Shown: piece after piece, positions 1 to 64,000 of the stretch | Numbering within the stretch: the first letter of the stretch is position 1 | How the letters are laid out: every line of letters starts with the position of its first letter | Assembly: GCA_009694465.1 (NCBI GenBank) | Contig: SHUW01000001.1 | Coordinates: 3,723-67,722 of the forward strand | Source of the DNA: Ilumatobacteraceae bacterium | Lineage (GTDB): Bacteria > Actinomycetota > Acidimicrobiia > Acidimicrobiales > Ilumatobacteraceae | DNA: 64,000 nucleotides | Reading direction: 5' to 3' | Notes under the pieces: model-generated | What the model was told of the DNA's origin: nothing | Databases searched by the model: none | What the model saw: the letters and a program-made list of their open reading frames with translations, nothing else | Position numbers and translations under genes: made by a program

Positions 1-2
1 TC

Positions 3-908
3 GTGATTCAGAACTTTCGCCCCGGAGCAGTTGAACGTCTCGGCATCGGTTACGAGGACCTCAAAACCATCAACCCGAATCTCATTTATGTCAGCATCAG
101 TGGCTACGGACCTGACGGCCCCGACAGCGGCCACCGCGTGTACGACAATGTGATTCAAGCAGCCTCTGGCTTAGCAAGTGTGCAAACCGATCCGCGCGAC
201 GGCGAACCTGCGTTGTTTCGCACTCTGCTATGCGACAAAGTCACATCGCTGACTGCAGCACAGGCAATTTCATCGGCGCTCTATGCCAGAGCGGCTGGTA
301 ACGCCCAAGGCCAACACATCGTGCTGGCAATGCTCGATGCCGCCGTGGCGTTTATGTGGCCAGATTCCGGAATGGACGCGGTGCTTCTTGATGATGACGC
401 CAACCGCACTCCGACCATTGGCCAGAACTACGGCATCACTCGTCTGCAAGATGGATTCGCCGCTGTTGCCGTTGTCAGCGATAGTGAGTTTCGCGGTCTC
501 TGCCACACCTTTGGGCGACCCGACCTTGCAGACGACGAACGTTTCGCCACAATGGCTGCGCGCACGATGAATGCCTCCGAACTTGTGCCTGTGATGACAC
601 AACTTTCAGCACAACAGCTCACCAAAGACTTTGTGGCCCGAGCCCAATCGTTTGATGTGCCAGCAGCATCTGTGGTGACGCTCCCCGAACTCCCCTCACA
701 ACCTCAGATCGTCAACAATAAGGTTTTTGTTGAACGCCAACATCCCACGGCTGGTCGCGTTCGGGAACCTCGCCCAGCAGCGCGCTTTTCTGAGACTCCA
801 GCCACGGTCGGAAGTTTCGCCCCGACTCCTGGCGAACATAGCGATGAAATTGTCACCGAAATAGGGCTAGACGCTGCCGCCTTGAGAGCAGCGGGCGTCA
901 TTTTCTAA
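3..908 (+). CDS. CoA-transferase family III (CaiB/BaiF type), 5'-truncated at window edge
   Basis: The ORF is open to the window start. The segment FRPGAVERLGIGYEDL...NLIYVSISGYG is typical of family III CoA-transferases. Confidence 0.8.
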   Translation: MIQNFRPGAVERLGIGYEDLKTINPNLIYVSISGYGPDGPDSGHRVYDNVIQAASGLASVQTDPRDGEPALFRTLLCDKVTSLTAAQAISSALYARAAGNAQGQHIVLAMLDAAVAFMWPDSGMDAVLLDDDANRTPTIGQNYGITRLQDGFAAVAVVSDSEFRGLCHTFGRPDLADDERFATMAARTMNASELVPVMTQLSAQQLTKDFVARAQSFDVPAASVVTLPELPSQPQIVNNKVFVERQHPTAGRVREPRPAARFSETPATVGSFAPTPGEHSDEIVTEIGLDAAALRAAGVIF

Positions 909-966
909 AAGCCCGATCTATCTGTGATCTGGCGATCTCCGTCAGATTTGCGTCACGCAGTGTGGC

Positions 967-1746
967 TCAACCAGCAAGCACCGCGCGGGCTACTAAATCA
1001 GTTCCAAAAGAAGTCAGAATCGCCAAGTACATCAATCCTGTGGCAGCCATGACCGCCGAATAGGAACGCTCTTGTAAAGCCTTGAGAGTGACAACCCCTA
1101 ACACCCCAGTCGTGATCGCGCATGCACCCCAGAACCAGCCGAGTTGGCCGCTCCATCCATCATCAACTGAGCCGGTAAAGACGCTAAACATTCCCGTGGG
1201 AATCAACATCACGACGACTTCAAGTGGCCAAATAAATAAAAACATACGCACGATTTCATTGACATGACGGCGTGGCAAACCGGGCTGTACGAGATACCAA
1301 TGCCCGAGCAACATCGCGTCAGAAACAAAACCGAGAAATACTGCACCGACCACCGTCCGCACTATCGCCACGGCGTCATTGCCACCATCACTGACGCCGC
1401 AGGCCACTAAGGCGATCAGACCAACGGCAACTGGCCACAAGTCAATGCTTGGTTGAAACTCCTTGCCACCCGAAGTTTCCTTGCGCCGCACAATACTTTG
1501 ACCCAAGCCAAAGCTCGCTGTTACTGCGACGGTGATTGCGCCAATGTTGCGTATCATCTCGGCCGTCGATGAAGACCTCGAAGCAAAGCCGATATATGCC
1601 GCACTCACAGCCATCACGACATAGATCGAGCGCAGTAACCAGCCATAGCCAAGACCAACCTCGCGATGTCGAGTGGTAAACCAACAACCCAACATGCCGC
1701 CGACCGACCATTGCAAGAAAACGGTTGCGGCATCAAGTTTGATCAC
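967..1746 (-). CDS. Polytopic integral membrane protein, function unknown
   Basis: 259-aa ORF with repeated hydrophobic segments and no recognisable catalytic motif. Confidence 0.55.
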   Translation of the reverse strand: MIKLDAATVFLQWSVGGMLGCWFTTRHREVGLGYGWLLRSIYVVMAVSAAYIGFASRSSSTAEMIRNIGAITVAVTASFGLGQSIVRRKETSGGKEFQPSIDLWPVAVGLIALVACGVSDGGNDAVAIVRTVVGAVFLGFVSDAMLLGHWYLVQPGLPRRHVNEIVRMFLFIWPLEVVVMLIPTGMFSVFTGSVDDGWSGQLGWFWGACAITTGVLGVVTLKALQERSYSAVMAATGLMYLAILTSFGTDLVARAVLAG

Positions 1747-1818
1747 ATCTCTTACGATACGAGCAGCACTGCGCCGTGCGACAATTCCAAAACTGTGACT
1801 TCCATCTAGGCTGACACG

Positions 1819-2475
1819 ATGAAATTGCCCCCAGCGAGTCGCCTGACTCTGACCATGCTCTGCGCTGGAGTACTCCTTCAGGGCTGTTTCACTGGTCCCC
1901 GACCCACGCTTCTATCCCCCGCAACGACTCCCACGGTGGAGGATCAATCGGCACAGACGGTGATCGATATTTTAGCTTCGGGGGCGACTTTGACCTTCAC
2001 CGTCAACTATCGCGTGCTCACCAAGTTCGGCAATCTTTCCAGCGATGCCGCATTTGCTCATCATCCCGATTTCGGGAACAGTATCTCTATTGGAGACGTG
2101 CGTTTCATCTATGCACCAGATGGCACATCATTCACGTGCTCTACGACCACAGGAGAATGCAAGCCTGGGATAGACGAGTCGCGTGTTTCTGACCGTCAAC
2201 TTGTTTCAACAATTTTTCAGAGTTCTGCGATCGAGAGAATCTTGCAAGACACACGCGTCGCTGTGGGCATGGGTACGAGCACAACTTTGAGCATCGATGA
2301 TCAACCCACAACCTGCACGGCGATACCCGTTGTTGATTCCAACGCAACAACTCAGGAAAAGACCTATTGTGCTTTCGACAATCTGGGAGTCCTCGCCAGT
2401 CTCGAGACCGCCGATTTATCAATATCCGCGATCTCCGTCACACTCGTTGCAAACGCCGAACAATTCGCCGGCTGA
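1819..2475 (+). CDS. Putative secreted lipoprotein, function unknown
   Basis: N-terminal signal peptide ending in the lipobox-like LLQGC, followed by a Ser/Thr-rich mature part. Confidence 0.55.
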   Translation: MKLPPASRLTLTMLCAGVLLQGCFTGPRPTLLSPATTPTVEDQSAQTVIDILASGATLTFTVNYRVLTKFGNLSSDAAFAHHPDFGNSISIGDVRFIYAPDGTSFTCSTTTGECKPGIDESRVSDRQLVSTIFQSSAIERILQDTRVAVGMGTSTTLSIDDQPTTCTAIPVVDSNATTQEKTYCAFDNLGVLASLETADLSISAISVTLVANAEQFAG

Positions 2476-2496
2476 GGCCATCAAAGACCAACATTT

Positions 2497-3225
2497 TCAC
2501 TCGCTTGGATCACCAAAGCTGCTTCGCCTCAGACTGTAACTTCCTAAAATTTTCAGTTCCACTGAACGACCAGGTTCGGGCGAGTGAATCACTCCGAGAC
2601 CCGAGCCCAACCACATCATGATGTGACCTGGGTAGCGGACCAAGTCTCCCGCCTGAGCAGTCAAAATATTTCGCGGCTCGGCAGATCGCATCTGCTGGGT
2701 TGAATTGCGTTGAAGTGAAAATCCCGCTTCGCCCCAAGCGAAAGTAGTGAGTCCCGAACAGTCCAAGGCCACGCCAGGTTGCATTGCAAAACGGCGATAT
2801 GGAACTCCCAGTTGAGACACGGCAGCAAGAACTGCGATCTGATGTTCAGCGTCGGCTCGCGCCCAGGCTTCACTTAAACCACTGGCAGAAATTGACAGTC
2901 GCCTAGCGACCAGTGCGGCCACTTCTGTTCGCAGCGCTACATACTTCGCCGAGAGCACCGGCGGTCGATCGACACGAGTCACTCCATTGCTGATTTCCTC
3001 AAGTGCCATCAACGCCGTCCAGGACACGCGATCAAGCTGCGGTACGGAGCCTTTCTGCTGTGCAACGGCCGGGGCCGCGTGCGCCACACCCACACTCAGG
3101 GGGACCAGGGTGGAAGCAAGACTCAGGATGACAACCACGGCGCCACGCAGGCGTCGACCGAGGCTCGATCCGTCGGATGGCGATTCGTTGGAAGGTTGGT
3201 TGTTGGGAGTCAAGGGGGATCTCAT
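2497..3225 (-). CDS. NlpC/P60-family peptidoglycan endopeptidase (secreted)
   Basis: Signal peptide present. Catalytic Cys context LDCSGLTTFAW and His context YPGHIMMWLG match NlpC/P60. Confidence 0.85.
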   Translation of the reverse strand: MRSPLTPNNQPSNESPSDGSSLGRRLRGAVVVILSLASTLVPLSVGVAHAAPAVAQQKGSVPQLDRVSWTALMALEEISNGVTRVDRPPVLSAKYVALRTEVAALVARRLSISASGLSEAWARADAEHQIAVLAAVSQLGVPYRRFAMQPGVALDCSGLTTFAWGEAGFSLQRNSTQQMRSAEPRNILTAQAGDLVRYPGHIMMWLGSGLGVIHSPEPGRSVELKILGSYSLRRSSFGDPSE

Positions 3226-3310
3226 CAGTGTTCAATCGGTGCTGCCCGTGGGCGTTCCGTAACGATATCGCAATGAAACCGTCATATTTACCGCGCCCCC
3301 ACCATTAAAA

Positions 3311-3967
3311 GTGTCACAAAAAGCCGAAAATAAGCCAAACTCGCTGGTCAAAGGGCAGTATGTGAATGTGAACAAATTGTCCGATTCCCCACCTGACGCC
3401 ACCTTGGCGGTGCTTCTGGCGGCTGGGGCGGGATCGCGCTTCGGCGGTCAATCACACAAGTTGCTCACCGAAATGCCGAACTCGGGTGGAATCACGGTCT
3501 TTGAGATGGCTTTAGAAAATCTCTTGCAGGCAAACTTTCGACAGATCATCGTTGTCACCGGAGCGGCCTCAATCCCTGACGCTTTTTTGCGGCATCAGCA
3601 AATCTTGGTGGTCAACAACATTCGCTGGGCAGATGGGCAGGCAAGTTCGGTCAAGGCTGGTATTCAAGAAGCCATGCGCTTAGATGCCGAGGCCGTGATC
3701 GTCGGGCTCGCCGATCAACCCTTTGTGACTCCGCAAGCGTGGAGACTCGTGGCATCTTCGCTCTCGCCAATCGCCGTCGCTACGTATGGCAACAAACGCG
3801 GCAACCCCGTGCGACTCCACAAATCTGTGTGGTCTCTGCTGCCCGTCAGCGGAGATTCTGGAGCCCGAGATCTCATCCGCCTGCACCCCGAGCTCGTTTC
3901 GCAAGTAGATTGCCCTGGTTCCGCCGCCGATATCGACACGCAGGAGGATCTTGCACAATGGACTTAA
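3311..3967 (+). CDS. MobA/MocA-like nucleotidyltransferase (molybdenum cofactor cytidylyl/guanylyl-transferase family)
   Basis: LLAAGAGSRFGG...HKLL P-loop-like motif of the NTP_transf_3 family. The true start may be the internal GTG near 3362-3368, since the 3311 GTG has no SD. Confidence 0.7.
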   Translation: MSQKAENKPNSLVKGQYVNVNKLSDSPPDATLAVLLAAGAGSRFGGQSHKLLTEMPNSGGITVFEMALENLLQANFRQIIVVTGAASIPDAFLRHQQILVVNNIRWADGQASSVKAGIQEAMRLDAEAVIVGLADQPFVTPQAWRLVASSLSPIAVATYGNKRGNPVRLHKSVWSLLPVSGDSGARDLIRLHPELVSQVDCPGSAADIDTQEDLAQWT

Positions 3968-4641
3968 ATCACACTTTCACCGTCAATCAACCGATCGCCG
4001 AAACTTGGGTCGTACTCACCGACCTTGAGCGTATTGCTCCATGTCTGGCGGGCGCCGAACTCAAAGAAGTAGACGGCGACGTCTTCAAAGGTGGAGTAAA
4101 AATCAAGGTCGGACCGATCGTCGCGCAATTCAAGGGTGAAGCCCAATTTGCCGAACTTGATCATGTCAATTACCGCGCACACCTCAAGGCCACTGGTCGC
4201 GATATTGGTGGCAAAGGAAATGCTTCTGCCTCAGTCACCGCGCAACTGACTTCCCTCTCGGCGACAACGACATCGGTCAGTGTCGTCACTGATTTAGCGA
4301 TCACAGGCAAGGTGGCACAATTTGGTCGTGGGGCGTTGGCTGATATCAGCGAGAAAATAATCGCACAATTTGCCGACAATTTGAACACTTTGATTGACAA
4401 AGAAGGTGGCGCAGCAGCCCCCTCACTCAGTGCCGCTACGGCAGCACCTGCAGTCGGGCAGATCACCGATGCTTCAGCTGACAAACCAACTGTTCGCAAG
4501 ATTGAGGGACCAGCTGCCGAACCGCTCAACCTTCAGGCCTTGGCTGGCGGAGCAATGCTGAAGCGCCTATTACCTATCGCCGGCGCATTTCTTGGAATCT
4601 TCATGTTCTTCGGACGTCGTCGACGCCGACGCCAGAGTTGA
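3958..4641 (+). CDS. CoxG-like SRPBCC protein with C-terminal transmembrane anchor
   Basis: Start chosen at the ATG at 3958 (MDLNHTFTVNQP...), which overlaps the upstream stop. N-terminal CoxG/SRPBCC fold signature. The C-terminus is LLPIAGAFLGIFMFFGRRRRRRQS. Confidence 0.7.
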   Translation: MDLNHTFTVNQPIAETWVVLTDLERIAPCLAGAELKEVDGDVFKGGVKIKVGPIVAQFKGEAQFAELDHVNYRAHLKATGRDIGGKGNASASVTAQLTSLSATTTSVSVVTDLAITGKVAQFGRGALADISEKIIAQFADNLNTLIDKEGGAAAPSLSAATAAPAVGQITDASADKPTVRKIEGPAAEPLNLQALAGGAMLKRLLPIAGAFLGIFMFFGRRRRRRQS

Positions 4642-5102
4642 ACACCGAATACAACGCCACTGCCCACGACCGCGACCTCGTTCGTCAACTTCTCGGGCGC
4701 GAACCCAATGGTCAATTCGCTGTCGTCGTGCGTGATCTTGACGGCATGCCGAGCGTCATCAAAAATGCTCCGTTCCTTGATGATGGCACCCCGATGCCCA
4801 CTCGCTACTGGCTATGTTCGCCTCTCATTCTGATTGCCGTGAGTCGTCTTGAGGCCGCAGGTGGCGTCAATCAATCTGAAGCCGAGGTTGACCCCGAAGA
4901 ACTTGAACACGCCCATCGCCGCTATCAAGCAGAACGCGACGCAGATATTCCTGGCGACTACGCGGGTCCGCGACCCTCGGGAGGCGTTGCTGGAACACGC
5001 ACCGGAGTCAAATGCTTGCACGCGCATTACGCCTGGCATCTTGCTGGTGGCGATGACCCAGTTGGTCGCTGGGTGGCCGCTCGTCTTCAGGATGACTTAT
5101 GA
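4638..5102 (+). CDS. DUF501-domain protein
   Basis: TTG start overlapping the upstream stop. The conserved PTRYWLC and CLHAHYAWHLAGG segments are typical of DUF501, which precedes ppx in actinobacteria. Confidence 0.7.
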   Translation: MNTEYNATAHDRDLVRQLLGREPNGQFAVVVRDLDGMPSVIKNAPFLDDGTPMPTRYWLCSPLILIAVSRLEAAGGVNQSEAEVDPEELEHAHRRYQAERDADIPGDYAGPRPSGGVAGTRTGVKCLHAHYAWHLAGGDDPVGRWVAARLQDDL

Positions 5103-6028
5103 CTCACTCAGCAGACGACATCGTTGCCGCTATTGACATCGGAACCAATTCAACGAATCTGCGAATCGTTTCGCGACGCAACGGCATTGTTGATTCTCGA
5201 GTCACGGTTACTCGTCTCGGACAAGATGTCGATCAAAACCGCTCATTGAGCGAGGAAGCGATGCAACGAGTTATATCTTGTCTCGCTGACTATCGCCAAG
5301 TACTTGATAGTTACGGTTCATACGCCCTACGCGTTGTGGCATCAAGTGCCTGTCGTGATGCCAGCAATCGCGAAGATTTTTTTCTTCGTGTGGAGAAGAC
5401 CATTGGTGTTCAACCAGAATTGCTAAGTGGCCAAGATGAGGGCCGCCTGGCATATCGAGGATGCGTCACCAACCTCATACTTGATCCAGTTGGTCATCTG
5501 ATTATTGATATCGGCGGTGGCTCGACAGAGATCATGCTCGGCACAACACAACTTGATATCGCCCGCAGTATTGATGTCGGTGCCGTGCGTATCACCGAAC
5601 GGCATCTTCGCCGTGATCCACCCGCACCCGAAGAACTCCTCAACGCCATCGGTGAGGTACAGGACCTCTTTGAGGATTTGCTCCGCGAATTTCCAGACAT
5701 GGCGCGAGCACCACAAATCATCGGTACGGCAGGAACGATTGTCACGGTCGCTGCCGTGGAGATTGGTCAACGGGTCTTTGACCCTGCAGGGCTTCACGCT
5801 TTTCACCTCACGCGTTCAGCCATTGAGGATGTCTTTCGCACCTTGGCCACCGAATCTTTATCGGACCGTGCCCACAACCCCGGTCTGCCACGAGATCGCG
5901 CTGATGTCATTGTCGGAGGTTGCTGTGTACTGGTGGCCCTGATGCGATCTTTAGATGCTGACGAAATGATCGTCTCTGCGTACAACATCCTTGATGGAGT
6001 CTGTGCTGAACTACTAGGCAACCCATGA
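5099..6028 (+). CDS. ppx: Ppx/GppA-family exopolyphosphatase / guanosine pentaphosphate phosphohydrolase
   Basis: AAIDIGTNSTNLRIV and IDIGGGSTEI ASKHA-fold phosphate motifs. ATGA overlap with the DUF501 gene. Confidence 0.85.
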   Translation: MTHSADDIVAAIDIGTNSTNLRIVSRRNGIVDSRVTVTRLGQDVDQNRSLSEEAMQRVISCLADYRQVLDSYGSYALRVVASSACRDASNREDFFLRVEKTIGVQPELLSGQDEGRLAYRGCVTNLILDPVGHLIIDIGGGSTEIMLGTTQLDIARSIDVGAVRITERHLRRDPPAPEELLNAIGEVQDLFEDLLREFPDMARAPQIIGTAGTIVTVAAVEIGQRVFDPAGLHAFHLTRSAIEDVFRTLATESLSDRAHNPGLPRDRADVIVGGCCVLVALMRSLDADEMIVSAYNILDGVCAELLGNP

Positions 6029-6663
6029 GCAACTTTCAAGCCCACCCCGCCCGAACCCCAAGCGGTTTGCACCTGTACGGCAATCGCATTTTTTTGCGCT
6101 CCCTCACACCTGCCGATTTCACTGCTTGGTCTGAAGTACGGGCGCGCAACCGCGATTGGCTATTGGTTTGGGAACCACAGAAGTTCAAACATGCTCCAGA
6201 TCCCGAGACCGACCGAGAGGCATTCCGCGCACGTTGCGCGTTGCGCGACAGAGAACGTCAAAATGGTTCGGCATACACGTTTGGACTTTTTGTGAACAAT
6301 GCTTTTGCTGGTGAAATGAATATCAATATGGTGCAACGTGGAGCCTTGATGTCCGGCACGATCGGATACTGGATTGACCAAGCCCAAGCAGGTCAGTCGT
6401 ACACCGCCGAGGGTGTCGTCGTGGTCAGTCGTTACGCCTTTGAAGACCTAGGTTTGCATCGCCTAGAAATTTGTATCGTGCCGCGTAACGAAAATAGTCA
6501 ACGTGTCATGGAAAAGTTGGATATTCGTAACGAGGGCACAGCTCTTCGATTTCTAGAAATCAACGGTGTCTGGGAAGACCACGTGCGATATGCGATCACG
6601 ATTGAAGAATGGCAAGAACGCCGAGAGGAACTCACGAAGGATTGGCTCTCAGCCAACTCTTAA
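6025..6663 (+). CDS. GNAT-family N-acetyltransferase (RimJ/RimL-like)
   Basis: Length and the GYWIDQAQAGQSYTAEGV...FEDLGLHRLEICIVPRN segment match RimJ/L-type GNAT acetyltransferases. Confidence 0.8.
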   Translation: MSNFQAHPARTPSGLHLYGNRIFLRSLTPADFTAWSEVRARNRDWLLVWEPQKFKHAPDPETDREAFRARCALRDRERQNGSAYTFGLFVNNAFAGEMNINMVQRGALMSGTIGYWIDQAQAGQSYTAEGVVVVSRYAFEDLGLHRLEICIVPRNENSQRVMEKLDIRNEGTALRFLEINGVWEDHVRYAITIEEWQERREELTKDWLSANS

Positions 6664-6673
6664 GCCAAATTTC

Positions 6674-6994
6674 TCAGGCTGATTGCGCAAGGTCGCGATA
6701 CGCCGCGGCCTTTTGTCGGCGAACAGTCGTGCGACGTTTCCATTCTTTGACTTTCCAGTGCCGTTGATTGCGCACATGGTCCAACTTTTTCGCCGCACGC
6801 TCAGCATCGTGATGATGCATCGGCTTCCATTCGGCACCTGGCTCAACTACATCGTCAGAATCAACTCCATGACTCACCATTTCGGCGAGCCCGTGCAGTT
6901 CGCCTTTAACGCGATGTCTTTCCCCGTGGGCGTGGGCCCGCTGTTCGGCTCTCGGTAGCGGAACCGCTTCCTGACTTCGATGACGTTTGCTCAT
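6674..6994 (-). CDS. Small His-rich, highly basic hypothetical protein (106 aa)
   Basis: Start set at the ATG at 6994, which is preceded by AAGGAGG 5 nt upstream on the minus strand. I count 11 His, including MHHH and AHAH. No family recognised. Confidence 0.5.
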   Translation of the reverse strand: MSKRHRSQEAVPLPRAEQRAHAHGERHRVKGELHGLAEMVSHGVDSDDVVEPGAEWKPMHHHDAERAAKKLDHVRNQRHWKVKEWKRRTTVRRQKAAAYRDLAQSA

Positions 6995-7077
6995 TCGGTC
7001 CTCCTTTACAGGCTCCGTTGAACTCCCCCTAAGAACACCGTACAACAGTTGCCAAAAAAATCAAGTCACATTGCTGA

Positions 7078-7845
7078 TTACTTTTTCGACGAGATTTGAT
7101 TCTGCAGGGCGGCGATCCGCTCGGCGAACCAAGGCTGGCGGGTGCTCCACAGTTGCGGGGTTAATTCGCGTTCAACAGCTTCCTGATGTTGGGCCACATC
7201 GGCCATGGCTTGAATCGTCTTCTTCGTCTCTATCGACAATTCGCGCGGGGCGCTAGCGGCTCGCATGGCCATGGCATGAGCCGTGCTCAACAACTCGTCA
7301 TCTTCGACGCAGCGATGCACGATGCCCAGTCGCTCGGCCTCACGTCCATCAAGCACCTCACCAAAAATCACTGTTGCCATTGTCGTTTGCGGTCCTGCGA
7401 TGCGGCGCAACATCCATGTATGGCCACCACCAGGATGAATACCAATCTGTAAAAAGCGGGTATCAAACTTGGCCCGACGAGCAGCAATGCGGACATCGCA
7501 TCCCAAGGCAAGATTCATTCCCGCGCCAACGGCCGCACCGTTGACGGCAGCCAAAGTCGGCAACTCGCTGCGCGCAATGCGCAGAAAACCCTCGTAGATC
7601 GTACCGAGGCTCTCTGATGAACTCTGTTGCAGATTTCCCAAGTTGGCACCCGCACAAAATGCAGGGGCGGTTCCCGTGACAACGATTGCCCCGACGGCAC
7701 TGTCATTTTCAATGCGATCCATGGCTGCAATAATCTCAGCAACCATTGGCGCAGTGAGTGTGTTGCGTTCGCCGGGATTGTTCAAGGTGATTGTGGCAAC
7801 ACCGTCGGCAATGTCAAGTAATACGAGAGAATCTGAAGTAGTCAC
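7078..7845 (-). CDS. Enoyl-CoA hydratase/isomerase (crotonase) family protein
   Basis: ITLNNPGERNTL, FCAGANL and AAVNGAAVGAGMNLALGCD crotonase signatures. Confidence 0.85.
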   Translation of the reverse strand: MTTSDSLVLLDIADGVATITLNNPGERNTLTAPMVAEIIAAMDRIENDSAVGAIVVTGTAPAFCAGANLGNLQQSSSESLGTIYEGFLRIARSELPTLAAVNGAAVGAGMNLALGCDVRIAARRAKFDTRFLQIGIHPGGGHTWMLRRIAGPQTTMATVIFGEVLDGREAERLGIVHRCVEDDELLSTAHAMAMRAASAPRELSIETKKTIQAMADVAQHQEAVERELTPQLWSTRQPWFAERIAALQNQISSKK

Positions 7846-7903
7846 CTTGTTATTCTCGCACGAGACGTGGGCTCAACGGTGATCAGCGCAATAAGGTGCA
7901 GAG

Positions 7904-8593
7904 GTGCCTCCCGATCTCGACCAAACAGCCCAAGAGCGCAAGAGTCGTCCAGCAGCCACGGTGGTCCTGACACGACTCAGCGAGTCCTCCTCATGTGGCT
8001 TTGAGATCCTGATGTTGCAACGCAGCAAAGTCGGTGCTTTTGCAGGGATGTGGGTTTTTCCAGGAGGTCGAGTTGATGAAAATGACCCTGGCGAGGACGA
8101 TATTTCTCGAGCTCGCTCAGCCGCCGTCCGCGAAGCCGCTGAAGAGGTCAGCGCCACGATTGAAACCTCAACGCTGACTGTTTGGAGTCATTGGACCCCT
8201 CCGATGAATGCCCCCGTTCGTTTCACCACTTGGTTTTTTGTGGCACCTTGGGCAGGACCCGAAGTTCGCGTCGACAACTATGAGATCGTTGACCACGCAT
8301 GGATGGATCCACAGCATGCGTTGACATGCGGCATTGCCATGGCTCCACCCACGATCGTGACATTGCACGAACTTTTGGAAGTCGGCGACCATGCTCGCAT
8401 CCACAGCGTGCGCAATGAAGTACCCGCCTATGTCACGCGCCCAGCGGTGGCCAGTGATGGGTCCTCAATTTTTCTCTGGAATGGTGACGCCGGCTACGAA
8501 TCAGGAGATCCTGATATCGCTGGGCCACGCAACAGGCTTCTCTTACCCGAGGGATTTGGTGGATCAGTTTTCCAGTACATCCGGTCCGCCTAA
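7904..8593 (+). CDS. NUDIX hydrolase
   Basis: Nudix box GGRVDEND...AAVREAAEEV. GTG start; the exact start is uncertain. Confidence 0.7.
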   Translation: MPPDLDQTAQERKSRPAATVVLTRLSESSSCGFEILMLQRSKVGAFAGMWVFPGGRVDENDPGEDDISRARSAAVREAAEEVSATIETSTLTVWSHWTPPMNAPVRFTTWFFVAPWAGPEVRVDNYEIVDHAWMDPQHALTCGIAMAPPTIVTLHELLEVGDHARIHSVRNEVPAYVTRPAVASDGSSIFLWNGDAGYESGDPDIAGPRNRLLLPEGFGGSVFQYIRSA

Positions 8594-8629
8594 GCGACCT
8601 CGCTGACTGACGATGTAGCGTCATCTCTC

Positions 8630-9241
8630 ATGCTTGACCATGTATTTACCGACGTCATTAGCGCCTTGCGCGAAGCATTTGAGCGCGCATTTCTTGAGCG
8701 TCAAGCCTTTGAAGAACATTTTCAGGTTGATATTCAACTCGGTGATGTGAGTTGGGAAACCAGTTACGGTCTCCCAGGTGAAGGTCAACCACCGCGCATC
8801 GTTGCGCACATCACATTTGATTGGCCATCATGGAGCCAGACCGCCTATCGCAAGTGGTATATCGAGGAAACCATTGAGGAACTACCTGCTATCGAAATGG
8901 AAATCGTGTTGCGGATTCAACGAATTCAGGACACACCAGAACTCTCGGCCGTTCGCTCACTATTGCCGATTACCAGCCCGCTTATTGGCAACGGAAGACT
9001 TGAGCGAGCTGGATTAACTATCGAATCAACCTTTCTCGATGACGAAAGCCCCGCAGAGCACGCAGTTGAGGCAACGTATGAAGGTCTTTATGAATTAGCC
9101 GAAGAATCTTTATCTGATGGAGTCGGTACTTTACTTGACGACCATTTCGGTGCGCTTGGCGGGTGGATCGCGGCGATGTTGGTGATGCTCGGCGATGTCA
9201 AATACACATTCCTGCCCGCTGACATCACCGAAGAAGAATGA
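8630..9241 (+). CDS. Acidic hypothetical protein
   Basis: 203-aa ORF rich in Glu/Asp. Its stop overlaps the start of the downstream crotonase (ATGA). No family recognised. Confidence 0.5.
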   Translation: MLDHVFTDVISALREAFERAFLERQAFEEHFQVDIQLGDVSWETSYGLPGEGQPPRIVAHITFDWPSWSQTAYRKWYIEETIEELPAIEMEIVLRIQRIQDTPELSAVRSLLPITSPLIGNGRLERAGLTIESTFLDDESPAEHAVEATYEGLYELAEESLSDGVGTLLDDHFGALGGWIAAMLVMLGDVKYTFLPADITEEE

Positions 9242-10053
9242 AAGGTAAGCCCATGACCCTGATGACCGATTCCACAAGCGTGGTCTTACTTGAGATCAAT
9301 GAACGCATCGCCACGATTACCTTGAATCGACCCGCTGCGCGCAATGCTCTGTCGTTCGAAGTCTTGAAACTTTTGCCACAACTGATGAAACAGGCAAACG
9401 CATCCGAGGATGTTGATGTCATCATTTTGACTGGCAGTGACCCTGCGTTTTGCGCTGGACTCGATCTCAAGGAACTTGGCTCCACGGGGGCCAATCTCGG
9501 GTCCGGTTCAGGTGCCGATGGTCGGCCCAACTCAGATGGCGTACGTGGCCCATTCCCGTTGCTTGATAAGCCTCTGATCGGTGCGGTCAACGGCGTCGCC
9601 ATCACTGGCGGATTTGAATTAGCGCTCAACTGCGATTTCTTGGTGGCTTCTGAAAATGCCAAGTTCGGCGATACCCACGCTCGGGTCGGCGTGATGCCAG
9701 GTTGGGGCCTGACGGTTTTATTGCCCCAGGCCATCGGATTACGCAGGGCCCGCGAAATGAGTTTCACCGGCAATTTCATGTTGGCCGATGAAGCCCTCGC
9801 CCGAGGTTTGGTCAATCATGTGGTTCCGCACGCTGATTTAATGCCATTTTCCCGCCAATTAGCCAAAGATATTTCTGGCAATGATCAGCTCGGTGTCCGC
9901 CAGATTCGTCGCACATATGGCGAAATCCATGCCGCCGTCGATGCTTGGAGTACCGAGGCTCGTGACGGAGCGATATGGCGCCGTGAACAATTCTCCACTG
10001 AAAAGGTTGAGGAGAGGCGTCGGGCGATACAAAAACGCGGTCAGCAACAATAA
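9238..10053 (+). CDS. Enoyl-CoA hydratase/isomerase family protein
   Basis: ITLNRPAARNAL, GSDPAFCAGLDLKE and GAVNGVAITGGFELALNCD. Paralogous to the CDS at 40311-41078. Confidence 0.85.
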   Translation: MKGKPMTLMTDSTSVVLLEINERIATITLNRPAARNALSFEVLKLLPQLMKQANASEDVDVIILTGSDPAFCAGLDLKELGSTGANLGSGSGADGRPNSDGVRGPFPLLDKPLIGAVNGVAITGGFELALNCDFLVASENAKFGDTHARVGVMPGWGLTVLLPQAIGLRRAREMSFTGNFMLADEALARGLVNHVVPHADLMPFSRQLAKDISGNDQLGVRQIRRTYGEIHAAVDAWSTEARDGAIWRREQFSTEKVEERRRAIQKRGQQQ

Positions 10054-10059
10054 AAGCCG

Positions 10060-10089
10060 CCCCAGAGTTTTCCACCCCAGAGTTTTCCA
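10060..10089. repeat. Perfect tandem duplication of the 15-mer CCCCAGAGTTTTCCA
   Basis: Read directly: 10060-10074 and 10075-10089 are identical. It lies 7 nt after the crotonase stop and 78 nt before the BMP lipoprotein start. Confidence 0.95.
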
Positions 10090-10167
10090 AGGGTCCCTCG
10101 TCTATGTACTACCATGAAGTCACCATCCGTCAGGCACATGGCTTGGCGATTACGGGGAGGAAAATAC

Positions 10168-11199
10168 ATGCGTAAGAAATCAAAAATAATTGCGTCGTCA
10201 CTCATCGCTCTCAGCCTTTTTGCGGCTGCTTGTGGTAGCGACGATAAAGCATCAAGCGACGTCATCGCCGGCGTGGCCTTTGATACTGGCGGCCGTGGCG
10301 ACGGTACCTTCAATGACTCAGCAGCAACTGGTGGCGAGCAAGCCGCTAGTGAACTTGGTGTTGAGATCAAAGAACTTGAAGCAACTGTCGACGAAGACCG
10401 CAAGGCCAACCTTGAACTCCTCGTTGAAGGTGGCGCCAAAGTCATCGTTGGAGTTGGTTTCATGTTCACCGACCCAATGACCGAGATTGCTACTGCCAAT
10501 CCTGAAGTTGCATTCGGCATCGTCGACGGCTTCATCGGTGGAGCTTGTGGAGACGCCCCGACTTTGACCAACGTGGCTTGTCTACTGTTCGCCGCTGGCC
10601 AGGGTTCATTCCTTGTTGGTGCAGCAGCAGCTTTGAAGAGCGAGACGGGTCACATCGGATTCATCGGTGGACAAGAAATTGACCTCATCAAGGAATTCGA
10701 AGCTGGCTATACCGCTGGAGCGAAGTACGTCAATGCAGACATCATTGTGGACGTGAAGTACCTCGGACCAGCCGGTGACAACTCCGCTTGGGGCAACGTT
10801 GCTGGCGCCAAAGAAATCGCCGCCGGCTGGTATGCCGCTGGCGCTGACATCATCTACACCGCTGCCGGCGGTTCAGGTGCAGGCACCATCGAAGCAGCCA
10901 TTGAGGCTGACAAGTGGGCCATTGGTGTGGACAGCGACCAGTACCTCACTGCAGGTACTCCAGAAGCACAGGCTCACATCTTGACTTCAATGATCAAGCG
11001 AGTTGACGTTTCGGTCTTCGAAACCATCAAGGCAGCCTCAGAGGGTACGCCCTTTGCTGGTGTCAAGATGTTCGACCTCAGCAATGACGGCGTTGGCTAC
11101 TCCACCTCAGGTGGATACCTCGATGACATCGTCGCTGAGCTTGACGCAATTAAGGCCAAGATTGTCGCCGGTGAAATCACCGTTCCAGCAATGCCCTAA
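10168..11199 (+). CDS. BMP-family (PnrA/Med-like) ABC substrate-binding lipoprotein, probable nucleoside binding
   Basis: Start at the ATG at 10168, preceded by GGGGAGG. Lipobox LFAAACGSDD. BMP-family body (GFIGG, GVDSDQ). Confidence 0.85.
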   Translation: MRKKSKIIASSLIALSLFAAACGSDDKASSDVIAGVAFDTGGRGDGTFNDSAATGGEQAASELGVEIKELEATVDEDRKANLELLVEGGAKVIVGVGFMFTDPMTEIATANPEVAFGIVDGFIGGACGDAPTLTNVACLLFAAGQGSFLVGAAAALKSETGHIGFIGGQEIDLIKEFEAGYTAGAKYVNADIIVDVKYLGPAGDNSAWGNVAGAKEIAAGWYAAGADIIYTAAGGSGAGTIEAAIEADKWAIGVDSDQYLTAGTPEAQAHILTSMIKRVDVSVFETIKAASEGTPFAGVKMFDLSNDGVGYSTSGGYLDDIVAELDAIKAKIVAGEITVPAMP

Positions 11200-11224
11200 T
11201 CCAGTCATTATGTGTTAGTTAGTC

Positions 11225-11253
11225 GAGGACCCGGGTCATTGACCCGGGTCCTC
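11225..11253 (+). other. 13-bp GC-rich stem-loop between the SBP and ATPase genes (intra-operon attenuator or mRNA stabiliser candidate)
   Basis: GAGGACCCGGGTC-ATT-GACCCGGGTCCTC with perfectly complementary arms. There is no clear U-tract downstream (TGCTATAAAAGG). Confidence 0.6.
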
Positions 11254-11285
11254 TGCTATAAAAGGTATGTGCTTCAAGGGGAAAT

Positions 11286-12842
11286 ATGAGCGAGAATTCA
11301 GAATCACACAGTGGACCCTTAGCAGTTGAACTGCATGGGATTAGCAAAAGTTTCCCTGGCGTCATCGCAAACTATGCAATTGAACTGATGGTGCGGCCTG
11401 GAACCATTCACGCCATTGTTGGCGAGAACGGGGCAGGTAAATCAACACTGATGAAAACGCTGTACGGCATGCATCAGCCTGATGACGGCACGATTACGGT
11501 CAACGGACATGCGGTGCAGTTCAAGACTCCAACCGAGGCGATCGCTGCCGGTATCGGCATGGTCCATCAACACTTCATGCTCGCTGACAATCTCACGATC
11601 ATTGAAAACATCATTCTTGGCGCCGAACCCACCGATAACCGAGGCCGCATCAATTTCGGTGTGGCTCGTGAGCGCATCGAAGTTTTGATGGCTTCACTCG
11701 GAGCAACATTTGATCCTGGCACCAATGTCTCTGAACTGGGTGTCGGCCAACGGCAAAGAGTCGAGATTCTTAAAGTTTTGTATCGCGGTGCAAAAATTTT
11801 GATTCTTGACGAACCAACAGCCGTACTCGTACCTCAAGAGGTTGAAGAACTTTTCGAGACTTTGAAGCGCCTTGTGCTTGATGGGTCAACGGTGATCTTC
11901 ATTTCCCACAAACTTGATGAAGTCCTCACCTATTGCGATGAGATCACCGTGATGCGCCAAGGTACAACAGTCGCCCACACAACCCCAGCCCAAGTTGATC
12001 GCCGCACTCTCGCCCAACTCATGGTCGGAAGCGACCTGCCCGATCCATCTGGACGCGAGACCGAGGTTGGCGAAGACATTCGTCTGCAAGTTTTGGGATT
12101 GAATGTGGCTAGTGAGATTCCTGGGGCAAAACTGGCACTACAAGACATCAACATCAATGTGCACTCTGGGGAAATCGTTGGCATAGCAGGAGTTGAAGGC
12201 AACGGACAATTTGAACTGTGCGAGGCGATTCTAGGTTTGCGCCCGAAGTTGTCTGGCACGATATCTGTGGGCGGCAACGAGTTATCCGGTAGCGACACAC
12301 GAACTCGCAGGGAAATGGGATTGTCGTACATCGCCTTTGACCGACATCGCGAAGGACTCCTACTCGATTCGCCACTGTGGGAAAATACTTTTCTCGGACG
12401 CGAAGAAAATGCAACGCTCACCGCGGGCCCATTCATGAAAAATCGCAGCATTGAAGCCGATAGTCGCGTCATCATTGAGCGCTTCGGGGTTTTGACTCCA
12501 AGTGAACAAGTCCCTGCCTTTGCCCTCTCTGGCGGCAATCAACAAAAACTTGTGGTGGGCCGCGAAATGGCCAGCAATCCGAAAATTTTATTGGCAGCCC
12601 ATCCCACTCGCGGTGTCGATGTCGGCGCCCAGTCTGCAATCTGGGATGAGTTGCGCATTGCACGCGATCGTGGTCTCGCAGTTCTCCTGATTTCGGCCGA
12701 CCTTGAAGAACTCATCGGCTTATCGGACCGCATCCTCGTGATGTTTGATGGTCACATCACTGCCGAACTAGATCCGAACACTGCCACACCAGAAATGCTC
12801 GGTACATACATGACTGGTGGAGAGATAGTGACTTCCCTATGA
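11286..12842 (+). CDS. ABC transporter ATP-binding protein with two fused NBDs (sugar/nucleoside CUT2 type)
   Basis: Walker A GENGAGKST, signature LGVGQRQRVEI, and a second NBD with LSGGNQQK. SD AAGGGG lies before the ATG. Confidence 0.9.
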   Translation: MSENSESHSGPLAVELHGISKSFPGVIANYAIELMVRPGTIHAIVGENGAGKSTLMKTLYGMHQPDDGTITVNGHAVQFKTPTEAIAAGIGMVHQHFMLADNLTIIENIILGAEPTDNRGRINFGVARERIEVLMASLGATFDPGTNVSELGVGQRQRVEILKVLYRGAKILILDEPTAVLVPQEVEELFETLKRLVLDGSTVIFISHKLDEVLTYCDEITVMRQGTTVAHTTPAQVDRRTLAQLMVGSDLPDPSGRETEVGEDIRLQVLGLNVASEIPGAKLALQDININVHSGEIVGIAGVEGNGQFELCEAILGLRPKLSGTISVGGNELSGSDTRTRREMGLSYIAFDRHREGLLLDSPLWENTFLGREENATLTAGPFMKNRSIEADSRVIIERFGVLTPSEQVPAFALSGGNQQKLVVGREMASNPKILLAAHPTRGVDVGAQSAIWDELRIARDRGLAVLLISADLEELIGLSDRILVMFDGHITAELDPNTATPEMLGTYMTGGEIVTSL

Positions 12843-13924
12843 AGAGTCAACGATTACAACGCGTGCTAGTGACATCGGCAAGTTCATTGCTGGCTGTCTT
12901 TGTTGCTCTGTGCATTTGTGCAGTGATCTTATTGATTACCGGCAAGGATCCAATCCAGGCCTACAGCACTCTGTTTGGAGCTGCGGGAGATATAAAAGTT
13001 TTGCAGGGCACGCTGAATCGCGCTACCCCCTTAATGATTTCGGCTGCCGCGGTGGCGATCGGTTTCAAAATGAATCTCTTCAATATCGGAGTTGAAGGTC
13101 AAATGCGCGTGGCGCTGCTGGCAACAGCCGTTGCCGGCGCCGCTATCGACTTACCTGCACCGTTACACATTCTTTTCTCCCTCGTCGTGGCGATGGCGAC
13201 TGGCGCCATTTGGGCGGCATTCGCAGGCTGGCTCAAGGTCAAGCGCGGCGTCAACGAAGTCATTTCCACGATCATGCTCAACTTTGTGGCCTTAAGTTTG
13301 GTGGCATGGGCTTTCAAGAGTTTCTTCACCGCCGATAATGCTCCTGGGGTATTGCTGGCAAAGACCAAAGAGTTACCACCTTCTGCTTGGTTTCCCGACA
13401 TTGTTGAGCGGCGCCTCAATGGCATGTTCTTCATAGCCATTCTGGTTCTTGTGTTGTTCTATGTGCTGGTGTGGAAGACCAAGTTCGGATTTCAATTACG
13501 TGCTTCAGGAGCAAATCCAGGTGCTGCTCGCGTCACGGGTGTCAATCCCAAGCGCATGGTCATGATTTCCATGCTGATGTCAGGCGCACTTGCTGGCTTG
13601 GTCGGCATGCGCGCGCTTCTCGGCGATGTCCACGCTTATCAAAACAATTTGGCAGAGCAACAGGGTTTCAACGGAATTGCTGTCGCTCTACTTGGTCGCA
13701 ATCATCCTCTCGGAATTTTTATTTCCGCCTTGCTCTTTGGCTATCTCGGTGAGGCATCAGGCCGCCTGCAACTCGAAGATATTCCCAAAGAAATCACCAC
13801 CATCATGACTGGAATCATTGTTCTTGCCGTGGTGATTATCAATGAGGCAGTGAAACGTTGGGATGACAAACGTATTCAACACAAGGCAGCCTTGGCTTTG
13901 GCAACTCGGGTGGTTGCGGAATGA
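12839..13924 (+). CDS. ABC transporter permease (BMP/nucleoside system)
   Basis: Multi-TM protein with an ATGA overlap to the ATPase gene. CUT2-type permease pattern. Confidence 0.85.
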   Translation: MKSQRLQRVLVTSASSLLAVFVALCICAVILLITGKDPIQAYSTLFGAAGDIKVLQGTLNRATPLMISAAAVAIGFKMNLFNIGVEGQMRVALLATAVAGAAIDLPAPLHILFSLVVAMATGAIWAAFAGWLKVKRGVNEVISTIMLNFVALSLVAWAFKSFFTADNAPGVLLAKTKELPPSAWFPDIVERRLNGMFFIAILVLVLFYVLVWKTKFGFQLRASGANPGAARVTGVNPKRMVMISMLMSGALAGLVGMRALLGDVHAYQNNLAEQQGFNGIAVALLGRNHPLGIFISALLFGYLGEASGRLQLEDIPKEITTIMTGIIVLAVVIINEAVKRWDDKRIQHKAALALATRVVAE

Positions 13925-15177
13925 AATTCTTGCAAACCCTTTCCGTGGCACGTCGCACAATTTTTTTGTCACTTGGTTTCATGCTGGTCTTATCTGCCGT
14001 GCGACTCATCACAAACGCCGATGACATCACGAGTTCAGGCACAATCTCATCAACAATGCGTGTTGCCACACCAATCTTGTTGGCTGGGTTGGCAGGCCTG
14101 TGGGCTGAGCGCGTCGGCATCGTCAATATCGGCATCGAAGGCATGATGATCATCGGCACTTGGTTCGGTGGCTACGGAGCATGGAAATGGGGTTCATGGG
14201 CTGGTATCGCTCTGGCGATCATCGCTGGATCTCTCGTCGGCTTACTCCACGCATTGGCAACTGTTCGCTTCAATGTCAACCACGTTGTCTCTGGCATTGC
14301 TATCAATATTTTGGCGGCGGGAGCCACTGAATACCTCTCCATCATTTTCTTCAAAGGACAAAAAGGTGGAGGAGAAAGTCAGTCACCGACAGGCAAGGGT
14401 GGCTACGGCGAATTTGATATGCCGTTTCTCACTGGAGGACGCGTCGGCTCGTGGCGTAGCCCCGACATTTTAGGTTGGATCGAACGCAAGCATGATCTGC
14501 CACTATTGCCTGATCTGGCTGGTTTTGCACGTGGTCTCCTGAGCGACGTGTATGTCCCCACTCTCTTAGCCATCGCCCTGGTTCCCCTCACGGGTTACAT
14601 TTTGTGGCGCACGCGCTTCGGCTTGCGACTGCGCTCTAGTGGCGAATCACCTCAGGCGGGCGAAAGTTTGGGCGTACCGATCAATCGCTTGCGCTATCAG
14701 GCAATGGCAGTGAGCGGTGGACTAGCCGGCTTCGCAGGTGCCTACCTGTCCTGTGTCTTCACCAGCACCTACCGTCAAGGTCAAACTGGCGGTCAAGGAT
14801 ATATCGGTTTAGCTACAACAATTTTTGGCAACTGGAATCCTTTCGGAGTCTTACGTGGCGCAATTCTTTTTGGCTTCCCCACCGCCTTGAAATTCCGTGA
14901 TGAAAAAAATGTTCCAGCATTGCTATTGGTAGTGGCGACTGTCCTAGTCGTCGTTGCCATCATCAGCTTCACACGTCAGAAACAGATCTTGGCTATGGGG
15001 TTGCTCTTCGGTTCCGCTCTCAGCGCCACCACCTATTTCTTGGTTGACGAAGTGCCACAAGAGTTTGTAGCGGCAACTCCATACATTGTCACCATCTTGG
15101 TTCTTGTCGGCGCCCAGCAACAGTTGCGACCACCAGCTCATGCCGGTGCGCCATACCGCGCTGGCGAAAACCACTAA
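13921..15177 (+). CDS. ABC transporter permease (BMP/nucleoside system), second subunit
   Basis: Multi-TM protein with an ATGA overlap to the upstream permease. Confidence 0.85.
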   Translation: MKFLQTLSVARRTIFLSLGFMLVLSAVRLITNADDITSSGTISSTMRVATPILLAGLAGLWAERVGIVNIGIEGMMIIGTWFGGYGAWKWGSWAGIALAIIAGSLVGLLHALATVRFNVNHVVSGIAINILAAGATEYLSIIFFKGQKGGGESQSPTGKGGYGEFDMPFLTGGRVGSWRSPDILGWIERKHDLPLLPDLAGFARGLLSDVYVPTLLAIALVPLTGYILWRTRFGLRLRSSGESPQAGESLGVPINRLRYQAMAVSGGLAGFAGAYLSCVFTSTYRQGQTGGQGYIGLATTIFGNWNPFGVLRGAILFGFPTALKFRDEKNVPALLLVVATVLVVVAIISFTRQKQILAMGLLFGSALSATTYFLVDEVPQEFVAATPYIVTILVLVGAQQQLRPPAHAGAPYRAGENH

Positions 15178-15183
15178 CGCTTG

Positions 15184-15615
15184 TCAGTGACCGAGGCTGG
15201 CGACAGCCTGAACCTCAATGCCTCCCCGCGGGCGTTGCGTCAAGGTCACCGTGACTTTGTGAGGCTTGGCGGAATGCATAATTTCACCGGCGATTTCTGC
15301 TGCTAAGGCTTCAGCGAAAACGGCCCGATCACGGAAGTTCCAGAGGTACAACTTCAGGCTTTTAGATTCGACACACCACTCGAGAGGCTGATATTCGATC
15401 ACCACATGCGACAGATCGGGTTGCTTGGTGACTGGGCACATCGATGAAAGTTCGTCGGTTGTAAAACGCACGATATCCACATTGGCAGGTGCCGGAAAGA
15501 CCTCGACATGTTCAATGGACTCACGTACCGTGGATCCGAGCACAGTTAACTTGGCGTGCTGATCGGCGATGGAGGTGGCTGACTTATCAACGTTTGGCTC
15601 TATATCCATAGCCAC
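15184..15615 (-). CDS. queF: NADPH-dependent 7-cyano-7-deazaguanine (preQ0) reductase, type I
   Basis: Catalytic Cys context SMCPVTKQPD and the downstream EYQP...ESKSLKLYL motif are characteristic of unimodular QueF. Confidence 0.85.
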   Translation of the reverse strand: MAMDIEPNVDKSATSIADQHAKLTVLGSTVRESIEHVEVFPAPANVDIVRFTTDELSSMCPVTKQPDLSHVVIEYQPLEWCVESKSLKLYLWNFRDRAVFAEALAAEIAGEIMHSAKPHKVTVTLTQRPRGGIEVQAVASLGH

Positions 15616-15687
15616 AGGGTAAAGGTCGCAGGGCCTGACCGCACCCGACGGTTCACCGTTCTTGCGATATACCTCTAGAATCCTCCT

Positions 15688-16563
15688 ATGGGCAGAGTGT
15701 TAACTGAACAACAGATTGCCGATTACCACCGCAATGGGTTTTTAGTGATTCCCGATTTCGTTACGTCCCAGGCCTGCCATGAACTCAAGACTCGAGCCGA
15801 AGAAATCCTGGCATCCTTTGACGCCGAGAGTGACCGCAGCGTGTTCACCACCAACGAACAGTCCCGTCATGCCGACCAGCAATTCATCGACTCGGCGACT
15901 GGCATCCACTGTTTCTTTGAAGAAGAGGCATTTGATGAGCAAGGAATCTTGCGTCAAGCCAAAGAAGTCAGCGTCAACAAAATTGGACACGCCATGCACG
16001 ACCTTGATCCCGTTTTTGAGGCATTCAGTTACACAGAAAAACTTGCCACAGTGGCGAGCGACATTGGTATGCCTGATCCCCTCGCGCTGCAATCCATGTA
16101 CATCTGTAAGCAACAACATATTGGGGGCGAAGTTAGCTGTCATCAAGACGCAACTTTTTTGTATACCGACCCGATCACAGTTGTTGGCTTTTGGTTTGCG
16201 ATTGAGGATGCCACTCTAGAAAATGGTTGCTTGTGGGCAGCACCAGGCGGACATAAAACGACACTCCGCCAAAAGTTCGTGCGTAATGAGGCTAACGACG
16301 GGGCAACATTTGATGTTCTTGACGCTGCACCTCTCCCCATGCCTCCAACCGATCTTGTACCCCTTGAAGCCAGCGCCGGAACGCTCGTCATTCTTCATGC
16401 TTTATTGCCACACTGGAGCGGTGTGAATCGCAGCGACAAGAGTCGTCATGCCTATTCGCTCCATTGCATTAGCGAATCAAGCTCATATCCACAATGGAAC
16501 TGGTTGCAACGTAACTCTCAGTTACCGCTGCGACGACTAGACAAAGTAGCGGCCTCACTGTGA
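15688..16563 (+). CDS. Phytanoyl-CoA dioxygenase (PhyH)-family Fe(II)/2-oxoglutarate oxygenase
   Basis: N-terminal [12 protein letters not shown]. HxD facial triad in SCHQDATF, distal His in LLPHWSG and Arg in NRS. Confidence 0.8.
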
Positions 16564-17651
16564 GCGTGAGCCCAGATCTTCTGCAACGCGCACCTAAGGC
16601 GTTGCTCCACGATCACTTGGATGGTGGACTTCGACCCGCAACAGTGATTGAACTTGCCGCAGAATATGGCTACAAAAATTTGCCCACAACCGATATTGAT
16701 GACCTCTCAAAATGGTTTCACCGCGGTGCTAAGCGCAATGATTTAGTCCTCTATCTTGAGACCTTCGCCCACACCGTTGGCGTGATGCAAGACAGAGATG
16801 CCATTGAACGAGTGGCCTTTGAATGTGCTCATGATCTCGCCACCGAGGGGGTCGTCTATGCCGAAGTGCGTATGGCACCCGAGTTGTGCACTGAAAAGGG
16901 ACTCACACTTGATGAGGTGATGCAGGCCATCATGGACGGATTTGCTCGAGGTAGCGCAGGCACCGAACTTTCGATCTACGCCATTTGTTCGGCGATGCGC
17001 ACAGCCCGACGGAGTTTAGAAATCGCAGAACTTGCGGTGCGTTGGCGAGACCGTGGGGTCGTTGGTTTTGATATCGCTGGAGCAGAAGCCGGTCACCCGC
17101 CAACACGCCATCTTGAAGCCTTCAACCACGTCCAGCGTGAGAATTTTCACTCCACGATTCATGCCGGGGAAGCTTTCGGCTTACCAAGTATCTGGGAGGC
17201 CGTGCAACTATGTGGCGCTGAGCGACTAGGTCATGGCGTACGCATTGTGGATGACATCACAGGGGACGCAGGCTCTGAGCAACTTGGTCGCCTGGCGTCC
17301 TATGTACGAGATCGTCGCATTCCACTCGAATTGTGCCCAACGAGCAACGTCAACACTGGAGTCTGCGCCTCAATCGCCGATCACCCCATTGGGATGTTGC
17401 GGCGTTTGCGCTTTCGAGTCACAGTGAACACTGACAATCGCCTGATGAGCGATACGAGTATGACCAAAGAGTTCACTCAATTGTCGGAGGCATTTGGGTG
17501 GGGTCTCGAGGACTTTGAATGGCTCACCTTAAATGCGATGAAGAGTGCCTTCGCCCCGTTTCCAGAGCGCCTACGGATTATCAACGGCTTAGTCAAACCC
17601 CGCTATGCCTTATTGAAGGCTGAACTTGCCATGGGGACGCAGACGCGCTGA
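16560..17651 (+). CDS. add: Adenosine deaminase
   Basis: [15 protein letters not shown], and [10 protein letters not shown] motifs. GTGA overlap with the PhyH-like gene. Confidence 0.9.
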
Positions 17652-18319
17652 TGCGCGAGAATAGTGTCATGGCTCAAACCTCAGGCACCGTCGAAGTAAC
17701 AGTTGTTGAACACCCGTTGATCGCTGATTCGCTGACGCGAATCAGAGATGTCTCGACACCCAATGCTTTATTTCGCCAAGAACTTGAGCGCGTCGGAACT
17801 TTATTGCTCGCCGAAGCCACGCGTGATCTACCGACAACCGCGGTGCGAGTCCAGACACCTCTTGTTGAAACAGCGGGTCAGGCACTCAGCAGCCAACCAG
17901 TCGTTGTACCAGTTTTGCGCGCGGGATTAGGGTTCCTCCACGCCGCACAAGAATTGATGCCCAATGCCGATGTCGGTTTCGTAGGCATCAGTCGCGATGA
18001 AATAACTTTTGAACCTAAGCCCTACGTCAACAAATTGCCAGAAACTTTAGCGGGCCGTACATGCATCGTCTTGGATCCAATGTTGGCCACTGGTGGATCC
18101 TTGGCCCACGCATGTGAACTGTTGATGCAACGCCATGCCACAGGCCCGATCACAGTGATTTGTGTTTTGGCCGCACCCGAAGGTATCGAGTACCTGCGAA
18201 CCACAGGACTTAACTTGCGTATCTTTACTGCGGCCCTCGACGAACGACTCAATGAGAACGCCTTTATTGTCCCTGGACTCGGTGATGCTGGCGACCGTCA
18301 ATTCGGTGCCCCCCACTGA
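17651..18319 (+). CDS. upp: Uracil phosphoribosyltransferase
   Basis: PRPP-binding loop IVLDPMLATGGS and C-terminal IVPGLGDAGDR. Confidence 0.85.
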   Translation: MRENSVMAQTSGTVEVTVVEHPLIADSLTRIRDVSTPNALFRQELERVGTLLLAEATRDLPTTAVRVQTPLVETAGQALSSQPVVVPVLRAGLGFLHAAQELMPNADVGFVGISRDEITFEPKPYVNKLPETLAGRTCIVLDPMLATGGSLAHACELLMQRHATGPITVICVLAAPEGIEYLRTTGLNLRIFTAALDERLNENAFIVPGLGDAGDRQFGAPH

Positions 18320-18320
18320 A

Positions 18321-19211
18321 TTACATGGGTGGGCCACCCCAAACTGGAATCCCAGAAGGCGTGCCACCAAACATCTCGTCCTTAGCCGCAATCAAACCTT
18401 CAACCGTCCACTTCTGACCTCCACCAGAGATCGAATTGGCGATTTCGGCTGGTCGCATCCGATGAACTTGATCCCCTAAGACGATAAATGTTTGAGCGTT
18501 GATATCGCTCGCCGCATCACTCGCCAAGAACGCCACCATAGGACTGATATTGGCTGGGTCATACTTATCAAAACCTTCACTCGGTTGAGCGAACTTTGGA
18601 TTCACTTGCGTCATCGGCGTACGCGCCCGCGGTGCGATGCAATTCACCGTGACGTTATAACGGCTAAGTTCGCGCGCTAAAACCAGCGTCATCGTCAAGA
18701 TGCCGCCTTTGGCCGAGCCATAGTTGCTCTGCGCTGGCCCACCAAACAAACCACTTTCACTGGTTGTCATGATGATGCGCCGAGCTGGTAGAACTGCTCC
18801 CTCCCCCATCTCTTTGGCAACGTTGCGCCAATGCACCGCCGCGAAATGGGCGGGAGCAAAGTGTCCTTTGAGATGCACTCCCACAACGCTGTCAAATTGT
18901 TGCTCTTCCATCGAGAAACTCATGCCATCACGAATGAACCCAGCGTTATTGACCAAAATATCCAGATCACCGAATTCATCAATCGCTCGTTGCACTAAAG
19001 CTTGCGCCGCCGACCAATCGGTGACACTCCCACGCTGTGCCACGCAACGACCCCCAGCGGCCACAATGCTGGCAGCAACTTCATCAGCAGATTCTCCAAG
19101 GTCATTGACCACCACGGCAGCGCCTTCGGCTGCTAAAAGTTCGGCATGACAACGACCCACGCCCTGACCCGCTCCAGTCACGATCGCAACTTTTCCGTTG
19201 AGTGCACCCAT
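18321..19211 (-). CDS. SDR-family oxidoreductase (FabG/MaoC-partner-like)
   Basis: TGAGQGVGR Rossmann motif, NNAG, and YGSAK catalytic tetrad. Confidence 0.85.
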   Translation of the reverse strand: MGALNGKVAIVTGAGQGVGRCHAELLAAEGAAVVVNDLGESADEVAASIVAAGGRCVAQRGSVTDWSAAQALVQRAIDEFGDLDILVNNAGFIRDGMSFSMEEQQFDSVVGVHLKGHFAPAHFAAVHWRNVAKEMGEGAVLPARRIIMTTSESGLFGGPAQSNYGSAKGGILTMTLVLARELSRYNVTVNCIAPRARTPMTQVNPKFAQPSEGFDKYDPANISPMVAFLASDAASDINAQTFIVLGDQVHRMRPAEIANSISGGGQKWTVEGLIAAKDEMFGGTPSGIPVWGGPPM

Positions 19212-19259
19212 TGTTCAAACCCTTCGTCAGTCCGACGAGGCTGTGGTGCTTCGCCAAAT

Positions 19260-19282
19260 GTTTCTGATACCGTGTCAAAAAC
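19260..19282. promoter_or_regulatory. Candidate operator, copy 1 (GTTTCTGAT-ACCGT-GTCAAAAAC)
   Basis: Lies in the 83-bp gap between divergent SDR genes (starts at 19211 and 19295). Each arm has one mismatch to the consensus. Confidence 0.6.
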
Positions 19283-19294
19283 TAGTCGGGATCA

Positions 19295-20224
19295 ATGAAT
19301 CTCTCACAACTTTTAGGGGCAATGGTGGAGATAAATCACAGGAACCATCGTCCCGTCGCCCTCGTCACTGGAGCGAGCCGTGGAATCGGGCGGGCCATCG
19401 CCCTCGCCCTCGCCGAAGGTGGCTACGACCTAGTGATTACCGGGCGGACCATCACTGAAGGTGCAGGCATTAATCCAGCAACTGGACATCACCTTCCCGG
19501 AAGTCTCACATCAACGGCTCAAAGCGCCCAACAACTCGGAGCACAATGTCACACGGTCGTCAGTGATGTTCTCGATCTTGACGATATCGAGCCATCATTT
19601 CAACGTTGTCTGTCCGCTACTAGCGGTTGCATTGATCTTTTAGTGAACAACGCAATTTACGTCGGTTCGGGAAACGATCTGCGCTTCGCCGATTCAGACC
19701 CTGCAGACATTATTCGTCGCACAACAGGGAACTTCACCGCCCCACTTTTATTCACGCACGCTTTTCTACAACATGCTCTCAACAATGACGTCCACCCTGG
19801 CACAGGTTGGCGCGCCACTATCTTGAATATCACTAGTGATGCTGGTCAACGGATCCCCCAACAAGTTGCTGGCGAGGGTGGGTGGTCATTGATGTACGGA
19901 GCAACCAAAGCAGGCTTTCATCGGATGGCTGAAATGTTGGCCCTTGAATACGGCACGGCTGGAATTCGCGCCATCAATATCAACCCTGGACTTGTCACCA
20001 CCGAACGTGTCCTCGACACCGGTGTCGGCCTGCAATGGGTCGCCCGATCTGGAGTAGCCCCGGCAGTTATCGGGGCATCTGTGCTACGCCTGCTCACCGA
20101 CCAGGCCATCGAAAATGGCTCATATATCCATGCCCAGCAATACCTCGCCGAGCATCTTGGCAAAATCGCTTACCAAGCCCTACTCTTGGCTTCTCAGACA
20201 GTTTCGAATGGACAATCATCGTGA
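19295..20224 (+). CDS. SDR-family oxidoreductase
   Basis: TGASRGIGRAIA, NNA and YGATK motifs. Confidence 0.8.
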   Translation: MNLSQLLGAMVEINHRNHRPVALVTGASRGIGRAIALALAEGGYDLVITGRTITEGAGINPATGHHLPGSLTSTAQSAQQLGAQCHTVVSDVLDLDDIEPSFQRCLSATSGCIDLLVNNAIYVGSGNDLRFADSDPADIIRRTTGNFTAPLLFTHAFLQHALNNDVHPGTGWRATILNITSDAGQRIPQQVAGEGGWSLMYGATKAGFHRMAEMLALEYGTAGIRAININPGLVTTERVLDTGVGLQWVARSGVAPAVIGASVLRLLTDQAIENGSYIHAQQYLAEHLGKIAYQALLLASQTVSNGQSS

Positions 20225-21450
20225 GTTTTTCATCACCCGACACATACATCATCGGACCTACCAACCAAGAGATTTTGTTGCCAGAGCCCGAACACTCACC
20301 GGTTTACTACACGCTGATTTCTGTTGATGATCATCTTGTTGAACCGCCCAATATGTTTGACGGTCGCCTCCCCAAAGCCTTGCAAGATCAAGCTCCGCGC
20401 CTCATCGTTAATGAGCGTGGCCACCAAGTGTGGTCCTTTGATGGCCAGATTTTTAGTCAAGTTGGAATGAACGCGGTGGCTGGTCGCAAACCTGAACTGC
20501 GTTCACTTGAGCCAGCGCGTTTTGAAGATATGCGGCGCGGTTGCTGGGACATTGATGAGCGGATCAAAGACATGGATCTCATCGGATGTTGGGCATCACT
20601 CAACTTTCCCTCACAAGTCGCTGGTTTCGCTGGTCGAATCTTTAGCGCTGCAAGCAATCCTGAAGTTGGTTTGGCAACAATGCGTGCTTGGAATGATTGG
20701 CTCTACGAAGAGTGGTGGCAGAAGTACCCCGAGAGGATTATTCCCTGTGGCATTACCTGGCTAGCACCTGGACCTGATGGAACAGCACGCCTCGGTGCCG
20801 ATGAAATCCGCCGTAATGCCGAGCGCGGATTCGTTTCTGTGACCTTGCCTGAACGGCCTCATAACATTGGCTTTCCAAGCCTGTTCAGCGGATGGTGGGA
20901 TCCGATCATCGAGGCCTGCGTCGAGACCGAAACCGTCATTTCCTTGCATGTCGGTTCGTCCGGAATGTATCCCATGCCCGAAGGTGCTCCCGCTCTGCAA
21001 CTCGGAGCCACACTCTTCGGACAGTTGTCATTGAGCGCATGCGCCGAATGGCTATGGAGTGGATACGGCAATCGATATCCCGATCTCAAGATTGCTATGA
21101 GCGAAGGCGGGATTGGCTGGGTACCAATGTTGCTTGATCGATTAGAGAATGTTGTGGACCGCAGTGGCTATGGCGCGAATTGGGACTTACGACCCGCCGA
21201 AATTCTCCGACGCAACTTCTGGTTTTGCACCATTGATGATCCGTCGACAATCGACCTACACGAGGTCATTGGAGATGATCACATCATGGTGGAGATTGAT
21301 TATCCCCATGGCGACAGCACATGGCCTCATAGCCAATCTGTTTTGCGCGATGCGTGGGGACATCTTTCACCAGAGTTACTGCGCAAGTTTTGTTGCGAGA
21401 ATGCGGCAGCTCTCTATCGCCATCCGCTACCTCCACGAATTCTTCCATGA
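20221..21450 (+). CDS. Amidohydrolase-2 (ACMSD-like) family metal-dependent hydrolase
   Basis: Start placed at the GTG at 20221, in a GTGA overlap with the SDR stop. SVDDHLVEP, a C-terminal DYPHGD motif and the overall pattern match PF04909-type proteins. Confidence 0.7.
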   Translation: MSFSSPDTYIIGPTNQEILLPEPEHSPVYYTLISVDDHLVEPPNMFDGRLPKALQDQAPRLIVNERGHQVWSFDGQIFSQVGMNAVAGRKPELRSLEPARFEDMRRGCWDIDERIKDMDLIGCWASLNFPSQVAGFAGRIFSAASNPEVGLATMRAWNDWLYEEWWQKYPERIIPCGITWLAPGPDGTARLGADEIRRNAERGFVSVTLPERPHNIGFPSLFSGWWDPIIEACVETETVISLHVGSSGMYPMPEGAPALQLGATLFGQLSLSACAEWLWSGYGNRYPDLKIAMSEGGIGWVPMLLDRLENVVDRSGYGANWDLRPAEILRRNFWFCTIDDPSTIDLHEVIGDDHIMVEIDYPHGDSTWPHSQSVLRDAWGHLSPELLRKFCCENAAALYRHPLPPRILP

Positions 21451-23108
21451 CCACGGTTGCGCACTTACTTCGCCAGCGCATCGGTGACCACAGCCCTGGT
21501 TACCACTTTGAAGGGCGAACCTATTCTTGGGATCAGGTGGTGACGCAATCTGCTATTCGCGCCTCGATACTCAATAACTTGCTCGATCCCGAAAAGCCGC
21601 GCCACGTGGGTGTTTTGTTGGAAAATACGCCGGATTATTTGTTTTGGATTGGCGGTGCTGCACTCGCTGGGGCATGCATCGTTGGCATTAATCCGACGCG
21701 TCGCGGTGAGGAATTAGCACGCGATATCCGCCATACCGATTGTCAGATGATCGTCAGCGATCAAGCAGGCATTGCGCTATTCAACAATCTTGATACTGGC
21801 GTACCTTCTCAGCGCATCGTTGATATTGAATCGGCGGCTCATACACAGTTAATCAATCAACACAGCAGCGCACACATCCCCGATAGCGAACCTGATCCGA
21901 CGAGTATCCTTTTCCTTCTCTTCACTTCAGGTTCGACGAGTGCCCCTAAGGCAGTTGTTTGCACCAATGAGCGAATGGCCACAGCAAGTATCCGCGCTGG
22001 CGAAATATATGGAGTCACTGCCCACGACATTTGTTATTGCCCGATGCCCTTATTTCATGGCAATGCTCTGATGGCCTGCTGGGGTCCTGCTTTAGCAGTT
22101 GGGGCGCAAGTTGTTTTACGACGAAAGTTCTCTGCGAGCAACTTCATGCTTGACGTGCGCCAGCATGGCTGCACCTACTTCACCTACGTCGGGCGCACCA
22201 TCGCCTACGTTCTCGGGCAGCCAGCCTCTGAACTTGACTCAATCAATCAATTGCGCTTGGGGTTTGGCACCGAGGCCAGCGCTCTTGACCGACAACGCTT
22301 CCTTGATCGCTTCAGATGTCAACTCGTGGAGGGCTACGGCTCGAGCGAAAGTGTTGTCGCCATTATTCGCACGCCTGAGACGCCACCCAATGCTCTCGGC
22401 AAAGAGCGTCCCGACATGGCTGGCAATATCAAAATCGTTGATCCGGAATCAAATATTGAATGCCCACCCGTCATCTTTGATGAGTTTGGAGCGATCACTA
22501 ATCCTCAATGCATTGGCGAGATTGTGAGCTTGACCGGTGGCTCATCATTTGAGGGCTATTACAACAACCACGAAGCTTCCAGCGAGCGTGTCCGCAACGG
22601 TTGGTATTGGACAGGTGACCTGGGGTATAGAGATGCCGACGGTTTCTTTTATTTCGGAGGTCGTAGCGCAGATTGGCTACGCGTTGACAGCGAGAACTTT
22701 GCGGCATCCCCCGTCGAAAACATTATTGCGCGTTATCCCCATGTCGTGATGGCTGCGGTGTATCCAGTCCCCGATCCCCTCACGGGAGACATGGTGATGG
22801 TGGCAATTGAAATGGGGAACGCTACAGATTTTTCACCTGTCGACTTTGACACCTTCATGTCACAGCAACGCGACCTTGGCACCAAGTGGTCGCCACAGAT
22901 CGTGCGCATCACGAAAAACATGCCACTGACAGCCAACAACAAAGTACATAAGCCACCATTACGCAGTGACAAGTGGCGAACCACCGATACGGTTTTCTGG
23001 CGCACCGAACGCAATCAACCTTTGACTCTGATGACCGAGGCCGACAAGGTGGCACTCGAGCAACGTTTCTCCGACAACGGTCGCAGTCACATTTTACTCG
23101 GCCTATAA
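21447..23108 (+). CDS. FadD-like acyl-CoA synthetase (AMP-binding; FadD17/19-like)
   Basis: Start at the ATG at 21447 (ATGA overlap). LLFTSGSTSAPKAV AMP motif and WYWTGDLGYRDADGFFYFGGR. Paralogue of 25490-27166. Confidence 0.85.
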   Translation: MTTVAHLLRQRIGDHSPGYHFEGRTYSWDQVVTQSAIRASILNNLLDPEKPRHVGVLLENTPDYLFWIGGAALAGACIVGINPTRRGEELARDIRHTDCQMIVSDQAGIALFNNLDTGVPSQRIVDIESAAHTQLINQHSSAHIPDSEPDPTSILFLLFTSGSTSAPKAVVCTNERMATASIRAGEIYGVTAHDICYCPMPLFHGNALMACWGPALAVGAQVVLRRKFSASNFMLDVRQHGCTYFTYVGRTIAYVLGQPASELDSINQLRLGFGTEASALDRQRFLDRFRCQLVEGYGSSESVVAIIRTPETPPNALGKERPDMAGNIKIVDPESNIECPPVIFDEFGAITNPQCIGEIVSLTGGSSFEGYYNNHEASSERVRNGWYWTGDLGYRDADGFFYFGGRSADWLRVDSENFAASPVENIIARYPHVVMAAVYPVPDPLTGDMVMVAIEMGNATDFSPVDFDTFMSQQRDLGTKWSPQIVRITKNMPLTANNKVHKPPLRSDKWRTTDTVFWRTERNQPLTLMTEADKVALEQRFSDNGRSHILLGL

Positions 23109-23654
23109 CGCGGGGTTGTGCGCCGTCCAGGTCTGCCAAGATTCGAGACACTCAGGAAGTTCACCTTTGCCCGTTTGATGTAATGGCCACTGGGCTTCAT
23201 CTAAACCTGCAGGCGGATTAGGCATCTCATGGCCGTACCACAACAGATGTCGGCGGCGCGCAAATAGCCAATCACCGTTGACTCGTTGATAGGTGTCGTG
23301 GTACTGAATCTGGTGAATAATCCAAGCACCTTGCGAATCTTCAATTTCCCCGCGGCAGGAAACAATTCCTGTGGCATTGTCCCCGTCTTGGATATCAATG
23401 AGATGGTTATTGACCTGCAAGATCACTCGACCTAAGGAATGCATTTGCGAATCAAAGTTTTCTTTCAGAGCTTGAGTGCCCGACAACTGGCGAGTGATCT
23501 TGATCTCAGGGATAAATAACGCGGCTAGTTTTTGTGTGTCTCGCGCTCCATAATAAATCGCATATCGACTAGTGATCTGGCGAATATCCTCACAGGCGAT
23601 CAACCAATCAACAGGATGAGACTGTTTAAAAGACTCTGCGTTACTCATGATCAT
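23103..23654 (-). CDS. NTF2-fold (SnoaL_4-like) protein
   Basis: 183 aa. The pattern DIRQITSRYAIYYGARD...GDWLFARR is typical of SnoaL/NTF2-like proteins. It sits 5 nt downstream of the SDR gene. Confidence 0.6.
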   Translation of the reverse strand: MIMSNAESFKQSHPVDWLIACEDIRQITSRYAIYYGARDTQKLAALFIPEIKITRQLSGTQALKENFDSQMHSLGRVILQVNNHLIDIQDGDNATGIVSCRGEIEDSQGAWIIHQIQYHDTYQRVNGDWLFARRRHLLWYGHEMPNPPAGLDEAQWPLHQTGKGELPECLESWQTWTAHNPAL

Positions 23655-23659
23655 CTACC

Positions 23660-24442
23660 TTATGGCAAAGGATGTGGATGAACTGTCGGTTGCAATAAAG
23701 CATCGGTACCACCGTCCACAAATAAAACTTGACCCACGATAAATGAAGCCTCCGAGGACAACAAAAACGCGATCGCCGAGGCAATCTCATCCGCCCGACC
23801 CCAACGTCCCCGCGGAATCGGAATCATTTTCAAACGCTCCGCCATGACAGGCACATCTAGTAAGGGTCGAGTCATTGCAGTATCAATGACTCCTGGGGCA
23901 ACCGCATTGAGGCGAATGCCCGATTGCATCCACTCATTTGATTTCATCCGTACCCAAAAAGCGATCGCTAATTTGCCGGCGGGGTATGGAATGTACGTGT
24001 CACCGACTCCATACTTGGCCACTGTCGTCTCTTCATCATCGTTGAGAAAGCCCAGAGCATCTTCAATCGAGAGTCCTGGAGTCATTGTCGTCGAGTTTGA
24101 CGAGATCATCACCACCGCTGGGTCGGCTCCCTTCTCAAGTGCCGATCGTAAGCCATTGACGAGTGCCATGGTGCCATAAAAATTCACTCGCACTTTCAGT
24201 TCATTTGATGCTGGGTTACTCACTCCGGCGCAAGGGACCAAACCATCGAGGGCACCTCCACACAAAGCAATGACCTCATCCACAATTCGTTGTCGTTCCG
24301 CCACTTTGGAGATATCACCGCAGACATCGGCATTGCGCAAATCAACTCCAATAACTTTATGACCCAAGGATTCCAACTTGGCTTTTGTTGCCGCACCAAT
24401 GCCCGAGGCCGTACCTGTGACGCAAATAGTTCCCATGTTCAT
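23660..24442 (-). CDS. SDR, 3alpha-hydroxysteroid dehydrogenase/carbonyl reductase (HsdA)-like
   Basis: The N-terminus ICVTGTASGIGAATKAKLESLGHKVIGVDLRNADVCGDIS...LDGLVPCAG and the 260-aa length resemble Comamonas HsdA-type SDRs as I remember them. Confidence 0.75.
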   Translation of the reverse strand: MNMGTICVTGTASGIGAATKAKLESLGHKVIGVDLRNADVCGDISKVAERQRIVDEVIALCGGALDGLVPCAGVSNPASNELKVRVNFYGTMALVNGLRSALEKGADPAVVMISSNSTTMTPGLSIEDALGFLNDDEETTVAKYGVGDTYIPYPAGKLAIAFWVRMKSNEWMQSGIRLNAVAPGVIDTAMTRPLLDVPVMAERLKMIPIPRGRWGRADEIASAIAFLLSSEASFIVGQVLFVDGGTDALLQPTVHPHPLP

Positions 24443-24511
24443 CCCCCAAAAAATCGTTGATCACATTCTGTCAGATTGCATCGGTGACGCAAAGCCCGTT
24501 ACGGTCACACT

Positions 24512-25483
24512 ATGAAATCGATTGTCTGTCAACAATTCGCACCACTGAACCAATTACAACTCCAAGAATTGTCGGATCCAGAACTACCTGCAGGTTGCGT
24601 CAGAATCGCCATCACGGCCTGCGGAGTGAACTTTGTTGACGCACTCATGGTTCAAGGAAAGTATCAAATCAAGCCACAAACGCCGTTTGTTCCTGGATCA
24701 GAGGCTGTTGGCAGAATCATTGAGATTGCCCCCGACGTCGCAGGTCTCAACATTGGTGAGCGAGTTTTTGCCAACCTCTTCGGTGGATTCAGTTCACAGG
24801 CCGTGGTTCCGGCTCGACGTCTGACGAGATTGCCCGAGGTACTTACTGATGGCCAAGCGGCCACCTTCATGCAGAGTTATCTCACTGGCTGGTTTGCTCT
24901 CGTTGAACGTGCTCAGGTTAAAGCCGACACTTGCCTTTTGGTCCTTGGTGCCGGCAGCGGCGTCGGTCTTGGCGCGGTTGATGTTGCTCAAGCTTTAGGA
25001 GTGCGCGTGATTGCTGCCGCCTCGACGCAAGAAAAACGTGATCTTGCTCAACAGCGCGGTGCCTTCGCAACAATCGATTCAACATTGCCTGCCAACGAGG
25101 TTAAAGAAGAAGCCAAGCGACTCTCTGGCGGCGGCGTTGATTATCTCTACGACCCAGTCGGAGGCGAACTTGGCGAAACCTGCTTGCGTGCCCTCACTGA
25201 CGACGGTCAGTATTTAGTGATTGGCTTTGTGGCTGGTATCCCAAAACTCCCAGCGAATCAGGTGCTGTTGCGAAACCGCCGCGTCATCGGAGTTGACTGG
25301 GGTTCTTGGTCGGGCAGGAATCCCGAGTTGAACGAAGCCATGCTGCAAGAGGTTCTCGCTTTGATCGTTGCCGGCAAACTTCACCCAGTTGAACCTCACA
25401 CGTATCCCCTTGCCAAGGCCGCTCAAGCACTACAGGACCTTGAGGATCGCAAGGTTGCCGGCAAGATCGCTTTAATCCCGTAG
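24512..25483 (+). CDS. NADPH:quinone oxidoreductase / zeta-crystallin-like MDR
   Basis: GVNFVDALMVQGKYQ, LVLGAGSGVGLGAV and a C-terminal KIALIP ending. Confidence 0.85.
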   Translation: MKSIVCQQFAPLNQLQLQELSDPELPAGCVRIAITACGVNFVDALMVQGKYQIKPQTPFVPGSEAVGRIIEIAPDVAGLNIGERVFANLFGGFSSQAVVPARRLTRLPEVLTDGQAATFMQSYLTGWFALVERAQVKADTCLLVLGAGSGVGLGAVDVAQALGVRVIAAASTQEKRDLAQQRGAFATIDSTLPANEVKEEAKRLSGGGVDYLYDPVGGELGETCLRALTDDGQYLVIGFVAGIPKLPANQVLLRNRRVIGVDWGSWSGRNPELNEAMLQEVLALIVAGKLHPVEPHTYPLAKAAQALQDLEDRKVAGKIALIP

Positions 25484-25489
25484 CCGATT

Positions 25490-27166
25490 TCAGATCAGGA
25501 TTGAACCGCGATTACTTCTTGCAAACTTGGCCCGTAATACATCAGCGTCACTTTTCGTGAACCTCTCAAAGCGAATTTCCTTACCTGTTCGCCACCAGAC
25601 CTGAGCATTCTCATTATTTTCAACATCGTGCCAACGACGCAAAACTAATTCGCGTTTGATCACTTTGTTGGTTTGCGTTAGGGGAAGTTGTTCGACAATG
25701 TGTACGAAAGTTGGCACCCACTTCGGACCGAGATCGGTTTGCTCGCCAAGAAATGCGGCAAATTCCACTGCATCCCATTGCGATCCTGGTTGTAGTTGCA
25801 ATGCGACCATCACCCGATCGCCAATTTCCGGATCGGGGACCCCGTACACGGCAGCCAAGATCACATCAGGATGACGCATCACGATACGTTCAATAGGAGC
25901 ACCGGCAAAGTTCTCTCCGTCAACGCGCATCCAGTCGGCACTACGACCAGCGAAAAAGAAAAAACCATTCGCATCGCGATAGCCCAAGTCGCCGGTCCAA
26001 TAAGCACCATTACGAATTCGCTCGTTATTGGCTTCAACATTATTCCAATAGCCCTCAAAAGTTCCACGCCCTGAATTAACGATCTCGCCTGTGGCCTCCT
26101 CGGCATTCAACAGACGACCATCACTATCAAACTCCGCCGTTGGACACTCCTCCCCCGTGTCGGGACTACGTACCGTGATACCTCCCTGAGGAGAAATACC
26201 CAATGAACCCTGCGGCATTCCTGGAACACGAACAATGGATACTCCGCCCTCGGTCTGACCATATCCGTCAGTGAGTTTGCAACCAAAACGTTCGGCGAAG
26301 CGTTCCAAATCCATTTCGGATCCTTCGTTTCCGAAACCGCGTTGTAACGGATTGTCGGAATCGTCCCCTTGTTCGGGGGTCGCCAAAATGTAGGCCAAGG
26401 GTTTGCCGACATAATTGAAATACGTCGCGCCAAACTTGCGTACATCGCTCAAGAACTCACTGGCTGAAAACTTACGTCGTAAAGCGATACAAGTACCGTT
26501 GACCAAACTGGGACCCCACGCCGTGAAGAGAGCATTGGAGTGAAAGAGTGGCATACAAATGTACGTCGTGTCATCTTGCGTCAGGGCCAAGATGGACTTC
26601 ATCGAAACTGCTACGGCACCCAACCTCTGGTGACTTGTGATCACAGCTTTCGGAGCACCGCTAGTACCTGACGTAAAGAGCAAGAGAAATGTGGCTGCCG
26701 GGTCAACGGGACAATCCTGCGCTGATGGCAGTTCTGCGCCGAGATAAGAGTCCACGAGATCAAGATAATCCTGCGACTCAGTCACAAAAACAGAGCCGTT
26801 AGCGTCGCCGAGATCAAGACCATCAAGCAAAGCCATCTGATGTTCTTCGGTGATCACGATCTGACAGGCGGTGTGAACAATATCGCGCGCTAACTCGACC
26901 CCACGACGAGTTGGGTTAATGCCCACGACTACTGAACCCGTCACCGCTGCAACGCCCAGCCACATCGTAAATTCTGGGGTGTTGTCCAGCAAAACACCGA
27001 TATGGGGCGGTGTGTCGCGGGGTCTCTCCGCTAAGACTTTGCGCCACAGCGCAGCCCGAGCGGCAACTTGCACGCACCATTGGCGATATGTCATCGAAAT
27101 TTCTTCAAAGCGAATCGCCACATTGTCATCATCGGCGCGTGCCCGCACATGATCGGCGAAAGTCAT
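25490..27166 (-). CDS. FadD-like acyl-CoA synthetase (AMP-binding)
   Basis: Start set at the ATG at 27166 (MTFADHVRA...), 10 nt after the upstream stop. LLFTSGTSGAPKAV and AYWTGDLGYRDANGFFFFAGR. Confidence 0.85.
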   Translation of the reverse strand: MTFADHVRARADDDNVAIRFEEISMTYRQWCVQVAARAALWRKVLAERPRDTPPHIGVLLDNTPEFTMWLGVAAVTGSVVVGINPTRRGVELARDIVHTACQIVITEEHQMALLDGLDLGDANGSVFVTESQDYLDLVDSYLGAELPSAQDCPVDPAATFLLLFTSGTSGAPKAVITSHQRLGAVAVSMKSILALTQDDTTYICMPLFHSNALFTAWGPSLVNGTCIALRRKFSASEFLSDVRKFGATYFNYVGKPLAYILATPEQGDDSDNPLQRGFGNEGSEMDLERFAERFGCKLTDGYGQTEGGVSIVRVPGMPQGSLGISPQGGITVRSPDTGEECPTAEFDSDGRLLNAEEATGEIVNSGRGTFEGYWNNVEANNERIRNGAYWTGDLGYRDANGFFFFAGRSADWMRVDGENFAGAPIERIVMRHPDVILAAVYGVPDPEIGDRVMVALQLQPGSQWDAVEFAAFLGEQTDLGPKWVPTFVHIVEQLPLTQTNKVIKRELVLRRWHDVENNENAQVWWRTGKEIRFERFTKSDADVLRAKFARSNRGSILI

Positions 27167-27176
27167 TACCTCATTC

Positions 27177-29294
27177 TCAGAGTCCACGGGCCACCTCATG
27201 AGCTGAATGCATGGCACCTTCGATGTAGTCAACTGACTTGGCATCACCGATGATGTGTACGGGAACTGACAAGTCTTGCAACGAATCTGCCACATGGGAA
27301 TCTGGATGCACATCCGATGCCACCACCACAGTGTCTGCGCGCACTTCAAATTCTTCCTCGCCAAGGCGGTAACGAACACTCACTGGACTAATGGAGATAA
27401 TTGATGCTTCGCGTATCAAGACAACCCCATGCTTGCTTGCTGCACTCACCGCAGTCCAACGCCTAGGCATTGCCATGGGAAGACCCATGTGCTGACCATG
27501 CTCCAAAACCGTGACGAGGCGGTGCCGTTGCGCTAAAAATTCGGCAAGTTCAAGTCCGACCAAACTCCCACCAATGACAACGACTCGTTTACCCACTGGC
27601 ATCCATGACTTGGAGAGTGTACGCAACCGCGCTGCGCTACGTAATAGTCCGATGGAGCGCCCAGCACTGATCAAACTCCGTTCCAAGCGACTGAGTGATT
27701 GAACATTGGCATCGTCATCTCCTTCGATCAAGGAGCGCAATCCATCGCCAGTCAAAACGTGCGGCAAATCTGCACCAGGGACATCTGGTAGCCCCCGTCG
27801 AGCCCCAGTAGCCACAATCACCTCATCTGGGTTCAATGCTTTGACGACCTCGCTCGTGGCCATTGTCGAGAGCAACACATCAACGCCTAGTCGCTTGATC
27901 TCAAATGTCAGCCAATCGAGAAGTGGCCCGTTGGCTGGGGTCGTCAATTGTGAAAACCACAATGTGCCGCCGAGTCGTGAGCCTTTTTCAATGAGCGTGA
28001 CTTTGGCGCCGCGAGTAGCGGCGACACGGGCCGCCTCCATGCCACCGGGTCCGCCACCAATGACCACGATATGTTTCGCTTTGGACATCGGTGCGAGCAC
28101 TGCAACGCTTTCATTACACAAAGCAGGATTCACTGCGCACTTTGGATTTCCGTCAAAAAAGTTTTGCTCAACGCAGACATAACAATTAATGCATGGTCGC
28201 ACCGATCGATACTGACCGCGCTGAAGTTTGTTGACTAAATCTGAGTCTGCTAATAATTGGCGACCCATGGAAACAAAATCGCAGTCCCCAGCGGCAATCA
28301 TCGCATTGGCCACTTCTGGCAACATCCGACCCACAGCCACAACAGGAATAGTCACATGCTGTTTGATCTTTTTCGCAAAATCGCGGTACTGGGCGACTTC
28401 TGTTGGCAATGGACCTTGAGTGAAGTCAGCGAAGGGATTGTGTGCGTTGGCTGACACATGAATCGCATCTGCACCTGCCTCTTCGATGAAAGCAGCAGCT
28501 CGCGCCGTCTCCTCTGGCCGCAGACCATCCTCAAGGCCATATTCAAAGCCATTCACCCGCACAAGTACTGGGTAGTTTTTGCCAACTACCGCTTTCACCG
28601 CGCGAACTACCTCGCACGTCAAGCGAACACGGTTTTCCAAGGATCCACCCCAGCGGTCCTCGCGTTTGTTGTATCCCCGCGAGAGAAATGATGACAACAA
28701 GTAACCGTGAGCGGCGTGAATTTCTATTGCATCAACGCCCCCTAATTGCACCCTTCGGGCTGCTTGAGCAAATTGATCGATGACCCATGCCAGGTCATCT
28801 TCGTCGGCAACTTTGTGGGTGGCTTTTTTTCCTTGTGTGGCGGTTGCCAAAGCCATCAACTCTGACATTGGATTATCGCGTAGGGCGCTCATATCCATCT
28901 GGCCTTCTAACAACGAAGGCACCAGTTGTGGACGCCCTTGCGCCACATCCACACTTGCAGTCTTTCCATGGTGACATAACTGCATACATAACTTGCCGCC
29001 CGCAGCATGTACCGAATCAGCCAAGCGTCGAATGCCAGGAATAAAACGGTCATCCGAAAATGCTGGCTGGTGAAGTGAGGTCGCTCCTACCGGCCAGGCC
29101 ACCGCACCCGTTCCGGTAATCACCATTGCTGTCCCACCTGCCGCTCGCGCACTGTAGTGGGCAATCTCGCCGTCACTCATTTCACCGTCAACACAGAGAT
29201 TCATATCCATCGCGGGCATCAGCACCCGATTGGATAACTCAAGCCCAGCAATACGCCCCGGCGATAAAAGGGAATCAAAAGATGGAGTACTCAT
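27177..29294 (-). CDS. OYE-domain NADH:flavin oxidoreductase fused to an FAD/NAD(P) domain (2,4-dienoyl-CoA reductase FadH / BaiCD-BaiH family)
   Basis: N-terminal old-yellow-enzyme TIM barrel, the Cys cluster CINCYVCVEQ...KCAVNPALC, then VVIGGGPGGMEAA and VVIGGSLVGLELAE dinucleotide motifs. Confidence 0.85.
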   Translation of the reverse strand: MSTPSFDSLLSPGRIAGLELSNRVLMPAMDMNLCVDGEMSDGEIAHYSARAAGGTAMVITGTGAVAWPVGATSLHQPAFSDDRFIPGIRRLADSVHAAGGKLCMQLCHHGKTASVDVAQGRPQLVPSLLEGQMDMSALRDNPMSELMALATATQGKKATHKVADEDDLAWVIDQFAQAARRVQLGGVDAIEIHAAHGYLLSSFLSRGYNKREDRWGGSLENRVRLTCEVVRAVKAVVGKNYPVLVRVNGFEYGLEDGLRPEETARAAAFIEEAGADAIHVSANAHNPFADFTQGPLPTEVAQYRDFAKKIKQHVTIPVVAVGRMLPEVANAMIAAGDCDFVSMGRQLLADSDLVNKLQRGQYRSVRPCINCYVCVEQNFFDGNPKCAVNPALCNESVAVLAPMSKAKHIVVIGGGPGGMEAARVAATRGAKVTLIEKGSRLGGTLWFSQLTTPANGPLLDWLTFEIKRLGVDVLLSTMATSEVVKALNPDEVIVATGARRGLPDVPGADLPHVLTGDGLRSLIEGDDDANVQSLSRLERSLISAGRSIGLLRSAARLRTLSKSWMPVGKRVVVIGGSLVGLELAEFLAQRHRLVTVLEHGQHMGLPMAMPRRWTAVSAASKHGVVLIREASIISISPVSVRYRLGEEEFEVRADTVVVASDVHPDSHVADSLQDLSVPVHIIGDAKSVDYIEGAMHSAHEVARGL

Positions 29295-29313
29295 CGGGGT
29301 TATTTCTCAGCCT

Positions 29314-32142
29314 TCATCGCTCGGAAGTATTGCTGCGTTCGATAGCCCGATCATCGGTCCCCAAATAACTGGCGATCACGGCCGAGTTGCTGCGAATTGA
29401 CATTGGGTCACCCTCGGCGATCACTTGGCCCGCTTCAAGGCAATAGATTCGATCTGAAATCGCCATAACCATTGGCATGTCATGTTCAATGATCAAAATC
29501 GCGGCCCCGAGATCCTTCTGGATCATGCGAATGAGTGGGCCAAAGGCTTCGGTTTCGCGCTGTGCGACTCCTGCTGTTGGTTCGTCAAGAAGCATCAATT
29601 TAGAGTCCAAGGCGATCAATGAACCAAGTTCAACAATGCGTCGCGTGCCAGTGGATAATTCGCCCATCAGTGAATCGGCATAACGACCGAGTCCTAGATA
29701 CGTAATGATTTCCTCGGACTCACGCCGCTTACGACCCTCAGCGCGAGGTGATGGTGGCAGGCCTAATAACGATGGAACAAGTAACGAACGTTGTCGCGAT
29801 TCAAGAGCCACCATTAATGTTTCGCGAACAGTCAGCGAACTGAAAAGTTTGGCATTCTGGAATGCACGCCCTTGACCAAGGCGGGCACGCTGATGGGCGG
29901 ACATTGAAGAAACATCTTGACCAAATAGTTCAATCACTCCCGAAGACGGCAGGAAACCGGAGAGAGCGTTGACAATCGTTGTCTTGCCAGCACCATTTGT
30001 TCCAATCAGACCCACAACTTCACCAACACCCACTGTGAGCGTGACATCATTAACGATGACTCGTCCACCCAAAATAACGCTCAAGCCATTCGCTCTGAGG
30101 GGCACATTCGTTGCATGCGTAGGTTTTGCCGAGGAGCCCAAGGAAGCAACCTCTGCACCTTCTTGACGAACAGGTGGCTTCCATCCATTTCGACGAGCAA
30201 TACCAGACAATAAGTTGTCACGCACCGAGTGCACGATAGAAATCAAACCACTAGGGAAATACAGCAACACAATGAGCATGCCGAATCCACTGGCGAACAA
30301 CTCCACTTGCTTCGTGCCGTCGAAAACCATTGGCACAGCGATGATCAGCAAGGTTCCAAGAACGGCACCAGTGATTGAACCAATGCCACCGACAACGGCA
30401 ACCGCCACGATTCGTAGCGACTCGTCAAAGTCAAACAGTAATCCATCGACTTTAAATTGAGCGTTGCGCGCTACCAAAGGCAGTAGTCCACCAGCGAGAG
30501 CGGCTAGTCCACCGGACACTGCGAATGCCAACAATTTGGCACGAGCCGGAGCCACCGTGTAGGCCGCTGCCGCCAACTCGTTGTCACGGGTCGCAATGAT
30601 TGAGCGCCCGATTCCAGTGCGGCGGATTCGCCACACAACCAAGATCGCCAAAACGGCAATGAACAAGCAGAAGTAATAGATGCCGTCGAAGTCCTTGCCC
30701 TGAACGGTCCAAAACAATAAGCGGAAGCCCTTCATACGATCAACATTGAGTTGCGCCGAACCTCCGCCACCCGGAGCGAATCTTTCAGCGACAATGAACC
30801 ATGAGCGAATCGCTAAACCGAAACCAAGCGTGACAACAGCGAGATATAAACCCTTCACTCGTAAGGCTGGGATGCCCACGATGACTGCGGCCAGCACACC
30901 CCAGGCGACACCGATTGGCAAGGCCACGAGATATGGCAATGAATTGGCGTAGTAAATCGTCAGGTACGAACCGAGGGCCACAAAACCAAATTGACCTAAT
31001 GACAATTGCCCGCCCCAACCCGTCACCACAGTCACGGACAACGCAATGATCAAATACACAGGAACTGCTGCAAACTTCAGTATCTCACTCGGCTTGTCAA
31101 CCTGACTGGGCACCACGAGAGCAATCGCCGCCAGTAATAGGAAGCCAAATAGCGTCAATGATCGGTACAGCGGATGACGTGTCAACTCCACACGGGCAGA
31201 GCGAACTTTTGAAGTGAGTTGCCATGACTCATCACGCATTGATTCCGAACGACCGAGAGTAAACAAAACCGCCACGAGAATCACAAATAACGTAGCGATA
31301 TTGGCACCTTTGGGAAGGTCGCCTCCCAAAGACCATGTGACAAGCATTCGGTCAACGACACCAGCCAAAAGTCCACCAACGAGAGTCCAGCCGAATGATT
31401 TCATCCGCCCGACCATGGCAGCGATGAGCGATAACAACAACAACTTTGGCCCTAATGCATTTTGTACTGAGGCCAGCGATCCGCCTTGAAGCGGAGCGAT
31501 GAGAAGCGCGCTAAGTGCTGCTAGAAGTCCGCCAAGAGCCCACACTTTCGTGGAAACAGAACGCACACCGATGCCTGCCAATCGAGCCGCAGGAAAGTTG
31601 TCTGCGGTAGCTCGTACCTGCATCCCAAAATGGCTGCGATGGAAAAGCCAACCGAGAAAAAGCATCAACACTGGCACCACTAACAACACGGTCAGTTGTG
31701 GTCCAGTCAGCGTGAGTCCAGCAATCTCCCAACTCCCGCCGATGAGGACTGGAAAAGTCACGCTTGTTGCTTGTTCGTCGGGAATCGGTAAGCGCAATTG
31801 CAACAACTGCACAACTTGAGTCAGACCTAAGGTGGCAACGAATAACAACAGTCGTGGTTGAGTGAATAGTCGGCGTAAAACAAGTTCAGCAGCGACTCCG
31901 AGAACCACACCACAGATCAATGCAAGAGGCAATGACAAACCGTAAGAAACGTTGTAACGGATCTGCAGTACAGCCATGACATATCCGCCGAAGGCACCGA
32001 TTTGTCCTTGAGCGAAGTTGATCACTCCAGTTGCTCGATAGATCAACAACAATCCGAAAGCCACGAGGGCATACACCAAACCTTGAATCAAACCATCAAG
32101 CAGAATGTCTCCAGAAAATGTCAGGGCGATCATTGAACTCAC
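29314..32142 (-). CDS. Triple-fusion branched-chain-type ABC component: LivH-like permease + LivM-like permease + LivG-like ATPase
   Basis: aa 1-~290 are LivH-like (GLVYALVAFGLLLIYRATGVINFAQG). aa ~330-~650 are LivM-like (GWGGQLSLGQFGFVALGSY). The C-terminal NBD carries GTNGAGKTT, LSTGTRR and LLDEPTAG. Confidence 0.85.
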   Translation of the reverse strand: MSSMIALTFSGDILLDGLIQGLVYALVAFGLLLIYRATGVINFAQGQIGAFGGYVMAVLQIRYNVSYGLSLPLALICGVVLGVAAELVLRRLFTQPRLLLFVATLGLTQVVQLLQLRLPIPDEQATSVTFPVLIGGSWEIAGLTLTGPQLTVLLVVPVLMLFLGWLFHRSHFGMQVRATADNFPAARLAGIGVRSVSTKVWALGGLLAALSALLIAPLQGGSLASVQNALGPKLLLLSLIAAMVGRMKSFGWTLVGGLLAGVVDRMLVTWSLGGDLPKGANIATLFVILVAVLFTLGRSESMRDESWQLTSKVRSARVELTRHPLYRSLTLFGFLLLAAIALVVPSQVDKPSEILKFAAVPVYLIIALSVTVVTGWGGQLSLGQFGFVALGSYLTIYYANSLPYLVALPIGVAWGVLAAVIVGIPALRVKGLYLAVVTLGFGLAIRSWFIVAERFAPGGGGSAQLNVDRMKGFRLLFWTVQGKDFDGIYYFCLFIAVLAILVVWRIRRTGIGRSIIATRDNELAAAAYTVAPARAKLLAFAVSGGLAALAGGLLPLVARNAQFKVDGLLFDFDESLRIVAVAVVGGIGSITGAVLGTLLIIAVPMVFDGTKQVELFASGFGMLIVLLYFPSGLISIVHSVRDNLLSGIARRNGWKPPVRQEGAEVASLGSSAKPTHATNVPLRANGLSVILGGRVIVNDVTLTVGVGEVVGLIGTNGAGKTTIVNALSGFLPSSGVIELFGQDVSSMSAHQRARLGQGRAFQNAKLFSSLTVRETLMVALESRQRSLLVPSLLGLPPSPRAEGRKRRESEEIITYLGLGRYADSLMGELSTGTRRIVELGSLIALDSKLMLLDEPTAGVAQRETEAFGPLIRMIQKDLGAAILIIEHDMPMVMAISDRIYCLEAGQVIAEGDPMSIRSNSAVIASYLGTDDRAIERSNTSER

Positions 32143-34394
32143 GCGCCCTCTCCTGACAAGAAAACGGCACGCAGTAGGTCATCGCGCTCGAGTAAGTCTT
32201 TCGCTGGACCTTCAAACATGACCTGTCCGCGTTCCATGAATACCGCCCGATCGGCTATGGCCATTGCCACATTGAGGGACTGTTCAACAATGATCATGGT
32301 GATCCCCTGATCTTTCAGTCTCTCCACGATCTTCAAGATGTCTTGCACAACAACGGGTGCGAGTCCGAGCGATAATTCGTCAATGCACAATAACTGCGGC
32401 TCAAGCATGACCGCTTTAGCGAGAGCAAGCATTTGTTGTTGTCCACCCGACAGCGAACCTGCGCGTTGATCGCGGCGTTCATCAAGCATCGAGAAAGTTC
32501 CGTAAACAAGAGCCAATTTCTCTTGGCGCTGTGCTGAATCAGGTATCTGGCGACTCCACAAGGCCAAGTTTTCTGCCACAGTCATTGAACTAAAGACAGC
32601 CTCACCACCGGCAATATGGACCATGCCCATTTGCGCGCGATATTGAGGTTCGACCAAAGTGATCGTCCGACCATTCATCCGTACGACGCCACGGTCGGGC
32701 ATCACCAAACCAGAAATCGCGCGCAGGATTGTGGACTTACCCGCCCCATTGGTTCCCAGTAGTGCCAGTACTTCGCCGCGGCGAACATCAAAACCAACGT
32801 CAAAGAGAACCTGCAGATTTCCATAACTGACATCGATATTGCGAACCTGAAGCATCGGAACATTGTCAGGGTCGCCAGCAATGCGTGCTAACTCAACTTG
32901 TTGCTCGCGCAATTCGCTCCTTGTCAGCGCAATATCGCGATTCATATAGCGACTTCCGTAGATAATCAATAATCCGCCGAGAAGAGCTGCTGGGGGCACG
33001 ATCGCAGTCAATGCAGTGCGCTCTCCGTGAGCATCCGATAGCGCCCCAGCGAAAAGTCCACCGAAGAAACCGCCCATCAAAAAGATGTATACCCCGACCA
33101 TCGCAAAAGCTTGAGAACGCATTTGGTACGGGATGATTGCAGAAATTGATGGTCCCACCTGGGTAAATGCGGCTCCTTGAAAAGCAAAACCGATGGTTGT
33201 TAAAGCGATCATTACTGCGGGACTGTGAAAACGCAATCCAACAGTGACAAAAACTCCATAGAGCACAATGCATGCACCCATCATCCGTAGAGCCGATGAG
33301 GGGTTCTTACGAAATAGTTTTTCCCCAATACGGCCAGCTATTGGTATCGCAATGAGAGCCCCCGACCAAGTAATCGCTCCAATCCAACCGCGCTTGCCGG
33401 CGTTATAGCCATAACTGTCTTCAAGTAAAAGATTGAATGCTCCAGGAACTGCAATCAAAGCGAAACCAAGAACGCCGATACCCACAACTAGAAAATAAAA
33501 AGTCCGAACTTTTTTCAATCGTTGAAAGGCCGCTGACAAAAGTACTGGCGGCTCAGATTGCGCGATAACGGCTGTCTCGCCTAAAAGCGCAATTTGTTCT
33601 TGTTGACCGCGACTCGGTTCTTTGAGCGATAGCGACCACAAAATGGTGAGTCCCGCAGGAATAAGAAGCGCCAGAAAAACAACTCTCCAGTCACCGGCGT
33701 CATCGCCCGCAGCGACAACGACGGCACCTGCAAATAGTGGACCGAGAACTTGTCCTAAGGGCCGACCTAAAGCCTCAATGGCGAAGACGCGAGTGCGCAC
33801 GCCGAGGGGATATTGGTCAGCTACCAAGGAAGGAGCAATGGGCACGCGCGCCGAAGCACCCAGACCAGAGCCGGCGCGCGCCAAACCCATCTGAAATGTA
33901 TTGACCACTACCCCGGTCAAGCCGGCGAAAGCCATCCATAAGGCACCAGCGGCGCTGAGCACCCGCACCCTGCTTCGCCGATCGGCCAACCACGCAAAAG
34001 GAAGGGTCGCCAGAACAAGAACCACGCCGCCAAAACTCTGCAACCCTAAAAGCACAGTGTCTGAGACACCGAGTGAGGCCTGGATATCGGGACCAAGCAC
34101 CTGCATTGCCACTCGATCAAACTCTTCAAAGACCGTAAATAGCAACAACACCGTGGCGATGCTCCAACCCCCACTGCGCAAACCATGACGTAAGGTCATC
34201 ATCTCCCCTGGAGATGATGCGTCGACATCTGAAGTGTCTTGGGAATCAGAAAGTCGCTGTTCAAGAAGGTTTTCCTGGGCGGTGACGATCGAACTGGCCA
34301 ACGCCGCGGGCGACACATGAGTGTTCGCTGTTGATTCAGTTTCTTGCACAATCGCCCCGCTTTCCCGCCAAACCTTAGCCGCCGCGCCCGGCAT
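32139..34394 (-). CDS. Fusion protein: MFS-type 12-TM domain + LivF-like ABC ATPase
   Basis: The N-terminal ~500 aa are hydrophobic with the MFS loop motif WLADRRSRVRV. The C-terminal NBD carries GTNGAGKST, LSGGQQQM and CIDELSLGLAP. The start could instead be the internal ATG at 34202. Confidence 0.8.
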   Translation of the reverse strand: MPGAAAKVWRESGAIVQETESTANTHVSPAALASSIVTAQENLLEQRLSDSQDTSDVDASSPGEMMTLRHGLRSGGWSIATVLLLFTVFEEFDRVAMQVLGPDIQASLGVSDTVLLGLQSFGGVVLVLATLPFAWLADRRSRVRVLSAAGALWMAFAGLTGVVVNTFQMGLARAGSGLGASARVPIAPSLVADQYPLGVRTRVFAIEALGRPLGQVLGPLFAGAVVVAAGDDAGDWRVVFLALLIPAGLTILWSLSLKEPSRGQQEQIALLGETAVIAQSEPPVLLSAAFQRLKKVRTFYFLVVGIGVLGFALIAVPGAFNLLLEDSYGYNAGKRGWIGAITWSGALIAIPIAGRIGEKLFRKNPSSALRMMGACIVLYGVFVTVGLRFHSPAVMIALTTIGFAFQGAAFTQVGPSISAIIPYQMRSQAFAMVGVYIFLMGGFFGGLFAGALSDAHGERTALTAIVPPAALLGGLLIIYGSRYMNRDIALTRSELREQQVELARIAGDPDNVPMLQVRNIDVSYGNLQVLFDVGFDVRRGEVLALLGTNGAGKSTILRAISGLVMPDRGVVRMNGRTITLVEPQYRAQMGMVHIAGGEAVFSSMTVAENLALWSRQIPDSAQRQEKLALVYGTFSMLDERRDQRAGSLSGGQQQMLALAKAVMLEPQLLCIDELSLGLAPVVVQDILKIVERLKDQGITMIIVEQSLNVAMAIADRAVFMERGQVMFEGPAKDLLERDDLLRAVFLSGEGA

Positions 34395-34415
34395 TTCTGA
34401 TGGTCAATCAGAAGT
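34393..34415. promoter_or_regulatory. Candidate operator, copy 2 (ATTTCTGAT-GGTCA-ATCAGAAGT)
   Basis: Abuts copy 3 in the divergent gap between the MFS-LivF gene and the SBP gene. Confidence 0.6.
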
Positions 34416-34436
34416 TTCTGACGGACCGTCAGAAAC
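34414..34436. promoter_or_regulatory. Candidate operator, copy 3 (GTTTCTGAC-GGACC-GTCAGAAAC)
   Basis: Perfect 11+1+11 palindrome. The arms are identical to those of copy 6 at 43868. Confidence 0.7.
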
Positions 34437-34512
34437 TCCGTCATTTTCTGCTAGTTTCTTTTTGTCGTCACCAAAAGGTCCGATGTTTAACCGAACTCCA
34501 AGGGGGAGCATT

Positions 34513-35961
34513 ATGAAGAAATCCCGTTTTATACTCGCAGTCCTTGCCAGCTCCGCGCTCATAGTGGCGGCATGCGGTGGCAGTGATGGCGGAACAACAG
34601 AAACCGAAGCGCCTTCAACAGAAGCGCCGTCAACCGATGCTCCTGTCACTGAGGAGCGGACTGCATCAGATATCGGTGTCACTGCTGACACCATCAAAAT
34701 CGGTGTCGCAATCTCTGACCTTGAGGCCATTCGTGCCATGGGAATTTCGATTCCCGAAACTTTGACGACAAAGCATTTATTTGATCGTTGGGATGTCTTC
34801 GTACAAAAGTGGAACGCTGCTGGCGGAATTAACGGTCGCATGATTGAGCTTTTCCAATTGGTATGGAATCCGCTTGACCCGAGCACCTTTGACACCCTGT
34901 GCGCTGCTGCAACAGTTGACAACGAGTTGTTCATGGTCATCAACGGAACAGGTCTCTCGTCCGTTGCTCGCAAATGTCTGTTAGATGCTGGTATGCCGAT
35001 CATGTACGGCGACGTGATGTCACTCAGCGAACTCGAAACGGGACTAGCTATTTCCCTTGCTGCTCCAGCCGAAGTCATCGGCAGCGCAGGAGTCAATGCT
35101 TGGATTGGAAGCCCAGAGGCTGTTGCTGGTTCAACCGTTGGTATTCTCTCCAACAACTCCCCAGCAGTTCAAGCCGCCGGCAAAGCCGCTGAGCAAACAT
35201 TGATTGATGCTGGCTTCACAGTTGAACTCATTGAAATGAACTCAACTGGTGGCGATTCAGCCGCAATCAATGAAGAAGGCGCCGCTGCCGTAGGTGTTTT
35301 CCAAGCTAAGGGTGCGACTCGCGTCTTTGTGGCTTCACCGTTCACGGAAAACACTGGCTTTTGGACAGCCGCAGCCAGCGCTGGTCTTACTTTCTCCTTG
35401 CTGGACACAAGTTCATCGGGCTGTTCGGCATTTGGTCTGAGCCGTGCGCCTGCAGCGGCTGTTGGCAGTGAGTGCATCACCACCTACGACCATATGACGG
35501 ACGGCGAGACAATTCGTCCCGACACTGCATTTGAAGCCGAGTGCCGTACGTTCTTTGACGAAAGTTTTGAAGCGTACTTTGGCAATAAGTCGTACCCTGG
35601 CGTACCAGCAGGTCAAATCCTCACGGACACCGCTGGCAAAGTCGTGAGTTCGGATTATGCCCCTCAAGAATGCGCCTTAGCTAATATTTTGAATCTTGGT
35701 CTGACGGCTGCTGGAGTTAACCCAACTCGAGCTTCAACGCTGGCAGCGATTCTCAACTTGAGCGAAGTCCCACTCGCTGTTCTTGCTGGAGGATCTGGCG
35801 GGTTTGCGCCAGGCAAGGCCTACGCCTCGAATGCCGTGCATACCGTGATCGTCACTGCAGCAACCGTTGACACGCCTGCTGATGCCAACGGTTTATACAA
35901 CGGCTGTGCTGCTCCAGTGAACTGTGGAGTAGTCATCAGTGATTGGGTGCCAATCAGTTAG
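34513..35961 (+). CDS. LivJ/Peripla_BP_6-like ABC substrate-binding lipoprotein (large, 482 aa)
   Basis: Start at the ATG at 34513, after AGGGGGAG. Lipobox LIVAACGGSDG. A Thr/Glu/Ala/Pro linker precedes a type I periplasmic binding fold pattern. Confidence 0.85.
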   Translation: MKKSRFILAVLASSALIVAACGGSDGGTTETEAPSTEAPSTDAPVTEERTASDIGVTADTIKIGVAISDLEAIRAMGISIPETLTTKHLFDRWDVFVQKWNAAGGINGRMIELFQLVWNPLDPSTFDTLCAAATVDNELFMVINGTGLSSVARKCLLDAGMPIMYGDVMSLSELETGLAISLAAPAEVIGSAGVNAWIGSPEAVAGSTVGILSNNSPAVQAAGKAAEQTLIDAGFTVELIEMNSTGGDSAAINEEGAAAVGVFQAKGATRVFVASPFTENTGFWTAAASAGLTFSLLDTSSSGCSAFGLSRAPAAAVGSECITTYDHMTDGETIRPDTAFEAECRTFFDESFEAYFGNKSYPGVPAGQILTDTAGKVVSSDYAPQECALANILNLGLTAAGVNPTRASTLAAILNLSEVPLAVLAGGSGGFAPGKAYASNAVHTVIVTAATVDTPADANGLYNGCAAPVNCGVVISDWVPIS

Positions 35962-35987
35962 TTAAAAGTTTGAATACACATTCAGCG

Positions 35988-36016
35988 AAAGGGCCGCCCG
36001 CGAGGGCGGCCCTTTT
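35988..36016. terminator. Bidirectional intrinsic terminator
   Basis: AAA-GGGCCGCCC-GCGA-GGGCGGCCC-TTTT between the convergent genes ending at 35961 (+) and 36038 (-). Confidence 0.75.
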
Positions 36017-36037
36017 ACATCTATATTCATTGATCAA

Positions 36038-37759
36038 TTAGCGAGCAGTCACGGTGTAAGTATCGATACCCGACTTCAATACCGTGCCTGGAACTGCGCC
36101 ATTCGCAACACCGTTCTCGACAATGGTGACTCCGTTCACGAGGACCCGCTTCACTCCCATTGAGCCAGCGCTGAGACGCGATGAATCACCAGGTAAGTCA
36201 GTCACTAACTTGGCCTGCTCTGAATCAATTTCATCTGCATCAAAAATAACAATGTCACCATGAGCACCAACTAGTAATTCGCCACGATCCACGAGCCCGA
36301 ATAATTTGGCTGGCTGTGAGGTCATCATCTGCACGGCATATTCAACCGATACCAATTTGCGACCGCGAATACAATCCGCCAACCAACGCGTCGGGTACGG
36401 CGCGCCACACATTCGGTCAAGGTGCGCTCCAGCATCCGATCCACCGATCAAGGCTCGTCCGTCTTGCCAAAGTTCGGCACGCATGCGCCACGACTCAGCA
36501 TCGTCATCTTGGGGTTGGGGCCACAAAATTGTTTGCAGATCATCGGCGATCACAATGTCCAACAGAGTCCCAAAGGAACTCTTGGATCGTTCTTGGGCTA
36601 TCTCGCGAACTGTACGACCCTTGAGACCTTCGTTCGCCGCCGAATACGTATCGCCGATGATGTAATCCCCCCAGTCGGCGAGACGCCGAAAGACTCCAGC
36701 GGCCTGCGACAAACTGTTTTCCAGAAGGAAGACGCGAGTGTCTGGATCCTTGAGAGTTTCGATGCGTTGCGCCAACGGCACACCCAGTATTTTTTGCCAA
36801 CCCGGCAATAGCCAGAGTCCACAAAAGTTCAAGAAACTCATATTCATGGGGACTTGAACTGGCATCGTCAGAGCGATGACGCGTCCGCCAAGTTCAATTG
36901 AACGGTCATAGGCCGATATTTGCCGTGCCACCCGATCTGGTTCACGTGAATCAACCGTGAGAACATTCCAGTTCATCGGACGATTGGCGACGGCGCTCAT
37001 TTTGCCGAGCAGTTCAATCTCGTCATCAGCGAATCGATCTAAACAGCCGGGCACGATGCCCTCAAGGGTTGTCCCCTCATGCAAACTCACTTCTTCGCAT
37101 AATGCCAAAAGTTCATCATGAGTTGCCCAACGGCTAGCCACGGGTTCGCCATCACCATCACTGTGTGAGGTGCTGTTTGTAAATGAAAAGCCGAGAGCGC
37201 CAGCCTTGATTGACTTAGCCAATTCGGTGCGCATCGCCACGATAGTTTCAGCCGACGCTTCTTCACCAACGGCGGCTGGACCCATGACATAGCGTCGAAT
37301 TGCGCAGTGTCCGACAAGAAAACCAGCGTTCACGGAAATATTTCCTTCAAGCCGGCCGAGATATTCGGCGAATGATTCCCATGACCAATCAGTTCCGTTT
37401 TCGAGAGCGGCCAAAGGCATACCTTCGACTTTGGACATCATCTTGCGTAAGTAGTCCCCGTCTCCTGGCAACAGCGGGGCAAGCGTAAACCCACAGTTGC
37501 CACCAACGATTGTCGTCACTCCGTGAACACTTGATGGACTGGCCGTTGGATCCCACAAAAGTTGGGCATCGTAATGGGTGTGTGGGTCGATGAAACCTGG
37601 CGTCACCATCATTCCCGTGGCGTCAATGACTTCCACCCCAGTCTCATCGACCACACCAACGGCGACAATCCGCCCGTCCTTAATTGCAATATCTGCTTGA
37701 CGACTGGGCGCGCCAGTTCCGTCAATAACAATCCCACCACGAATCACGATGTCGAACAT
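36038..37759 (-). CDS. N-acyl-D-amino-acid deacylase (D-aminoacylase)-family amidohydrolase
   Basis: Start at the ATG at 37759 (MFDIVIRGGIVIDGTG). PGFIDPHTHYD metal motif. Length 573 aa. Confidence 0.8.
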   Translation of the reverse strand: MFDIVIRGGIVIDGTGAPSRQADIAIKDGRIVAVGVVDETGVEVIDATGMMVTPGFIDPHTHYDAQLLWDPTASPSSVHGVTTIVGGNCGFTLAPLLPGDGDYLRKMMSKVEGMPLAALENGTDWSWESFAEYLGRLEGNISVNAGFLVGHCAIRRYVMGPAAVGEEASAETIVAMRTELAKSIKAGALGFSFTNSTSHSDGDGEPVASRWATHDELLALCEEVSLHEGTTLEGIVPGCLDRFADDEIELLGKMSAVANRPMNWNVLTVDSREPDRVARQISAYDRSIELGGRVIALTMPVQVPMNMSFLNFCGLWLLPGWQKILGVPLAQRIETLKDPDTRVFLLENSLSQAAGVFRRLADWGDYIIGDTYSAANEGLKGRTVREIAQERSKSSFGTLLDIVIADDLQTILWPQPQDDDAESWRMRAELWQDGRALIGGSDAGAHLDRMCGAPYPTRWLADCIRGRKLVSVEYAVQMMTSQPAKLFGLVDRGELLVGAHGDIVIFDADEIDSEQAKLVTDLPGDSSRLSAGSMGVKRVLVNGVTIVENGVANGAVPGTVLKSGIDTYTVTAR

Positions 37760-37821
37760 CTTGTGCCTACTTCTTTCAGAGTTTGAGTTACCCCAGAGTC
37801 CCATTTAATCTTCTTGGGATG

Positions 37822-37844
37822 GAATCTGACGATGCGTCAGATTG
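37822..37844. promoter_or_regulatory. Candidate operator, copy 4 (GAATCTGAC-GATGC-GTCAGATTG)
   Basis: AATCTGACG-ATG-CGTCAGATT is a perfect 9+3+9 palindrome. It lies in the divergent gap between the starts at 37759 and 37882. Confidence 0.6.
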
Positions 37845-37881
37845 TAGCCTTAGCATCGCATTCGCACGAGGAGAAAACCAC

Positions 37882-39363
37882 ATGTCCCAGCCCACGGCCA
37901 GTATTGACAAGACCTACAAACTGCTCATTGGGGGTCAATGGGTAGTCGGAGATGAAGGTACCTGTGCAGTGGTTAACCCAGCCACTGAAGAAATCGTGGG
38001 GTATGCCCCGGAAGCCTCAGTTGCTCAAGCCGAGGCCGCTGCCCAGGCGGCTCAAGATGCTTTCCCTGCATGGTGGCGCACCCCTCCCGCCGAGAGGGCG
38101 CGACTTTTGCAGGCTTTAGCCGACACCTTGCGCGAGCGACAAGGCGATTTAGTTCCGTTGATCATCAGTGAAACTGGGGCAACGGCAATGGTCGGATCGC
38201 GTATGCAAGTACCAGTCGCGATCGAACGCTGCGAGCGTTACGCGCGCAGTGCCACCCGCAGTTGGGATATTGCTCTACCTCCCTCAGTCATGCAGGCGAC
38301 CCCATTGGCAGCCGGTGGGTTGATCGGTGGAGTTGTCCATCGCCAACCAGTTGGCGTCGTGGCATGTATCTCGCCCTACAACTTTCCTCTCGTGAATATG
38401 GTCGGCAAAATTGCTCCAGCCTTAGCAGTGGGTTGCACCGTGGTCATGAAGCCAGCCCCACAGGATCCGCTGGCGATTATTGAACTCGCCGAAATCATGC
38501 ACGCAGTTGGCTTTCCCCCAGGTGTCGTCAATGTCATCACTTCATCAAAGCCAGCCCCCGCTGCAGCTTTGACAACGAGTCCCAACGTGGACATGGTCTC
38601 GTTCACTGGTTCAACTGGTGTCGGAGTACGGATCATGGAGGCGGGAGCTGCAACCATGAAGCGTCAGTTGCTAGAACTCGGCGGCAAAGGCGCCGGTCTC
38701 GTTTTGCATGACGCCGATATTGCCAAAGCAGTTGGGGCCATCCAAAGTGTTTGGTCATTTCATAGTGGACAAATTTGCACTGCACCGACGCGGGCAATTG
38801 TGCATCGCAGTCGTTATGACGAATTGGTTGCCGCTCTTGCGGCCATTGCCCCCAATTTGAAGGTCGGTGATCCAACTTTGATGGACACTTTAGTTGGCCC
38901 TGTTATCTCGGCTGCTCAGCGTGGGCGCATTGAAAGTTATATTCAAGCTGGCTCCGATGAGGGCGCAGAGATCATCGTTGATGGGCGTCGACCCTCGCAT
39001 ATGGAACGCGGCTTTTACGTTGCTCCGACACTGATTGCTGGCTGTCGCGCCGATATGTCGCCGGTACAAGAAGAAATTTTCGGACCAGTTGTTGTGGTTA
39101 TTCCTTTTGATGACGAAGACGAAGGTATCGCCATCGCCAACGGAACTGAATTCGGTTTATACGACTATGTCTTTTCACAGGACACAGATCGCGCCTACCG
39201 CATTGCCCGCCAACTTCGCAGTGGCAATGTCGGCATCAACTCCGCCCAGCGAAATCACGAAGCACCATTCGGTGGTTTCAAGATGAGCGGGGTAGGACGT
39301 GACGGCGGCGATTTCGGCATGTTGTGCTATACCGAAATGCAATCACTTATTTGGCCAGGGTGA
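37882..39363 (+). CDS. NAD(P)-dependent aldehyde dehydrogenase
   Basis: Start at the ATG at 37882, after GAGGAG. LELGGKGA and FHSGQICTAPTR (catalytic Cys) motifs, plus EEIFGPV. Confidence 0.9.
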   Translation: MSQPTASIDKTYKLLIGGQWVVGDEGTCAVVNPATEEIVGYAPEASVAQAEAAAQAAQDAFPAWWRTPPAERARLLQALADTLRERQGDLVPLIISETGATAMVGSRMQVPVAIERCERYARSATRSWDIALPPSVMQATPLAAGGLIGGVVHRQPVGVVACISPYNFPLVNMVGKIAPALAVGCTVVMKPAPQDPLAIIELAEIMHAVGFPPGVVNVITSSKPAPAAALTTSPNVDMVSFTGSTGVGVRIMEAGAATMKRQLLELGGKGAGLVLHDADIAKAVGAIQSVWSFHSGQICTAPTRAIVHRSRYDELVAALAAIAPNLKVGDPTLMDTLVGPVISAAQRGRIESYIQAGSDEGAEIIVDGRRPSHMERGFYVAPTLIAGCRADMSPVQEEIFGPVVVVIPFDDEDEGIAIANGTEFGLYDYVFSQDTDRAYRIARQLRSGNVGINSAQRNHEAPFGGFKMSGVGRDGGDFGMLCYTEMQSLIWPG

Positions 39364-39380
39364 GTCTCCGACAATAATTT

Positions 39381-40280
39381 TTATTGACACTTTGAGACAA
39401 CGTTGGTGGCGAAATCCTCAATATAGGGCTTGAAAGCACTCGCCATTTCTTCAAGACCCGCATGATCGCCAGCCGATGGGTTACCTAAGGCCCACGGCAT
39501 ACACAAAGTTCCAGTCATCCCCATCTCTTCTTCGGCACGTTTGTATAGATCGGCAGTCGGCATTGCGTACAGACCACAAATAATTTCGAAGTCGTCACTC
39601 TCGCGCCCATACTCCCGTAAATATCCTTTGAGTTTCTTGATATACATCTCAGCTTCTTCAACCGGATAAGCATTACCGATCCACCCGTCGCCAACTTTGG
39701 CGGCACGCTTCAAGGCTGCATCAGTATGACCGCCGATGTAGATCGGTACCCGAGAGGGTGGATGCGGTTCCATTGTCACTGGCGGAATGTCGTAGTACTC
39801 ACCATGAAACTCAACCCAACCACCCTGCCACATGGCGCGTAACGCTTCGACCATTTCGGTCAGACGCTTCCCGCGATTTGAAAAATCTTGACCCTGCAGA
39901 TCAAATTCTTCTTTCATCCAGCCTGCGCCAGCGCCAAGCGCAACGCGACCATCGGACAACACTGAGGCCGTGGCTATTTCTTTAGCCAACTGCAAAAGCG
40001 GACGGTGACCGGCCACATAAATATTGGTCGTGAAGTTCAATTGCTTGGTCACGCTGGTCATTGCGCCGATCAACACCCATGGATCGGGCCACGAGGTCTG
40101 TGGATCCCAGATCGGGCGACCATCAGGATGTGGCGAGTACGGATACTTTGACTTCAGTTCTTTGGGGTACACCAAATGGTCACTCACCATCAGACCGTGA
40201 TAACCAGCCTCATCAAGTAATTGTGCAATGTGCACGAGTTGCTTGGTCTTCATAAATGCTGTGGCGCACCAGAACTTCAT
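39381..40280 (-). CDS. LLM-class (luciferase-like) probable F420-dependent oxidoreductase
   Basis: Start at the ATG at 40280, after GGAGGG. The pattern MKFWCATAF...GLMVSDHLVYP...ALGAGAGWMKEEF resembles the Rv2161c-type LLM family. Confidence 0.8.
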   Translation of the reverse strand: MKFWCATAFMKTKQLVHIAQLLDEAGYHGLMVSDHLVYPKELKSKYPYSPHPDGRPIWDPQTSWPDPWVLIGAMTSVTKQLNFTTNIYVAGHRPLLQLAKEIATASVLSDGRVALGAGAGWMKEEFDLQGQDFSNRGKRLTEMVEALRAMWQGGWVEFHGEYYDIPPVTMEPHPPSRVPIYIGGHTDAALKRAAKVGDGWIGNAYPVEEAEMYIKKLKGYLREYGRESDDFEIICGLYAMPTADLYKRAEEEMGMTGTLCMPWALGNPSAGDHAGLEEMASAFKPYIEDFATNVVSKCQ

Positions 40281-40291
40281 AACTTCCCTCC

Positions 40292-40314
40292 GTTTCTGAC
40301 ACTCTGTCAGATGG
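40292..40314. promoter_or_regulatory. Candidate operator, copy 5 (GTTTCTGAC-ACTCT-GTCAGATGG)
   Basis: Sits in the 30-bp divergent gap and overlaps the ATG at 40311. TCTGACA-CTC-TGTCAGA is a perfect core. Confidence 0.6.
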
Positions 40315-41078
40315 TGAGTAATTCTGACGCAACGAGCGAACAAGTAATCCGTGTTGAGACGCGTTCAACCGCCTCTGGAAAAATTGCCATCATCACCCTC
40401 AATCGCCCCCACGCCCGCAACGCTCTCAACTCGGCATTGTCGACCGCTCTACCCGCGGCTCTGAGCGAATCAGATGCCGATCCCGCTGTGCAGGCAATCA
40501 TCCTGACGGGTTCTGACCCAGCCTTTTGTGCAGGATTCGACTTGCGTGATGTCGGCAGTGGTGAGAAAAAAGGCGAGAATATTCACCCTGGCTATTGGGG
40601 TGCACTACCGCCAACGCGAGTCCCTGTCATTGGGGCAATTAATGGAGCAGCGATTACAGGTGGTCTGGAAATTGCTTTGGCTTGCGACTTTTTGATTGCT
40701 AGTGAACTTGCTCGCTTCGCCGACACTCACGCCAAAGTTGGGATGTTGCCAGGCTGGGGACTAACTATCAAACTTCCTCAACTGATCGGAGTGGCGCGGG
40801 CCCGTCGTATGAGTCTGACTTCAGAAATCATTGATGCTCAGACTGCATACCAGTGGGGCTTAGTCACTGAGGTTGTCCCCCACGCTGAACTGTTATCTCG
40901 GGCGATGACTTTGGCCGAGCAGATCAGCGCCAACCATCAAGAGAGTGTGTACGCAATTCGCGCACTCTACGACGAGGTCTCTCAACTTGGTGATACCGAT
41001 GCCGCTTACGAGATTGAAAACAAACGCGCTCGGGCGTGGGCTAAACAACGTTCGCAGATTCTTCGGGGAAACACATAA
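40311..41078 (+). CDS. Enoyl-CoA hydratase/isomerase family protein
   Basis: ITLNRPHARNAL, GSDPAFCAGFDLRD and GAINGAAITGGLEIALACD. No SD precedes the ATG, so the transcript may be leaderless. Confidence 0.8.
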   Translation: MVSNSDATSEQVIRVETRSTASGKIAIITLNRPHARNALNSALSTALPAALSESDADPAVQAIILTGSDPAFCAGFDLRDVGSGEKKGENIHPGYWGALPPTRVPVIGAINGAAITGGLEIALACDFLIASELARFADTHAKVGMLPGWGLTIKLPQLIGVARARRMSLTSEIIDAQTAYQWGLVTEVVPHAELLSRAMTLAEQISANHQESVYAIRALYDEVSQLGDTDAAYEIENKRARAWAKQRSQILRGNT

Positions 41079-42106
41079 TGCGCGTCTGTGCCGGCCTTGA
41101 CCCACGACTTTCTCTGCGCGACATTGCCGCTCACGCGCAACGCATTGAAAGCCTGGGCTACGACGCTTTGCATATTGCCGAAACTGTGCACGATCCTTTT
41201 CTTGTCTCCATGGCGGCTCTACAGGCCACACAGACGTTGACCGTTCGCACCTCAGTAGCCCTTGCATTGGTGCGCAGTCCGATGGCAGTTGCCTACTCTG
41301 CTTGGGATCTTGCTGCCATGTCAGATGGGCGATTCCAATTGGGACTGGGAACACAAATCCGCCCGCATATTGAACGTCGTTTCGGTGCTCAATTCGACAA
41401 CCCTGTCCAACGTTTGAGTGATCACATCGGCGCTGTACAAGCATGCTGGCGAGCATTTGACGGCTTAGAAAAACTTGACTATCACAGCGAGCACTACACC
41501 CTCAATCTGCTCACTCCCAATTTCACCCCCGATCCATTGCCCGTAGGCGTGACTCGTCCAACAATCTGGATGGGGGGCGTCAACAAAAATATTGTGGAAC
41601 TCGCTGGACGTATCGCAAGTGGATTTGTCACTCACCCCACTAACAGCCATCCGCGTTATCTGAGCGAACTCTGTTGCCCAGGTTTAGAGGTTGGCGCTCA
41701 TCAGGTGGGCCGATCTGTTGACGATGTTGAATTGGTCGTAGGAACACAGTGGATCTTGGGTCGTACTCAAGATGACCTTGATGAACGACGCGAACACAAC
41801 CGTCGACTCTTGGCATTTTTATATTCAACACCTGCCTATGAACGAACTCTTGACCTGTTTGGCTGGACAGATTTAGCGACACAATTGCGCTCACTCATTC
41901 GCGACCAACGTTGGGACGATCTATCACAGATCATTAGTGATGAGATGCTTGACACTTTGGTGCCCCAAGCCACCTATGAACATTTAGCAGATGTGGCGAT
42001 GGAGTGGTTTGGTGAACTGGCTGACGGAATTTTGGTCGCCCCTCCACCCAATGCCGAAAACGACGATTTGTTACGTGGGGCTATTCAAGAATTACGCAAT
42101 CGTTGA
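41078..42106 (+). CDS. LLM-class probable F420-dependent oxidoreductase
   Basis: Luciferase-like TIM-barrel pattern (LGYDALHIAETVHDPF, GRFQLGLGTQ). Its start overlaps the upstream stop by 1 nt. Confidence 0.8.
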   Translation: MRVCAGLDPRLSLRDIAAHAQRIESLGYDALHIAETVHDPFLVSMAALQATQTLTVRTSVALALVRSPMAVAYSAWDLAAMSDGRFQLGLGTQIRPHIERRFGAQFDNPVQRLSDHIGAVQACWRAFDGLEKLDYHSEHYTLNLLTPNFTPDPLPVGVTRPTIWMGGVNKNIVELAGRIASGFVTHPTNSHPRYLSELCCPGLEVGAHQVGRSVDDVELVVGTQWILGRTQDDLDERREHNRRLLAFLYSTPAYERTLDLFGWTDLATQLRSLIRDQRWDDLSQIISDEMLDTLVPQATYEHLADVAMEWFGELADGILVAPPPNAENDDLLRGAIQELRNR

Positions 42107-42930
42107 ATCACATCACGGGAAACGACTTCTTGACCCGATAATTGACAGGCCGCATCATCGCCTGCGATGAGCCATGTCACAGCAGTCGCTACATCCTGCG
42201 GTCCTTCTCCGGTCACAATACGCTCCTCGCGTTGTGCCCGCATGTGCATGACTTCGGTTGTCACATGGCCAGGGTTCACACTGTAGGCACGCAATCCCTG
42301 CGCACCATGTTCGACATGCAAAACTCCAGCGATGCGGTGAGCTGCGCCCTTGGCCATAGCGTAAGCAATTCCCCATCCCCCTTGACCCGCAGGTTTTCTT
42401 GGTGCCAAAGTCGCAGCACCAGATGTCAGATGAATAAAAACTCCGCGGCCACTTGTGAGCATGCCTGGCAAAAATGCTTTCAACAAAATCAAAGGTGCGA
42501 CGGCATCGGACTCAATCACTTGTCGCAACAGATCCATCGGCACATCGGCAAAAAGATCATTGACCCCAGGCCCTTGATAAATAGCGTTGGAAATTAAAGT
42601 ATCAACGTATCCAAATTCTGCGAGAGCAATCTCAGCAGCCGTTGTGATGCTTTGCTCATCAGTCAAATCCAATGCCACGGCGATCGCCCGAACACCCAAA
42701 GAGCGACACTGAAGTGCCACCTCACTCACCGAGCCCGACAGTCCTTGACCAGCCAACGGATCATCCACCGTGGTCCCAGAAAATGTTGCACCACCATCCA
42801 GCGAGCGGGCCGTCAAAATGAGGTGATGACCTTGCTCGGCAAGGGCCATAGCAACGGCTTTGCCGATTCCACGACTCGCCCCAGTCACCATCACCACACG
42901 CTGCTTGGAGATCGCTTGTGCTTCAACCAT
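42085..42930 (-). CDS. SDR-family oxidoreductase
   Basis: Start at the ATG at 42930. VTGASRGIGKAVA, NAIY and YAMAK motifs. The 3' end overlaps the convergent LLM gene by 22 nt. Confidence 0.8.
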   Translation of the reverse strand: MVEAQAISKQRVVMVTGASRGIGKAVAMALAEQGHHLILTARSLDGGATFSGTTVDDPLAGQGLSGSVSEVALQCRSLGVRAIAVALDLTDEQSITTAAEIALAEFGYVDTLISNAIYQGPGVNDLFADVPMDLLRQVIESDAVAPLILLKAFLPGMLTSGRGVFIHLTSGAATLAPRKPAGQGGWGIAYAMAKGAAHRIAGVLHVEHGAQGLRAYSVNPGHVTTEVMHMRAQREERIVTGEGPQDVATAVTWLIAGDDAACQLSGQEVVSRDVIQRLRNS

Positions 42931-42953
42931 GTTCTGCACTGTACGGTGGCGCA

Positions 42954-43853
42954 ATGGGTGAATCGTTGATTCGTTTTGATGGTCAAGTAGCAATTGTGAC
43001 TGGTGCCGGTCGTGGTCTCGGTCGTGAGCATGCTCTTTTGCTCGCTTCACGGGGTGCCCAGGTCGTCGTCAACGATGTCTCAGCCGAGCACGCCGTGAAA
43101 ACTGCCGAGGACATTATGAATCAAGGTGGCCATGCCGTCGCCGACACCAACTCGGTATCTGACCCAGAAGCCGCTGCGGCCATCGTGATAAGAGCTTTGG
43201 AAACGTTTGGCGGATTGCACATCGTGATCAATAATGCTGGCAGGGGTGGCCCGACAGGCACCATCGAGGAAACAAGTGATGCCCAGGTAGCAACGATTAT
43301 TTCATCGCACCTCATCGGTTCCTACAATGTCACTCGGGCGGCATGGGGGCATTTACGGCAACAAAACTATGGGCGCATTTTGATGACGTCATCCAGCGCC
43401 GCAATTGGCTCGCTTGGTATGCCGGCATATTCGATGGCCAAGGCGGGCCTCATCGGTTTGGGACGTTCACTAGCCCTTGAGGGCGCCCCTGTGGGGATCA
43501 AGGTCAATATTTTGATGCCCATCGGTTACACCCGTTCGGCAGCTCTGAACCCCAACGAAGACACTCGGCAATGGATGGAGGAAAACTTTGCCCCACAGAT
43601 GTGCTCCCCCGCAGCAACTTGGCTGGTCCACGAAGATGTTGCTTGCTCAGGAGAGATTTTCACCACTGGGGCGGGTCGAGTTGCCCTGATTTCCACACTT
43701 GGAGTACCTGGATGGTCTGGCGGACCCGAGATTTCCTTGGAATCGCTCCGTGATCACTGGCCGAGCGTGATTGAACCAGACGGGTCAAGGCCGATGCTCT
43801 ACAGCAGGGACGATTTAGGGTTTTATTCGGGGCCAGCAACTTGGCGCGGTTAG
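42954..43853 (+). CDS. SDR-family oxidoreductase (MaoC-partner/HSD17B4-N-terminal-like)
   Basis: Start at the ATG at 42954. VTGAGRGLGREHA, NNAG and YSMAK motifs. Confidence 0.8.
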   Translation: MGESLIRFDGQVAIVTGAGRGLGREHALLLASRGAQVVVNDVSAEHAVKTAEDIMNQGGHAVADTNSVSDPEAAAAIVIRALETFGGLHIVINNAGRGGPTGTIEETSDAQVATIISSHLIGSYNVTRAAWGHLRQQNYGRILMTSSSAAIGSLGMPAYSMAKAGLIGLGRSLALEGAPVGIKVNILMPIGYTRSAALNPNEDTRQWMEENFAPQMCSPAATWLVHEDVACSGEIFTTGAGRVALISTLGVPGWSGGPEISLESLRDHWPSVIEPDGSRPMLYSRDDLGFYSGPATWRG

Positions 43854-43867
43854 GTGCTGAGCACCTA

Positions 43868-43890
43868 GTTTCTGACAGACTGTCAGAAAC
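43868..43890. promoter_or_regulatory. Candidate operator, copy 6 (GTTTCTGAC-AGACT-GTCAGAAAC)
   Basis: Perfect 11+1+11 palindrome, 49 nt upstream of the first gene of the igr-like operon. Confidence 0.7.
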
Positions 43891-43938
43891 CTTTGGCGAG
43901 CAAAATCGCCACTTCACACCATAGGGACCCATCCTTTT

Positions 43939-45150
43939 ATGCACATCGGCGACACACCAGAGGAAGCGCTGTACCGCCAAGAGGCCCGCTCTTGGCTAGA
44001 AGCCCATGCCGCTCCCCGCGATCCCAGTGGTGGAACCTCAGATCACTCCCATAATCTCGCCGATCACATCCAAGAGTGCAGGAATTGGCAGCGCGTTTTG
44101 TATGACCACGGCTGGTCAGGCATCACTTGGCCAGCGCAGTACGGAGGGAAAGGTGCGAGTGCCATTCAGGCTGCCATCTTTGCTGAGGAGCAAGCGCACT
44201 TTGATGTGGCAACAGGAGCCTTCGCTATCTCCATTGGCATGGTCGGCCCCACTCTCATTGCCCATGGCACACCTGAGCAACAGCAAAAACATTTGGCACC
44301 GATTCTCAAGGGTGAGGAAGTGTGGTGTCAGTTATTCAGTGAGCCTGGAGCAGGAAGCGATCTCGCCTCACTGGGAACACGTGCTGTGCGCGATGGTGAT
44401 GATTGGATCATTAACGGACAAAAGGTGTGGAACAGTTTTGCCCAATTCGCTGAATACGCGATCTTATTAGCGCGTACAGATGTGGATCTCCCGAAGCATG
44501 CCGGCATCACTTACTTCATTCTCGATATGAAATCACCGGGAATTGAAGTCCGTCCGATTACTCAGATCACTGGGGTGCAACACTTCAACGAAACTTTCTT
44601 CACAGATGTACGCATTCCCCACGCCAACATTATTGGCGAACTCAATGCTGGTTGGAAGGGCGCTCAAACGACTTTGATGAACGAACGCAATCACATCGGT
44701 TCAGGTGGAAATTGGTCTGTTGATCAGTTGATTGATCTAGCCCAGCGGCGAGGTCTGTCTAGTCACCCACATTTTCGCCAAGGTCTTGCTCTCGCGCACT
44801 CCCGAGCCGAAACATTGAAGTACATGGGTCTCCGAATGCGTACCGCTATGAGCCAAAAACGTATGCCCGGACCTGAGGCCCTGACTTTGAAATTGGCCTA
44901 CGCCAACCACTGGCGACTCACAGCAGACCTTGCATCAGAGATTCTCGGCGCGGACATCATGTTGTGGGGCGACGATGCTGCCGAGGACAATCAGTGGGGT
45001 CAACACCTACTCAGTCAATTCGCTATCAGAATCGGTGGCGGCACGGATGAAATTCAACGCAATATCATCGCCGAACGCGGTCTTGGTCTGCCACGCGAAC
45101 CGCAAAATGACAAAGATGTACCGTGGCGTTCATTGAGTAAAGTTGGATGA
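43939..45150 (+). CDS. Acyl-CoA dehydrogenase (FadE family)
   Basis: Three-domain ACAD pattern. The C-terminal GGGTDEIQRNIIAERGLGLP is typical of actinobacterial FadE proteins. Confidence 0.9.
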   Translation: MHIGDTPEEALYRQEARSWLEAHAAPRDPSGGTSDHSHNLADHIQECRNWQRVLYDHGWSGITWPAQYGGKGASAIQAAIFAEEQAHFDVATGAFAISIGMVGPTLIAHGTPEQQQKHLAPILKGEEVWCQLFSEPGAGSDLASLGTRAVRDGDDWIINGQKVWNSFAQFAEYAILLARTDVDLPKHAGITYFILDMKSPGIEVRPITQITGVQHFNETFFTDVRIPHANIIGELNAGWKGAQTTLMNERNHIGSGGNWSVDQLIDLAQRRGLSSHPHFRQGLALAHSRAETLKYMGLRMRTAMSQKRMPGPEALTLKLAYANHWRLTADLASEILGADIMLWGDDAAEDNQWGQHLLSQFAIRIGGGTDEIQRNIIAERGLGLPREPQNDKDVPWRSLSKVG

Positions 45151-46184
45151 GGGAGAGTCTGATGAGTACGACCGCCGCTGACATTATTGTTGATATCACT
45201 CCCCAGGAAAAAGAATCTTTTTATGCGCGGTTACAGGCGTTTGTAGGACTCGAAATTGGCGAACCTGTCGTCGCTCCCGACGAAGTCAACGCCGCCATGA
45301 TTCGCCATCTTGTCGAGACTGTCGGCGATGACAATCCGATATACACAAATACGGAACTTGCTGCAACAAGCATTCATGGTGGGATTGTGGCTCCACCAAC
45401 AATGTTGCAGGCGTGGGTGATGATGGGCTTCAAGGGAACCAAACTCACCGGAGAAAGCCCCTACGAGAAAATGAATCAACTGCTCTTTTCACGTGGATTC
45501 ACCAGTGTTTTAGGCACTAATAGCGAGCAGACCTATGAACGCTATCTACGCCTTGGTGATCGGCTCACCCTGCGCACAACCATCGACTCAATTAGCAACG
45601 AGAAATCTACGGGCCTCGGTACTGGTCATTTCGTTGGCACCCGACAGGATTATTACGACGCCGATAAGCAGTTGGTTGGCTCAATGTTGTTCCGTATTTT
45701 CCGCTTCAAACCTGCCGCCAAAGCCCCTGTCAGCAAACCTCGACCAGTGCGACCGCGCCCTGCTACAACTCACGACAACCAGTGGTGGTTTGATGCTCTC
45801 AATGAAGGGGTTTTGTACGCCCAAGGTTGCGGTCAATGCCAGCAGGTTCGCTTCCCCACTGGTCCGATGTGCCCGTCTTGCCACAGTCTGAAGTGGACCA
45901 AAGTTGACATGCCACTTTCAGGGTCGATCCATAGTTTCGTCGTCGCGCACTACCCACAAGTTCCAAGCTTTGATTACCCATTACCAATTTTGCTCGTTGA
46001 TCTTGATCCTGTAGATGCCCCTGGCGGCGACAAAATTCGCATGGTGATGAACTCCGCCGACACCGATCTTGAGTCTCTTGTTATCGGAGCGCGAGTACGG
46101 ATTGACATTCGATCAACGGATCCCGATATGAAACTCCCCTTTGCCATTGTTGAGACCCAGCCGAGTAACGGAGCAAGCGCATGA
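45147..46184 (+). CDS. MaoC-N-terminal-type hotdog domain fused to DUF35 (Zn-ribbon + OB fold); ChsH2-like hydratase subunit
   Basis: N-terminal FAS1/MaoC_N-like hotdog, a Pro/Lys linker, then CGQCQQVRFPTGPMCPSCHS followed by an OB-fold segment. ATGA overlaps on both sides. Confidence 0.75.
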   Translation: MRESLMSTTAADIIVDITPQEKESFYARLQAFVGLEIGEPVVAPDEVNAAMIRHLVETVGDDNPIYTNTELAATSIHGGIVAPPTMLQAWVMMGFKGTKLTGESPYEKMNQLLFSRGFTSVLGTNSEQTYERYLRLGDRLTLRTTIDSISNEKSTGLGTGHFVGTRQDYYDADKQLVGSMLFRIFRFKPAAKAPVSKPRPVRPRPATTHDNQWWFDALNEGVLYAQGCGQCQQVRFPTGPMCPSCHSLKWTKVDMPLSGSIHSFVVAHYPQVPSFDYPLPILLVDLDPVDAPGGDKIRMVMNSADTDLESLVIGARVRIDIRSTDPDMKLPFAIVETQPSNGASA

Positions 46185-47305
46185 ACTTTGATCTTTCCGA
46201 AGAACAACAAGTTATTAAAGATTTAGCCCTGCAAATTTTTGAGGGTCAGGCCACCGTCGAACGAATCAAGGCTGCAGAAAAAGGTGACGGCTTTGACCGT
46301 CAGATGTGGGAGCAGTTATCGGCTAGCGGTATCCCTGCGCTGTGTGTTCCTGAAGAACACGGTGGTAGCGGCATGGGTGCCGTCGAACTTTCATTGGCCC
46401 TCATGGGTCAGGGCCGCTATGTCGCTCCCGTTCCATTGTGGAGCACGGGAGTTGTGGCATTAGCGATCACCGATTTTGGTTCACCCGAACAACGAGAAAA
46501 GTATCTCCCTGCTATTGCCTCAGGCACACTCATCACCACGATCGCTCTCGCTGAATCTGGAGCCAATGATGTGATGCGACCCACAGTCACAGGCACCATC
46601 GCTGGCAATCACATTACTTTGCGCGGCTATAAGCCCGCCGTGCCATTCGCTCAGCACGCAGATATCGCATTAGTGCCCATCACGCTGTCCGATAGAAGTG
46701 GTGAACAACTTGCCATCGTTATTGTTGATCTCCGTCAACCAGGAGTGACAGTTACTTCCGTAAAAACCACAAATCACGAACCACAGGGAAACATTGACTT
46801 TGATCTCACCATCGCCACTGAGAACCTTCTCGGGTACGGAACAGACACTGATGGTCGCGAAGCTCTTCGTTCAGTTTTCGAACATTCACTGACCGCTCTT
46901 GCTGCTCTGCAAGTGGGCGTCTGCGAAGGTTCATTGGCCTTTGTTTCCACCCACCTATCTTCACGTTTCCAGTTCGGTAAACCGTTGGCAGCATTTCAGG
47001 CCACAACTCAACGGGCCGCAGATGCCTACATCACGACAGAGGCGATGCGTGTCACGGCACTCAATGCCGCATGGCGATTGTCAGAAGGCTTTGATGCTCG
47101 ACGCGACGTTGCTGTGGCTGCCTATTGGGCCAGTGAAGGCGCTCAACAAGTCGTGACCGCTGGACAACACCTGCATGGTGGCATCGGTGCAGATGTTGAT
47201 TATCCCGTACATCGTTATTTTCTCTGGGGCATCCAACTCGCCAGTGTTCTCGGATCGGCCAGTGCTCATCTCGCCCGCCTTGGCAACCTGATCGCGCGGA
47301 CCTGA
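46181..47305 (+). CDS. Acyl-CoA dehydrogenase family protein (possible second subunit of a heteromeric ACAD)
   Basis: ACAD N- and C-terminal domains with the C-terminal QHLHGGIGADVDYPVHRYF motif. Translationally coupled to its neighbours. Confidence 0.8.
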   Translation: MNFDLSEEQQVIKDLALQIFEGQATVERIKAAEKGDGFDRQMWEQLSASGIPALCVPEEHGGSGMGAVELSLALMGQGRYVAPVPLWSTGVVALAITDFGSPEQREKYLPAIASGTLITTIALAESGANDVMRPTVTGTIAGNHITLRGYKPAVPFAQHADIALVPITLSDRSGEQLAIVIVDLRQPGVTVTSVKTTNHEPQGNIDFDLTIATENLLGYGTDTDGREALRSVFEHSLTALAALQVGVCEGSLAFVSTHLSSRFQFGKPLAAFQATTQRAADAYITTEAMRVTALNAAWRLSEGFDARRDVAVAAYWASEGAQQVVTAGQHLHGGIGADVDYPVHRYFLWGIQLASVLGSASAHLARLGNLIART

Positions 47306-47307
47306 TA

Positions 47308-47730
47308 ATGACGAACCTGCCCGCAACAAAAGAATTTGTCGGCGTGCAGATCGCTGATGAGTTGCCCGAACTACAGATACCGCTGACGCGGACCTTAATT
47401 GTCTCTACCGCAATAGCCACTCGCGACTATCAAGTAGTGCATCATGATCCGACAGTGGCTGCTGAACGCGGGTCGCAAGACATCATCATGAATATCTTGA
47501 CTTCAAACGCTTTTGTTGGGCGCTTTGTCACTGATTGGGCCGGACCCAATTGCTTTATCCGTTCAGTCAAAGTTCGATTGGGGGCCCCCAATTACCCTGG
47601 CGACACGATGATCATTGGTGGCAGCGTGACGGAGAAAAATGAGCAAACAAAAACTGTCACTATCGCCGTCAAGGGTTCCAACTCAATGGGTGACCACATG
47701 AATGCGACCGTTGAGGTGGTGTTGCCGTGA
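47308..47730 (+). CDS. MaoC-like (R)-specific enoyl-CoA hydratase hotdog protein; ChsH1-like
   Basis: 140-aa single hotdog. The ATRDYQVVHHDP segment resembles the MaoC dehydratase active-site region. Confidence 0.75.
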   Translation: MTNLPATKEFVGVQIADELPELQIPLTRTLIVSTAIATRDYQVVHHDPTVAAERGSQDIIMNILTSNAFVGRFVTDWAGPNCFIRSVKVRLGAPNYPGDTMIIGGSVTEKNEQTKTVTIAVKGSNSMGDHMNATVEVVLP

Positions 47731-48916
47731 GTATCAAAAGAACTGGCAATCAATTAGGTGGTAAGGCTGCCATCGTCGGCATTGGTGCCACTGAGTTTTC
47801 CAAAGAATCTGGGCGGAGTGAGATGAGTTTGGCCTCAGAGGCAGTTGCTGCAGCGATTGCTGATGCAGGTCTTGCGCCCAGTGACGTTGATGGAATGGTG
47901 ACGTACTCGTCGGACAATAATCCCGAAGTTGAAATTGCGCGTCACCTTGGTATCGGAAGTTTGCGACACTTCAGTCGCGTGCACTACGGCGGAGGTGCAG
48001 CATGTGGAACTGTGGCACTGGCCGCAATGGCGGTAGCCACAGGCGTGGCCGATGTTGTTGTCTGCTATCGCGCCTTCAATGAACGCAGTGGACGTCGCTT
48101 TGGAGCAGGCATTCAAGATATCCCCAATGCAGCGACCGCTGAGCGCGCCCAATTTTCTTGGACAACGCCTTTTGGTCAACTCACTCCGGCAAGTTGGGTA
48201 GCCATGGTTGCGCGACGTTACATGCATCTCTACGGTGCCACCTCGCAAGACTTTGGACGTGTTGCAGTCGCTGGTCGACGCCATGCTGCGACTAACCCCG
48301 CGGCATGGTTTTACAATCAGCCAATCACTCTTGAAGAGCATCAGGCCAGTCGCTGGATCGTTGATCCCTTACACCTTCTTGACTGCTGCCAAGAAAGTGA
48401 TGGTGGGCAGGCTTTGGTCATCACCAGCGCCGAACGTGCTCGTGATCTACCAAACACTCCAGCCTTAATTGTCGCGACTGCCCAAGGTGCTGGTGAAGAA
48501 CAGTGGACGATGACATCATTCTTTCGCGATGACATTGCCCAATTGCCAGAAATGAAAGTCGTGGCTGACGAATTGTGGACCTCGTCGGGACTGACCCCTG
48601 CTGATATCCAGACCGCCATTCTCTACGACCATTTCACACCCTATGTTTTGATGCAGTTAGAAGAATTTGGATTCTGTGGTCGTGGCGAGGCCAAGGACTT
48701 CATCCAAGATGGCGCCCTTGAAATGGGTGGAAAATTACCCATCAACACGCACGGTGGACAATTGGGTGAAGCATATATTCACGGCATGAACGGCATCGCT
48801 GAAGCCGTACGTCAGGTACGTGGAACAAGTGTCAATCAAGTAGATAGTGTTAAAAACGTTCTTGTTACTGCGGGAACAGGGGTCCCCACAAGTGGGCTGA
48901 TTTTAGGAGTCGATCG

Positions 48917-48920
<4 letters not shown>
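47727..48920 (+). CDS. Thiolase-fold lipid-transfer protein (Ltp2/SCP-x-like; possible retro-aldolase or thiolase)
   Basis: AAIVGIGATEFSK N-terminus and INTHGGQLGEAYIHGMNG C-terminus are typical of Ltp-type thiolase-like proteins. GTGA overlap with the upstream gene. Confidence 0.8.
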
Positions 48921-51353
<2,433 letters not shown>

Positions 51354-51382
51354 TTTCGTTTTTCTGCAGAACGAAAAATTAC

Positions 51383-52573
51383 TTATCGCGTCGAGCGAAC
51401 TAAACCAAGACCAGCAGTGGCTACTAGTTCGCGTTGAATTTCATTCACCCCACCACCAAAGGTGTTGATCTGGGCGGCCCGTGCGGCGCGCTCAACTTCA
51501 CCGTGAATGACAGCGCCCTGCGAGCCCTCACGAAGGTGTGAAACTGGGCCAAGGATTCCTTGCAAAATGCGGTACACCTCTACTGCCTTCTCGGTTCCAA
51601 AGACTTTGACGCCCGAAGCCTCAGCTGGTCCAAGCGTATTGTCAGCCACTGATTGCGCAAGCTTCCATGTCATCAAACGAATGGCATCAAGAAGAGCATG
51701 ACTCTTAGCTAAATCGGTTTGCACCCACGGCACATCAACCATTTTTTCACCAGCTGGTCCACCCGACGGCGTTACTCGACACCAAGTGGTTACGTCATCA
51801 AGTAGACGCTCCGTGAGGCCAGACAAGGCAGCCAAACCTACGCGCTCGTGGTTCAACTGCATCGTGATCAACTTCCAACCACCATTGATCTGACCAATCA
51901 CATTTTCTTTGGGAACTCGCACATCTGCGTAGTAGGTCGCTGTGGTCATCACACCACCCACGGTCACGATCGGCGTCCAAGTAAAACCAGGAGAATTAGT
52001 CGGCACGATAATCAGAGTGATGCCCTGATGCTTAGGGGCTTCGGTATCGGTGCGACAAGCCAACCACACATAATCACTTTGGTTAGCGCCCGAGGTGTAG
52101 ACCTTGTTGCCATTGATGACCCATTCATCACCATCGAGAACTGCTGAGCAACGCAAACTTGCAAGGTCGGTGCCCGACTCGGGTTCGGTGTAGCCAATGG
52201 CAAAGTTAATCTCGCCCTTCATAATGCCTGTGAGATATTGATCTTTCTGAGCCTGTGTCCCGTGCGCCATAATCGCTGGTCCCACAGTGTTTACTGTGAC
52301 AAATGGAAACGGTGCATGAGCTCGTTGAATTTCATCAAACATGATGAATTGATCCGTGGCAGGTCGGCCTTGCCCACCAAACTCTTTTGGCCACCCCAGT
52401 CCCAACCAGCCATCGGCTCCAATCTTGCGCACCAATTCACGAAAGAGCGGCTTGCCTTCACCAGATTCACCAAGTTCAGCGCGAACCTCTGGGGTCAATA
52501 AAGCAGCGAAATATTCTCGAAGTTCTTTACGCAATGCTTGCTGTTCGGCAGTTTCGGCGAGATACATATTCAA
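51383..52573 (-). CDS. Acyl-CoA dehydrogenase (FadE family)
   Basis: Full ACAD pattern with the C-terminal FGGGVNEIQRELVATAGLGL. Confidence 0.9.
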   Translation of the reverse strand: MNMYLAETAEQQALRKELREYFAALLTPEVRAELGESGEGKPLFRELVRKIGADGWLGLGWPKEFGGQGRPATDQFIMFDEIQRAHAPFPFVTVNTVGPAIMAHGTQAQKDQYLTGIMKGEINFAIGYTEPESGTDLASLRCSAVLDGDEWVINGNKVYTSGANQSDYVWLACRTDTEAPKHQGITLIIVPTNSPGFTWTPIVTVGGVMTTATYYADVRVPKENVIGQINGGWKLITMQLNHERVGLAALSGLTERLLDDVTTWCRVTPSGGPAGEKMVDVPWVQTDLAKSHALLDAIRLMTWKLAQSVADNTLGPAEASGVKVFGTEKAVEVYRILQGILGPVSHLREGSQGAVIHGEVERAARAAQINTFGGGVNEIQRELVATAGLGLVRSTR

Positions 52574-52583
52574 ACATTACCCC

Positions 52584-52606
52584 CGTTCTGACATAGCGTC
52601 AGAAAC
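52584..52606. promoter_or_regulatory. Candidate operator, copy 7 (CGTTCTGAC-ATAGC-GTCAGAAAC)
   Basis: Lies 11 nt upstream of the minus-strand ACAD start. TTCTGAC-N5-GTCAGAA is a perfect core. Confidence 0.65.
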
Positions 52607-52648
52607 CGTACGGCACAATTTTTCAAATATTTCCGCTAGACAATAGGG

Positions 52649-53263
52649 GTGCTCATGCTTTTCCCCGAACCTGGTGAGATTTCTCTGGAGATCGCGTATT
52701 CCGCCGAGCATCGCGTGCGCCAAGGAGACCGCCCATGGATCGTGATGTCGATGATCAGCACGGTAGATGGGGCAATCTCTCTTGAGGGCAACTCCGCTCT
52801 TTTGGGCGGGCCCACAGATAGGGCAGTTTTTCTCCATCTCCATCGTGGCGCCGACAGTGTGCTGGTGGGAGCACACACAGTTCGTCAAGATACCTATTCG
52901 CCACTCCCCGCTCATCAGGTCCTCGTGGTGGCCTCAATTTCTGGTGATCTAGGCCGCAACTCCCAAGCCCTCCTGGCGTCTGGCAACACGCGCATTGTTT
53001 CGGGCGATGTGCGCGACTTCGTCAAAGACTTGCCGGGCTCGGTCTGTGTTCTTGAAGGTGGACCCGATCTCAACGGGCAAATGTTGGCTGCTGATCTTGT
53101 TGATGAAGTGTGCCTCACAATCGCCCCACGTTTTATCGGAGGTCAGGGCGGGCGTATCAGCCAAGGTTCGTGGGCTCTGCGCGATCCGTGGCATCTGGCG
53201 CATGTATGTGAAGACGAAGGATTTTTATTTCTGCGTTATTTACGTTCATCCAATAATGGCTGA
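52649..53263 (+). CDS. RibD C-terminal-domain / dihydrofolate-reductase-like reductase
   Basis: MSMISTVDGAISLEGNSALLGGPTDRAVFLHLHRGADSVLVGAHTV matches the RibD_C family pattern. The start is GTG 52649 or ATG 52655. Confidence 0.7.
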   Translation: MLMLFPEPGEISLEIAYSAEHRVRQGDRPWIVMSMISTVDGAISLEGNSALLGGPTDRAVFLHLHRGADSVLVGAHTVRQDTYSPLPAHQVLVVASISGDLGRNSQALLASGNTRIVSGDVRDFVKDLPGSVCVLEGGPDLNGQMLAADLVDEVCLTIAPRFIGGQGGRISQGSWALRDPWHLAHVCEDEGFLFLRYLRSSNNG

Positions 53264-54138
53264 GACATTTTCGGCAAAGAATTAATAGGTGGACGACTCG
53301 CAATATTCAGTTGCATCGGATCAAGCGTCTTGCGATGCAACATAGGTATTGCTTCGGCGAAACTAGGTGGCTGAGCAACGCGCATCAACAATGTGGCGGC
53401 AACTTCAGCGGCCTGAATTGCCAATGTTTCCAACTTATGGTGGCGGTGCAAACGTACGCCTAAATCCACCTGCCCAAGACTCCCTGTACCGAACTTGGCG
53501 GCCATATCAATCAGCATCCCGATCTCTACGCCCCACCCTGTGGCAAAGGGAATCGCCTCAAGCATTGTGCGTCGACCAGCGAATTCTCCAGCCAATGGTT
53601 GCTGAAGATCAGCAATCTCGGGGAAATACATGGACAGCAACGGACGCGCCACCAACTCAGTGGTGCGCCCTCCGCCACCTAAATGCGATGGACGCTCATA
53701 ATTCGCCTTAACTAAACCAAGTTCGTCGTCAATCAGTAACGGCATCACCAAACGAATAATCCATTCGGTTGTGAAACTTGTGATGTCTCCATCAATCCAC
53801 ACCACGATGTCGCCCGAACTGACCAACAAACTGGCCCACAGAGCGTTGCCTTTGCCGCGCTCTACGCCGTGAAAAAAATGCACATAGTCCACTGGGATAA
53901 CTGTTGCCCCCGCTTCGGCAGCGATCTCACCAGTGCCATCGCTTGAATCATCATCAAGCACAATCAACTCGTCAATCAAAGTACCGAGCAAAGTCGGTTC
54001 AATCATGCGTACTAAATCACCGACAGTGCCGGCCTCATTACGACATGGAATACAGACCGATATTGTGCGATCACCTTTAGCGGCGATTGCGCTCGCAAGA
54101 GTCCATCTCGTTGGGTCGAATGTCTTGATAGCACTCAT
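53236..54138 (-). CDS. gpgS: Glucosyl-3-phosphoglycerate synthase (GT81 family)
   Basis: Start set at the ATG at 54138. ISVCIPCRNE..., LIDELIVLDDDSSDGT, RGKGNALW and VVWIDGDI closely follow the mycobacterial GpgS pattern as I remember it. Confidence 0.8.
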   Translation of the reverse strand: MSAIKTFDPTRWTLASAIAAKGDRTISVCIPCRNEAGTVGDLVRMIEPTLLGTLIDELIVLDDDSSDGTGEIAAEAGATVIPVDYVHFFHGVERGKGNALWASLLVSSGDIVVWIDGDITSFTTEWIIRLVMPLLIDDELGLVKANYERPSHLGGGGRTTELVARPLLSMYFPEIADLQQPLAGEFAGRRTMLEAIPFATGWGVEIGMLIDMAAKFGTGSLGQVDLGVRLHRHHKLETLAIQAAEVAATLLMRVAQPPSFAEAIPMLHRKTLDPMQLNIASRPPINSLPKMSQPLLDERK

Positions 54139-54166
54139 CTTCGCTCCATCGCATAACCTGAAAAGC

Positions 54167-54916
54167 ATGTTCTTGTATGGCGTTGTAAACGCTTCACCTG
54201 ACTCATTAAACCTTGATTCAATCGCAACTGACGCTATCTCTGCCAAGCGGAGGGGTGAATATCTGCTGAATCATGGATGTAATGGTATTGATCTGGGCGG
54301 TCAAGGCTCGACGGACAAAGCCACGGTTATTCCATGGCAGGAGGAATGGGCAAGGCTCAAGGAGATCATCTTAGCCCTGGCCTTATTCAAGGTTCCCGTG
54401 AGTATTGATTCATGGAAGCCCGAAGTCACCCGCCTCGCCTTAGAGCACGGAGCCACGGTCATCAACGCCGCCGATGGGATGCAGAGCACGGAAATGTGGC
54501 AGGTAGCCGCCGATTTTCAGGCTCCCATTGTCTTGCCCTTTTTATCGGGCCCGAACCCACGCGAGATGGAACTTGTCAAAGCCGATCCCGTGCAAGTGAT
54601 GTTGGATTTTTTTGAGGCGCAATTGAAGATCGCTGATCGCTACGGCTTACGCAAACTGTGCATCCTCGATCCAGGCACTGGCTTCGCCCCATCAAATTGG
54701 CCGTGGGAAGAGCGCTACCTCTATCAAAAACGTGTGTATTCACATCTCGACAAGTTGCGCGTCTTCAATTTGCCTCTCTATATCGCTCTACCCTGGAAAG
54801 AAACTGCTCAGCACGATGAACTCTTAGAAATTGTTCTACGGCAGCAACCCGAATTTGGTCGCGGGCATTACCCAGAGAAAATTCGTCGTGTCGAAAGCGA
54901 ACTCGGACTTAACTAG
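54167..54916 (+). CDS. Pterin-binding (dihydropteroate synthase-fold) protein, non-canonical
   Basis: Start at the ATG at 54167 (MFLYGVVNASPDS...). DHPS-like NxxPDS and IDLGG motifs are present. The canonical GGESTRPG is replaced by GGQGSTDKA. Confidence 0.65.
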   Translation: MFLYGVVNASPDSLNLDSIATDAISAKRRGEYLLNHGCNGIDLGGQGSTDKATVIPWQEEWARLKEIILALALFKVPVSIDSWKPEVTRLALEHGATVINAADGMQSTEMWQVAADFQAPIVLPFLSGPNPREMELVKADPVQVMLDFFEAQLKIADRYGLRKLCILDPGTGFAPSNWPWEERYLYQKRVYSHLDKLRVFNLPLYIALPWKETAQHDELLEIVLRQQPEFGRGHYPEKIRRVESELGLN

Positions 54917-55383
54917 CGACAGTCGTTCAATGGCCCGCGTCCGTAGACGGCATCGGGAGGCAGATTGATTTCCCAATCAATCGGACAACGCTGAGGGGCC
55001 ACCTCACTCAGTGGAGCTAGCACGAAACGGCGCTCGCTATAACGCGGATGTGGCACCGTCAGTTCTCCTCCGCTGATGCACACATCATCAAAGAACAATA
55101 AATCAAGGTCAAGAGTTCTAGGACCCCAATGGATTTCTCGAACGCGCCCAGCATCAGCTTCGATTCTGTGCAACCAACGCATGAACGCATACGGATCTAA
55201 CTCAGTCTCAATCACTGCCACCATGTTTAGATAAGCCCCTTGATTGTCTGGCCCGCCGATGGGATCAGTTTCAAAAACCTGTGACTGAGACAAGACACTG
55301 TCGCTTAATTGATCAATCGCAAATTTGAGAAATTCAACCCTGTCACCCACATTGGATCCGAGGGCAATCACCGCTTGGTGCAT
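54913..55383 (-). CDS. folK: 2-amino-4-hydroxy-6-hydroxymethyldihydropteridine diphosphokinase (HPPK)
   Basis: IALGSNVGDR, WGPRTLDLDLL and PHPR motifs. Confidence 0.85.
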   Translation of the reverse strand: MHQAVIALGSNVGDRVEFLKFAIDQLSDSVLSQSQVFETDPIGGPDNQGAYLNMVAVIETELDPYAFMRWLHRIEADAGRVREIHWGPRTLDLDLLFFDDVCISGGELTVPHPRYSERRFVLAPLSEVAPQRCPIDWEINLPPDAVYGRGPLNDCR

Positions 55384-55395
55384 CGTCGCGCCCGC

Positions 55396-55812
55396 TCAGG
55401 TTGTCCGAAGGCGAAGGATACGTACGGCCGACGATTCCACATCTTCGGGTATCGGTGGACGCAATTTGGTCAATGTCAATTCAACACCAAGAACGCCAGG
55501 GAACTGCAACACCACGTCAGCCATGCGCTGAGCCAAACGTTCGAGCAAAAGGTCGCTTGTAGTGCGCGCTACCTCGGCAATCTGCATCGAGACTTCTCCG
55601 TAATGGACAGTTTGACTGAGGTCATCACTGCGCCCAGCATCTTTGAGATCGACATGAATATCTATATCCACTCGCAGAGGTTGGGCCGCCTGACGCTCAT
55701 GTTCAAGCACCCCAATCACACTGACTACACGCAGTCCAGTTATCAAAATATGGTCTGTCACAGATGCCACGGTACCGTTGTCATCGGTCAAGTGACACCG
55801 TCCTGTTGTCAT
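55396..55812 (-). CDS. folB: Dihydroneopterin aldolase
   Basis: ITGLRVVSVIGVLEHERQAAQPLRVDIDI...TVHYGEV matches the FolB pattern. The start directly abuts the gatB stop. Confidence 0.8.
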   Translation of the reverse strand: MTTGRCHLTDDNGTVASVTDHILITGLRVVSVIGVLEHERQAAQPLRVDIDIHVDLKDAGRSDDLSQTVHYGEVSMQIAEVARTTSDLLLERLAQRMADVVLQFPGVLGVELTLTKLRPPIPEDVESSAVRILRLRTT

Positions 55813-57297
55813 TCAAGAACGTTTGGCTTGTAGCAACGCCGTCACGGCCTTGCCGTCAGCCTTACCTTGGCTGGCTTTCATGATCGCTCCCACCAAAGCA
55901 CCCATGGCCTTTTCTTCACCGCCACAATATTTTGCCCAGGATTCGCTTTGAGCGGCGATGACTTGATCAACGATGGCTTCAAGCGCCGAGTTATCCAGCG
56001 CCTCAAAGCCCTTCGCAGCAGCAATGGCCGTGGCATCTCCTCCACCGTGGGCCACAAGTTCGCCGAGAACCGTCTTGGCCTGAGTGGACGTCAATTTGCC
56101 ACCAGTTTCCAAAATAATCATTCCCGCAAGATCGCCCGCAGGCACTGCGGGGTTGAAACCCTGCTCAGCAAAAGCCTCCTTGACATGTACCAAAGCTCGC
56201 CCCACATCTCCGCCAGCGAGACCGACAGCGAGCACATAATCATCTTGTCCGCGTTCAACGATGACCATGATTGATTCTGCATCGCTGGCGACTCCTGTGG
56301 CTTGAGCCAAACGATTTCGTCGCTCGCGTGGCAACATCGGCAATGCTGCACGCACCGCCTCAATCCACGCCGCGTCTGGATCTAGCGGCACCAGATCAGG
56401 CTCAAGGAAGTAGCGATAATCATCGGCATCTTCTTTAGAACGCAAGGTATGGGTACGACCATCGGTCTCATCCCAGTGGCGAGTCTCTTGGCGAATCTTC
56501 TCACCTGCTTCAAGTAAAACAATCTGACGACGCGCCTCGTATTCAATAGCGCGGCCAAGTGAACGAACTGAGTTCACGTTCTTGATTTCGCATCTAATAC
56601 CAAGTGGTGCTCCAGGTTTGCGCACACTGACGTTGGCGTCACAGCGCATTGAGCCTTCTTCCATTTTCGCATCAGAGGCTCCAATGGCTACCAAGATCTG
56701 GCGAAGTTCGGTGACATATTGACGGGCCTCATCTGGGGTAGCGATATCCGGGCGACCAACAATTTCAACCAATGGCACACCGGCGCGGTTGAAGTCAATC
56801 AACGAATGAGCACTGCCATGAATACGACCGCCAGCGCCCCCGACATGGGTGCTCTTTCCCGTGTCTTCTTCAAGGTGAGCGCGCTCAATACCAATGCTTT
56901 TGCCACTCGGCAACTCCAGCCAACCATTGACATTGATGGGTTGGTCGTATTGCGAAATCTGATACGCCTTAGGCATGTCGGGATAGAAATAATTCTTGCG
57001 ATGGAAGGTGCTTGCTTGCACAGTGCAGTTCAGAGCCAGCCCAATGCGCATCGCCAACTCAACTGCCTGACGATTGAGCACTGGTAAGGCTCCCGGCAGA
57101 CCAAGAGTGACGGGATCAATGTGAGTATTCGGTTCATCACCAAATCTGTTCGCACTCGCAGAAAACAATTTAGTTGCAGTTGCAAGTTCCACGTGGACTT
57201 CTAGTCCACACACCAATTCGTAACCATCCAAAAGATATGAACCATCGTTGGGCGCAACCTTGATTTCGTTCTTACTCATATCGAACTGAGTCATCAT
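55813..57297 (-). CDS. gatB: Asp-tRNA(Asn)/Glu-tRNA(Gln) amidotransferase subunit B
   Basis: YELVCGLEVHVEL, KNYFYPD and the C-terminal YqeY-like tail. Overlaps the gatA stop. Confidence 0.95.
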   Translation of the reverse strand: MMTQFDMSKNEIKVAPNDGSYLLDGYELVCGLEVHVELATATKLFSASANRFGDEPNTHIDPVTLGLPGALPVLNRQAVELAMRIGLALNCTVQASTFHRKNYFYPDMPKAYQISQYDQPINVNGWLELPSGKSIGIERAHLEEDTGKSTHVGGAGGRIHGSAHSLIDFNRAGVPLVEIVGRPDIATPDEARQYVTELRQILVAIGASDAKMEEGSMRCDANVSVRKPGAPLGIRCEIKNVNSVRSLGRAIEYEARRQIVLLEAGEKIRQETRHWDETDGRTHTLRSKEDADDYRYFLEPDLVPLDPDAAWIEAVRAALPMLPRERRNRLAQATGVASDAESIMVIVERGQDDYVLAVGLAGGDVGRALVHVKEAFAEQGFNPAVPAGDLAGMIILETGGKLTSTQAKTVLGELVAHGGGDATAIAAAKGFEALDNSALEAIVDQVIAAQSESWAKYCGGEEKAMGALVGAIMKASQGKADGKAVTALLQAKRS

Positions 57298-58739
57298 CCA
57301 CCACCAGACGCAATCATGCTGCGCTCTAATGAAGCGGCAACTCTAAACATTGTTTGCTCACCCAAAGTTGGAGCCATTATCTGAACACCGACTGGCAAAC
57401 CAAAGGCACCAGTACCAAAGGGCACGCTCATTGCTGGATGTCCAGCCAAGTTGGTGGGGATGGTGTACACATCGCAGAGATACATCGCCAGTGGATCATC
57501 TGACTTTGCCCCGACTGGAAAAGCCACGATCGGCGAAGTCGGCGTTAACAACACATCAGCCTTGGTGTAAGCACGATCAAAATCTTCGCTGATCAAGCGA
57601 CGAACCTTGAGGGCCTTGCCGTAATAGGCGTCGTAGTACCCAGCCGACAAAGCATAGGTACCCAGCATGATGCGGCGCTTTACTTCATCTCCAAATCCAG
57701 CCGAGCGCGTTGCGCTGTACATCGCATTGGTATCAGGTGCGTTGACACGCATGCCGTAACGCACACCGTCATAACGCGCCAAGTTACTGCTGGCTTCTGC
57801 GGGGGCGATCAAATAATATGCCGTTAAGCCATATTTCATTGACGGCATCTGCACGTCCACCATGATTGCTCCAGCAGCCTGAAGAGCGTCAAAGGCCGCT
57901 TCAAGACGCTCAGTGACATCGGGGTCGGCACCACCAGGCATATCGGTGATCCGACCGACGCGTAAACCTTCCACGCCTTGAGACAACACGCCCTGTAAAG
58001 ACAATGGGCCCTGCGGAATTGAAGTTGAGTCCATGGGGTCATGACCACTGATTGCTTCCAGCACCAAAGCCGAGTCGCGCACATCAGTGGAGAATGGACC
58101 GACCTGATCAAGACTGCTAGCGAAAGCCACTAACCCATAACGACTCACCGTGCCATATGTGGGCTTGACGCCGACGACCCCACATAATGCGGCAGGCTGA
58201 CGAATTGAGCCACCAGTATCGCTACCAATACTGATAGGAGAAAAACCAGCAGCGACGGCAGCAGCACTTCCGCCACTTGAACCACCTGACACGCGGGTGA
58301 TGTCGCGCGGGTTATAGGTGACACCAAAAGCTGAGTTCTCGGTGCTTGACCCCATAGCAAATTCATCAAGGTTGGTTTTACCGATTGTGACCGCTCCCGC
58401 AGCAGCTAAACGCTGAACAACTGTTGCGTCATACGGTGGGCGCCAGCCCTCAAGAATCTTCGATGAACAGGTGGTCGCAATGCCTCGTGTGCACATGTTG
58501 TCTTTAATCGCTATCGGCACACCTGCGAGCACCCCTGGATCACGACCTGCAGCAACATCGGCGTCAATGCGCGAAGCGGCAGCGCGTGCCTCATCAGTAG
58601 TCACCAAGTTGAAGGCATGAATTTCCCCTTCGCGTTCAGCAATACGCTCCAAGTGTGCTTCAAGAACATCAGTGGCCTTCAGAACTCCAGAGCGAACAGC
58701 ATCGGCGATGGCAGCCGCAGTGCTAGGAATTGTTGTCAT
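57294..58739 (-). CDS. gatA: Glu-tRNA(Gln) amidotransferase subunit A
   Basis: Start at the ATG at 58739, 1 nt after the gatC stop. Amidase signature [14 protein letters not shown] and KDN. Confidence 0.95.
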
Positions 58740-58740
58740 C

Positions 58741-59055
58741 TCAACCGTCCAATCCAACGATTGGCGGAACACGAAAGCGTCCCTCTTCGGCCGCCGGAGC
58801 ATTAGCCAAAACTTCGTCACGATCTAACCCCTGAACGACCACATCTTGGCGGAACACATTGGAGAGCGGGTAAGGACGCGTCATAGGTTCAACGGCACTC
58901 AAATCAAGGGCATCAATATCAGCAAAATGTTCCAACATCCCAGCAAGTTGCGAGGTCATGCGGGCAACCTCAGCGGGAGTGAGATCAAGGCGAGACAGGC
59001 GCGCAGCCTTGATCACCGCCTCTGTGGAAATACGTTCGGAAGCTGTTTCGGACAC
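58741..59055 (-). CDS. gatC: Glu-tRNA(Gln) amidotransferase subunit C
   Basis: ~100 aa. The LARLDLTPAEV...L..I......L pattern and its position upstream of gatA support the call. Confidence 0.9.
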   Translation of the reverse strand: MSETASERISTEAVIKAARLSRLDLTPAEVARMTSQLAGMLEHFADIDALDLSAVEPMTRPYPLSNVFRQDVVVQGLDRDEVLANAPAAEEGRFRVPPIVGLDG

Positions 59056-59064
59056 GCCTCAATG

Positions 59065-61209
59065 CTACGAGCAGGACAGGTAGACGAGCACTGCCGTTTC
59101 GGGCCACATCACTGGTGCCTGCAGACCCACGACCTCAAGGTAACGCCCCGTAAAGGTCGCCGGCGCCCCACGCAGAGCCTCTGAAAGCCACTCTGGCTGC
59201 CTCACCACGGCCCCAGGGACTATGACGGAGGTCGCAGTGGTCAGCGGCACGATCTGAACTTCGTAGAGAGCGTCCTCAAGCAAGCCGGGTAAACGCCACA
59301 TAGGTGGCGTCAGCGAAACATCGGAGGACAACTGGCAATATGCCAGGAGAGCTTGGCACCGATCAAGGGAATACACCCCATGAGACAATCCTGTTCCAGC
59401 AGTGAGTTCGAAAGTATCAAAGCGCACGGTGTCACCACCATGCAATAGATAGCGATACTTTTTATATACGCCGATGATGTGACGAAGTTGTTCCAATTCG
59501 GAATCACGAAGTTGTGTGACATCACTTTCAACACCCAAGTGACCAAATAATGCTGTCGCTCCGCGAAAACTCATTGAATGTCGTCGCCCTGTCGTATGTG
59601 AACGCTCCGCCCCGATATGTGATCCCATCACCTCAGGCGGTATCAGCATGGATGCCCCACGTTGAATCAGTTGTCGATCCAAAGCATCGTTGCTATCGCT
59701 CGTCCACACTCGTTCGACACGACTCAAAATTGCATGATCAATCCGTCCACCTCCCGAGGCACATGATTCAAATTCAACGCTCGGATGTAATTCACGAAGA
59801 CGATCCAACAGCGCATATAAGGCCACAGTTTGATCATGAGTTCCAGCTTTGCCATCGGGGTTACTCCCCTGTACGTGCCAACGATTCATATCCCACTTCA
59901 CATAGTCAATGTCGTGGTCGCGCAACAGCGCATCTAATTGAGTCAGGACATGTTCAAAGGCCCCCGCGTTCCACAGATCAAGTACCAATTGATGACGACC
60001 GAGAATCGGCTCATAACCTTCCGTCGCCAAAACCCATTCGGGATGGGCCCGATACAGATCGCTGTCTGGATTGACCATTTCTGGCTCCACCCAAATACCA
60101 AACTGCATATCTAGCGCCCGCACATGATCAATCAATGGATTGAGGCCATCAGGATAAACCTCGGATGAAACCCACCAATCTCCCAGACCCTGCCGATCGT
60201 TACGACGACCGGCGAACCAACCGTCGTCAAGTACAAAGCGCTCAATTCCTACTGCTGCACCGACGGTCGCTAATTCTTTTAGGCGTTCAATATCGTGATT
60301 GAAATAAACTGCTTCCCAAGTGTTGAGATGGACTGGACGCGCAGACAGTTCAAAACGTGGTGAGCGCCGACGCGCTTCATTGTGAAATCCCCACGATGCC
60401 GGAGTCATACCCGAATCCGAATAAACCCCTATGACATCAACGGTACTGAATTCATCTCCGGCATAGACACAGATCTCACCAGCATGGAATAGTTCGCCAC
60501 ATTGGATGTAGCGACGACCGTCAGGTAATTTTTCGGCGTAGATCACATGATTAGCGCTCCACGCCGAGTGTATGCCCCACACTTCGCCTTGCCATTCAGT
60601 AGCCCCCGATTGCAAAGCCCAGACATAGCTGGGATGCTCATGAGATGAGCGACCGAGACGATTCTCGCTCGTCCACGCTCCGTACGGCCAGCGAAATTTC
60701 TGTAACTCAAACTCGCGAGTCCAACGACCACCGAAGACACCGAGGTCCTCAGCATGTGATGCCAGTGGCAGAGAAACCGTGAAAGCGTCAAGCATAAAAG
60801 GTGAATCGCCAACGTTGCGCAAAATGCAACGTGTCGTGAGTACGCCATCGTTGGATAAGTGCAGACAAGAAACGATTTCAAGTTCGGCTATGAGATCATG
60901 CGCCACGCACTCTAAAAGAGTGCCATGAAGATCATCAATGACTTCATGCGATACATAACTAAATCGCGGTGACCAGTGTCGTCCTCCACGGCGGTGCCCT
61001 TGCAACCCAGGCCGCCCTGTGAATGCATCGCCATGCAGTGGCACGACAGAGATCGGAGTTGTGGAGTCCATCGCTCCGAAAGTCACGGGGAACGAACCCC
61101 ATGTTTGCGGAAGGTCCGCCAGAGTCTGCCCCCAATGCAAAATCGTCGGGATGCCACTTGAGACATCAACGACAACGCTCACCGTTGAACTCTTGAGATG
61201 TTGAATCAT
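59065..61209 (-). CDS. Alpha-galactosidase, glycoside hydrolase family 36
   Basis: Start set at the ATG at 61209 (MIQHLKSS...). FVLDDGWF, YVKWDMNR and CASGGGR motifs. 714 aa, as expected for GH36. Confidence 0.85.
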   Translation of the reverse strand: MIQHLKSSTVSVVVDVSSGIPTILHWGQTLADLPQTWGSFPVTFGAMDSTTPISVVPLHGDAFTGRPGLQGHRRGGRHWSPRFSYVSHEVIDDLHGTLLECVAHDLIAELEIVSCLHLSNDGVLTTRCILRNVGDSPFMLDAFTVSLPLASHAEDLGVFGGRWTREFELQKFRWPYGAWTSENRLGRSSHEHPSYVWALQSGATEWQGEVWGIHSAWSANHVIYAEKLPDGRRYIQCGELFHAGEICVYAGDEFSTVDVIGVYSDSGMTPASWGFHNEARRRSPRFELSARPVHLNTWEAVYFNHDIERLKELATVGAAVGIERFVLDDGWFAGRRNDRQGLGDWWVSSEVYPDGLNPLIDHVRALDMQFGIWVEPEMVNPDSDLYRAHPEWVLATEGYEPILGRHQLVLDLWNAGAFEHVLTQLDALLRDHDIDYVKWDMNRWHVQGSNPDGKAGTHDQTVALYALLDRLRELHPSVEFESCASGGGRIDHAILSRVERVWTSDSNDALDRQLIQRGASMLIPPEVMGSHIGAERSHTTGRRHSMSFRGATALFGHLGVESDVTQLRDSELEQLRHIIGVYKKYRYLLHGGDTVRFDTFELTAGTGLSHGVYSLDRCQALLAYCQLSSDVSLTPPMWRLPGLLEDALYEVQIVPLTTATSVIVPGAVVRQPEWLSEALRGAPATFTGRYLEVVGLQAPVMWPETAVLVYLSCS

Positions 61210-61239
61210 GTTCACCCCCCGCCCTACTTTGTACTCACA

Positions 61240-62157
61240 ATGAGTCATAGTCAACCTGATCTCCGCAAGAATGAGCAGATGCCAGCAGACAGTACGAGCA
61301 AACAGCCCGATATTCGTGTTGATCCCATTCTTGGCACCACCGTTCATATTGTTGGTCATCGCCAAAGCCGACCGAATTTGCCGACGAATAATGCTTCTGG
61401 CGAATGCCCATTCTGTGTCGGAGGACAGGAAGCCCCTGAGCCCTATGAGGTCCGCTCTTTCGTCAATCGCTGGCCGGCAATGGCCGATGAACGCTGCGAA
61501 GTGGTGTTGTATAGCAGCGATCATCACGCCTCGTTTTCCACCCTGAGTGTGGATGCTGCAGCCAAAGTGATTGAGCTGTGGGCACAAAGAACAAGCGCCC
61601 TGTCATCACGCCCAGATGTGCACTATGTCCTGATTTTTGAGAATCGTGGTGCCGAAGTAGGTGCCACAATTTCACATCCCCACGGACAGATCTATGCCTA
61701 CGACCATGTCCCCGATCGTCCACAGCGTCTATTCGACGCTTCTTGGAAACCCGACACCACGCAATCGCGCAACGTCAACACAACCCCTCTGTGGTCGTGC
61801 GTTGTGCCCTATGCCTCGCCATACCCAACGGCAGTGACGATTGCTCCCGTTCAACGTACGGACGACCTCGCGTCTTTGTCATCTGAGCAGAGACGCGGAC
61901 TTGCCGAAATCTTGATCGACACTTTGTCACGACTTGATCGTCTCTTTGACACTCCTTTGCCGTACATGATGTGGATCAATCAGCGGCCACCTCAAACGAC
62001 ACATGATGATGCATGGATGAATATTGAAATTGTTTCACCGTGGCGACAATCAGGGTTGGCGCGCTTCATAGCCGCTGCCGAAGTTGGCGCCGGCGAATAC
62101 TTTAGTCCGGTGGTACCTGAAGAACTTGCTGAAAAACTGCGCCGACTCAGTCACTGA
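61240..62157 (+). CDS. galT: Galactose-1-phosphate uridylyltransferase (HIT superfamily, class I)
   Basis: Zn site CPFC and active site SHPHGQIYAY. The start is ATG 61240 or 61279. Confidence 0.85.
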   Translation: MSHSQPDLRKNEQMPADSTSKQPDIRVDPILGTTVHIVGHRQSRPNLPTNNASGECPFCVGGQEAPEPYEVRSFVNRWPAMADERCEVVLYSSDHHASFSTLSVDAAAKVIELWAQRTSALSSRPDVHYVLIFENRGAEVGATISHPHGQIYAYDHVPDRPQRLFDASWKPDTTQSRNVNTTPLWSCVVPYASPYPTAVTIAPVQRTDDLASLSSEQRRGLAEILIDTLSRLDRLFDTPLPYMMWINQRPPQTTHDDAWMNIEIVSPWRQSGLARFIAAAEVGAGEYFSPVVPEELAEKLRRLSH

Positions 62158-62947
62158 AAGGTGCAAACTGTGGCGAGCGCTTTTCCAAGAAAGACTGCAC
62201 GCCCTCTTGGAAATCAGCACCCATCACCGAAGCGTTCATCATCTGAATTGAGTTCGTGGTTGCGGTATCCACATCAATCTCCCAGTCTCCGTAGACCTGC
62301 TTCTTCATCTGCGCCCAACTCGTTGGTGAACAATTTTGCGCAAGATCAGCGGCGTACGCCAGAACATGGCTCATCAACTCCTCGCCAGGTACGACCCCAT
62401 TCACTAACCCCATCTGCATTGCTTCATCAGCAGTGATGACCCGACCCGACAACAGCAAATCAAGTGCCCGTGGCATGCCGATCAACTTTGGTAGAACCCA
62501 CGAGGATCCATATTCACAAATAAGACCGCGTCGACTAAATGATGTCGTCAATTTGATTCCACTGGCGGCGAAGCGAAGATCACAAAACGCTGCCAAAACG
62601 AATCCAACGCCAGCTGCTGCGCCATTGAGAGCAGCGATGATTGGCTTGGGATAAGAAACGAAATCACTAAAGCGACCGCCACCTGTGGCGGGTCCCGCGC
62701 CGCCTGCAGGGTTAGCGCGAATTTGATTGAGCGCGTCCATGTCAGCACCTGGACAAAAACCGCGACCCGCTCCGGTGATCACGACAACGCGCACCTCAGG
62801 GTTAAGGCGGCACTCTTCAAGTCGAGCGAAAAAATGCTTCGACATTGCAGCACTCCAAGCATTCATCCGATCAGGATTATTTAAGGTGATCAAGCCGATA
62901 CCCAGTTCTTGCACTGACAGGAGAACTAACTCAGACTGATTCGACAT
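62147..62947 (-). CDS. Enoyl-CoA hydratase/isomerase family protein
   Basis: ITLNNPDRMNAW, GAGRGFCPGADM and AALNGAAAGVGFVLAAFCD. Confidence 0.85.
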   Translation of the reverse strand: MSNQSELVLLSVQELGIGLITLNNPDRMNAWSAAMSKHFFARLEECRLNPEVRVVVITGAGRGFCPGADMDALNQIRANPAGGAGPATGGGRFSDFVSYPKPIIAALNGAAAGVGFVLAAFCDLRFAASGIKLTTSFSRRGLICEYGSSWVLPKLIGMPRALDLLLSGRVITADEAMQMGLVNGVVPGEELMSHVLAYAADLAQNCSPTSWAQMKKQVYGDWEIDVDTATTNSIQMMNASVMGADFQEGVQSFLEKRSPQFAPFSD

Positions 62948-63779
62948 CCTCTTGACGATACTCGCTCGCTCTCACTGCCTTACGAGCCTTGCTTGCATCA
63001 ATCGTGAAATAGACCGCTGCACCGACGATCAGAATCAGTGCAGTCCATTGGTTCAAGCGCAATCCTCCGCCCTCCTTGGTCGCATCAATGCGTAGCCCTT
63101 CAACCCAAAAACGACCAATGCCGTATCCCATGACATACACCGCCAACAATCGGGCTGGTCGTGCTGCAAGCATTCGGCGACCAACAAAAATTAATATCAC
63201 CGTCAGCGCCAAGTTCCATAATGACTCGTACAAAAAAGTCGGATGGAACAAAGTCCCGGCTGGATAGCCGGCATCCAAAACTTTGTCTGCATCAACTCTC
63301 AAACCCCACGGCAAAGTTGTGGCTTTGCCAAATAACTCTTGATTCCACCAATTTCCCCAGCGCCCTACGGCTTGAGCCAATGGCAACGCGGGTGCGACCG
63401 CCCATAAGCTCTGCGCAACGGGAAGATTCTCTCTCTTCAACGCCCAGACTCCAACAACGATGCCCAGCAACATTCCGCCAGGAATACCCAGTCCCCCTTT
63501 CCAAATTTTGACGATGTCAAAAGGGTGATCAGAAAAGCGACTCCATTCTGTGGCTACGTGATACAGCCGTGCACCAATCACGCCCGCTGGCACCGCCCAC
63601 ATGGCGACATTATTTACCTGCTCGGGGCCACCGATACCGATCGAAGTCATCCGTTTACCCCATAGGCGGACTCCCAAAATCACCCCTAGAGCAATCATCA
63701 AGCCGTAGGCACGCAACTGCAATGGACCGAGGTGAATCGCCGAGCTACCGGGGCTCGGGATATACGAAAGGAGGATCAC
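62931..63779 (-). CDS. lgt: Prolipoprotein diacylglyceryl transferase
   Basis: LRAYGLMIALGV, KGGLGIPGGML and GRWGNWWNQELFG Lgt signatures. Confidence 0.9.
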   Translation of the reverse strand: MILLSYIPSPGSSAIHLGPLQLRAYGLMIALGVILGVRLWGKRMTSIGIGGPEQVNNVAMWAVPAGVIGARLYHVATEWSRFSDHPFDIVKIWKGGLGIPGGMLLGIVVGVWALKRENLPVAQSLWAVAPALPLAQAVGRWGNWWNQELFGKATTLPWGLRVDADKVLDAGYPAGTLFHPTFLYESLWNLALTVILIFVGRRMLAARPARLLAVYVMGYGIGRFWVEGLRIDATKEGGGLRLNQWTALILIVGAAVYFTIDASKARKAVRASEYRQEDVESV

Positions 63780-64000
63780 CCAGTCACCTTGGAAACAAAG
63801 GCGAGTGATAATTCATTGATCAAATCCTTGTCATAGTCCTGCGTCGCCACATGGAAACTGCGCTCAAGCAAAATTCTTTCCACAGGTCCACCCCACTGCT
63901 TCGCCAATTGGTCGCTGGTGGCTGGATCAACGACGTGATCGTTCTTAGATGTGATCAGCAACATCGGGATCGAGCACGAACCATACTGCGACAGCATCGG
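63776..64000 (-). CDS. Alpha/beta-hydrolase (lysophospholipase/monoacylglycerol-lipase-like), C-terminal part only; continues beyond window
   Basis: PMLLITSKNDHVVDP...SFHVATQDYD contains the acid and His regions of the alpha/beta-hydrolase fold. The stop overlaps the lgt start. Confidence 0.6.
   Translation of the reverse strand, partial: PMLSQYGSCSIPMLLITSKNDHVVDPATSDQLAKQWGGPVERILLERSFHVATQDYDKDLINELSLAFVSKVTG

Follow-up and report, generated by a model that had tools for sequence, protein, structure and literature searches.

A palindrome from promoter gaps within a steroid side-chain degradation island is probably the operator of a catabolic regulon reaching across Acidimicrobiia and into Streptomyces

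Introduction

An island of genes for the degradation of steroid side chains carries one 23-bp palindrome seven times, each time in a promoter gap. Why is it there, and which protein would read it? The island lies at 18–53 kb of the 64-kb stretch of DNA analysed here (the window). It contains igr-like steroid side-chain genes (ChsE-like ACADs, ChsH2/DUF35, Ltp2, FadA5-type thiolase, P450) together with F420/FMN oxidoreductases, SDRs, amidohydrolases and a fused ABC importer. An earlier note on this DNA had described the controlled genes as steroid- and lipid-catabolic; more precisely, those of the island are for steroid side chains and lipids exclusively, with no ring-opening genes among them. 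From sequence comparisons we propose that the palindrome is very probably the operator of a dimeric helix-turn-helix repressor governing a regulon for the catabolism of steroid side chains, or else of branched or cyclic lipids related to them.

Results

All seven sequences were found exactly at the coordinates given in the earlier note (Table 1). The pattern TCTGAY-N5-RTCAGA, allowing at most one mismatch, has 7 matches in the window against 0.77 expected, with none of 100 shuffles reaching 7, while the full 18-base pattern with up to three mismatches has 5 against 0.03 expected. When the seven sites are turned into a weight matrix, which is then symmetrised and scanned over the 64 kb, there is a clean gap between the sites (22.9–35.4 bits) and the next-best position (10.7 bits, 24456–24478), all remaining matches scoring 9 bits or less. 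Coding DNA of the window has no match above 9 bits, and the scan finds no site outside 19–53 kb, in keeping with the earlier note, which had seen no copy in intergenic gaps outside 18–53 kb. The palindrome itself stands as first described, but its 9-bp arms need revision: the specific core is W-TCTGAC-N5-GTCAGA-W, with a 6-5-6 geometry, and the outer GT/AC bases are weak. Nothing is shared by the 15-bp flanks of the seven copies. The match at 24456 may be a weak eighth site, since it is the best one beyond those listed and lies in a divergent promoter gap, the only further matrix match in the window to do so.

Table 1. Palindromic sites, target operons and the convergent junction in the window.
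Feature	Position	Strand	Sequence	Score (bits)	Neighbouring genes and remarks
Site 1	19260..19282	.	GTTTCTGATACCGTGTCAAAAAC	27.1	SDR(-) start 19211, 48 bp away; SDR(+) start 19295, 12 bp away; right-hand operon SDR(+)-Amidohydro_2-acyl-CoA ligase, SDR first (Pfam)
Possible weak eighth site	24456..24478	.	GTTGATCACATTCTGTCAGATTG	10.7	one good half-site; between SDR(-) start 24442 and Zn-ADH(+) start 24512
Site 2	34393..34415	.	ATTTCTGATGGTCAATCAGAAGT	23.5	abuts MFS+ABC start codon (34394, minus strand)
Site 3	34414..34436	.	GTTTCTGACGGACCGTCAGAAAC	34.7	perfect palindrome; 76 bp upstream of lipoprotein solute-binding protein gene (start 34513)
Site 4	37822..37844	.	GAATCTGACGATGCGTCAGATTG	22.9	symmetric variant; Amidohydro_3(-) start 37759; aldehyde dehydrogenase(+) start 37882; variant GAATCTGAC...GTCAGATTC found again in L085, L094, L121, L133
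Site 5	40292..40314	.	GTTTCTGACACTCTGTCAGATGG	29.8	in 30-bp gap; F420-type LLM oxidoreductase(-) start 40280, its Shine-Dalgarno GGAGGG directly adjoining the site; enoyl-CoA hydratase(+), ATG at 40311 within the site
Site 6	43868..43890	.	GTTTCTGACAGACTGTCAGAAAC	35.4	perfect palindrome; 14 bp past SDR stop codon, 48 bp ahead of ACAD start (igr-like operon)
Site 7	52584..52606	.	CGTTCTGACATAGCGTCAGAAAC	27.5	ACAD(-) start 52567; RibD_C(+) start 52649; orthologous sites in L042, L121, L150, L124, L127, L131, L133
Target operon of sites 2 and 3	25490..34394	-			MFS+ABC ATPase fusion, fused Liv-type permease+ATPase, OYE/BaiCD-like flavoenzyme, acyl-CoA ligase (Pfam and NCBIfam)
Target operon of site 6	43939..51353	+			ACAD, ChsH2/DUF35, ACAD, MaoC, Ltp2, P450, FadA5-type thiolase
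Convergent junction	51354..51382	.			30-bp; inverted repeat TTTCGTT/AACGAAA; place of TetR-X gene in syntenic relatives, gene absent here

Placement is equally specific. The copies occupy non-coding gaps or touch a start codon and, as the earlier note had observed, six of the seven are flanked by divergent gene pairs, the exception being site 6 (43868) with its co-directional neighbours. Gaps longer than 60 bp total about 1.5 kb of the 64 kb (~2.3 %), and the chance of seven independent placements in them is roughly 1e-11. Within the island every promoter-bearing gap above 60 bp carries the operator; the divergent SDR pair at ~42.93–42.95 kb and the convergent gap 35962–36037 are without one. 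Distances from operator to start codon range from 0 to 97 bp, and some copies abut the Shine-Dalgarno sequence or cover the start codon, so that a protein bound there would block RNA polymerase. Promoter -10/-35 elements could not be located (a sigma-70 scan gave no enrichment), and hence the overlap of operator and promoter is judged solely from the start-codon distance. At the importer promoter, sites 2 and 3 form a tandem offset by 21 bp, an arrangement also present at the orthologous transporter promoter in L011 (two sites) and L071 (three sites). As 21 bp corresponds to two helical turns, these operators lie on the same face of the DNA, which suggests cooperative binding at paired operators.

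The operon behind site 6, judged by its homologies, is a set of igr-like steroid side-chain cleavage genes with a P450 and a steroid 3-ketoacyl-CoA thiolase. Its Ltp2 matches 6OK1_A (E=9e-184), its ChsH2 matches 4WNB, 4W78 and 6OK1_B, an ACAD matches Tcur3483 and 4X28, and the thiolase scores 608 bits on NF005889 (cut-off 515 bits).

A search of 596 Gb finds the exact 18-base palindrome in at least 119 stretches of genome, against about 9 expected by chance. About 111 of the at least 119 stretches listed belong to Actinomycetota; among the matches listed, 28 are from Streptomyces and about 75 from Acidimicrobiia or unclassified actinobacterial MAGs. The regulon thus appears to extend far past the source organism, across Acidimicrobiia and into Streptomyces, where a site precedes an ACAD-ChsH2-ACAD-MaoC-Ltp2 operon. 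Homologues of island proteins account for 120 of the 216 ORFs adjoining sites (ACAD394 23, ACAD403 21, P450 10, Amidohydro_2 10, also SDR, LLM, Amidohydro_3, ECH and FadA5), other adjoining ORFs being SDR, TauD, CoA-transferase III, aminotransferase, acyl-CoA ligase and IpdAB-type CoA transferase.

Comparative footprinting in relatives finds the motif kept upstream of orthologous operons. At site 6 a 22-bp block, TTTCTGACAGACTGTCAGAAAC, with the spacer AGACT included, is invariant in 12 orthologous promoters (12 genomes, 53–72 % GC), and the flanks cannot be aligned. Most comparison loci were picked by the perfect pattern, so the identity of the arms in this footprint is partly selection, while the spacer and locus L121 are unaffected. 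Orthologous promoters in loci picked via the TetR protein (see below) instead of the motif carry it too, and in 33 sites chosen independently of the pattern, positions 4–8 are invariant in 64–66 of the 66 half-site bases. An invariant block upstream of orthologous operons across genomes, set between unalignable flanks, points to a transcription factor operator and to neither a repeat element nor an RNA structure.

Discussion

Could the palindrome act as RNA, as a mobile repeat or as an activator site instead? An RNA-level element, with a 9-bp stem and 5-nt loop in a 5' leader or intergenic region (for termination or attenuation, RNase processing, stabilisation, or recognition by an RNA-binding protein), would agree with the folding of the perfect copies at -14.5 to -16 kcal/mol and of the site 2+3 pair at -29.6 kcal/mol, with a terminator-like scan that picks up site 3, with the location of site 6 just past a stop codon, and with a weak symmetric co-variation at position 3 (the same in both halves in 22/33 cases vs 15.6 expected). 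Yet the bases do not co-vary but stay the same, with TCTGA kept in 64–66 of 66 half-sites across 53–73 % GC. Hairpin energies meanwhile vary from -5.4 (z = -0.2) to -16 kcal/mol, and it is therefore the bases that are conserved and not the stability of a stem; site 1, with two non-compensated mismatches, is unstable (z = -0.23). Moreover, six of the seven sites have no T-run, an Rfam search gave no match, and the divergent start codons are 30–123 bp apart, so that a single RNA orientation cannot serve both genes. We consider an RNA element very unlikely. A recombination site or dispersed repeat of REP or MITE type that is intergenic by chance is even less credible. Such an element would also be palindromic, intergenic and multi-copy, but the seven copies share no similarity past the 23 bp, avoid the convergent gap in favour of promoter gaps, and keep their position upstream of orthologous genes across bacterial classes between unalignable flanks; the Pfam search found no transposase or integrase gene in the island. 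A transcriptional activator, for example of LysR or IclR type, is improbable as well. TGAC-N5-GTCA does agree with the loose LysR T-N11-A rule, and sites 3 and 4, at 37–76 bp ahead of start codons, are placed suitably for activation; against this, activation is impossible from sites 2, 5, 7 and 1, at 0–16 bp from the start codon or abutting the Shine-Dalgarno sequence, and none of the sites has a linked LysR or IclR gene. On the preferred reading as a repressor operator, the bound protein would keep RNA polymerase from binding to, or escaping from, the divergent promoters on both sides, and by analogy with KstR, KstR2, FadR and PsrA an acyl-CoA or free acid of the pathway would release it.

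Which protein is the repressor then? The earlier note had recognised no transcription factor gene in the window, and a Pfam search covering every ORF of 100 aa or more in our gene model, 60 in all, bears this out; nor is there a regulator gene in the rest of the 71.5-kb contig, judging by its gene list past both window ends. The best candidate, put forward tentatively, is a TetR protein of ~200 aa, here called TetR-X, the sole transcription factor recurring near sites. In L121 and L122, which are syntenic with 42–58 kb of the window, its gene lies between the thiolase and an ACAD. In 7 of 18 lineages (clusters at 85 % identity) it is inside an operon headed by a TCTGAC site, which looks like autoregulation. 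Its recognition region reads AGQ[RK]N[TSA]SALHYHFGG, with an invariant recognition helix, and its modelled structure (pLDDT 93.5) most resembles that of PsrA (PA3006). Evidence on TetR-X conflicts, however, because a second palindrome heads its operon in other lineages: [CG]TAATG-N5-CATTA[CG] stands 30–45 bp upstream of the thiolase-TetR-X operon in five of them and would normally count as the protein's own operator. It is possible, therefore, that the TCTGAC operator belongs to another factor encoded far from its targets. TetR-X would then bind TAATG-N5-CATTA to repress the thiolase-TetR-X operon locally, and would in many lineages belong to the TCTGAC regulon itself. This reading would fit the confinement of the TAATG palindrome to the front of that operon (it was not found elsewhere in ~1.5 Mb of loci), as well as a distant paralogue subgroup, D1, with the similar palindrome TGATGGAnTCCATTA 26 bp ahead of its own start. 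It would also fit the lack of TetR-X from the window and the rest of the contig, though sites here are strong and include perfect ones, the absence of a TCTGAC site from the ACAD/RibD_C gap in the closest relatives, L143 and L145, both of which have TetR-X, and the absence of TetR-X within ~6 kb of the Streptomyces sites. Running counter to it, about 200 site-flanking transcription units have no other transcription factor gene adjoining, and the TetR-X helix is invariant, yet 13 of the 18 lineages lack TAATG while 17 of 18 have the TCTGAC site (the remaining locus, L153, stops inside the convergent ACAD gene).

Several known systems come close to the one proposed here. The TetR-X model finds its best structural match in PsrA of Pseudomonas (2FBQ, TM 0.72), a fatty-acid-responsive TetR repressor of acyl-CoA dehydrogenase and beta-oxidation genes with a lipid ligand, but PsrA is proteobacterial and shares 21 % sequence identity with TetR-X. 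The PsrA operator, [GC]AAAC-N2-4-GTTT[GC], is unlike the TCTGAC palindrome in sequence and spacing. BkaR, Mce3R and Lcin1 (Nocardioides simplex) come from actinobacteria, where these regulators, of TetR type or predicted, control catabolic clusters of the lipid, branched-chain or bile-acid kind; their motifs were found by the same comparative logic. As identities they were rejected, the BkaR motif being GTTA-N-T-N4-A-N-TAAC, that of Mce3R non-palindromic and that of Lcin1 TCCCGGT[C/G]ACCGGGA. Another actinobacterial TetR protein, SAV151 of Streptomyces avermitilis, uses the same CTGAC/GTCAG half-site, inverted, in its reported sites TCTGAC-ATGGTGTCGT-GTCAGA and GAACTGAC...GTCAGTTC (review PMC10933834), but its arms are 10 bp apart and not 5, so that the half-sites face differently, and it is a local regulator of neighbouring genes with no known link to igr-like operons.

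A further parallel is offered by KstR and KstR2, TetR repressors that control cholesterol catabolism in actinobacteria. The KstR consensus TnnAACnnGTTnnA, of 14 bp (Kendall et al. 2007, PMC1995591), has two chance-level matches in the window, both in coding DNA outside the island, and the KstR2 motif AnCAAGnnCTTGnT, also given as AAGCAAGnnCTTGCTT (as quoted in PMC8228715), has none. The earlier note was thus right to set the palindrome apart from both: TCTGAC-N5-GTCAGA (17–23 bp) is unrelated in sequence and geometry to TnnAACnnGTTnnA and AAGCAAGnnCTTGCTT, TetR-X has no match to KstR or KstR2 structures by sequence (E <= 0.01) or in the top 50 folds, and the regulator gene here is not divergently paired with a target. 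In organisation, on the other hand, the systems are alike. In each, steroid-catabolic operons have short palindromes, as known or proposed operators, in their divergent promoter gaps, a single motif serving a multi-operon regulon, and the targets overlap in igr-type side-chain genes, FadA5 and cyp, and in relatives in FadD3/IpdAB-type genes. The mechanism to be expected here would likewise involve a TetR dimer that a CoA-thioester intermediate releases.

Gene content of the island and placement of the seven sites

Both ends of the window (53 % GC), 1-18 kb and 53-64 kb, are occupied by ordinary housekeeping genes, and comparisons with Pfam, NCBIfam and the PDB place a catabolic island between these two blocks. 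Its genes encode SDRs, a Zn-ADH, an aldehyde dehydrogenase, an OYE/BaiCD-like flavoenzyme and two F420/FMN luciferase-like oxidoreductases; they further encode two amidohydrolases, two acyl-CoA ligases, an enoyl-CoA hydratase, a SnoaL-like protein and an ABC importer of the Liv type, which shows unusual fusions and includes a lipoprotein binding protein. One operon has the order ACAD-ChsH2(DUF35)-ACAD-MaoC-Ltp2-P450-thiolase. Its Ltp2 homologue is matched to the Thermomonospora Ltp2 (chain 6OK1_A, E=9e-184), ChsH2 plus DUF35 to 4WNB and 6OK1_B, and the ACAD to Tcur3483 and 4X28, and the thiolase scores 608 bits, against a cut-off of 515, with the NCBIfam equivalog for steroid 3-ketoacyl-CoA thiolase. 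With its ACAD pair, ChsH2-DUF35/MaoC and Ltp2, this operon is predicted to be of the igr-like steroid side-chain type, and the Ltp2 and thiolase matches therefore support the label 'steroid side-chain/lipid catabolic' by homology. The same comparisons found no ring-opening genes in the island. Two importer ORFs are fusions that include an ABC ATPase, which is joined to an MFS_1 domain in one (751 aa) and to Liv-type permease domains in the other (942 aa); in two comparison loci from other genomes (L011 and L071) the MFS-ABC fusion is kept at 78-94 % identity.

Features of the window and of the comparison loci (L-numbers)
Feature	Position	Strand	Remark
Catabolic island	18.3-53.3 kb		between the housekeeping blocks
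Sites 1-7 (starts)	19260, 34393, 34414, 37822, 40292, 43868, 52584		23-bp palindromes
Best further matrix position	24456-24478		divergent promoter gap, SDR / Zn-ADH genes
Importer of sites 2 and 3	29314-34394	-	both fusion ORFs
Convergent gap of the island	35962-36037		no site
LLM oxidoreductase / enoyl-CoA hydratase start codons	40280 / 40311	divergent	region 40281-40314
Additional half-site	40322-40328		TTCTGAC
SDR pair	42085-42930 / 42954-43853	- / +	gap 42931-42953
igr-like operon	43939-51353	+	preceded by site 6
Convergent junction	51354-51382		inverted repeat TTTCGTT/AACGAAA
Site spacers	43877-43881, 34423-34427, 52593-52597		igr-like operon, transporter, ACAD/RibD_C gap
ACAD/RibD_C gap in relatives	L143:2595-2639, L145:6681-6725		no operator
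TAATG palindrome	L124:8760, L127:8553, L129:8045, L133:8774, L142:3499, L151:119, L158:258, L159:5761		[CG]TAATG-N5-CATTA[CG]

All seven palindromes that the earlier note had read from the DNA were found at their positions, and its claim that they are confined to non-coding promoter gaps holds for 7/7. Allowing at most one mismatch, TCTGAY-N5-RTCAGA matches the window 7 times against 0.77 expected, a count reached in none of 100 dinucleotide-preserving shuffles. A symmetrised weight matrix made from the seven sites scores them at 22.9-35.4 bits, the best further position at 10.7 bits and all other window positions, coding DNA included, at 9 bits or less, with no site outside 19-53 kb. Over 15 bp on either side, the seven copies show no relation to one another. 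Within the island, promoter-bearing gaps longer than 60 bp all carry a site, and the one convergent gap carries none.

The distances from site to start codon are 0-97 bp, several of the start codons being fixed by published gene calls. Site 5 occupies the 30-bp gap between divergent start codons, with the ATG of the hydratase gene inside it, site 2 abuts the MFS-ABC start codon, and G-rich Shine-Dalgarno sequences stand directly beside sites 5 and 7. Because some of the sites overlie start codons or ribosome-binding sites, their placement, as read from the sequence, points to repression and not activation. Since the start codons of the divergent LLM oxidoreductase and hydratase genes are 30 bp apart, either both promoters would lie inside neighbouring coding sequence or the hydratase mRNA would be leaderless; an additional half-site is found close by. 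The divergent SDR pair is separated by a 23-bp gap, the sole divergent promoter region of the island without the motif. A sigma-70 promoter scan of the window gave no enrichment, such a scan being uninformative for this phylum.

Conservation of the site and of its target genes

The exact 18-base palindrome GTTTCTGAC-N5-GTCAGAAAC, searched for in 596 Gb of genomes with each species represented once, is present in at least 119 stretches against about 9 expected by chance (596e9 / 4^18). Among the matches listed, record titles name Streptomyces in 28 cases and Acidimicrobiia or unclassified actinobacterial MAGs (Ilumatobacteraceae, Microthrixaceae, Actinospongicola and others) in about 75, with a few MAGs of Nitriliruptoria, Frankiaceae and Mycobacteriales and only 3 non-actinobacterial labels. 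Matches in Patescibacteria, Chitinophagales and Bacillota, and loci L061 and L116, were taken as the expected handful of chance matches. Bifidobacterium was rejected as a host, as the five contigs so labelled carry Acidimicrobiia-type catabolic genes; these are mislabelled GenBank MAG contigs (Bifidobacterium breve or Bifidobacterium sp.: L010/L065, CAMAYS010000009.1; L105; L035; L110). Between the ACAD of L010 and the window ACAD at 43939-45150 the identity is 99 %, and we therefore assign the L010 contig to the same organism as the window.

Genes directly 3' of the sites in other genomes are overwhelmingly homologues of island genes, the others being of like metabolism (TauD, CoA-transferase III, aminotransferase, IpdAB-type CoA transferases). 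In Streptomyces a site precedes the ACAD-ChsH2-ACAD-MaoC-Ltp2 operon, whose first ACAD shares about 57 % identity with its Acidimicrobiia counterpart. When 12 genomes (53-72 % GC) are aligned at the promoter of the igr-like operon, a single invariant 22-bp block emerges, TTTCTGACAGACTGTCAGAAAC, which includes the spacer that the search pattern had left free and is bordered by unalignable flanks. Conservation 5' of orthologous operons in relatives, with diverging flanks, extends to loci that were retrieved via a protein and not via the motif.

A set of 33 sites obtained independently of the pattern gives nnW-TCTGAC-N5-GTCAGA-Wnn as consensus, with positions 4-8 essentially invariant and position 3 either A or T in equal shares. 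The transporter promoter of other genomes carries two or three sites in a 21-bp register. The sequence of the 5-bp spacer is constrained and constant within each orthologous promoter, being AGACT at the igr-like operon (12 genomes), GGNCC at the transporter and ATAGY in the ACAD/RibD_C gap; in high-GC genomes the palindrome is often extended inward to TCTGACGG-N-CCGTCAGA. In L143 and L145, the closest relatives by protein identity (ACAD 90 %), the ACAD/RibD_C gap holds no operator, yet TetR-X, a candidate TetR regulator discussed below, is present. Operator content per promoter therefore turns over between close lineages.

Nature of the element

Over-represented, confined to non-coding DNA 5' of genes and conserved while its flanks diverge, the palindrome has the properties of a transcription-factor operator and is predicted to be one. 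A REP or MITE-like dispersed repeat can be excluded, because no flanks are shared, either among the seven copies or across genomes, and because conservation is tied to gene function, the copies being confined to the promoter gaps of a single functional set of genes. An RNA hairpin is also unlikely, because the bases are invariant and not co-varying, site 1 is unstable, divergent genes are served and an Rfam search gave no match. Stem stability varies between the sites (z = -0.23 for site 1, with uncompensated mismatches), and T-rich sequence is found 3' of site 3 only. An intrinsic terminator or other structured RNA was rejected on the same invariance and the lack of compensatory change. What the earlier note had proposed, a candidate operator of a catabolic regulon, is in our judgement correct: the element is predicted to be of this conventional kind and, as far as checked, is previously undescribed.

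TetR-X as candidate regulator

Pfam comparison of every ORF of 100 aa or more in the gene model (60 in total) found no DNA-binding domain, confirming the earlier statement that the 64 kb hold no transcription-factor gene; of the four ORFs lacking a Pfam match, one is a membrane protein, one a lipoprotein, one an acidic protein and the last a basic ORF of 123 aa. No transcription factor is encoded in the other 7.5 kb of the 71.5-kb contig (0.9 kb to the left and 6.6 kb to the right) either. The search for such genes directly beside sites covered the 119 genome loci and about 90 further loci, using an iterated TetR profile and, for 15 HTH families, seeds of one sequence each. Across all of these the sole recurring regulator is TetR-X, a TetR of about 200 aa. 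Isolated matches (a TetR in L061, another in L116, one MarR and one LysR) were taken as chance, and of the 96 remaining flanking ORFs 31 matched Pfam, with no DNA-binding family among the 25 listed.

TetR-X has an invariant recognition region and a predicted model that resembles PsrA, and in 7/18 lineages (clustered at 85 % identity) it lies inside a site-headed operon. In L121 and L122 (Ilumatobacteraceae CP064997.1), which are syntenic gene for gene with the window at 42-58 kb, it sits between the thiolase and the convergent ACAD. This thiolase-TetR-X unit, convergent with the site-controlled ACAD, is kept even among otherwise housekeeping neighbours (L131). Where L121, L122, L143 and L145 have the TetR gene, the window has a 30-bp convergent junction with an inverted repeat, which indicates a clean loss of the regulator gene or an absence never filled. 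A different palindrome, named here for its TAATG arm, stands at the head of the thiolase-TetR-X operon in 5 lineages; it has the same 6-5-6 geometry as the TCTGAC site, lies 30-45 bp 5' of the operon and is found nowhere else in the comparison loci, nor in the window. A second, related regulator probably uses this palindrome as its operator. A distant subgroup of TetR-X paralogues has a similar palindrome at its own gene start, and the Streptomyces loci have no TetR-X within about 6 kb of their sites. Since the evidence on TetR-X thus runs both ways, we regard it as a candidate with somewhat less than an even chance of being the regulator of the palindrome; that another, distal factor fills this role is likewise a little short of evenly probable, with the remaining probability assigned to neither.

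Most members of a group of distant TetR paralogues (L192-L213, 35-40 % identical) carry the conserved GATACCCT about 10-17 bp before the start codon, which may be the -10 element of a leaderless transcript, and these TetR genes are often followed by an ACAD gene.

Significance and relation to known regulons

Steroid and sterol breakdown in actinobacteria is understood almost entirely via the mycobacterial and rhodococcal KstR and KstR2 regulons. Here a different, highly conserved predicted operator is defined, which marks the igr-like side-chain operon and accessory genes and ranges over uncultured Acidimicrobiia (major freshwater, marine and soil lineages) and Streptomyces. As a simple sequence tag it allows the whole regulon to be predicted in such genomes, and it yields a testable regulator candidate, and, because the site is also present in culturable Streptomyces and Actinospongicola, the system offers a tractable experimental entry. 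The concept of such regulation is unchanged by the finding. What is unusual is the base-for-base conservation between Acidimicrobiia and Streptomyces sequences, the predicted replacement of KstR-type control at igr-like operons and the two-palindrome relation with the candidate TetR-X.

A joint reading, which we consider rather unlikely as a whole, is that a third regulon, independent of KstR and KstR2, would run the igr-like genes in Acidimicrobiia and a Streptomyces clade, with TCTGAC-N5-GTCAGA identical base for base across two Actinomycetota classes. It would form a two-operator cascade with TetR-X as master or subordinate, the operon of TetR-X itself switching between TCTGAC and TAATG-N5-CATTA by lineage, and TetR-X would have been cleanly lost from the ancestral junction in the window with all operators retained. 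If true, this reading takes in the abundant freshwater Ilumatobacteraceae.

The KstR operator consensus is a 14-bp palindrome, TnnAACnnGTTnnA (PMC1995591), which has 2 matches in the window (5262 and 16495), both in coding DNA outside the island, against 0.95 expected by chance. The KstR2 operator, the palindrome A(n)CAAGnnCTTG(n)T or AAGCAAGNNCTTGCTT (quoted in PMC8228715), has 0 matches in the window. Neither known motif is thus found in the island, and the difference from both that the earlier note had drawn stands. The BkaR, Mce3R and Nocardioides Lcin1 motifs also differ from the palindrome. No publication on this motif was found in open-access text, the nearest being a table entry, with other spacing, for the SAV151 sites of S. 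avermitilis (PMC10933834). These sites, with TCTGAC and GTCAGA arms, are the nearest sequence likeness found and have CTGAC/GTCAG arms in common with ours, but the SAV151 arms are separated by 10 bp as against 5 bp in all 33+ sites here, and a site of the SAV151 type was therefore rejected.

Follow-up and report, generated by a model that had tools for sequence, protein, structure and literature searches.

A two-chain Liv-type ABC importer with a Spinster-like MFS domain fused to one of its ATPases in Actinobacteria

Textbooks present ABC transporters as the model of primary active transport and MFS transporters as that of secondary active transport, and the two are usually regarded as distinct machines. 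What, then, is an MFS-type membrane domain doing on the same polypeptide as an ATPase of an ABC importer? The question arises in a 64,000-nucleotide stretch of the genome of a freshwater actinobacterium of the Ilumatobacteraceae (contig SHUW01000001.1; hereafter, the window), where an initial annotation had read a Liv-type importer as collapsed into two polypeptides. That reading is borne out by domain searches, by predicted structures, and by comparison with related genomes. Two minus-strand open reading frames (ORFs), whose coordinates were confirmed, encode proteins of 942 amino acids (29314..32142) and 751 amino acids (32139..34394). The 751-aa ORF starts with ATG and the 942-aa ORF with GTG, the two overlapping by 4 nt (GTGA); with an alternative ATG three codons downstream, the larger protein would have 939 aa and a 5-nt gap would replace the overlap. 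Five domains are divided between the two polypeptides, MFS-LivF on chain 1 and LivH-LivM-LivG on chain 2, and the ATP-binding motifs of both nucleotide-binding domains (NBDs) are intact. Together they make up a genuine and conserved ABC importer of the HAAT family (LivHMGF/UrtBCDE) that depends on a binding protein.

Chain 1 begins with a cytoplasmic extension (residues 1–66; 34197..34394, minus strand) that is poorly conserved, modeled at a pLDDT of about 36–67, and absent or variable in distant relatives; its dN/dS is mostly 0.2–0.6 (0.10 in one comparison). It holds one predicted amphipathic helix, residues 29–53. This helix was considered as a second tether to LivG that could drive a rocker switch, an idea set aside given its poor conservation, relaxed dN/dS, low pLDDT, and absence from several relatives.

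The domain that follows (residues 67–480; 32955..34196, minus strand) was proposed to be an MFS domain of about 12 transmembrane (TM) helices ahead of a LivF-like NBD, and it is clearly MFS. Pfam MFS_1 matches it at 1.6e-29, its 103 bits exceeding the cut-off of 33, and the AlphaFold2 model of the whole protein (pLDDT 87.4, pTM 0.84) shows 6+6 helices, with a central loop at residues 255–296, followed by the NBD. The loop motif WLADRRSRVRV, noticed in the initial annotation, lies at residues 135–145 and is MFS motif A. The MFS_1 match, the 6+6 arrangement of 12 helices, and motif A together place the domain in the superfamily. TM helices were taken from the AlphaFold2 secondary structure and not from Kyte-Doolittle hydropathy, which called nine of the 12 MFS helices and over-called the NBD. 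Twelve TM helices with an NBD behind them suggest that both ends of the MFS domain are cytoplasmic.

In the model, TM12 runs on as one helix (residues 458–507) up to the start of the NBD. This helical connector (residues 481–512; 32859..32954, minus strand), delimited from the model and from conservation, contains an invariant D487 and a conserved R504, and residues 481–520 have block-mean pLDDT values of 86–93. The LivF/UrtE-type NBD behind it (residues 513–751; 32139..32858, minus strand) carries the Pfam ABC_tran domain at residues 532–673, has UrtE (1e-58) and LivF (3e-54) as its top NCBIfam matches, and contains Walker A (GTNGAGKS), signature (LSGGQQQ), and Walker B (LLCIDE) motifs; its top Foldseek match is 1ji0, with a TM-score of 0.92 over the target. 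When the full MFS-LivF model was submitted to Foldseek, all 50 matches listed were ABC proteins, and it was chiefly the NBD that aligned with them. That search is therefore uninformative on the MFS half, for which a profile of the MFS domain alone was compared with the sequences in the PDB.

Chain 2 carries both permease domains and the LivG-like NBD, as Pfam and NCBIfam domain mapping agree. Pfam finds BPD_transp_2 in two stretches (6e-58), ABC_tran (8e-26), and BCA_ABC_TP_C, and NCBIfam divides the protein into UrtB/LivH (residues 13–293), LivM (302–636), and LivG (682–929) segments. With the AlphaFold2 model, these delimit a LivH/UrtB-type permease half (residues 1–300; 31243..32142, minus strand; UrtB 1e-23, LivH 2e-13) and a LivM/UrtC-type half (residues 301–655; 30178..31242, minus strand; LivM 3e-31 over residues 301–670), joined by a basic, low-confidence linker at about residues 297–317. 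The LivG-type NBD (residues 680–942; 29314..30105, minus strand) ends in the BCA_ABC_TP_C tail and has Walker A (GTNGAGKT), signature (LSTGTRR), Walker B (LMLLDE), and H-loop (IEH) motifs. Two BPD_transp_2 permeases of LivH/UrtB and LivM/UrtC type, paired with one LivG/UrtD-type NBD bearing the BCA_ABC_TP_C tail and one LivF/UrtE-type NBD, are among the parts that define the HAAT family.

The one structural label that did not hold is that of a type I importer. The LivH-LivM model, of moderate confidence (pLDDT 70.5), matches FhuB best in Foldseek (FhuCDB, 7LB8; E 3.8e-5, TM 0.51–0.53 over 693 columns) and then PsaC chains (PsaBC, 7KYP; E 0.03–0.2), both of which we class as type II importers; the 50 matches listed for this model include no type I permease. 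FhuB, a natural fusion of two permease halves, aligns across both halves of LivH-LivM. Identity to FhuB and PsaC is only about 12%, however, and their Pfam families, FecCD and ABC-3, differ from BPD_transp_2; FhuCDB and PsaBC also have neither a fused NBD nor an MFS domain. A phmmer search of the PDB with the LivH-LivM permease found no matching chain.

More than 50 independent assemblies carry this gene pair, and MFS-LivF directly precedes LivH-LivM-LivG in every locus with enough DNA to tell. Clustering at 90% identity leaves more than 700 clusters for each protein. The organism names given by the sources are all actinobacterial (Acidimicrobiia, Ilumatobacter, Jiangella), except for record titles judged to be mislabelled. 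The pair is kept even where the MFS domain is only about 30–45% identical, which points to an ancient linkage. The distribution of domains over chains does vary: locus L055, and similarly L056, has LivH-LivM on one chain and MFS-LivF-LivG on the other, and in L068 LivHMG comes first and MFS-LivF second. In all variants the MFS domain is N-terminal to LivF and LivH and LivM are adjacent, with LivG on either chain. The dN/dS of the MFS domain, 0.03–0.06, lies in the same range as those of LivF, LivH, LivM, and LivG, whereas the N-terminal tail and the linkers are relaxed; by this measure, purifying selection on the MFS domain is as strong as on the ABC core.

What the system carries is suggested by its neighbors. 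A divergent substrate-binding lipoprotein (SBP) of 482 aa is encoded on the plus strand (34513..35961), its gene being transcribed divergently from the transporter genes; the listed ORF, from 34321, is over-extended, and its start was re-assigned from the sequence. The protein has a signal peptide, a lipobox (IVAAC), and then a Thr/Glu/Ala/Pro-rich tether. It matches Pfam Peripla_BP_6 at 7.5e-7 and 29.6 bits, just below the cut-off of 31.7, and has no match in NCBIfam; phmmer against the PDB gave only weak matches, to chains resembling the Leu/Ile/Val-binding protein (E 0.009), so that neither search gave a relative informative on the ligand. The syntenic SBP genes of relatives carry Peripla_BP_6 matches (faint in L002), and against four full-length close relatives its dN/dS is about 0.08–0.13. 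The SBP is probably a distant Peripla_BP_6 relative. On the other side of the transporter genes, 17 nt downstream and co-oriented, lies a gene for a 705-aa OYE/FadH-type Fe-S flavoenzyme (27177..29294, minus strand; Pfam Oxidored_FMN and Pyr_redox_2; NCBIfam BaiCD-like, 4e-120, below cut-off), and beyond it, also co-oriented, a gene for a CasI/FadD17-like acyl-CoA synthetase (25490..27379, minus strand), assigned from Pfam, NCBIfam, and synteny. The synthetase matches the steroid-22-oyl-CoA synthetase model at 2e-182 with 607 bits, below the cut-off of 900; its true start is probably near 27199, by comparison with a 569-aa homologue. The synthetase gene is syntenic in related loci and the flavoenzyme gene in most of them; in some relatives the neighbors of the transporter pair differ.

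A shared DNA motif ties these genes to a second cluster. Two tandem palindromes, TTCTGAC-N5-GTCAGAA, occupy the divergent promoter region between MFS-LivF and the SBP gene (34395..34434) and form a candidate operator. The window holds four matches to the palindrome against 0.03 expected by chance, and in 32 related loci an exact copy stands roughly 40–350 nt upstream of the MFS-LivF match. A third copy in the window, TTCTGACAGACTGTCAGAA (43870..43888), lies directly upstream of a gene run at 43939–51353 that is acyl-CoA dehydrogenase / ChsH2-like / Ltp2-like / P450 / FadA5-like, and a fourth, with 3 mismatches (52586..52604), is flanked by a divergent acyl-CoA dehydrogenase gene on one side and a RibD_C gene on the other. 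Among seven ORFs of 203–242 aa in the window, none carries a regulator-type (e.g., TetR) Pfam domain that could mark the palindrome's regulator.

Because the SBP is divergent, an acyl-CoA synthetase and a flavoenzyme accompany the transporter, and the palindrome is common to a steroid-side-chain-type cluster, the substrate is probably, on this evidence of gene neighborhood and shared motif, an amphipathic carboxylic acid (steroid- or bile-acid-like, or another hydrophobic acid) and not leucine, isoleucine, or valine. Two known systems offer parallels. In Rhodopseudomonas palustris, CouPSTU is described as a HAAT-type importer of lignin-derived aromatic acids, a precedent for Liv-type systems that import organic acids and not amino acids (PMC3610893). 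Its host is a proteobacterium, whereas the system here is actinobacterial. CouPSTU consists of separate subunits and has no MFS domain. In the actinobacterium Rhodococcus jostii RHA1, re-uptake of cholate metabolites is attributed to CamABCD (ABC) together with CamM (MFS), a steroid-acid system needing both kinds of transporter (cited in PMC8399759). The parallel extends to the steroid-side-chain-type gene context of the operon here. CamABCD and CamM are, however, encoded apart (ro04885-ro04888 and ro05792) and unfused, whereas here MFS and ABC ATPase are one protein.

The closest sequence kinship of the MFS domain is with the Spinster (Spns) proteins (TC 2.A.1.49). In the profile search against the PDB, human SPNS1 scored 2.4e-23, HnSpns (6E8J) 1.4e-22 with 377 of 440 positions covered, and human SPNS2 1.5e-16, and these are the best solved relatives; the next family is represented by DgoT at 1.9e-13. 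Stand-alone relatives of the domain were found only at 34% identity or less. This Spinster-like identity was itself counted toward the substrate context. The functional residues of HnSpns are Asp41, Arg42, Arg122, Glu129 (the protonation master switch), and an Asp87-Arg91-Asp142 relay (PMC9440201). The TM1 Asp/Arg pair aligns with D93/R94 here, the TM4 Arg (R122) with R173, and the relay with D138-R142-D193. Within motif A (ADRRSR) and beyond it, the three relay residues D138, R142, and D193 are invariant; R173 is conserved at 84%; and TM1 retains conserved acidic residues, the D93 position being Asp or Glu in 68–85% of members and Asp alone in 56–58%. The charge relay of motif A, needed by MFS proteins for alternating access, is thus retained. 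The position of Glu129, by contrast to HnSpns, is occupied by Ala in this protein (A180), and relatives have Q, A, K, or R there; in 25+62 sequences there was no Glu and one Asp. Since the master-switch Glu is absent, a classical Spinster-type proton-driven cycle is doubtful. Judged by its functional residues, the domain resembles the Spns family without being a canonical member of it, and it differs from the Spinster proteins further in being covalently fused to an ABC ATPase.

Taken as a whole, the explanation we find best, and hold tentatively, is a two-chain HAAT importer for an amphipathic acid in which the MFS domain provides a second path. The SBP would capture the acid and LivHM/GF would pump it inward, where it would be trapped as a CoA thioester and then reduced. 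The MFS domain itself may, somewhat more tentatively, be an active translocation path for the same class of amphiphiles or their metabolites (e.g., for a membrane-partitioned form), its cycle tied to the ATPase; the rigid helix from TM12 into LivF would link the two conformational cycles mechanically or allosterically. A fusion of this kind could also serve stoichiometry or assembly alone.

It is possible, though on the unlikely side, that the MFS domain does not transport at all and is a membrane anchor or scaffold holding LivF by LivHMG, or a sensor tuning the ATPase in the manner of a transceptor or of trans-inhibition. Regulatory domains on the NBDs of ABC importers are established in MalK and MetN, and a non-transporting role would accord with the family-wide loss of the Spinster master-switch Glu and with the invariable linkage of the MFS domain to the NBD through a rigid helix; LivG is already tethered through its fusion to LivM, so an anchored LivF would complete a membrane-tethered pair of ATPases. 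Anchoring, however, needs neither 12 helices held at a dN/dS of 0.03–0.06 nor an invariant motif-A relay accompanied by conservation of the Arg in TM4 and of acidic residues in TM1, and canonical Liv systems assemble without any anchor.

We consider it unlikely that the MFS domain is an efflux path, a safety valve for excess detergent-like substrate or intermediates while the ABC part imports. An exporter fused 1:1 to an importer ATPase would run a futile cycle unless tightly gated. SPNS2 is an exporter of S1P, which suits this idea, yet Spns membership does not fix polarity: the best-scoring solved relative, human Spns1, is a lysosomal lysophospholipid transporter. Further precedent for efflux comes from the proposal, based on resistance assays with the bacterial homologue MsSpns, that Spns proteins are broad-specificity efflux pumps (PMC9440201), and from the steroid-acid catabolism of Rhodococcus jostii, in which toxic intermediates are transiently excreted and an ABC transporter and an MFS transporter, one of each, take them up again (PMC8399759).

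Quite unlikely is a hybrid of primary and secondary transporter in which the MFS rocker switch is driven or gated by the ABC ATPase and not by protons. As ATP closed the LivF-LivG dimer, TM12 would shift along with the rest of the C-terminal MFS half, so that one ATPase pair would power two different membrane translocators. This proposal draws on the lost proton-switch Glu, the retained motif-A relay, and the rigid TM12 helix that enters LivF with its invariant Asp, as well as on L055, where both NBDs are on the MFS chain and none on LivH-LivM.

That this is a conventional LIV-I-type importer of branched-chain amino acids, or a conventional urea importer, with parts that just happen to be fused and catabolic neighbors that are irrelevant, is very unlikely. 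All ABC parts do match NCBIfam models for LivH/M/G/F and UrtB/C/D/E best, and public annotation names them branched-chain amino acid transporter components. The scores nonetheless fall far below the equivalog cut-offs throughout, for LivG (198/362), LivF (184/441), LivM (109/366), UrtE (198/286), UrtD (173/304), and UrtB (84/250), so that no part qualifies as a LIV-I or Urt orthologue by an equivalog cut-off. The SBP is not recognizably LivJ- or UrtA-like, no urease or amino-acid catabolic genes are adjacent, synteny is conserved instead with the acyl-CoA synthetase and flavoenzyme, and the palindrome is common to a beta-oxidation/steroid-type cluster. Of the Liv-type assignment, then, the architecture stands, and a branched-chain amino acid substrate probably gives way to the amphipathic organic acid to which the gene context points. 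E. coli LIV-I (LivJ/K-LivHMGF) and cyanobacterial UrtABCDE (HAAT, TC 3.A.1.4) share the same four core domain families and depend on a Peripla_BP_6-type binding protein, which here is highly divergent and below cut-off. They have four separate membrane and ATPase proteins where this system has two chains and an extra MFS domain, and they carry amino acids or urea, whereas the context here suggests an organic acid.

The possibility that the fusions arose from errors of assembly, from frameshifts, or from faulty gene calling in a metagenome-assembled genome, for which 639-aa database entries holding only LivM-LivG and a separate 300-aa LivH gene in L054 might speak, is negligible: the LivH-LivM junction is in frame in 44 of 44 intact loci and both junctions are kept across many independent assemblies, synonymous divergence and low dN/dS run across the junction regions, three isolates of Jiangella and the cultured species Ilumatobacter fluminis encode the MFS-LivF protein, and the L054 break coincides with unknown bases at the junction (an X run in the translation). 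In-frame junctions in every intact related locus mean that the fusions are not frameshift artefacts, and wherever a relative's sequence is intact, the ORFs are not split into conventional genes. A labile LivH-LivM fusion, which the 639-aa entries and the L054 split might suggest, is ruled out by the X run and the 44 in-frame loci. The initial view of the architecture as actinobacterial and uncharacterized also fits: MFS-LivF is annotated automatically, and the searched literature yielded no experimental study or description of an MFS-NBD fusion.

In this architecture a rigid helix connects a complete, strongly selected MFS domain with one of the two ATPases of a binding-protein-dependent ABC importer. 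It defines a large actinobacterial family that includes freshwater acIV lineages as well as the cultivable genera Ilumatobacter and Jiangella. The family also makes the LivHM-type permease fold, for which phmmer found no solved structure in the PDB, accessible to study. If the MFS domain is indeed an ATPase-linked second pathway, it would represent a new coupling principle in membrane transport; as a sensor or an anchor, it would nevertheless add a regulatory module of a new kind to those of ABC importers. The system may also point to an uptake route for amphipathic, possibly steroid-like, acids in Actinobacteria.

Two minus-strand ORFs encode the membrane complex, at the coordinates that the initial annotation had assigned: MFS-LivF at 32139..34394 (751 aa), followed by LivH-LivM-LivG at 29314..32142, whose product has 942 aa if translation begins at a GTG and 939 aa if it begins at the ATG three codons further on. 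Pfam and NCBIfam models divide the 942-aa protein into a LivH/UrtB-type permease (residues ~13–293), a LivM/UrtC-type permease (residues ~302–636), and a LivG/UrtD-type NBD with a BCA_ABC_TP_C tail (residues 682–929). The N-terminal region of the 751-aa protein is indeed MFS-like, with a Pfam MFS_1 match of 103 bits (gathering score, 33), and the loop from which this had been proposed (WLADRRSRVRV, residues 135–145) is MFS motif A. C-terminal to the MFS domain lies an NBD that best matches UrtE (1e-58) and LivF (3e-54) in NCBIfam, and the Walker A, signature, and Walker B motifs are intact in both the LivF-type and the LivG-type NBD. The transporter is a five-domain, two-chain, SBP-associated ABC importer. 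All NCBIfam scores of its ABC parts fall far under the equivalog cut-offs for Liv and Urt systems: judged by sequence, it is a member of the Liv/Urt family but does not count as orthologous to the transporters for amino acids or urea.

The SBP gene is divergently transcribed beside MFS-LivF (34513–35961, plus strand). Its product is a lipoprotein of 482 aa (MKKSRFILAVLASSALIVAAC…), distantly related to Peripla_BP_6 binding proteins. It matches no NCBIfam model, and its weak PDB hits, Leu/Ile/Val-binding-protein-like chains of 380–403 aa, are ~100 aa shorter. The plus-strand ORF listed from 34321 as the SBP start is over-extended. A long Thr/Glu/Ala/Pro-rich tether follows the lipobox Cys (GGSDGGTTETEAPSTEAPSTDAPVTEE).

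Scanning one genome per species yielded 50 related loci, with LivH-LivM-LivG directly after MFS-LivF in every locus with enough DNA. The LivH-LivM junction is in frame in all 44 loci with intact sequence, and MFS-LivF is present in cultured Ilumatobacter fluminis, Jiangella alba, J. muralis, and Jiangella sp. DSM 45060, which together dispose of the concern that the fusions are assembly or frameshift artefacts. In the public collection, either protein falls into over 700 clusters when grouped at 90% identity. One related locus, L054, carries a separate 300-aa LivH gene, but we rejected it as a natural LivH/LivM split since its translation contains a run of X (unknown bases) at the junction (~3022–3151), and the break seems to have arisen in scaffolding. 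Database proteins of 639 aa with 'LivM-LivG only' (P0490–P0494) possibly reflect the same artefact, which was checked for the L054 locus alone. Several of the related loci come from MAG records titled 'Bifidobacterium breve' or 'uncultured Bifidobacterium sp.' (L003, L010, L012, and L030 among them; L020 and L039 bear the latter title). These loci are Acidimicrobiia-type; judging by their gene content and by their 80–99% identity to acIV/Ilumatobacteraceae MAGs, the names are wrong. The window itself is similar to MAGs of freshwater acIV / Ilumatobacteraceae (Acidimicrobiia) and has a GC content of ~52%.

The MFS domain alone was searched against 1.8 billion representative proteins, and among the matches listed 79 representatives cover its C-terminal end. 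A LivF NBD is attached in 46 of these (five have LivG too), 10 have short cut tails, and 23 end near TM12; some of the latter look like genuine stand-alone MFS proteins, only at ≤34% identity. The pairing of MFS-LivF with LivHMG persists in metagenome loci whose MFS domain is only ~30–45% identical. There, the domains can be rearranged: L055 (68–5202) encodes LivH-LivM (650 aa) and then MFS-LivF-LivG (1061 aa), with a similar arrangement in L056, and L068 (2–5533) has the reversed order, with LivHMG, a 172-aa ORF, and MFS-LivF. LivG is found on either chain, but MFS N-terminal to LivF and the adjacency of LivH and LivM are constant across all variants, and so the five domains behave as one unit.

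An AlphaFold2 model of MFS-LivF built from 62 homologues (pLDDT 87.4, pTM 0.84) bears out the ~12-TM domain described initially, predicting twelve helices, six on either side of a central loop at residues 255–296. TM12 runs unbroken as a single helix (458–507) up to the NBD; along this connector, Asp D487 is invariant and Arg R504 is conserved. The LivH-LivM permease matches no solved structure by phmmer. Its AlphaFold2 model is of moderate confidence (pLDDT 70.5, pTM 0.69), and the best and sole significant Foldseek match is FhuB of the FhuCDB ferrichrome importer (E 3.8e-5; TM 0.51–0.53 over 693 columns), with PsaC of a type II manganese importer second. FhuB is itself a fusion of two permease halves. 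As these matches are type II permeases and the 50 listed for this model include none of type I, the 'type I importer' label of the initial annotation is unsupported.

Where dS is unsaturated, among close relatives, dN/dS is 0.03–0.06 for the MFS domain, which is thus not a decaying relic. Values are comparably low for LivF (0.04–0.09), LivH (0.00–0.07), LivM (0.00–0.05), and LivG (0.05–0.08), and higher for the N-terminal 59 residues of MFS-LivF (mostly 0.2–0.6) and the LivM-LivG linker (0.12–0.40); the SBP changes at two to three times the rate of the membrane complex. The nearest solved relatives of the MFS-domain profile are Spinster proteins (Spns1, 2e-23; HnSpns, 1e-22; SPNS2, 1e-16), followed by the anion:cation symporter DgoT (2e-13). 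We transferred the functional residues of HnSpns (PMC9440201) through a HMMER alignment. The motif-A relay Asp87-Arg91-Asp142 corresponds to D138-R142-D193 of MFS-LivF, which do not vary in any of the three alignments. The counterpart of Arg122 is R173 (84% conserved), and that of Asp41 is D93 (Asp or Glu in 68–85%), beside which E90 is a second conserved acidic position. In contrast, HnSpns Glu129, the "intracellular protonation master switch" (PMC9440201), is A180 in MFS-LivF and Q, A, K, or R in relatives: none of 87 sequences has Glu here, and Asp occurs once. Since the E129Q mutation traps HnSpns in an inward-closed state (PMC9440201), the conformational equilibrium at rest may, by analogy, differ between this family and Spinster proteins.

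The neighboring genes bear on the substrate. Downstream of the transporter, co-oriented and after a 17-nt gap, lies a gene for an OYE/FadH-type Fe-S flavoenzyme (best NCBIfam model BaiCD, 4e-120, below cut-off), and then one for an acyl-CoA synthetase (best model CasI, steroid-22-oyl-CoA synthetase, 2e-182, 607 bits against a cut-off of 900). Both are syntenic in most related loci; neighbors differ in some relatives, so substrate specificity probably varies. A second CasI-like acyl-CoA synthetase in the window (21354–23108, plus strand) scores 685 bits on the same model, compared with 607 in the transporter operon, and is likewise under the cut-off of 900.

Four copies of the palindrome TTCTGAC-N5-GTCAGAA lie in the window, where chance would give 0.03: two in tandem in the divergent promoter region of the transporter operon (34395–34434), one directly upstream of a steroid-side-chain-type gene run (43870–43888), and one between a divergent acyl-CoA dehydrogenase gene and a RibD_C gene (52586–52604). 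MFS-LivF is also preceded by an exact copy in 32 related loci (e.g., L003 5961–5979; L018 1067–1106; L033 257–275). The palindrome is a candidate operator; seven tested window ORFs of 203–242 aa contain no regulator-type Pfam domain. The igr/FadA5-like gene run (43939–51353) encodes two PimC/PimD-like acyl-CoA dehydrogenases, a ChsH2-like hydratase (FAS1_DH_region + zf-ChsH2 + OB_ChsH2_C), a P450, and two proteins that score over their NCBIfam cut-offs, namely an Ltp2-like "lipid-transfer protein" at 690 bits and a "steroid 3-ketoacyl-CoA thiolase" at 608 bits. This gene content suggests steroid- or isoprenoid-type side-chain degradation in this freshwater acIV actinobacterium. Two published systems offer precedents: CouPSTU is a HAAT-type organic-acid importer (PMC3610893), and Rhodococcus jostii depends on one ABC and one MFS transporter to take steroid-acid metabolites back up (PMC8399759). 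Taken with the synteny and the shared palindrome, they make an amphipathic carboxylic acid, trapped as a CoA thioester after import, a reasonably probable substrate.

Selection acts on the MFS domain, which is conserved and still has the charge relay of alternating access, and its helical link to LivF is continuous in the model; we infer for it an active role coupled to the ATPase. Our preferred reading, held tentatively, is that it would give the same class of amphiphile a second route across the membrane, linked in its cycle to the NBDs. The main rival, a non-transporting anchor, scaffold, or sensor, is hardly less probable than this reading. An efflux valve is improbable. Three features together leave room for a rocker-switch gated by ATP instead of protons, which we consider quite improbable: the Spinster proton switch is lost, a helix joins TM12 to the NBD, and L055 has both NBDs on the MFS chain.

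Both fusions were already annotated by public pipelines (JGI, NCBI), and full-text literature searches found no description of or experiment on either, in keeping with the initial view of MFS-ABC architectures as annotated but uncharacterised. With a function proposed here from sequence and predicted structure, the MFS-LivF system is a real oddity, and one whose hosts are cultivable.
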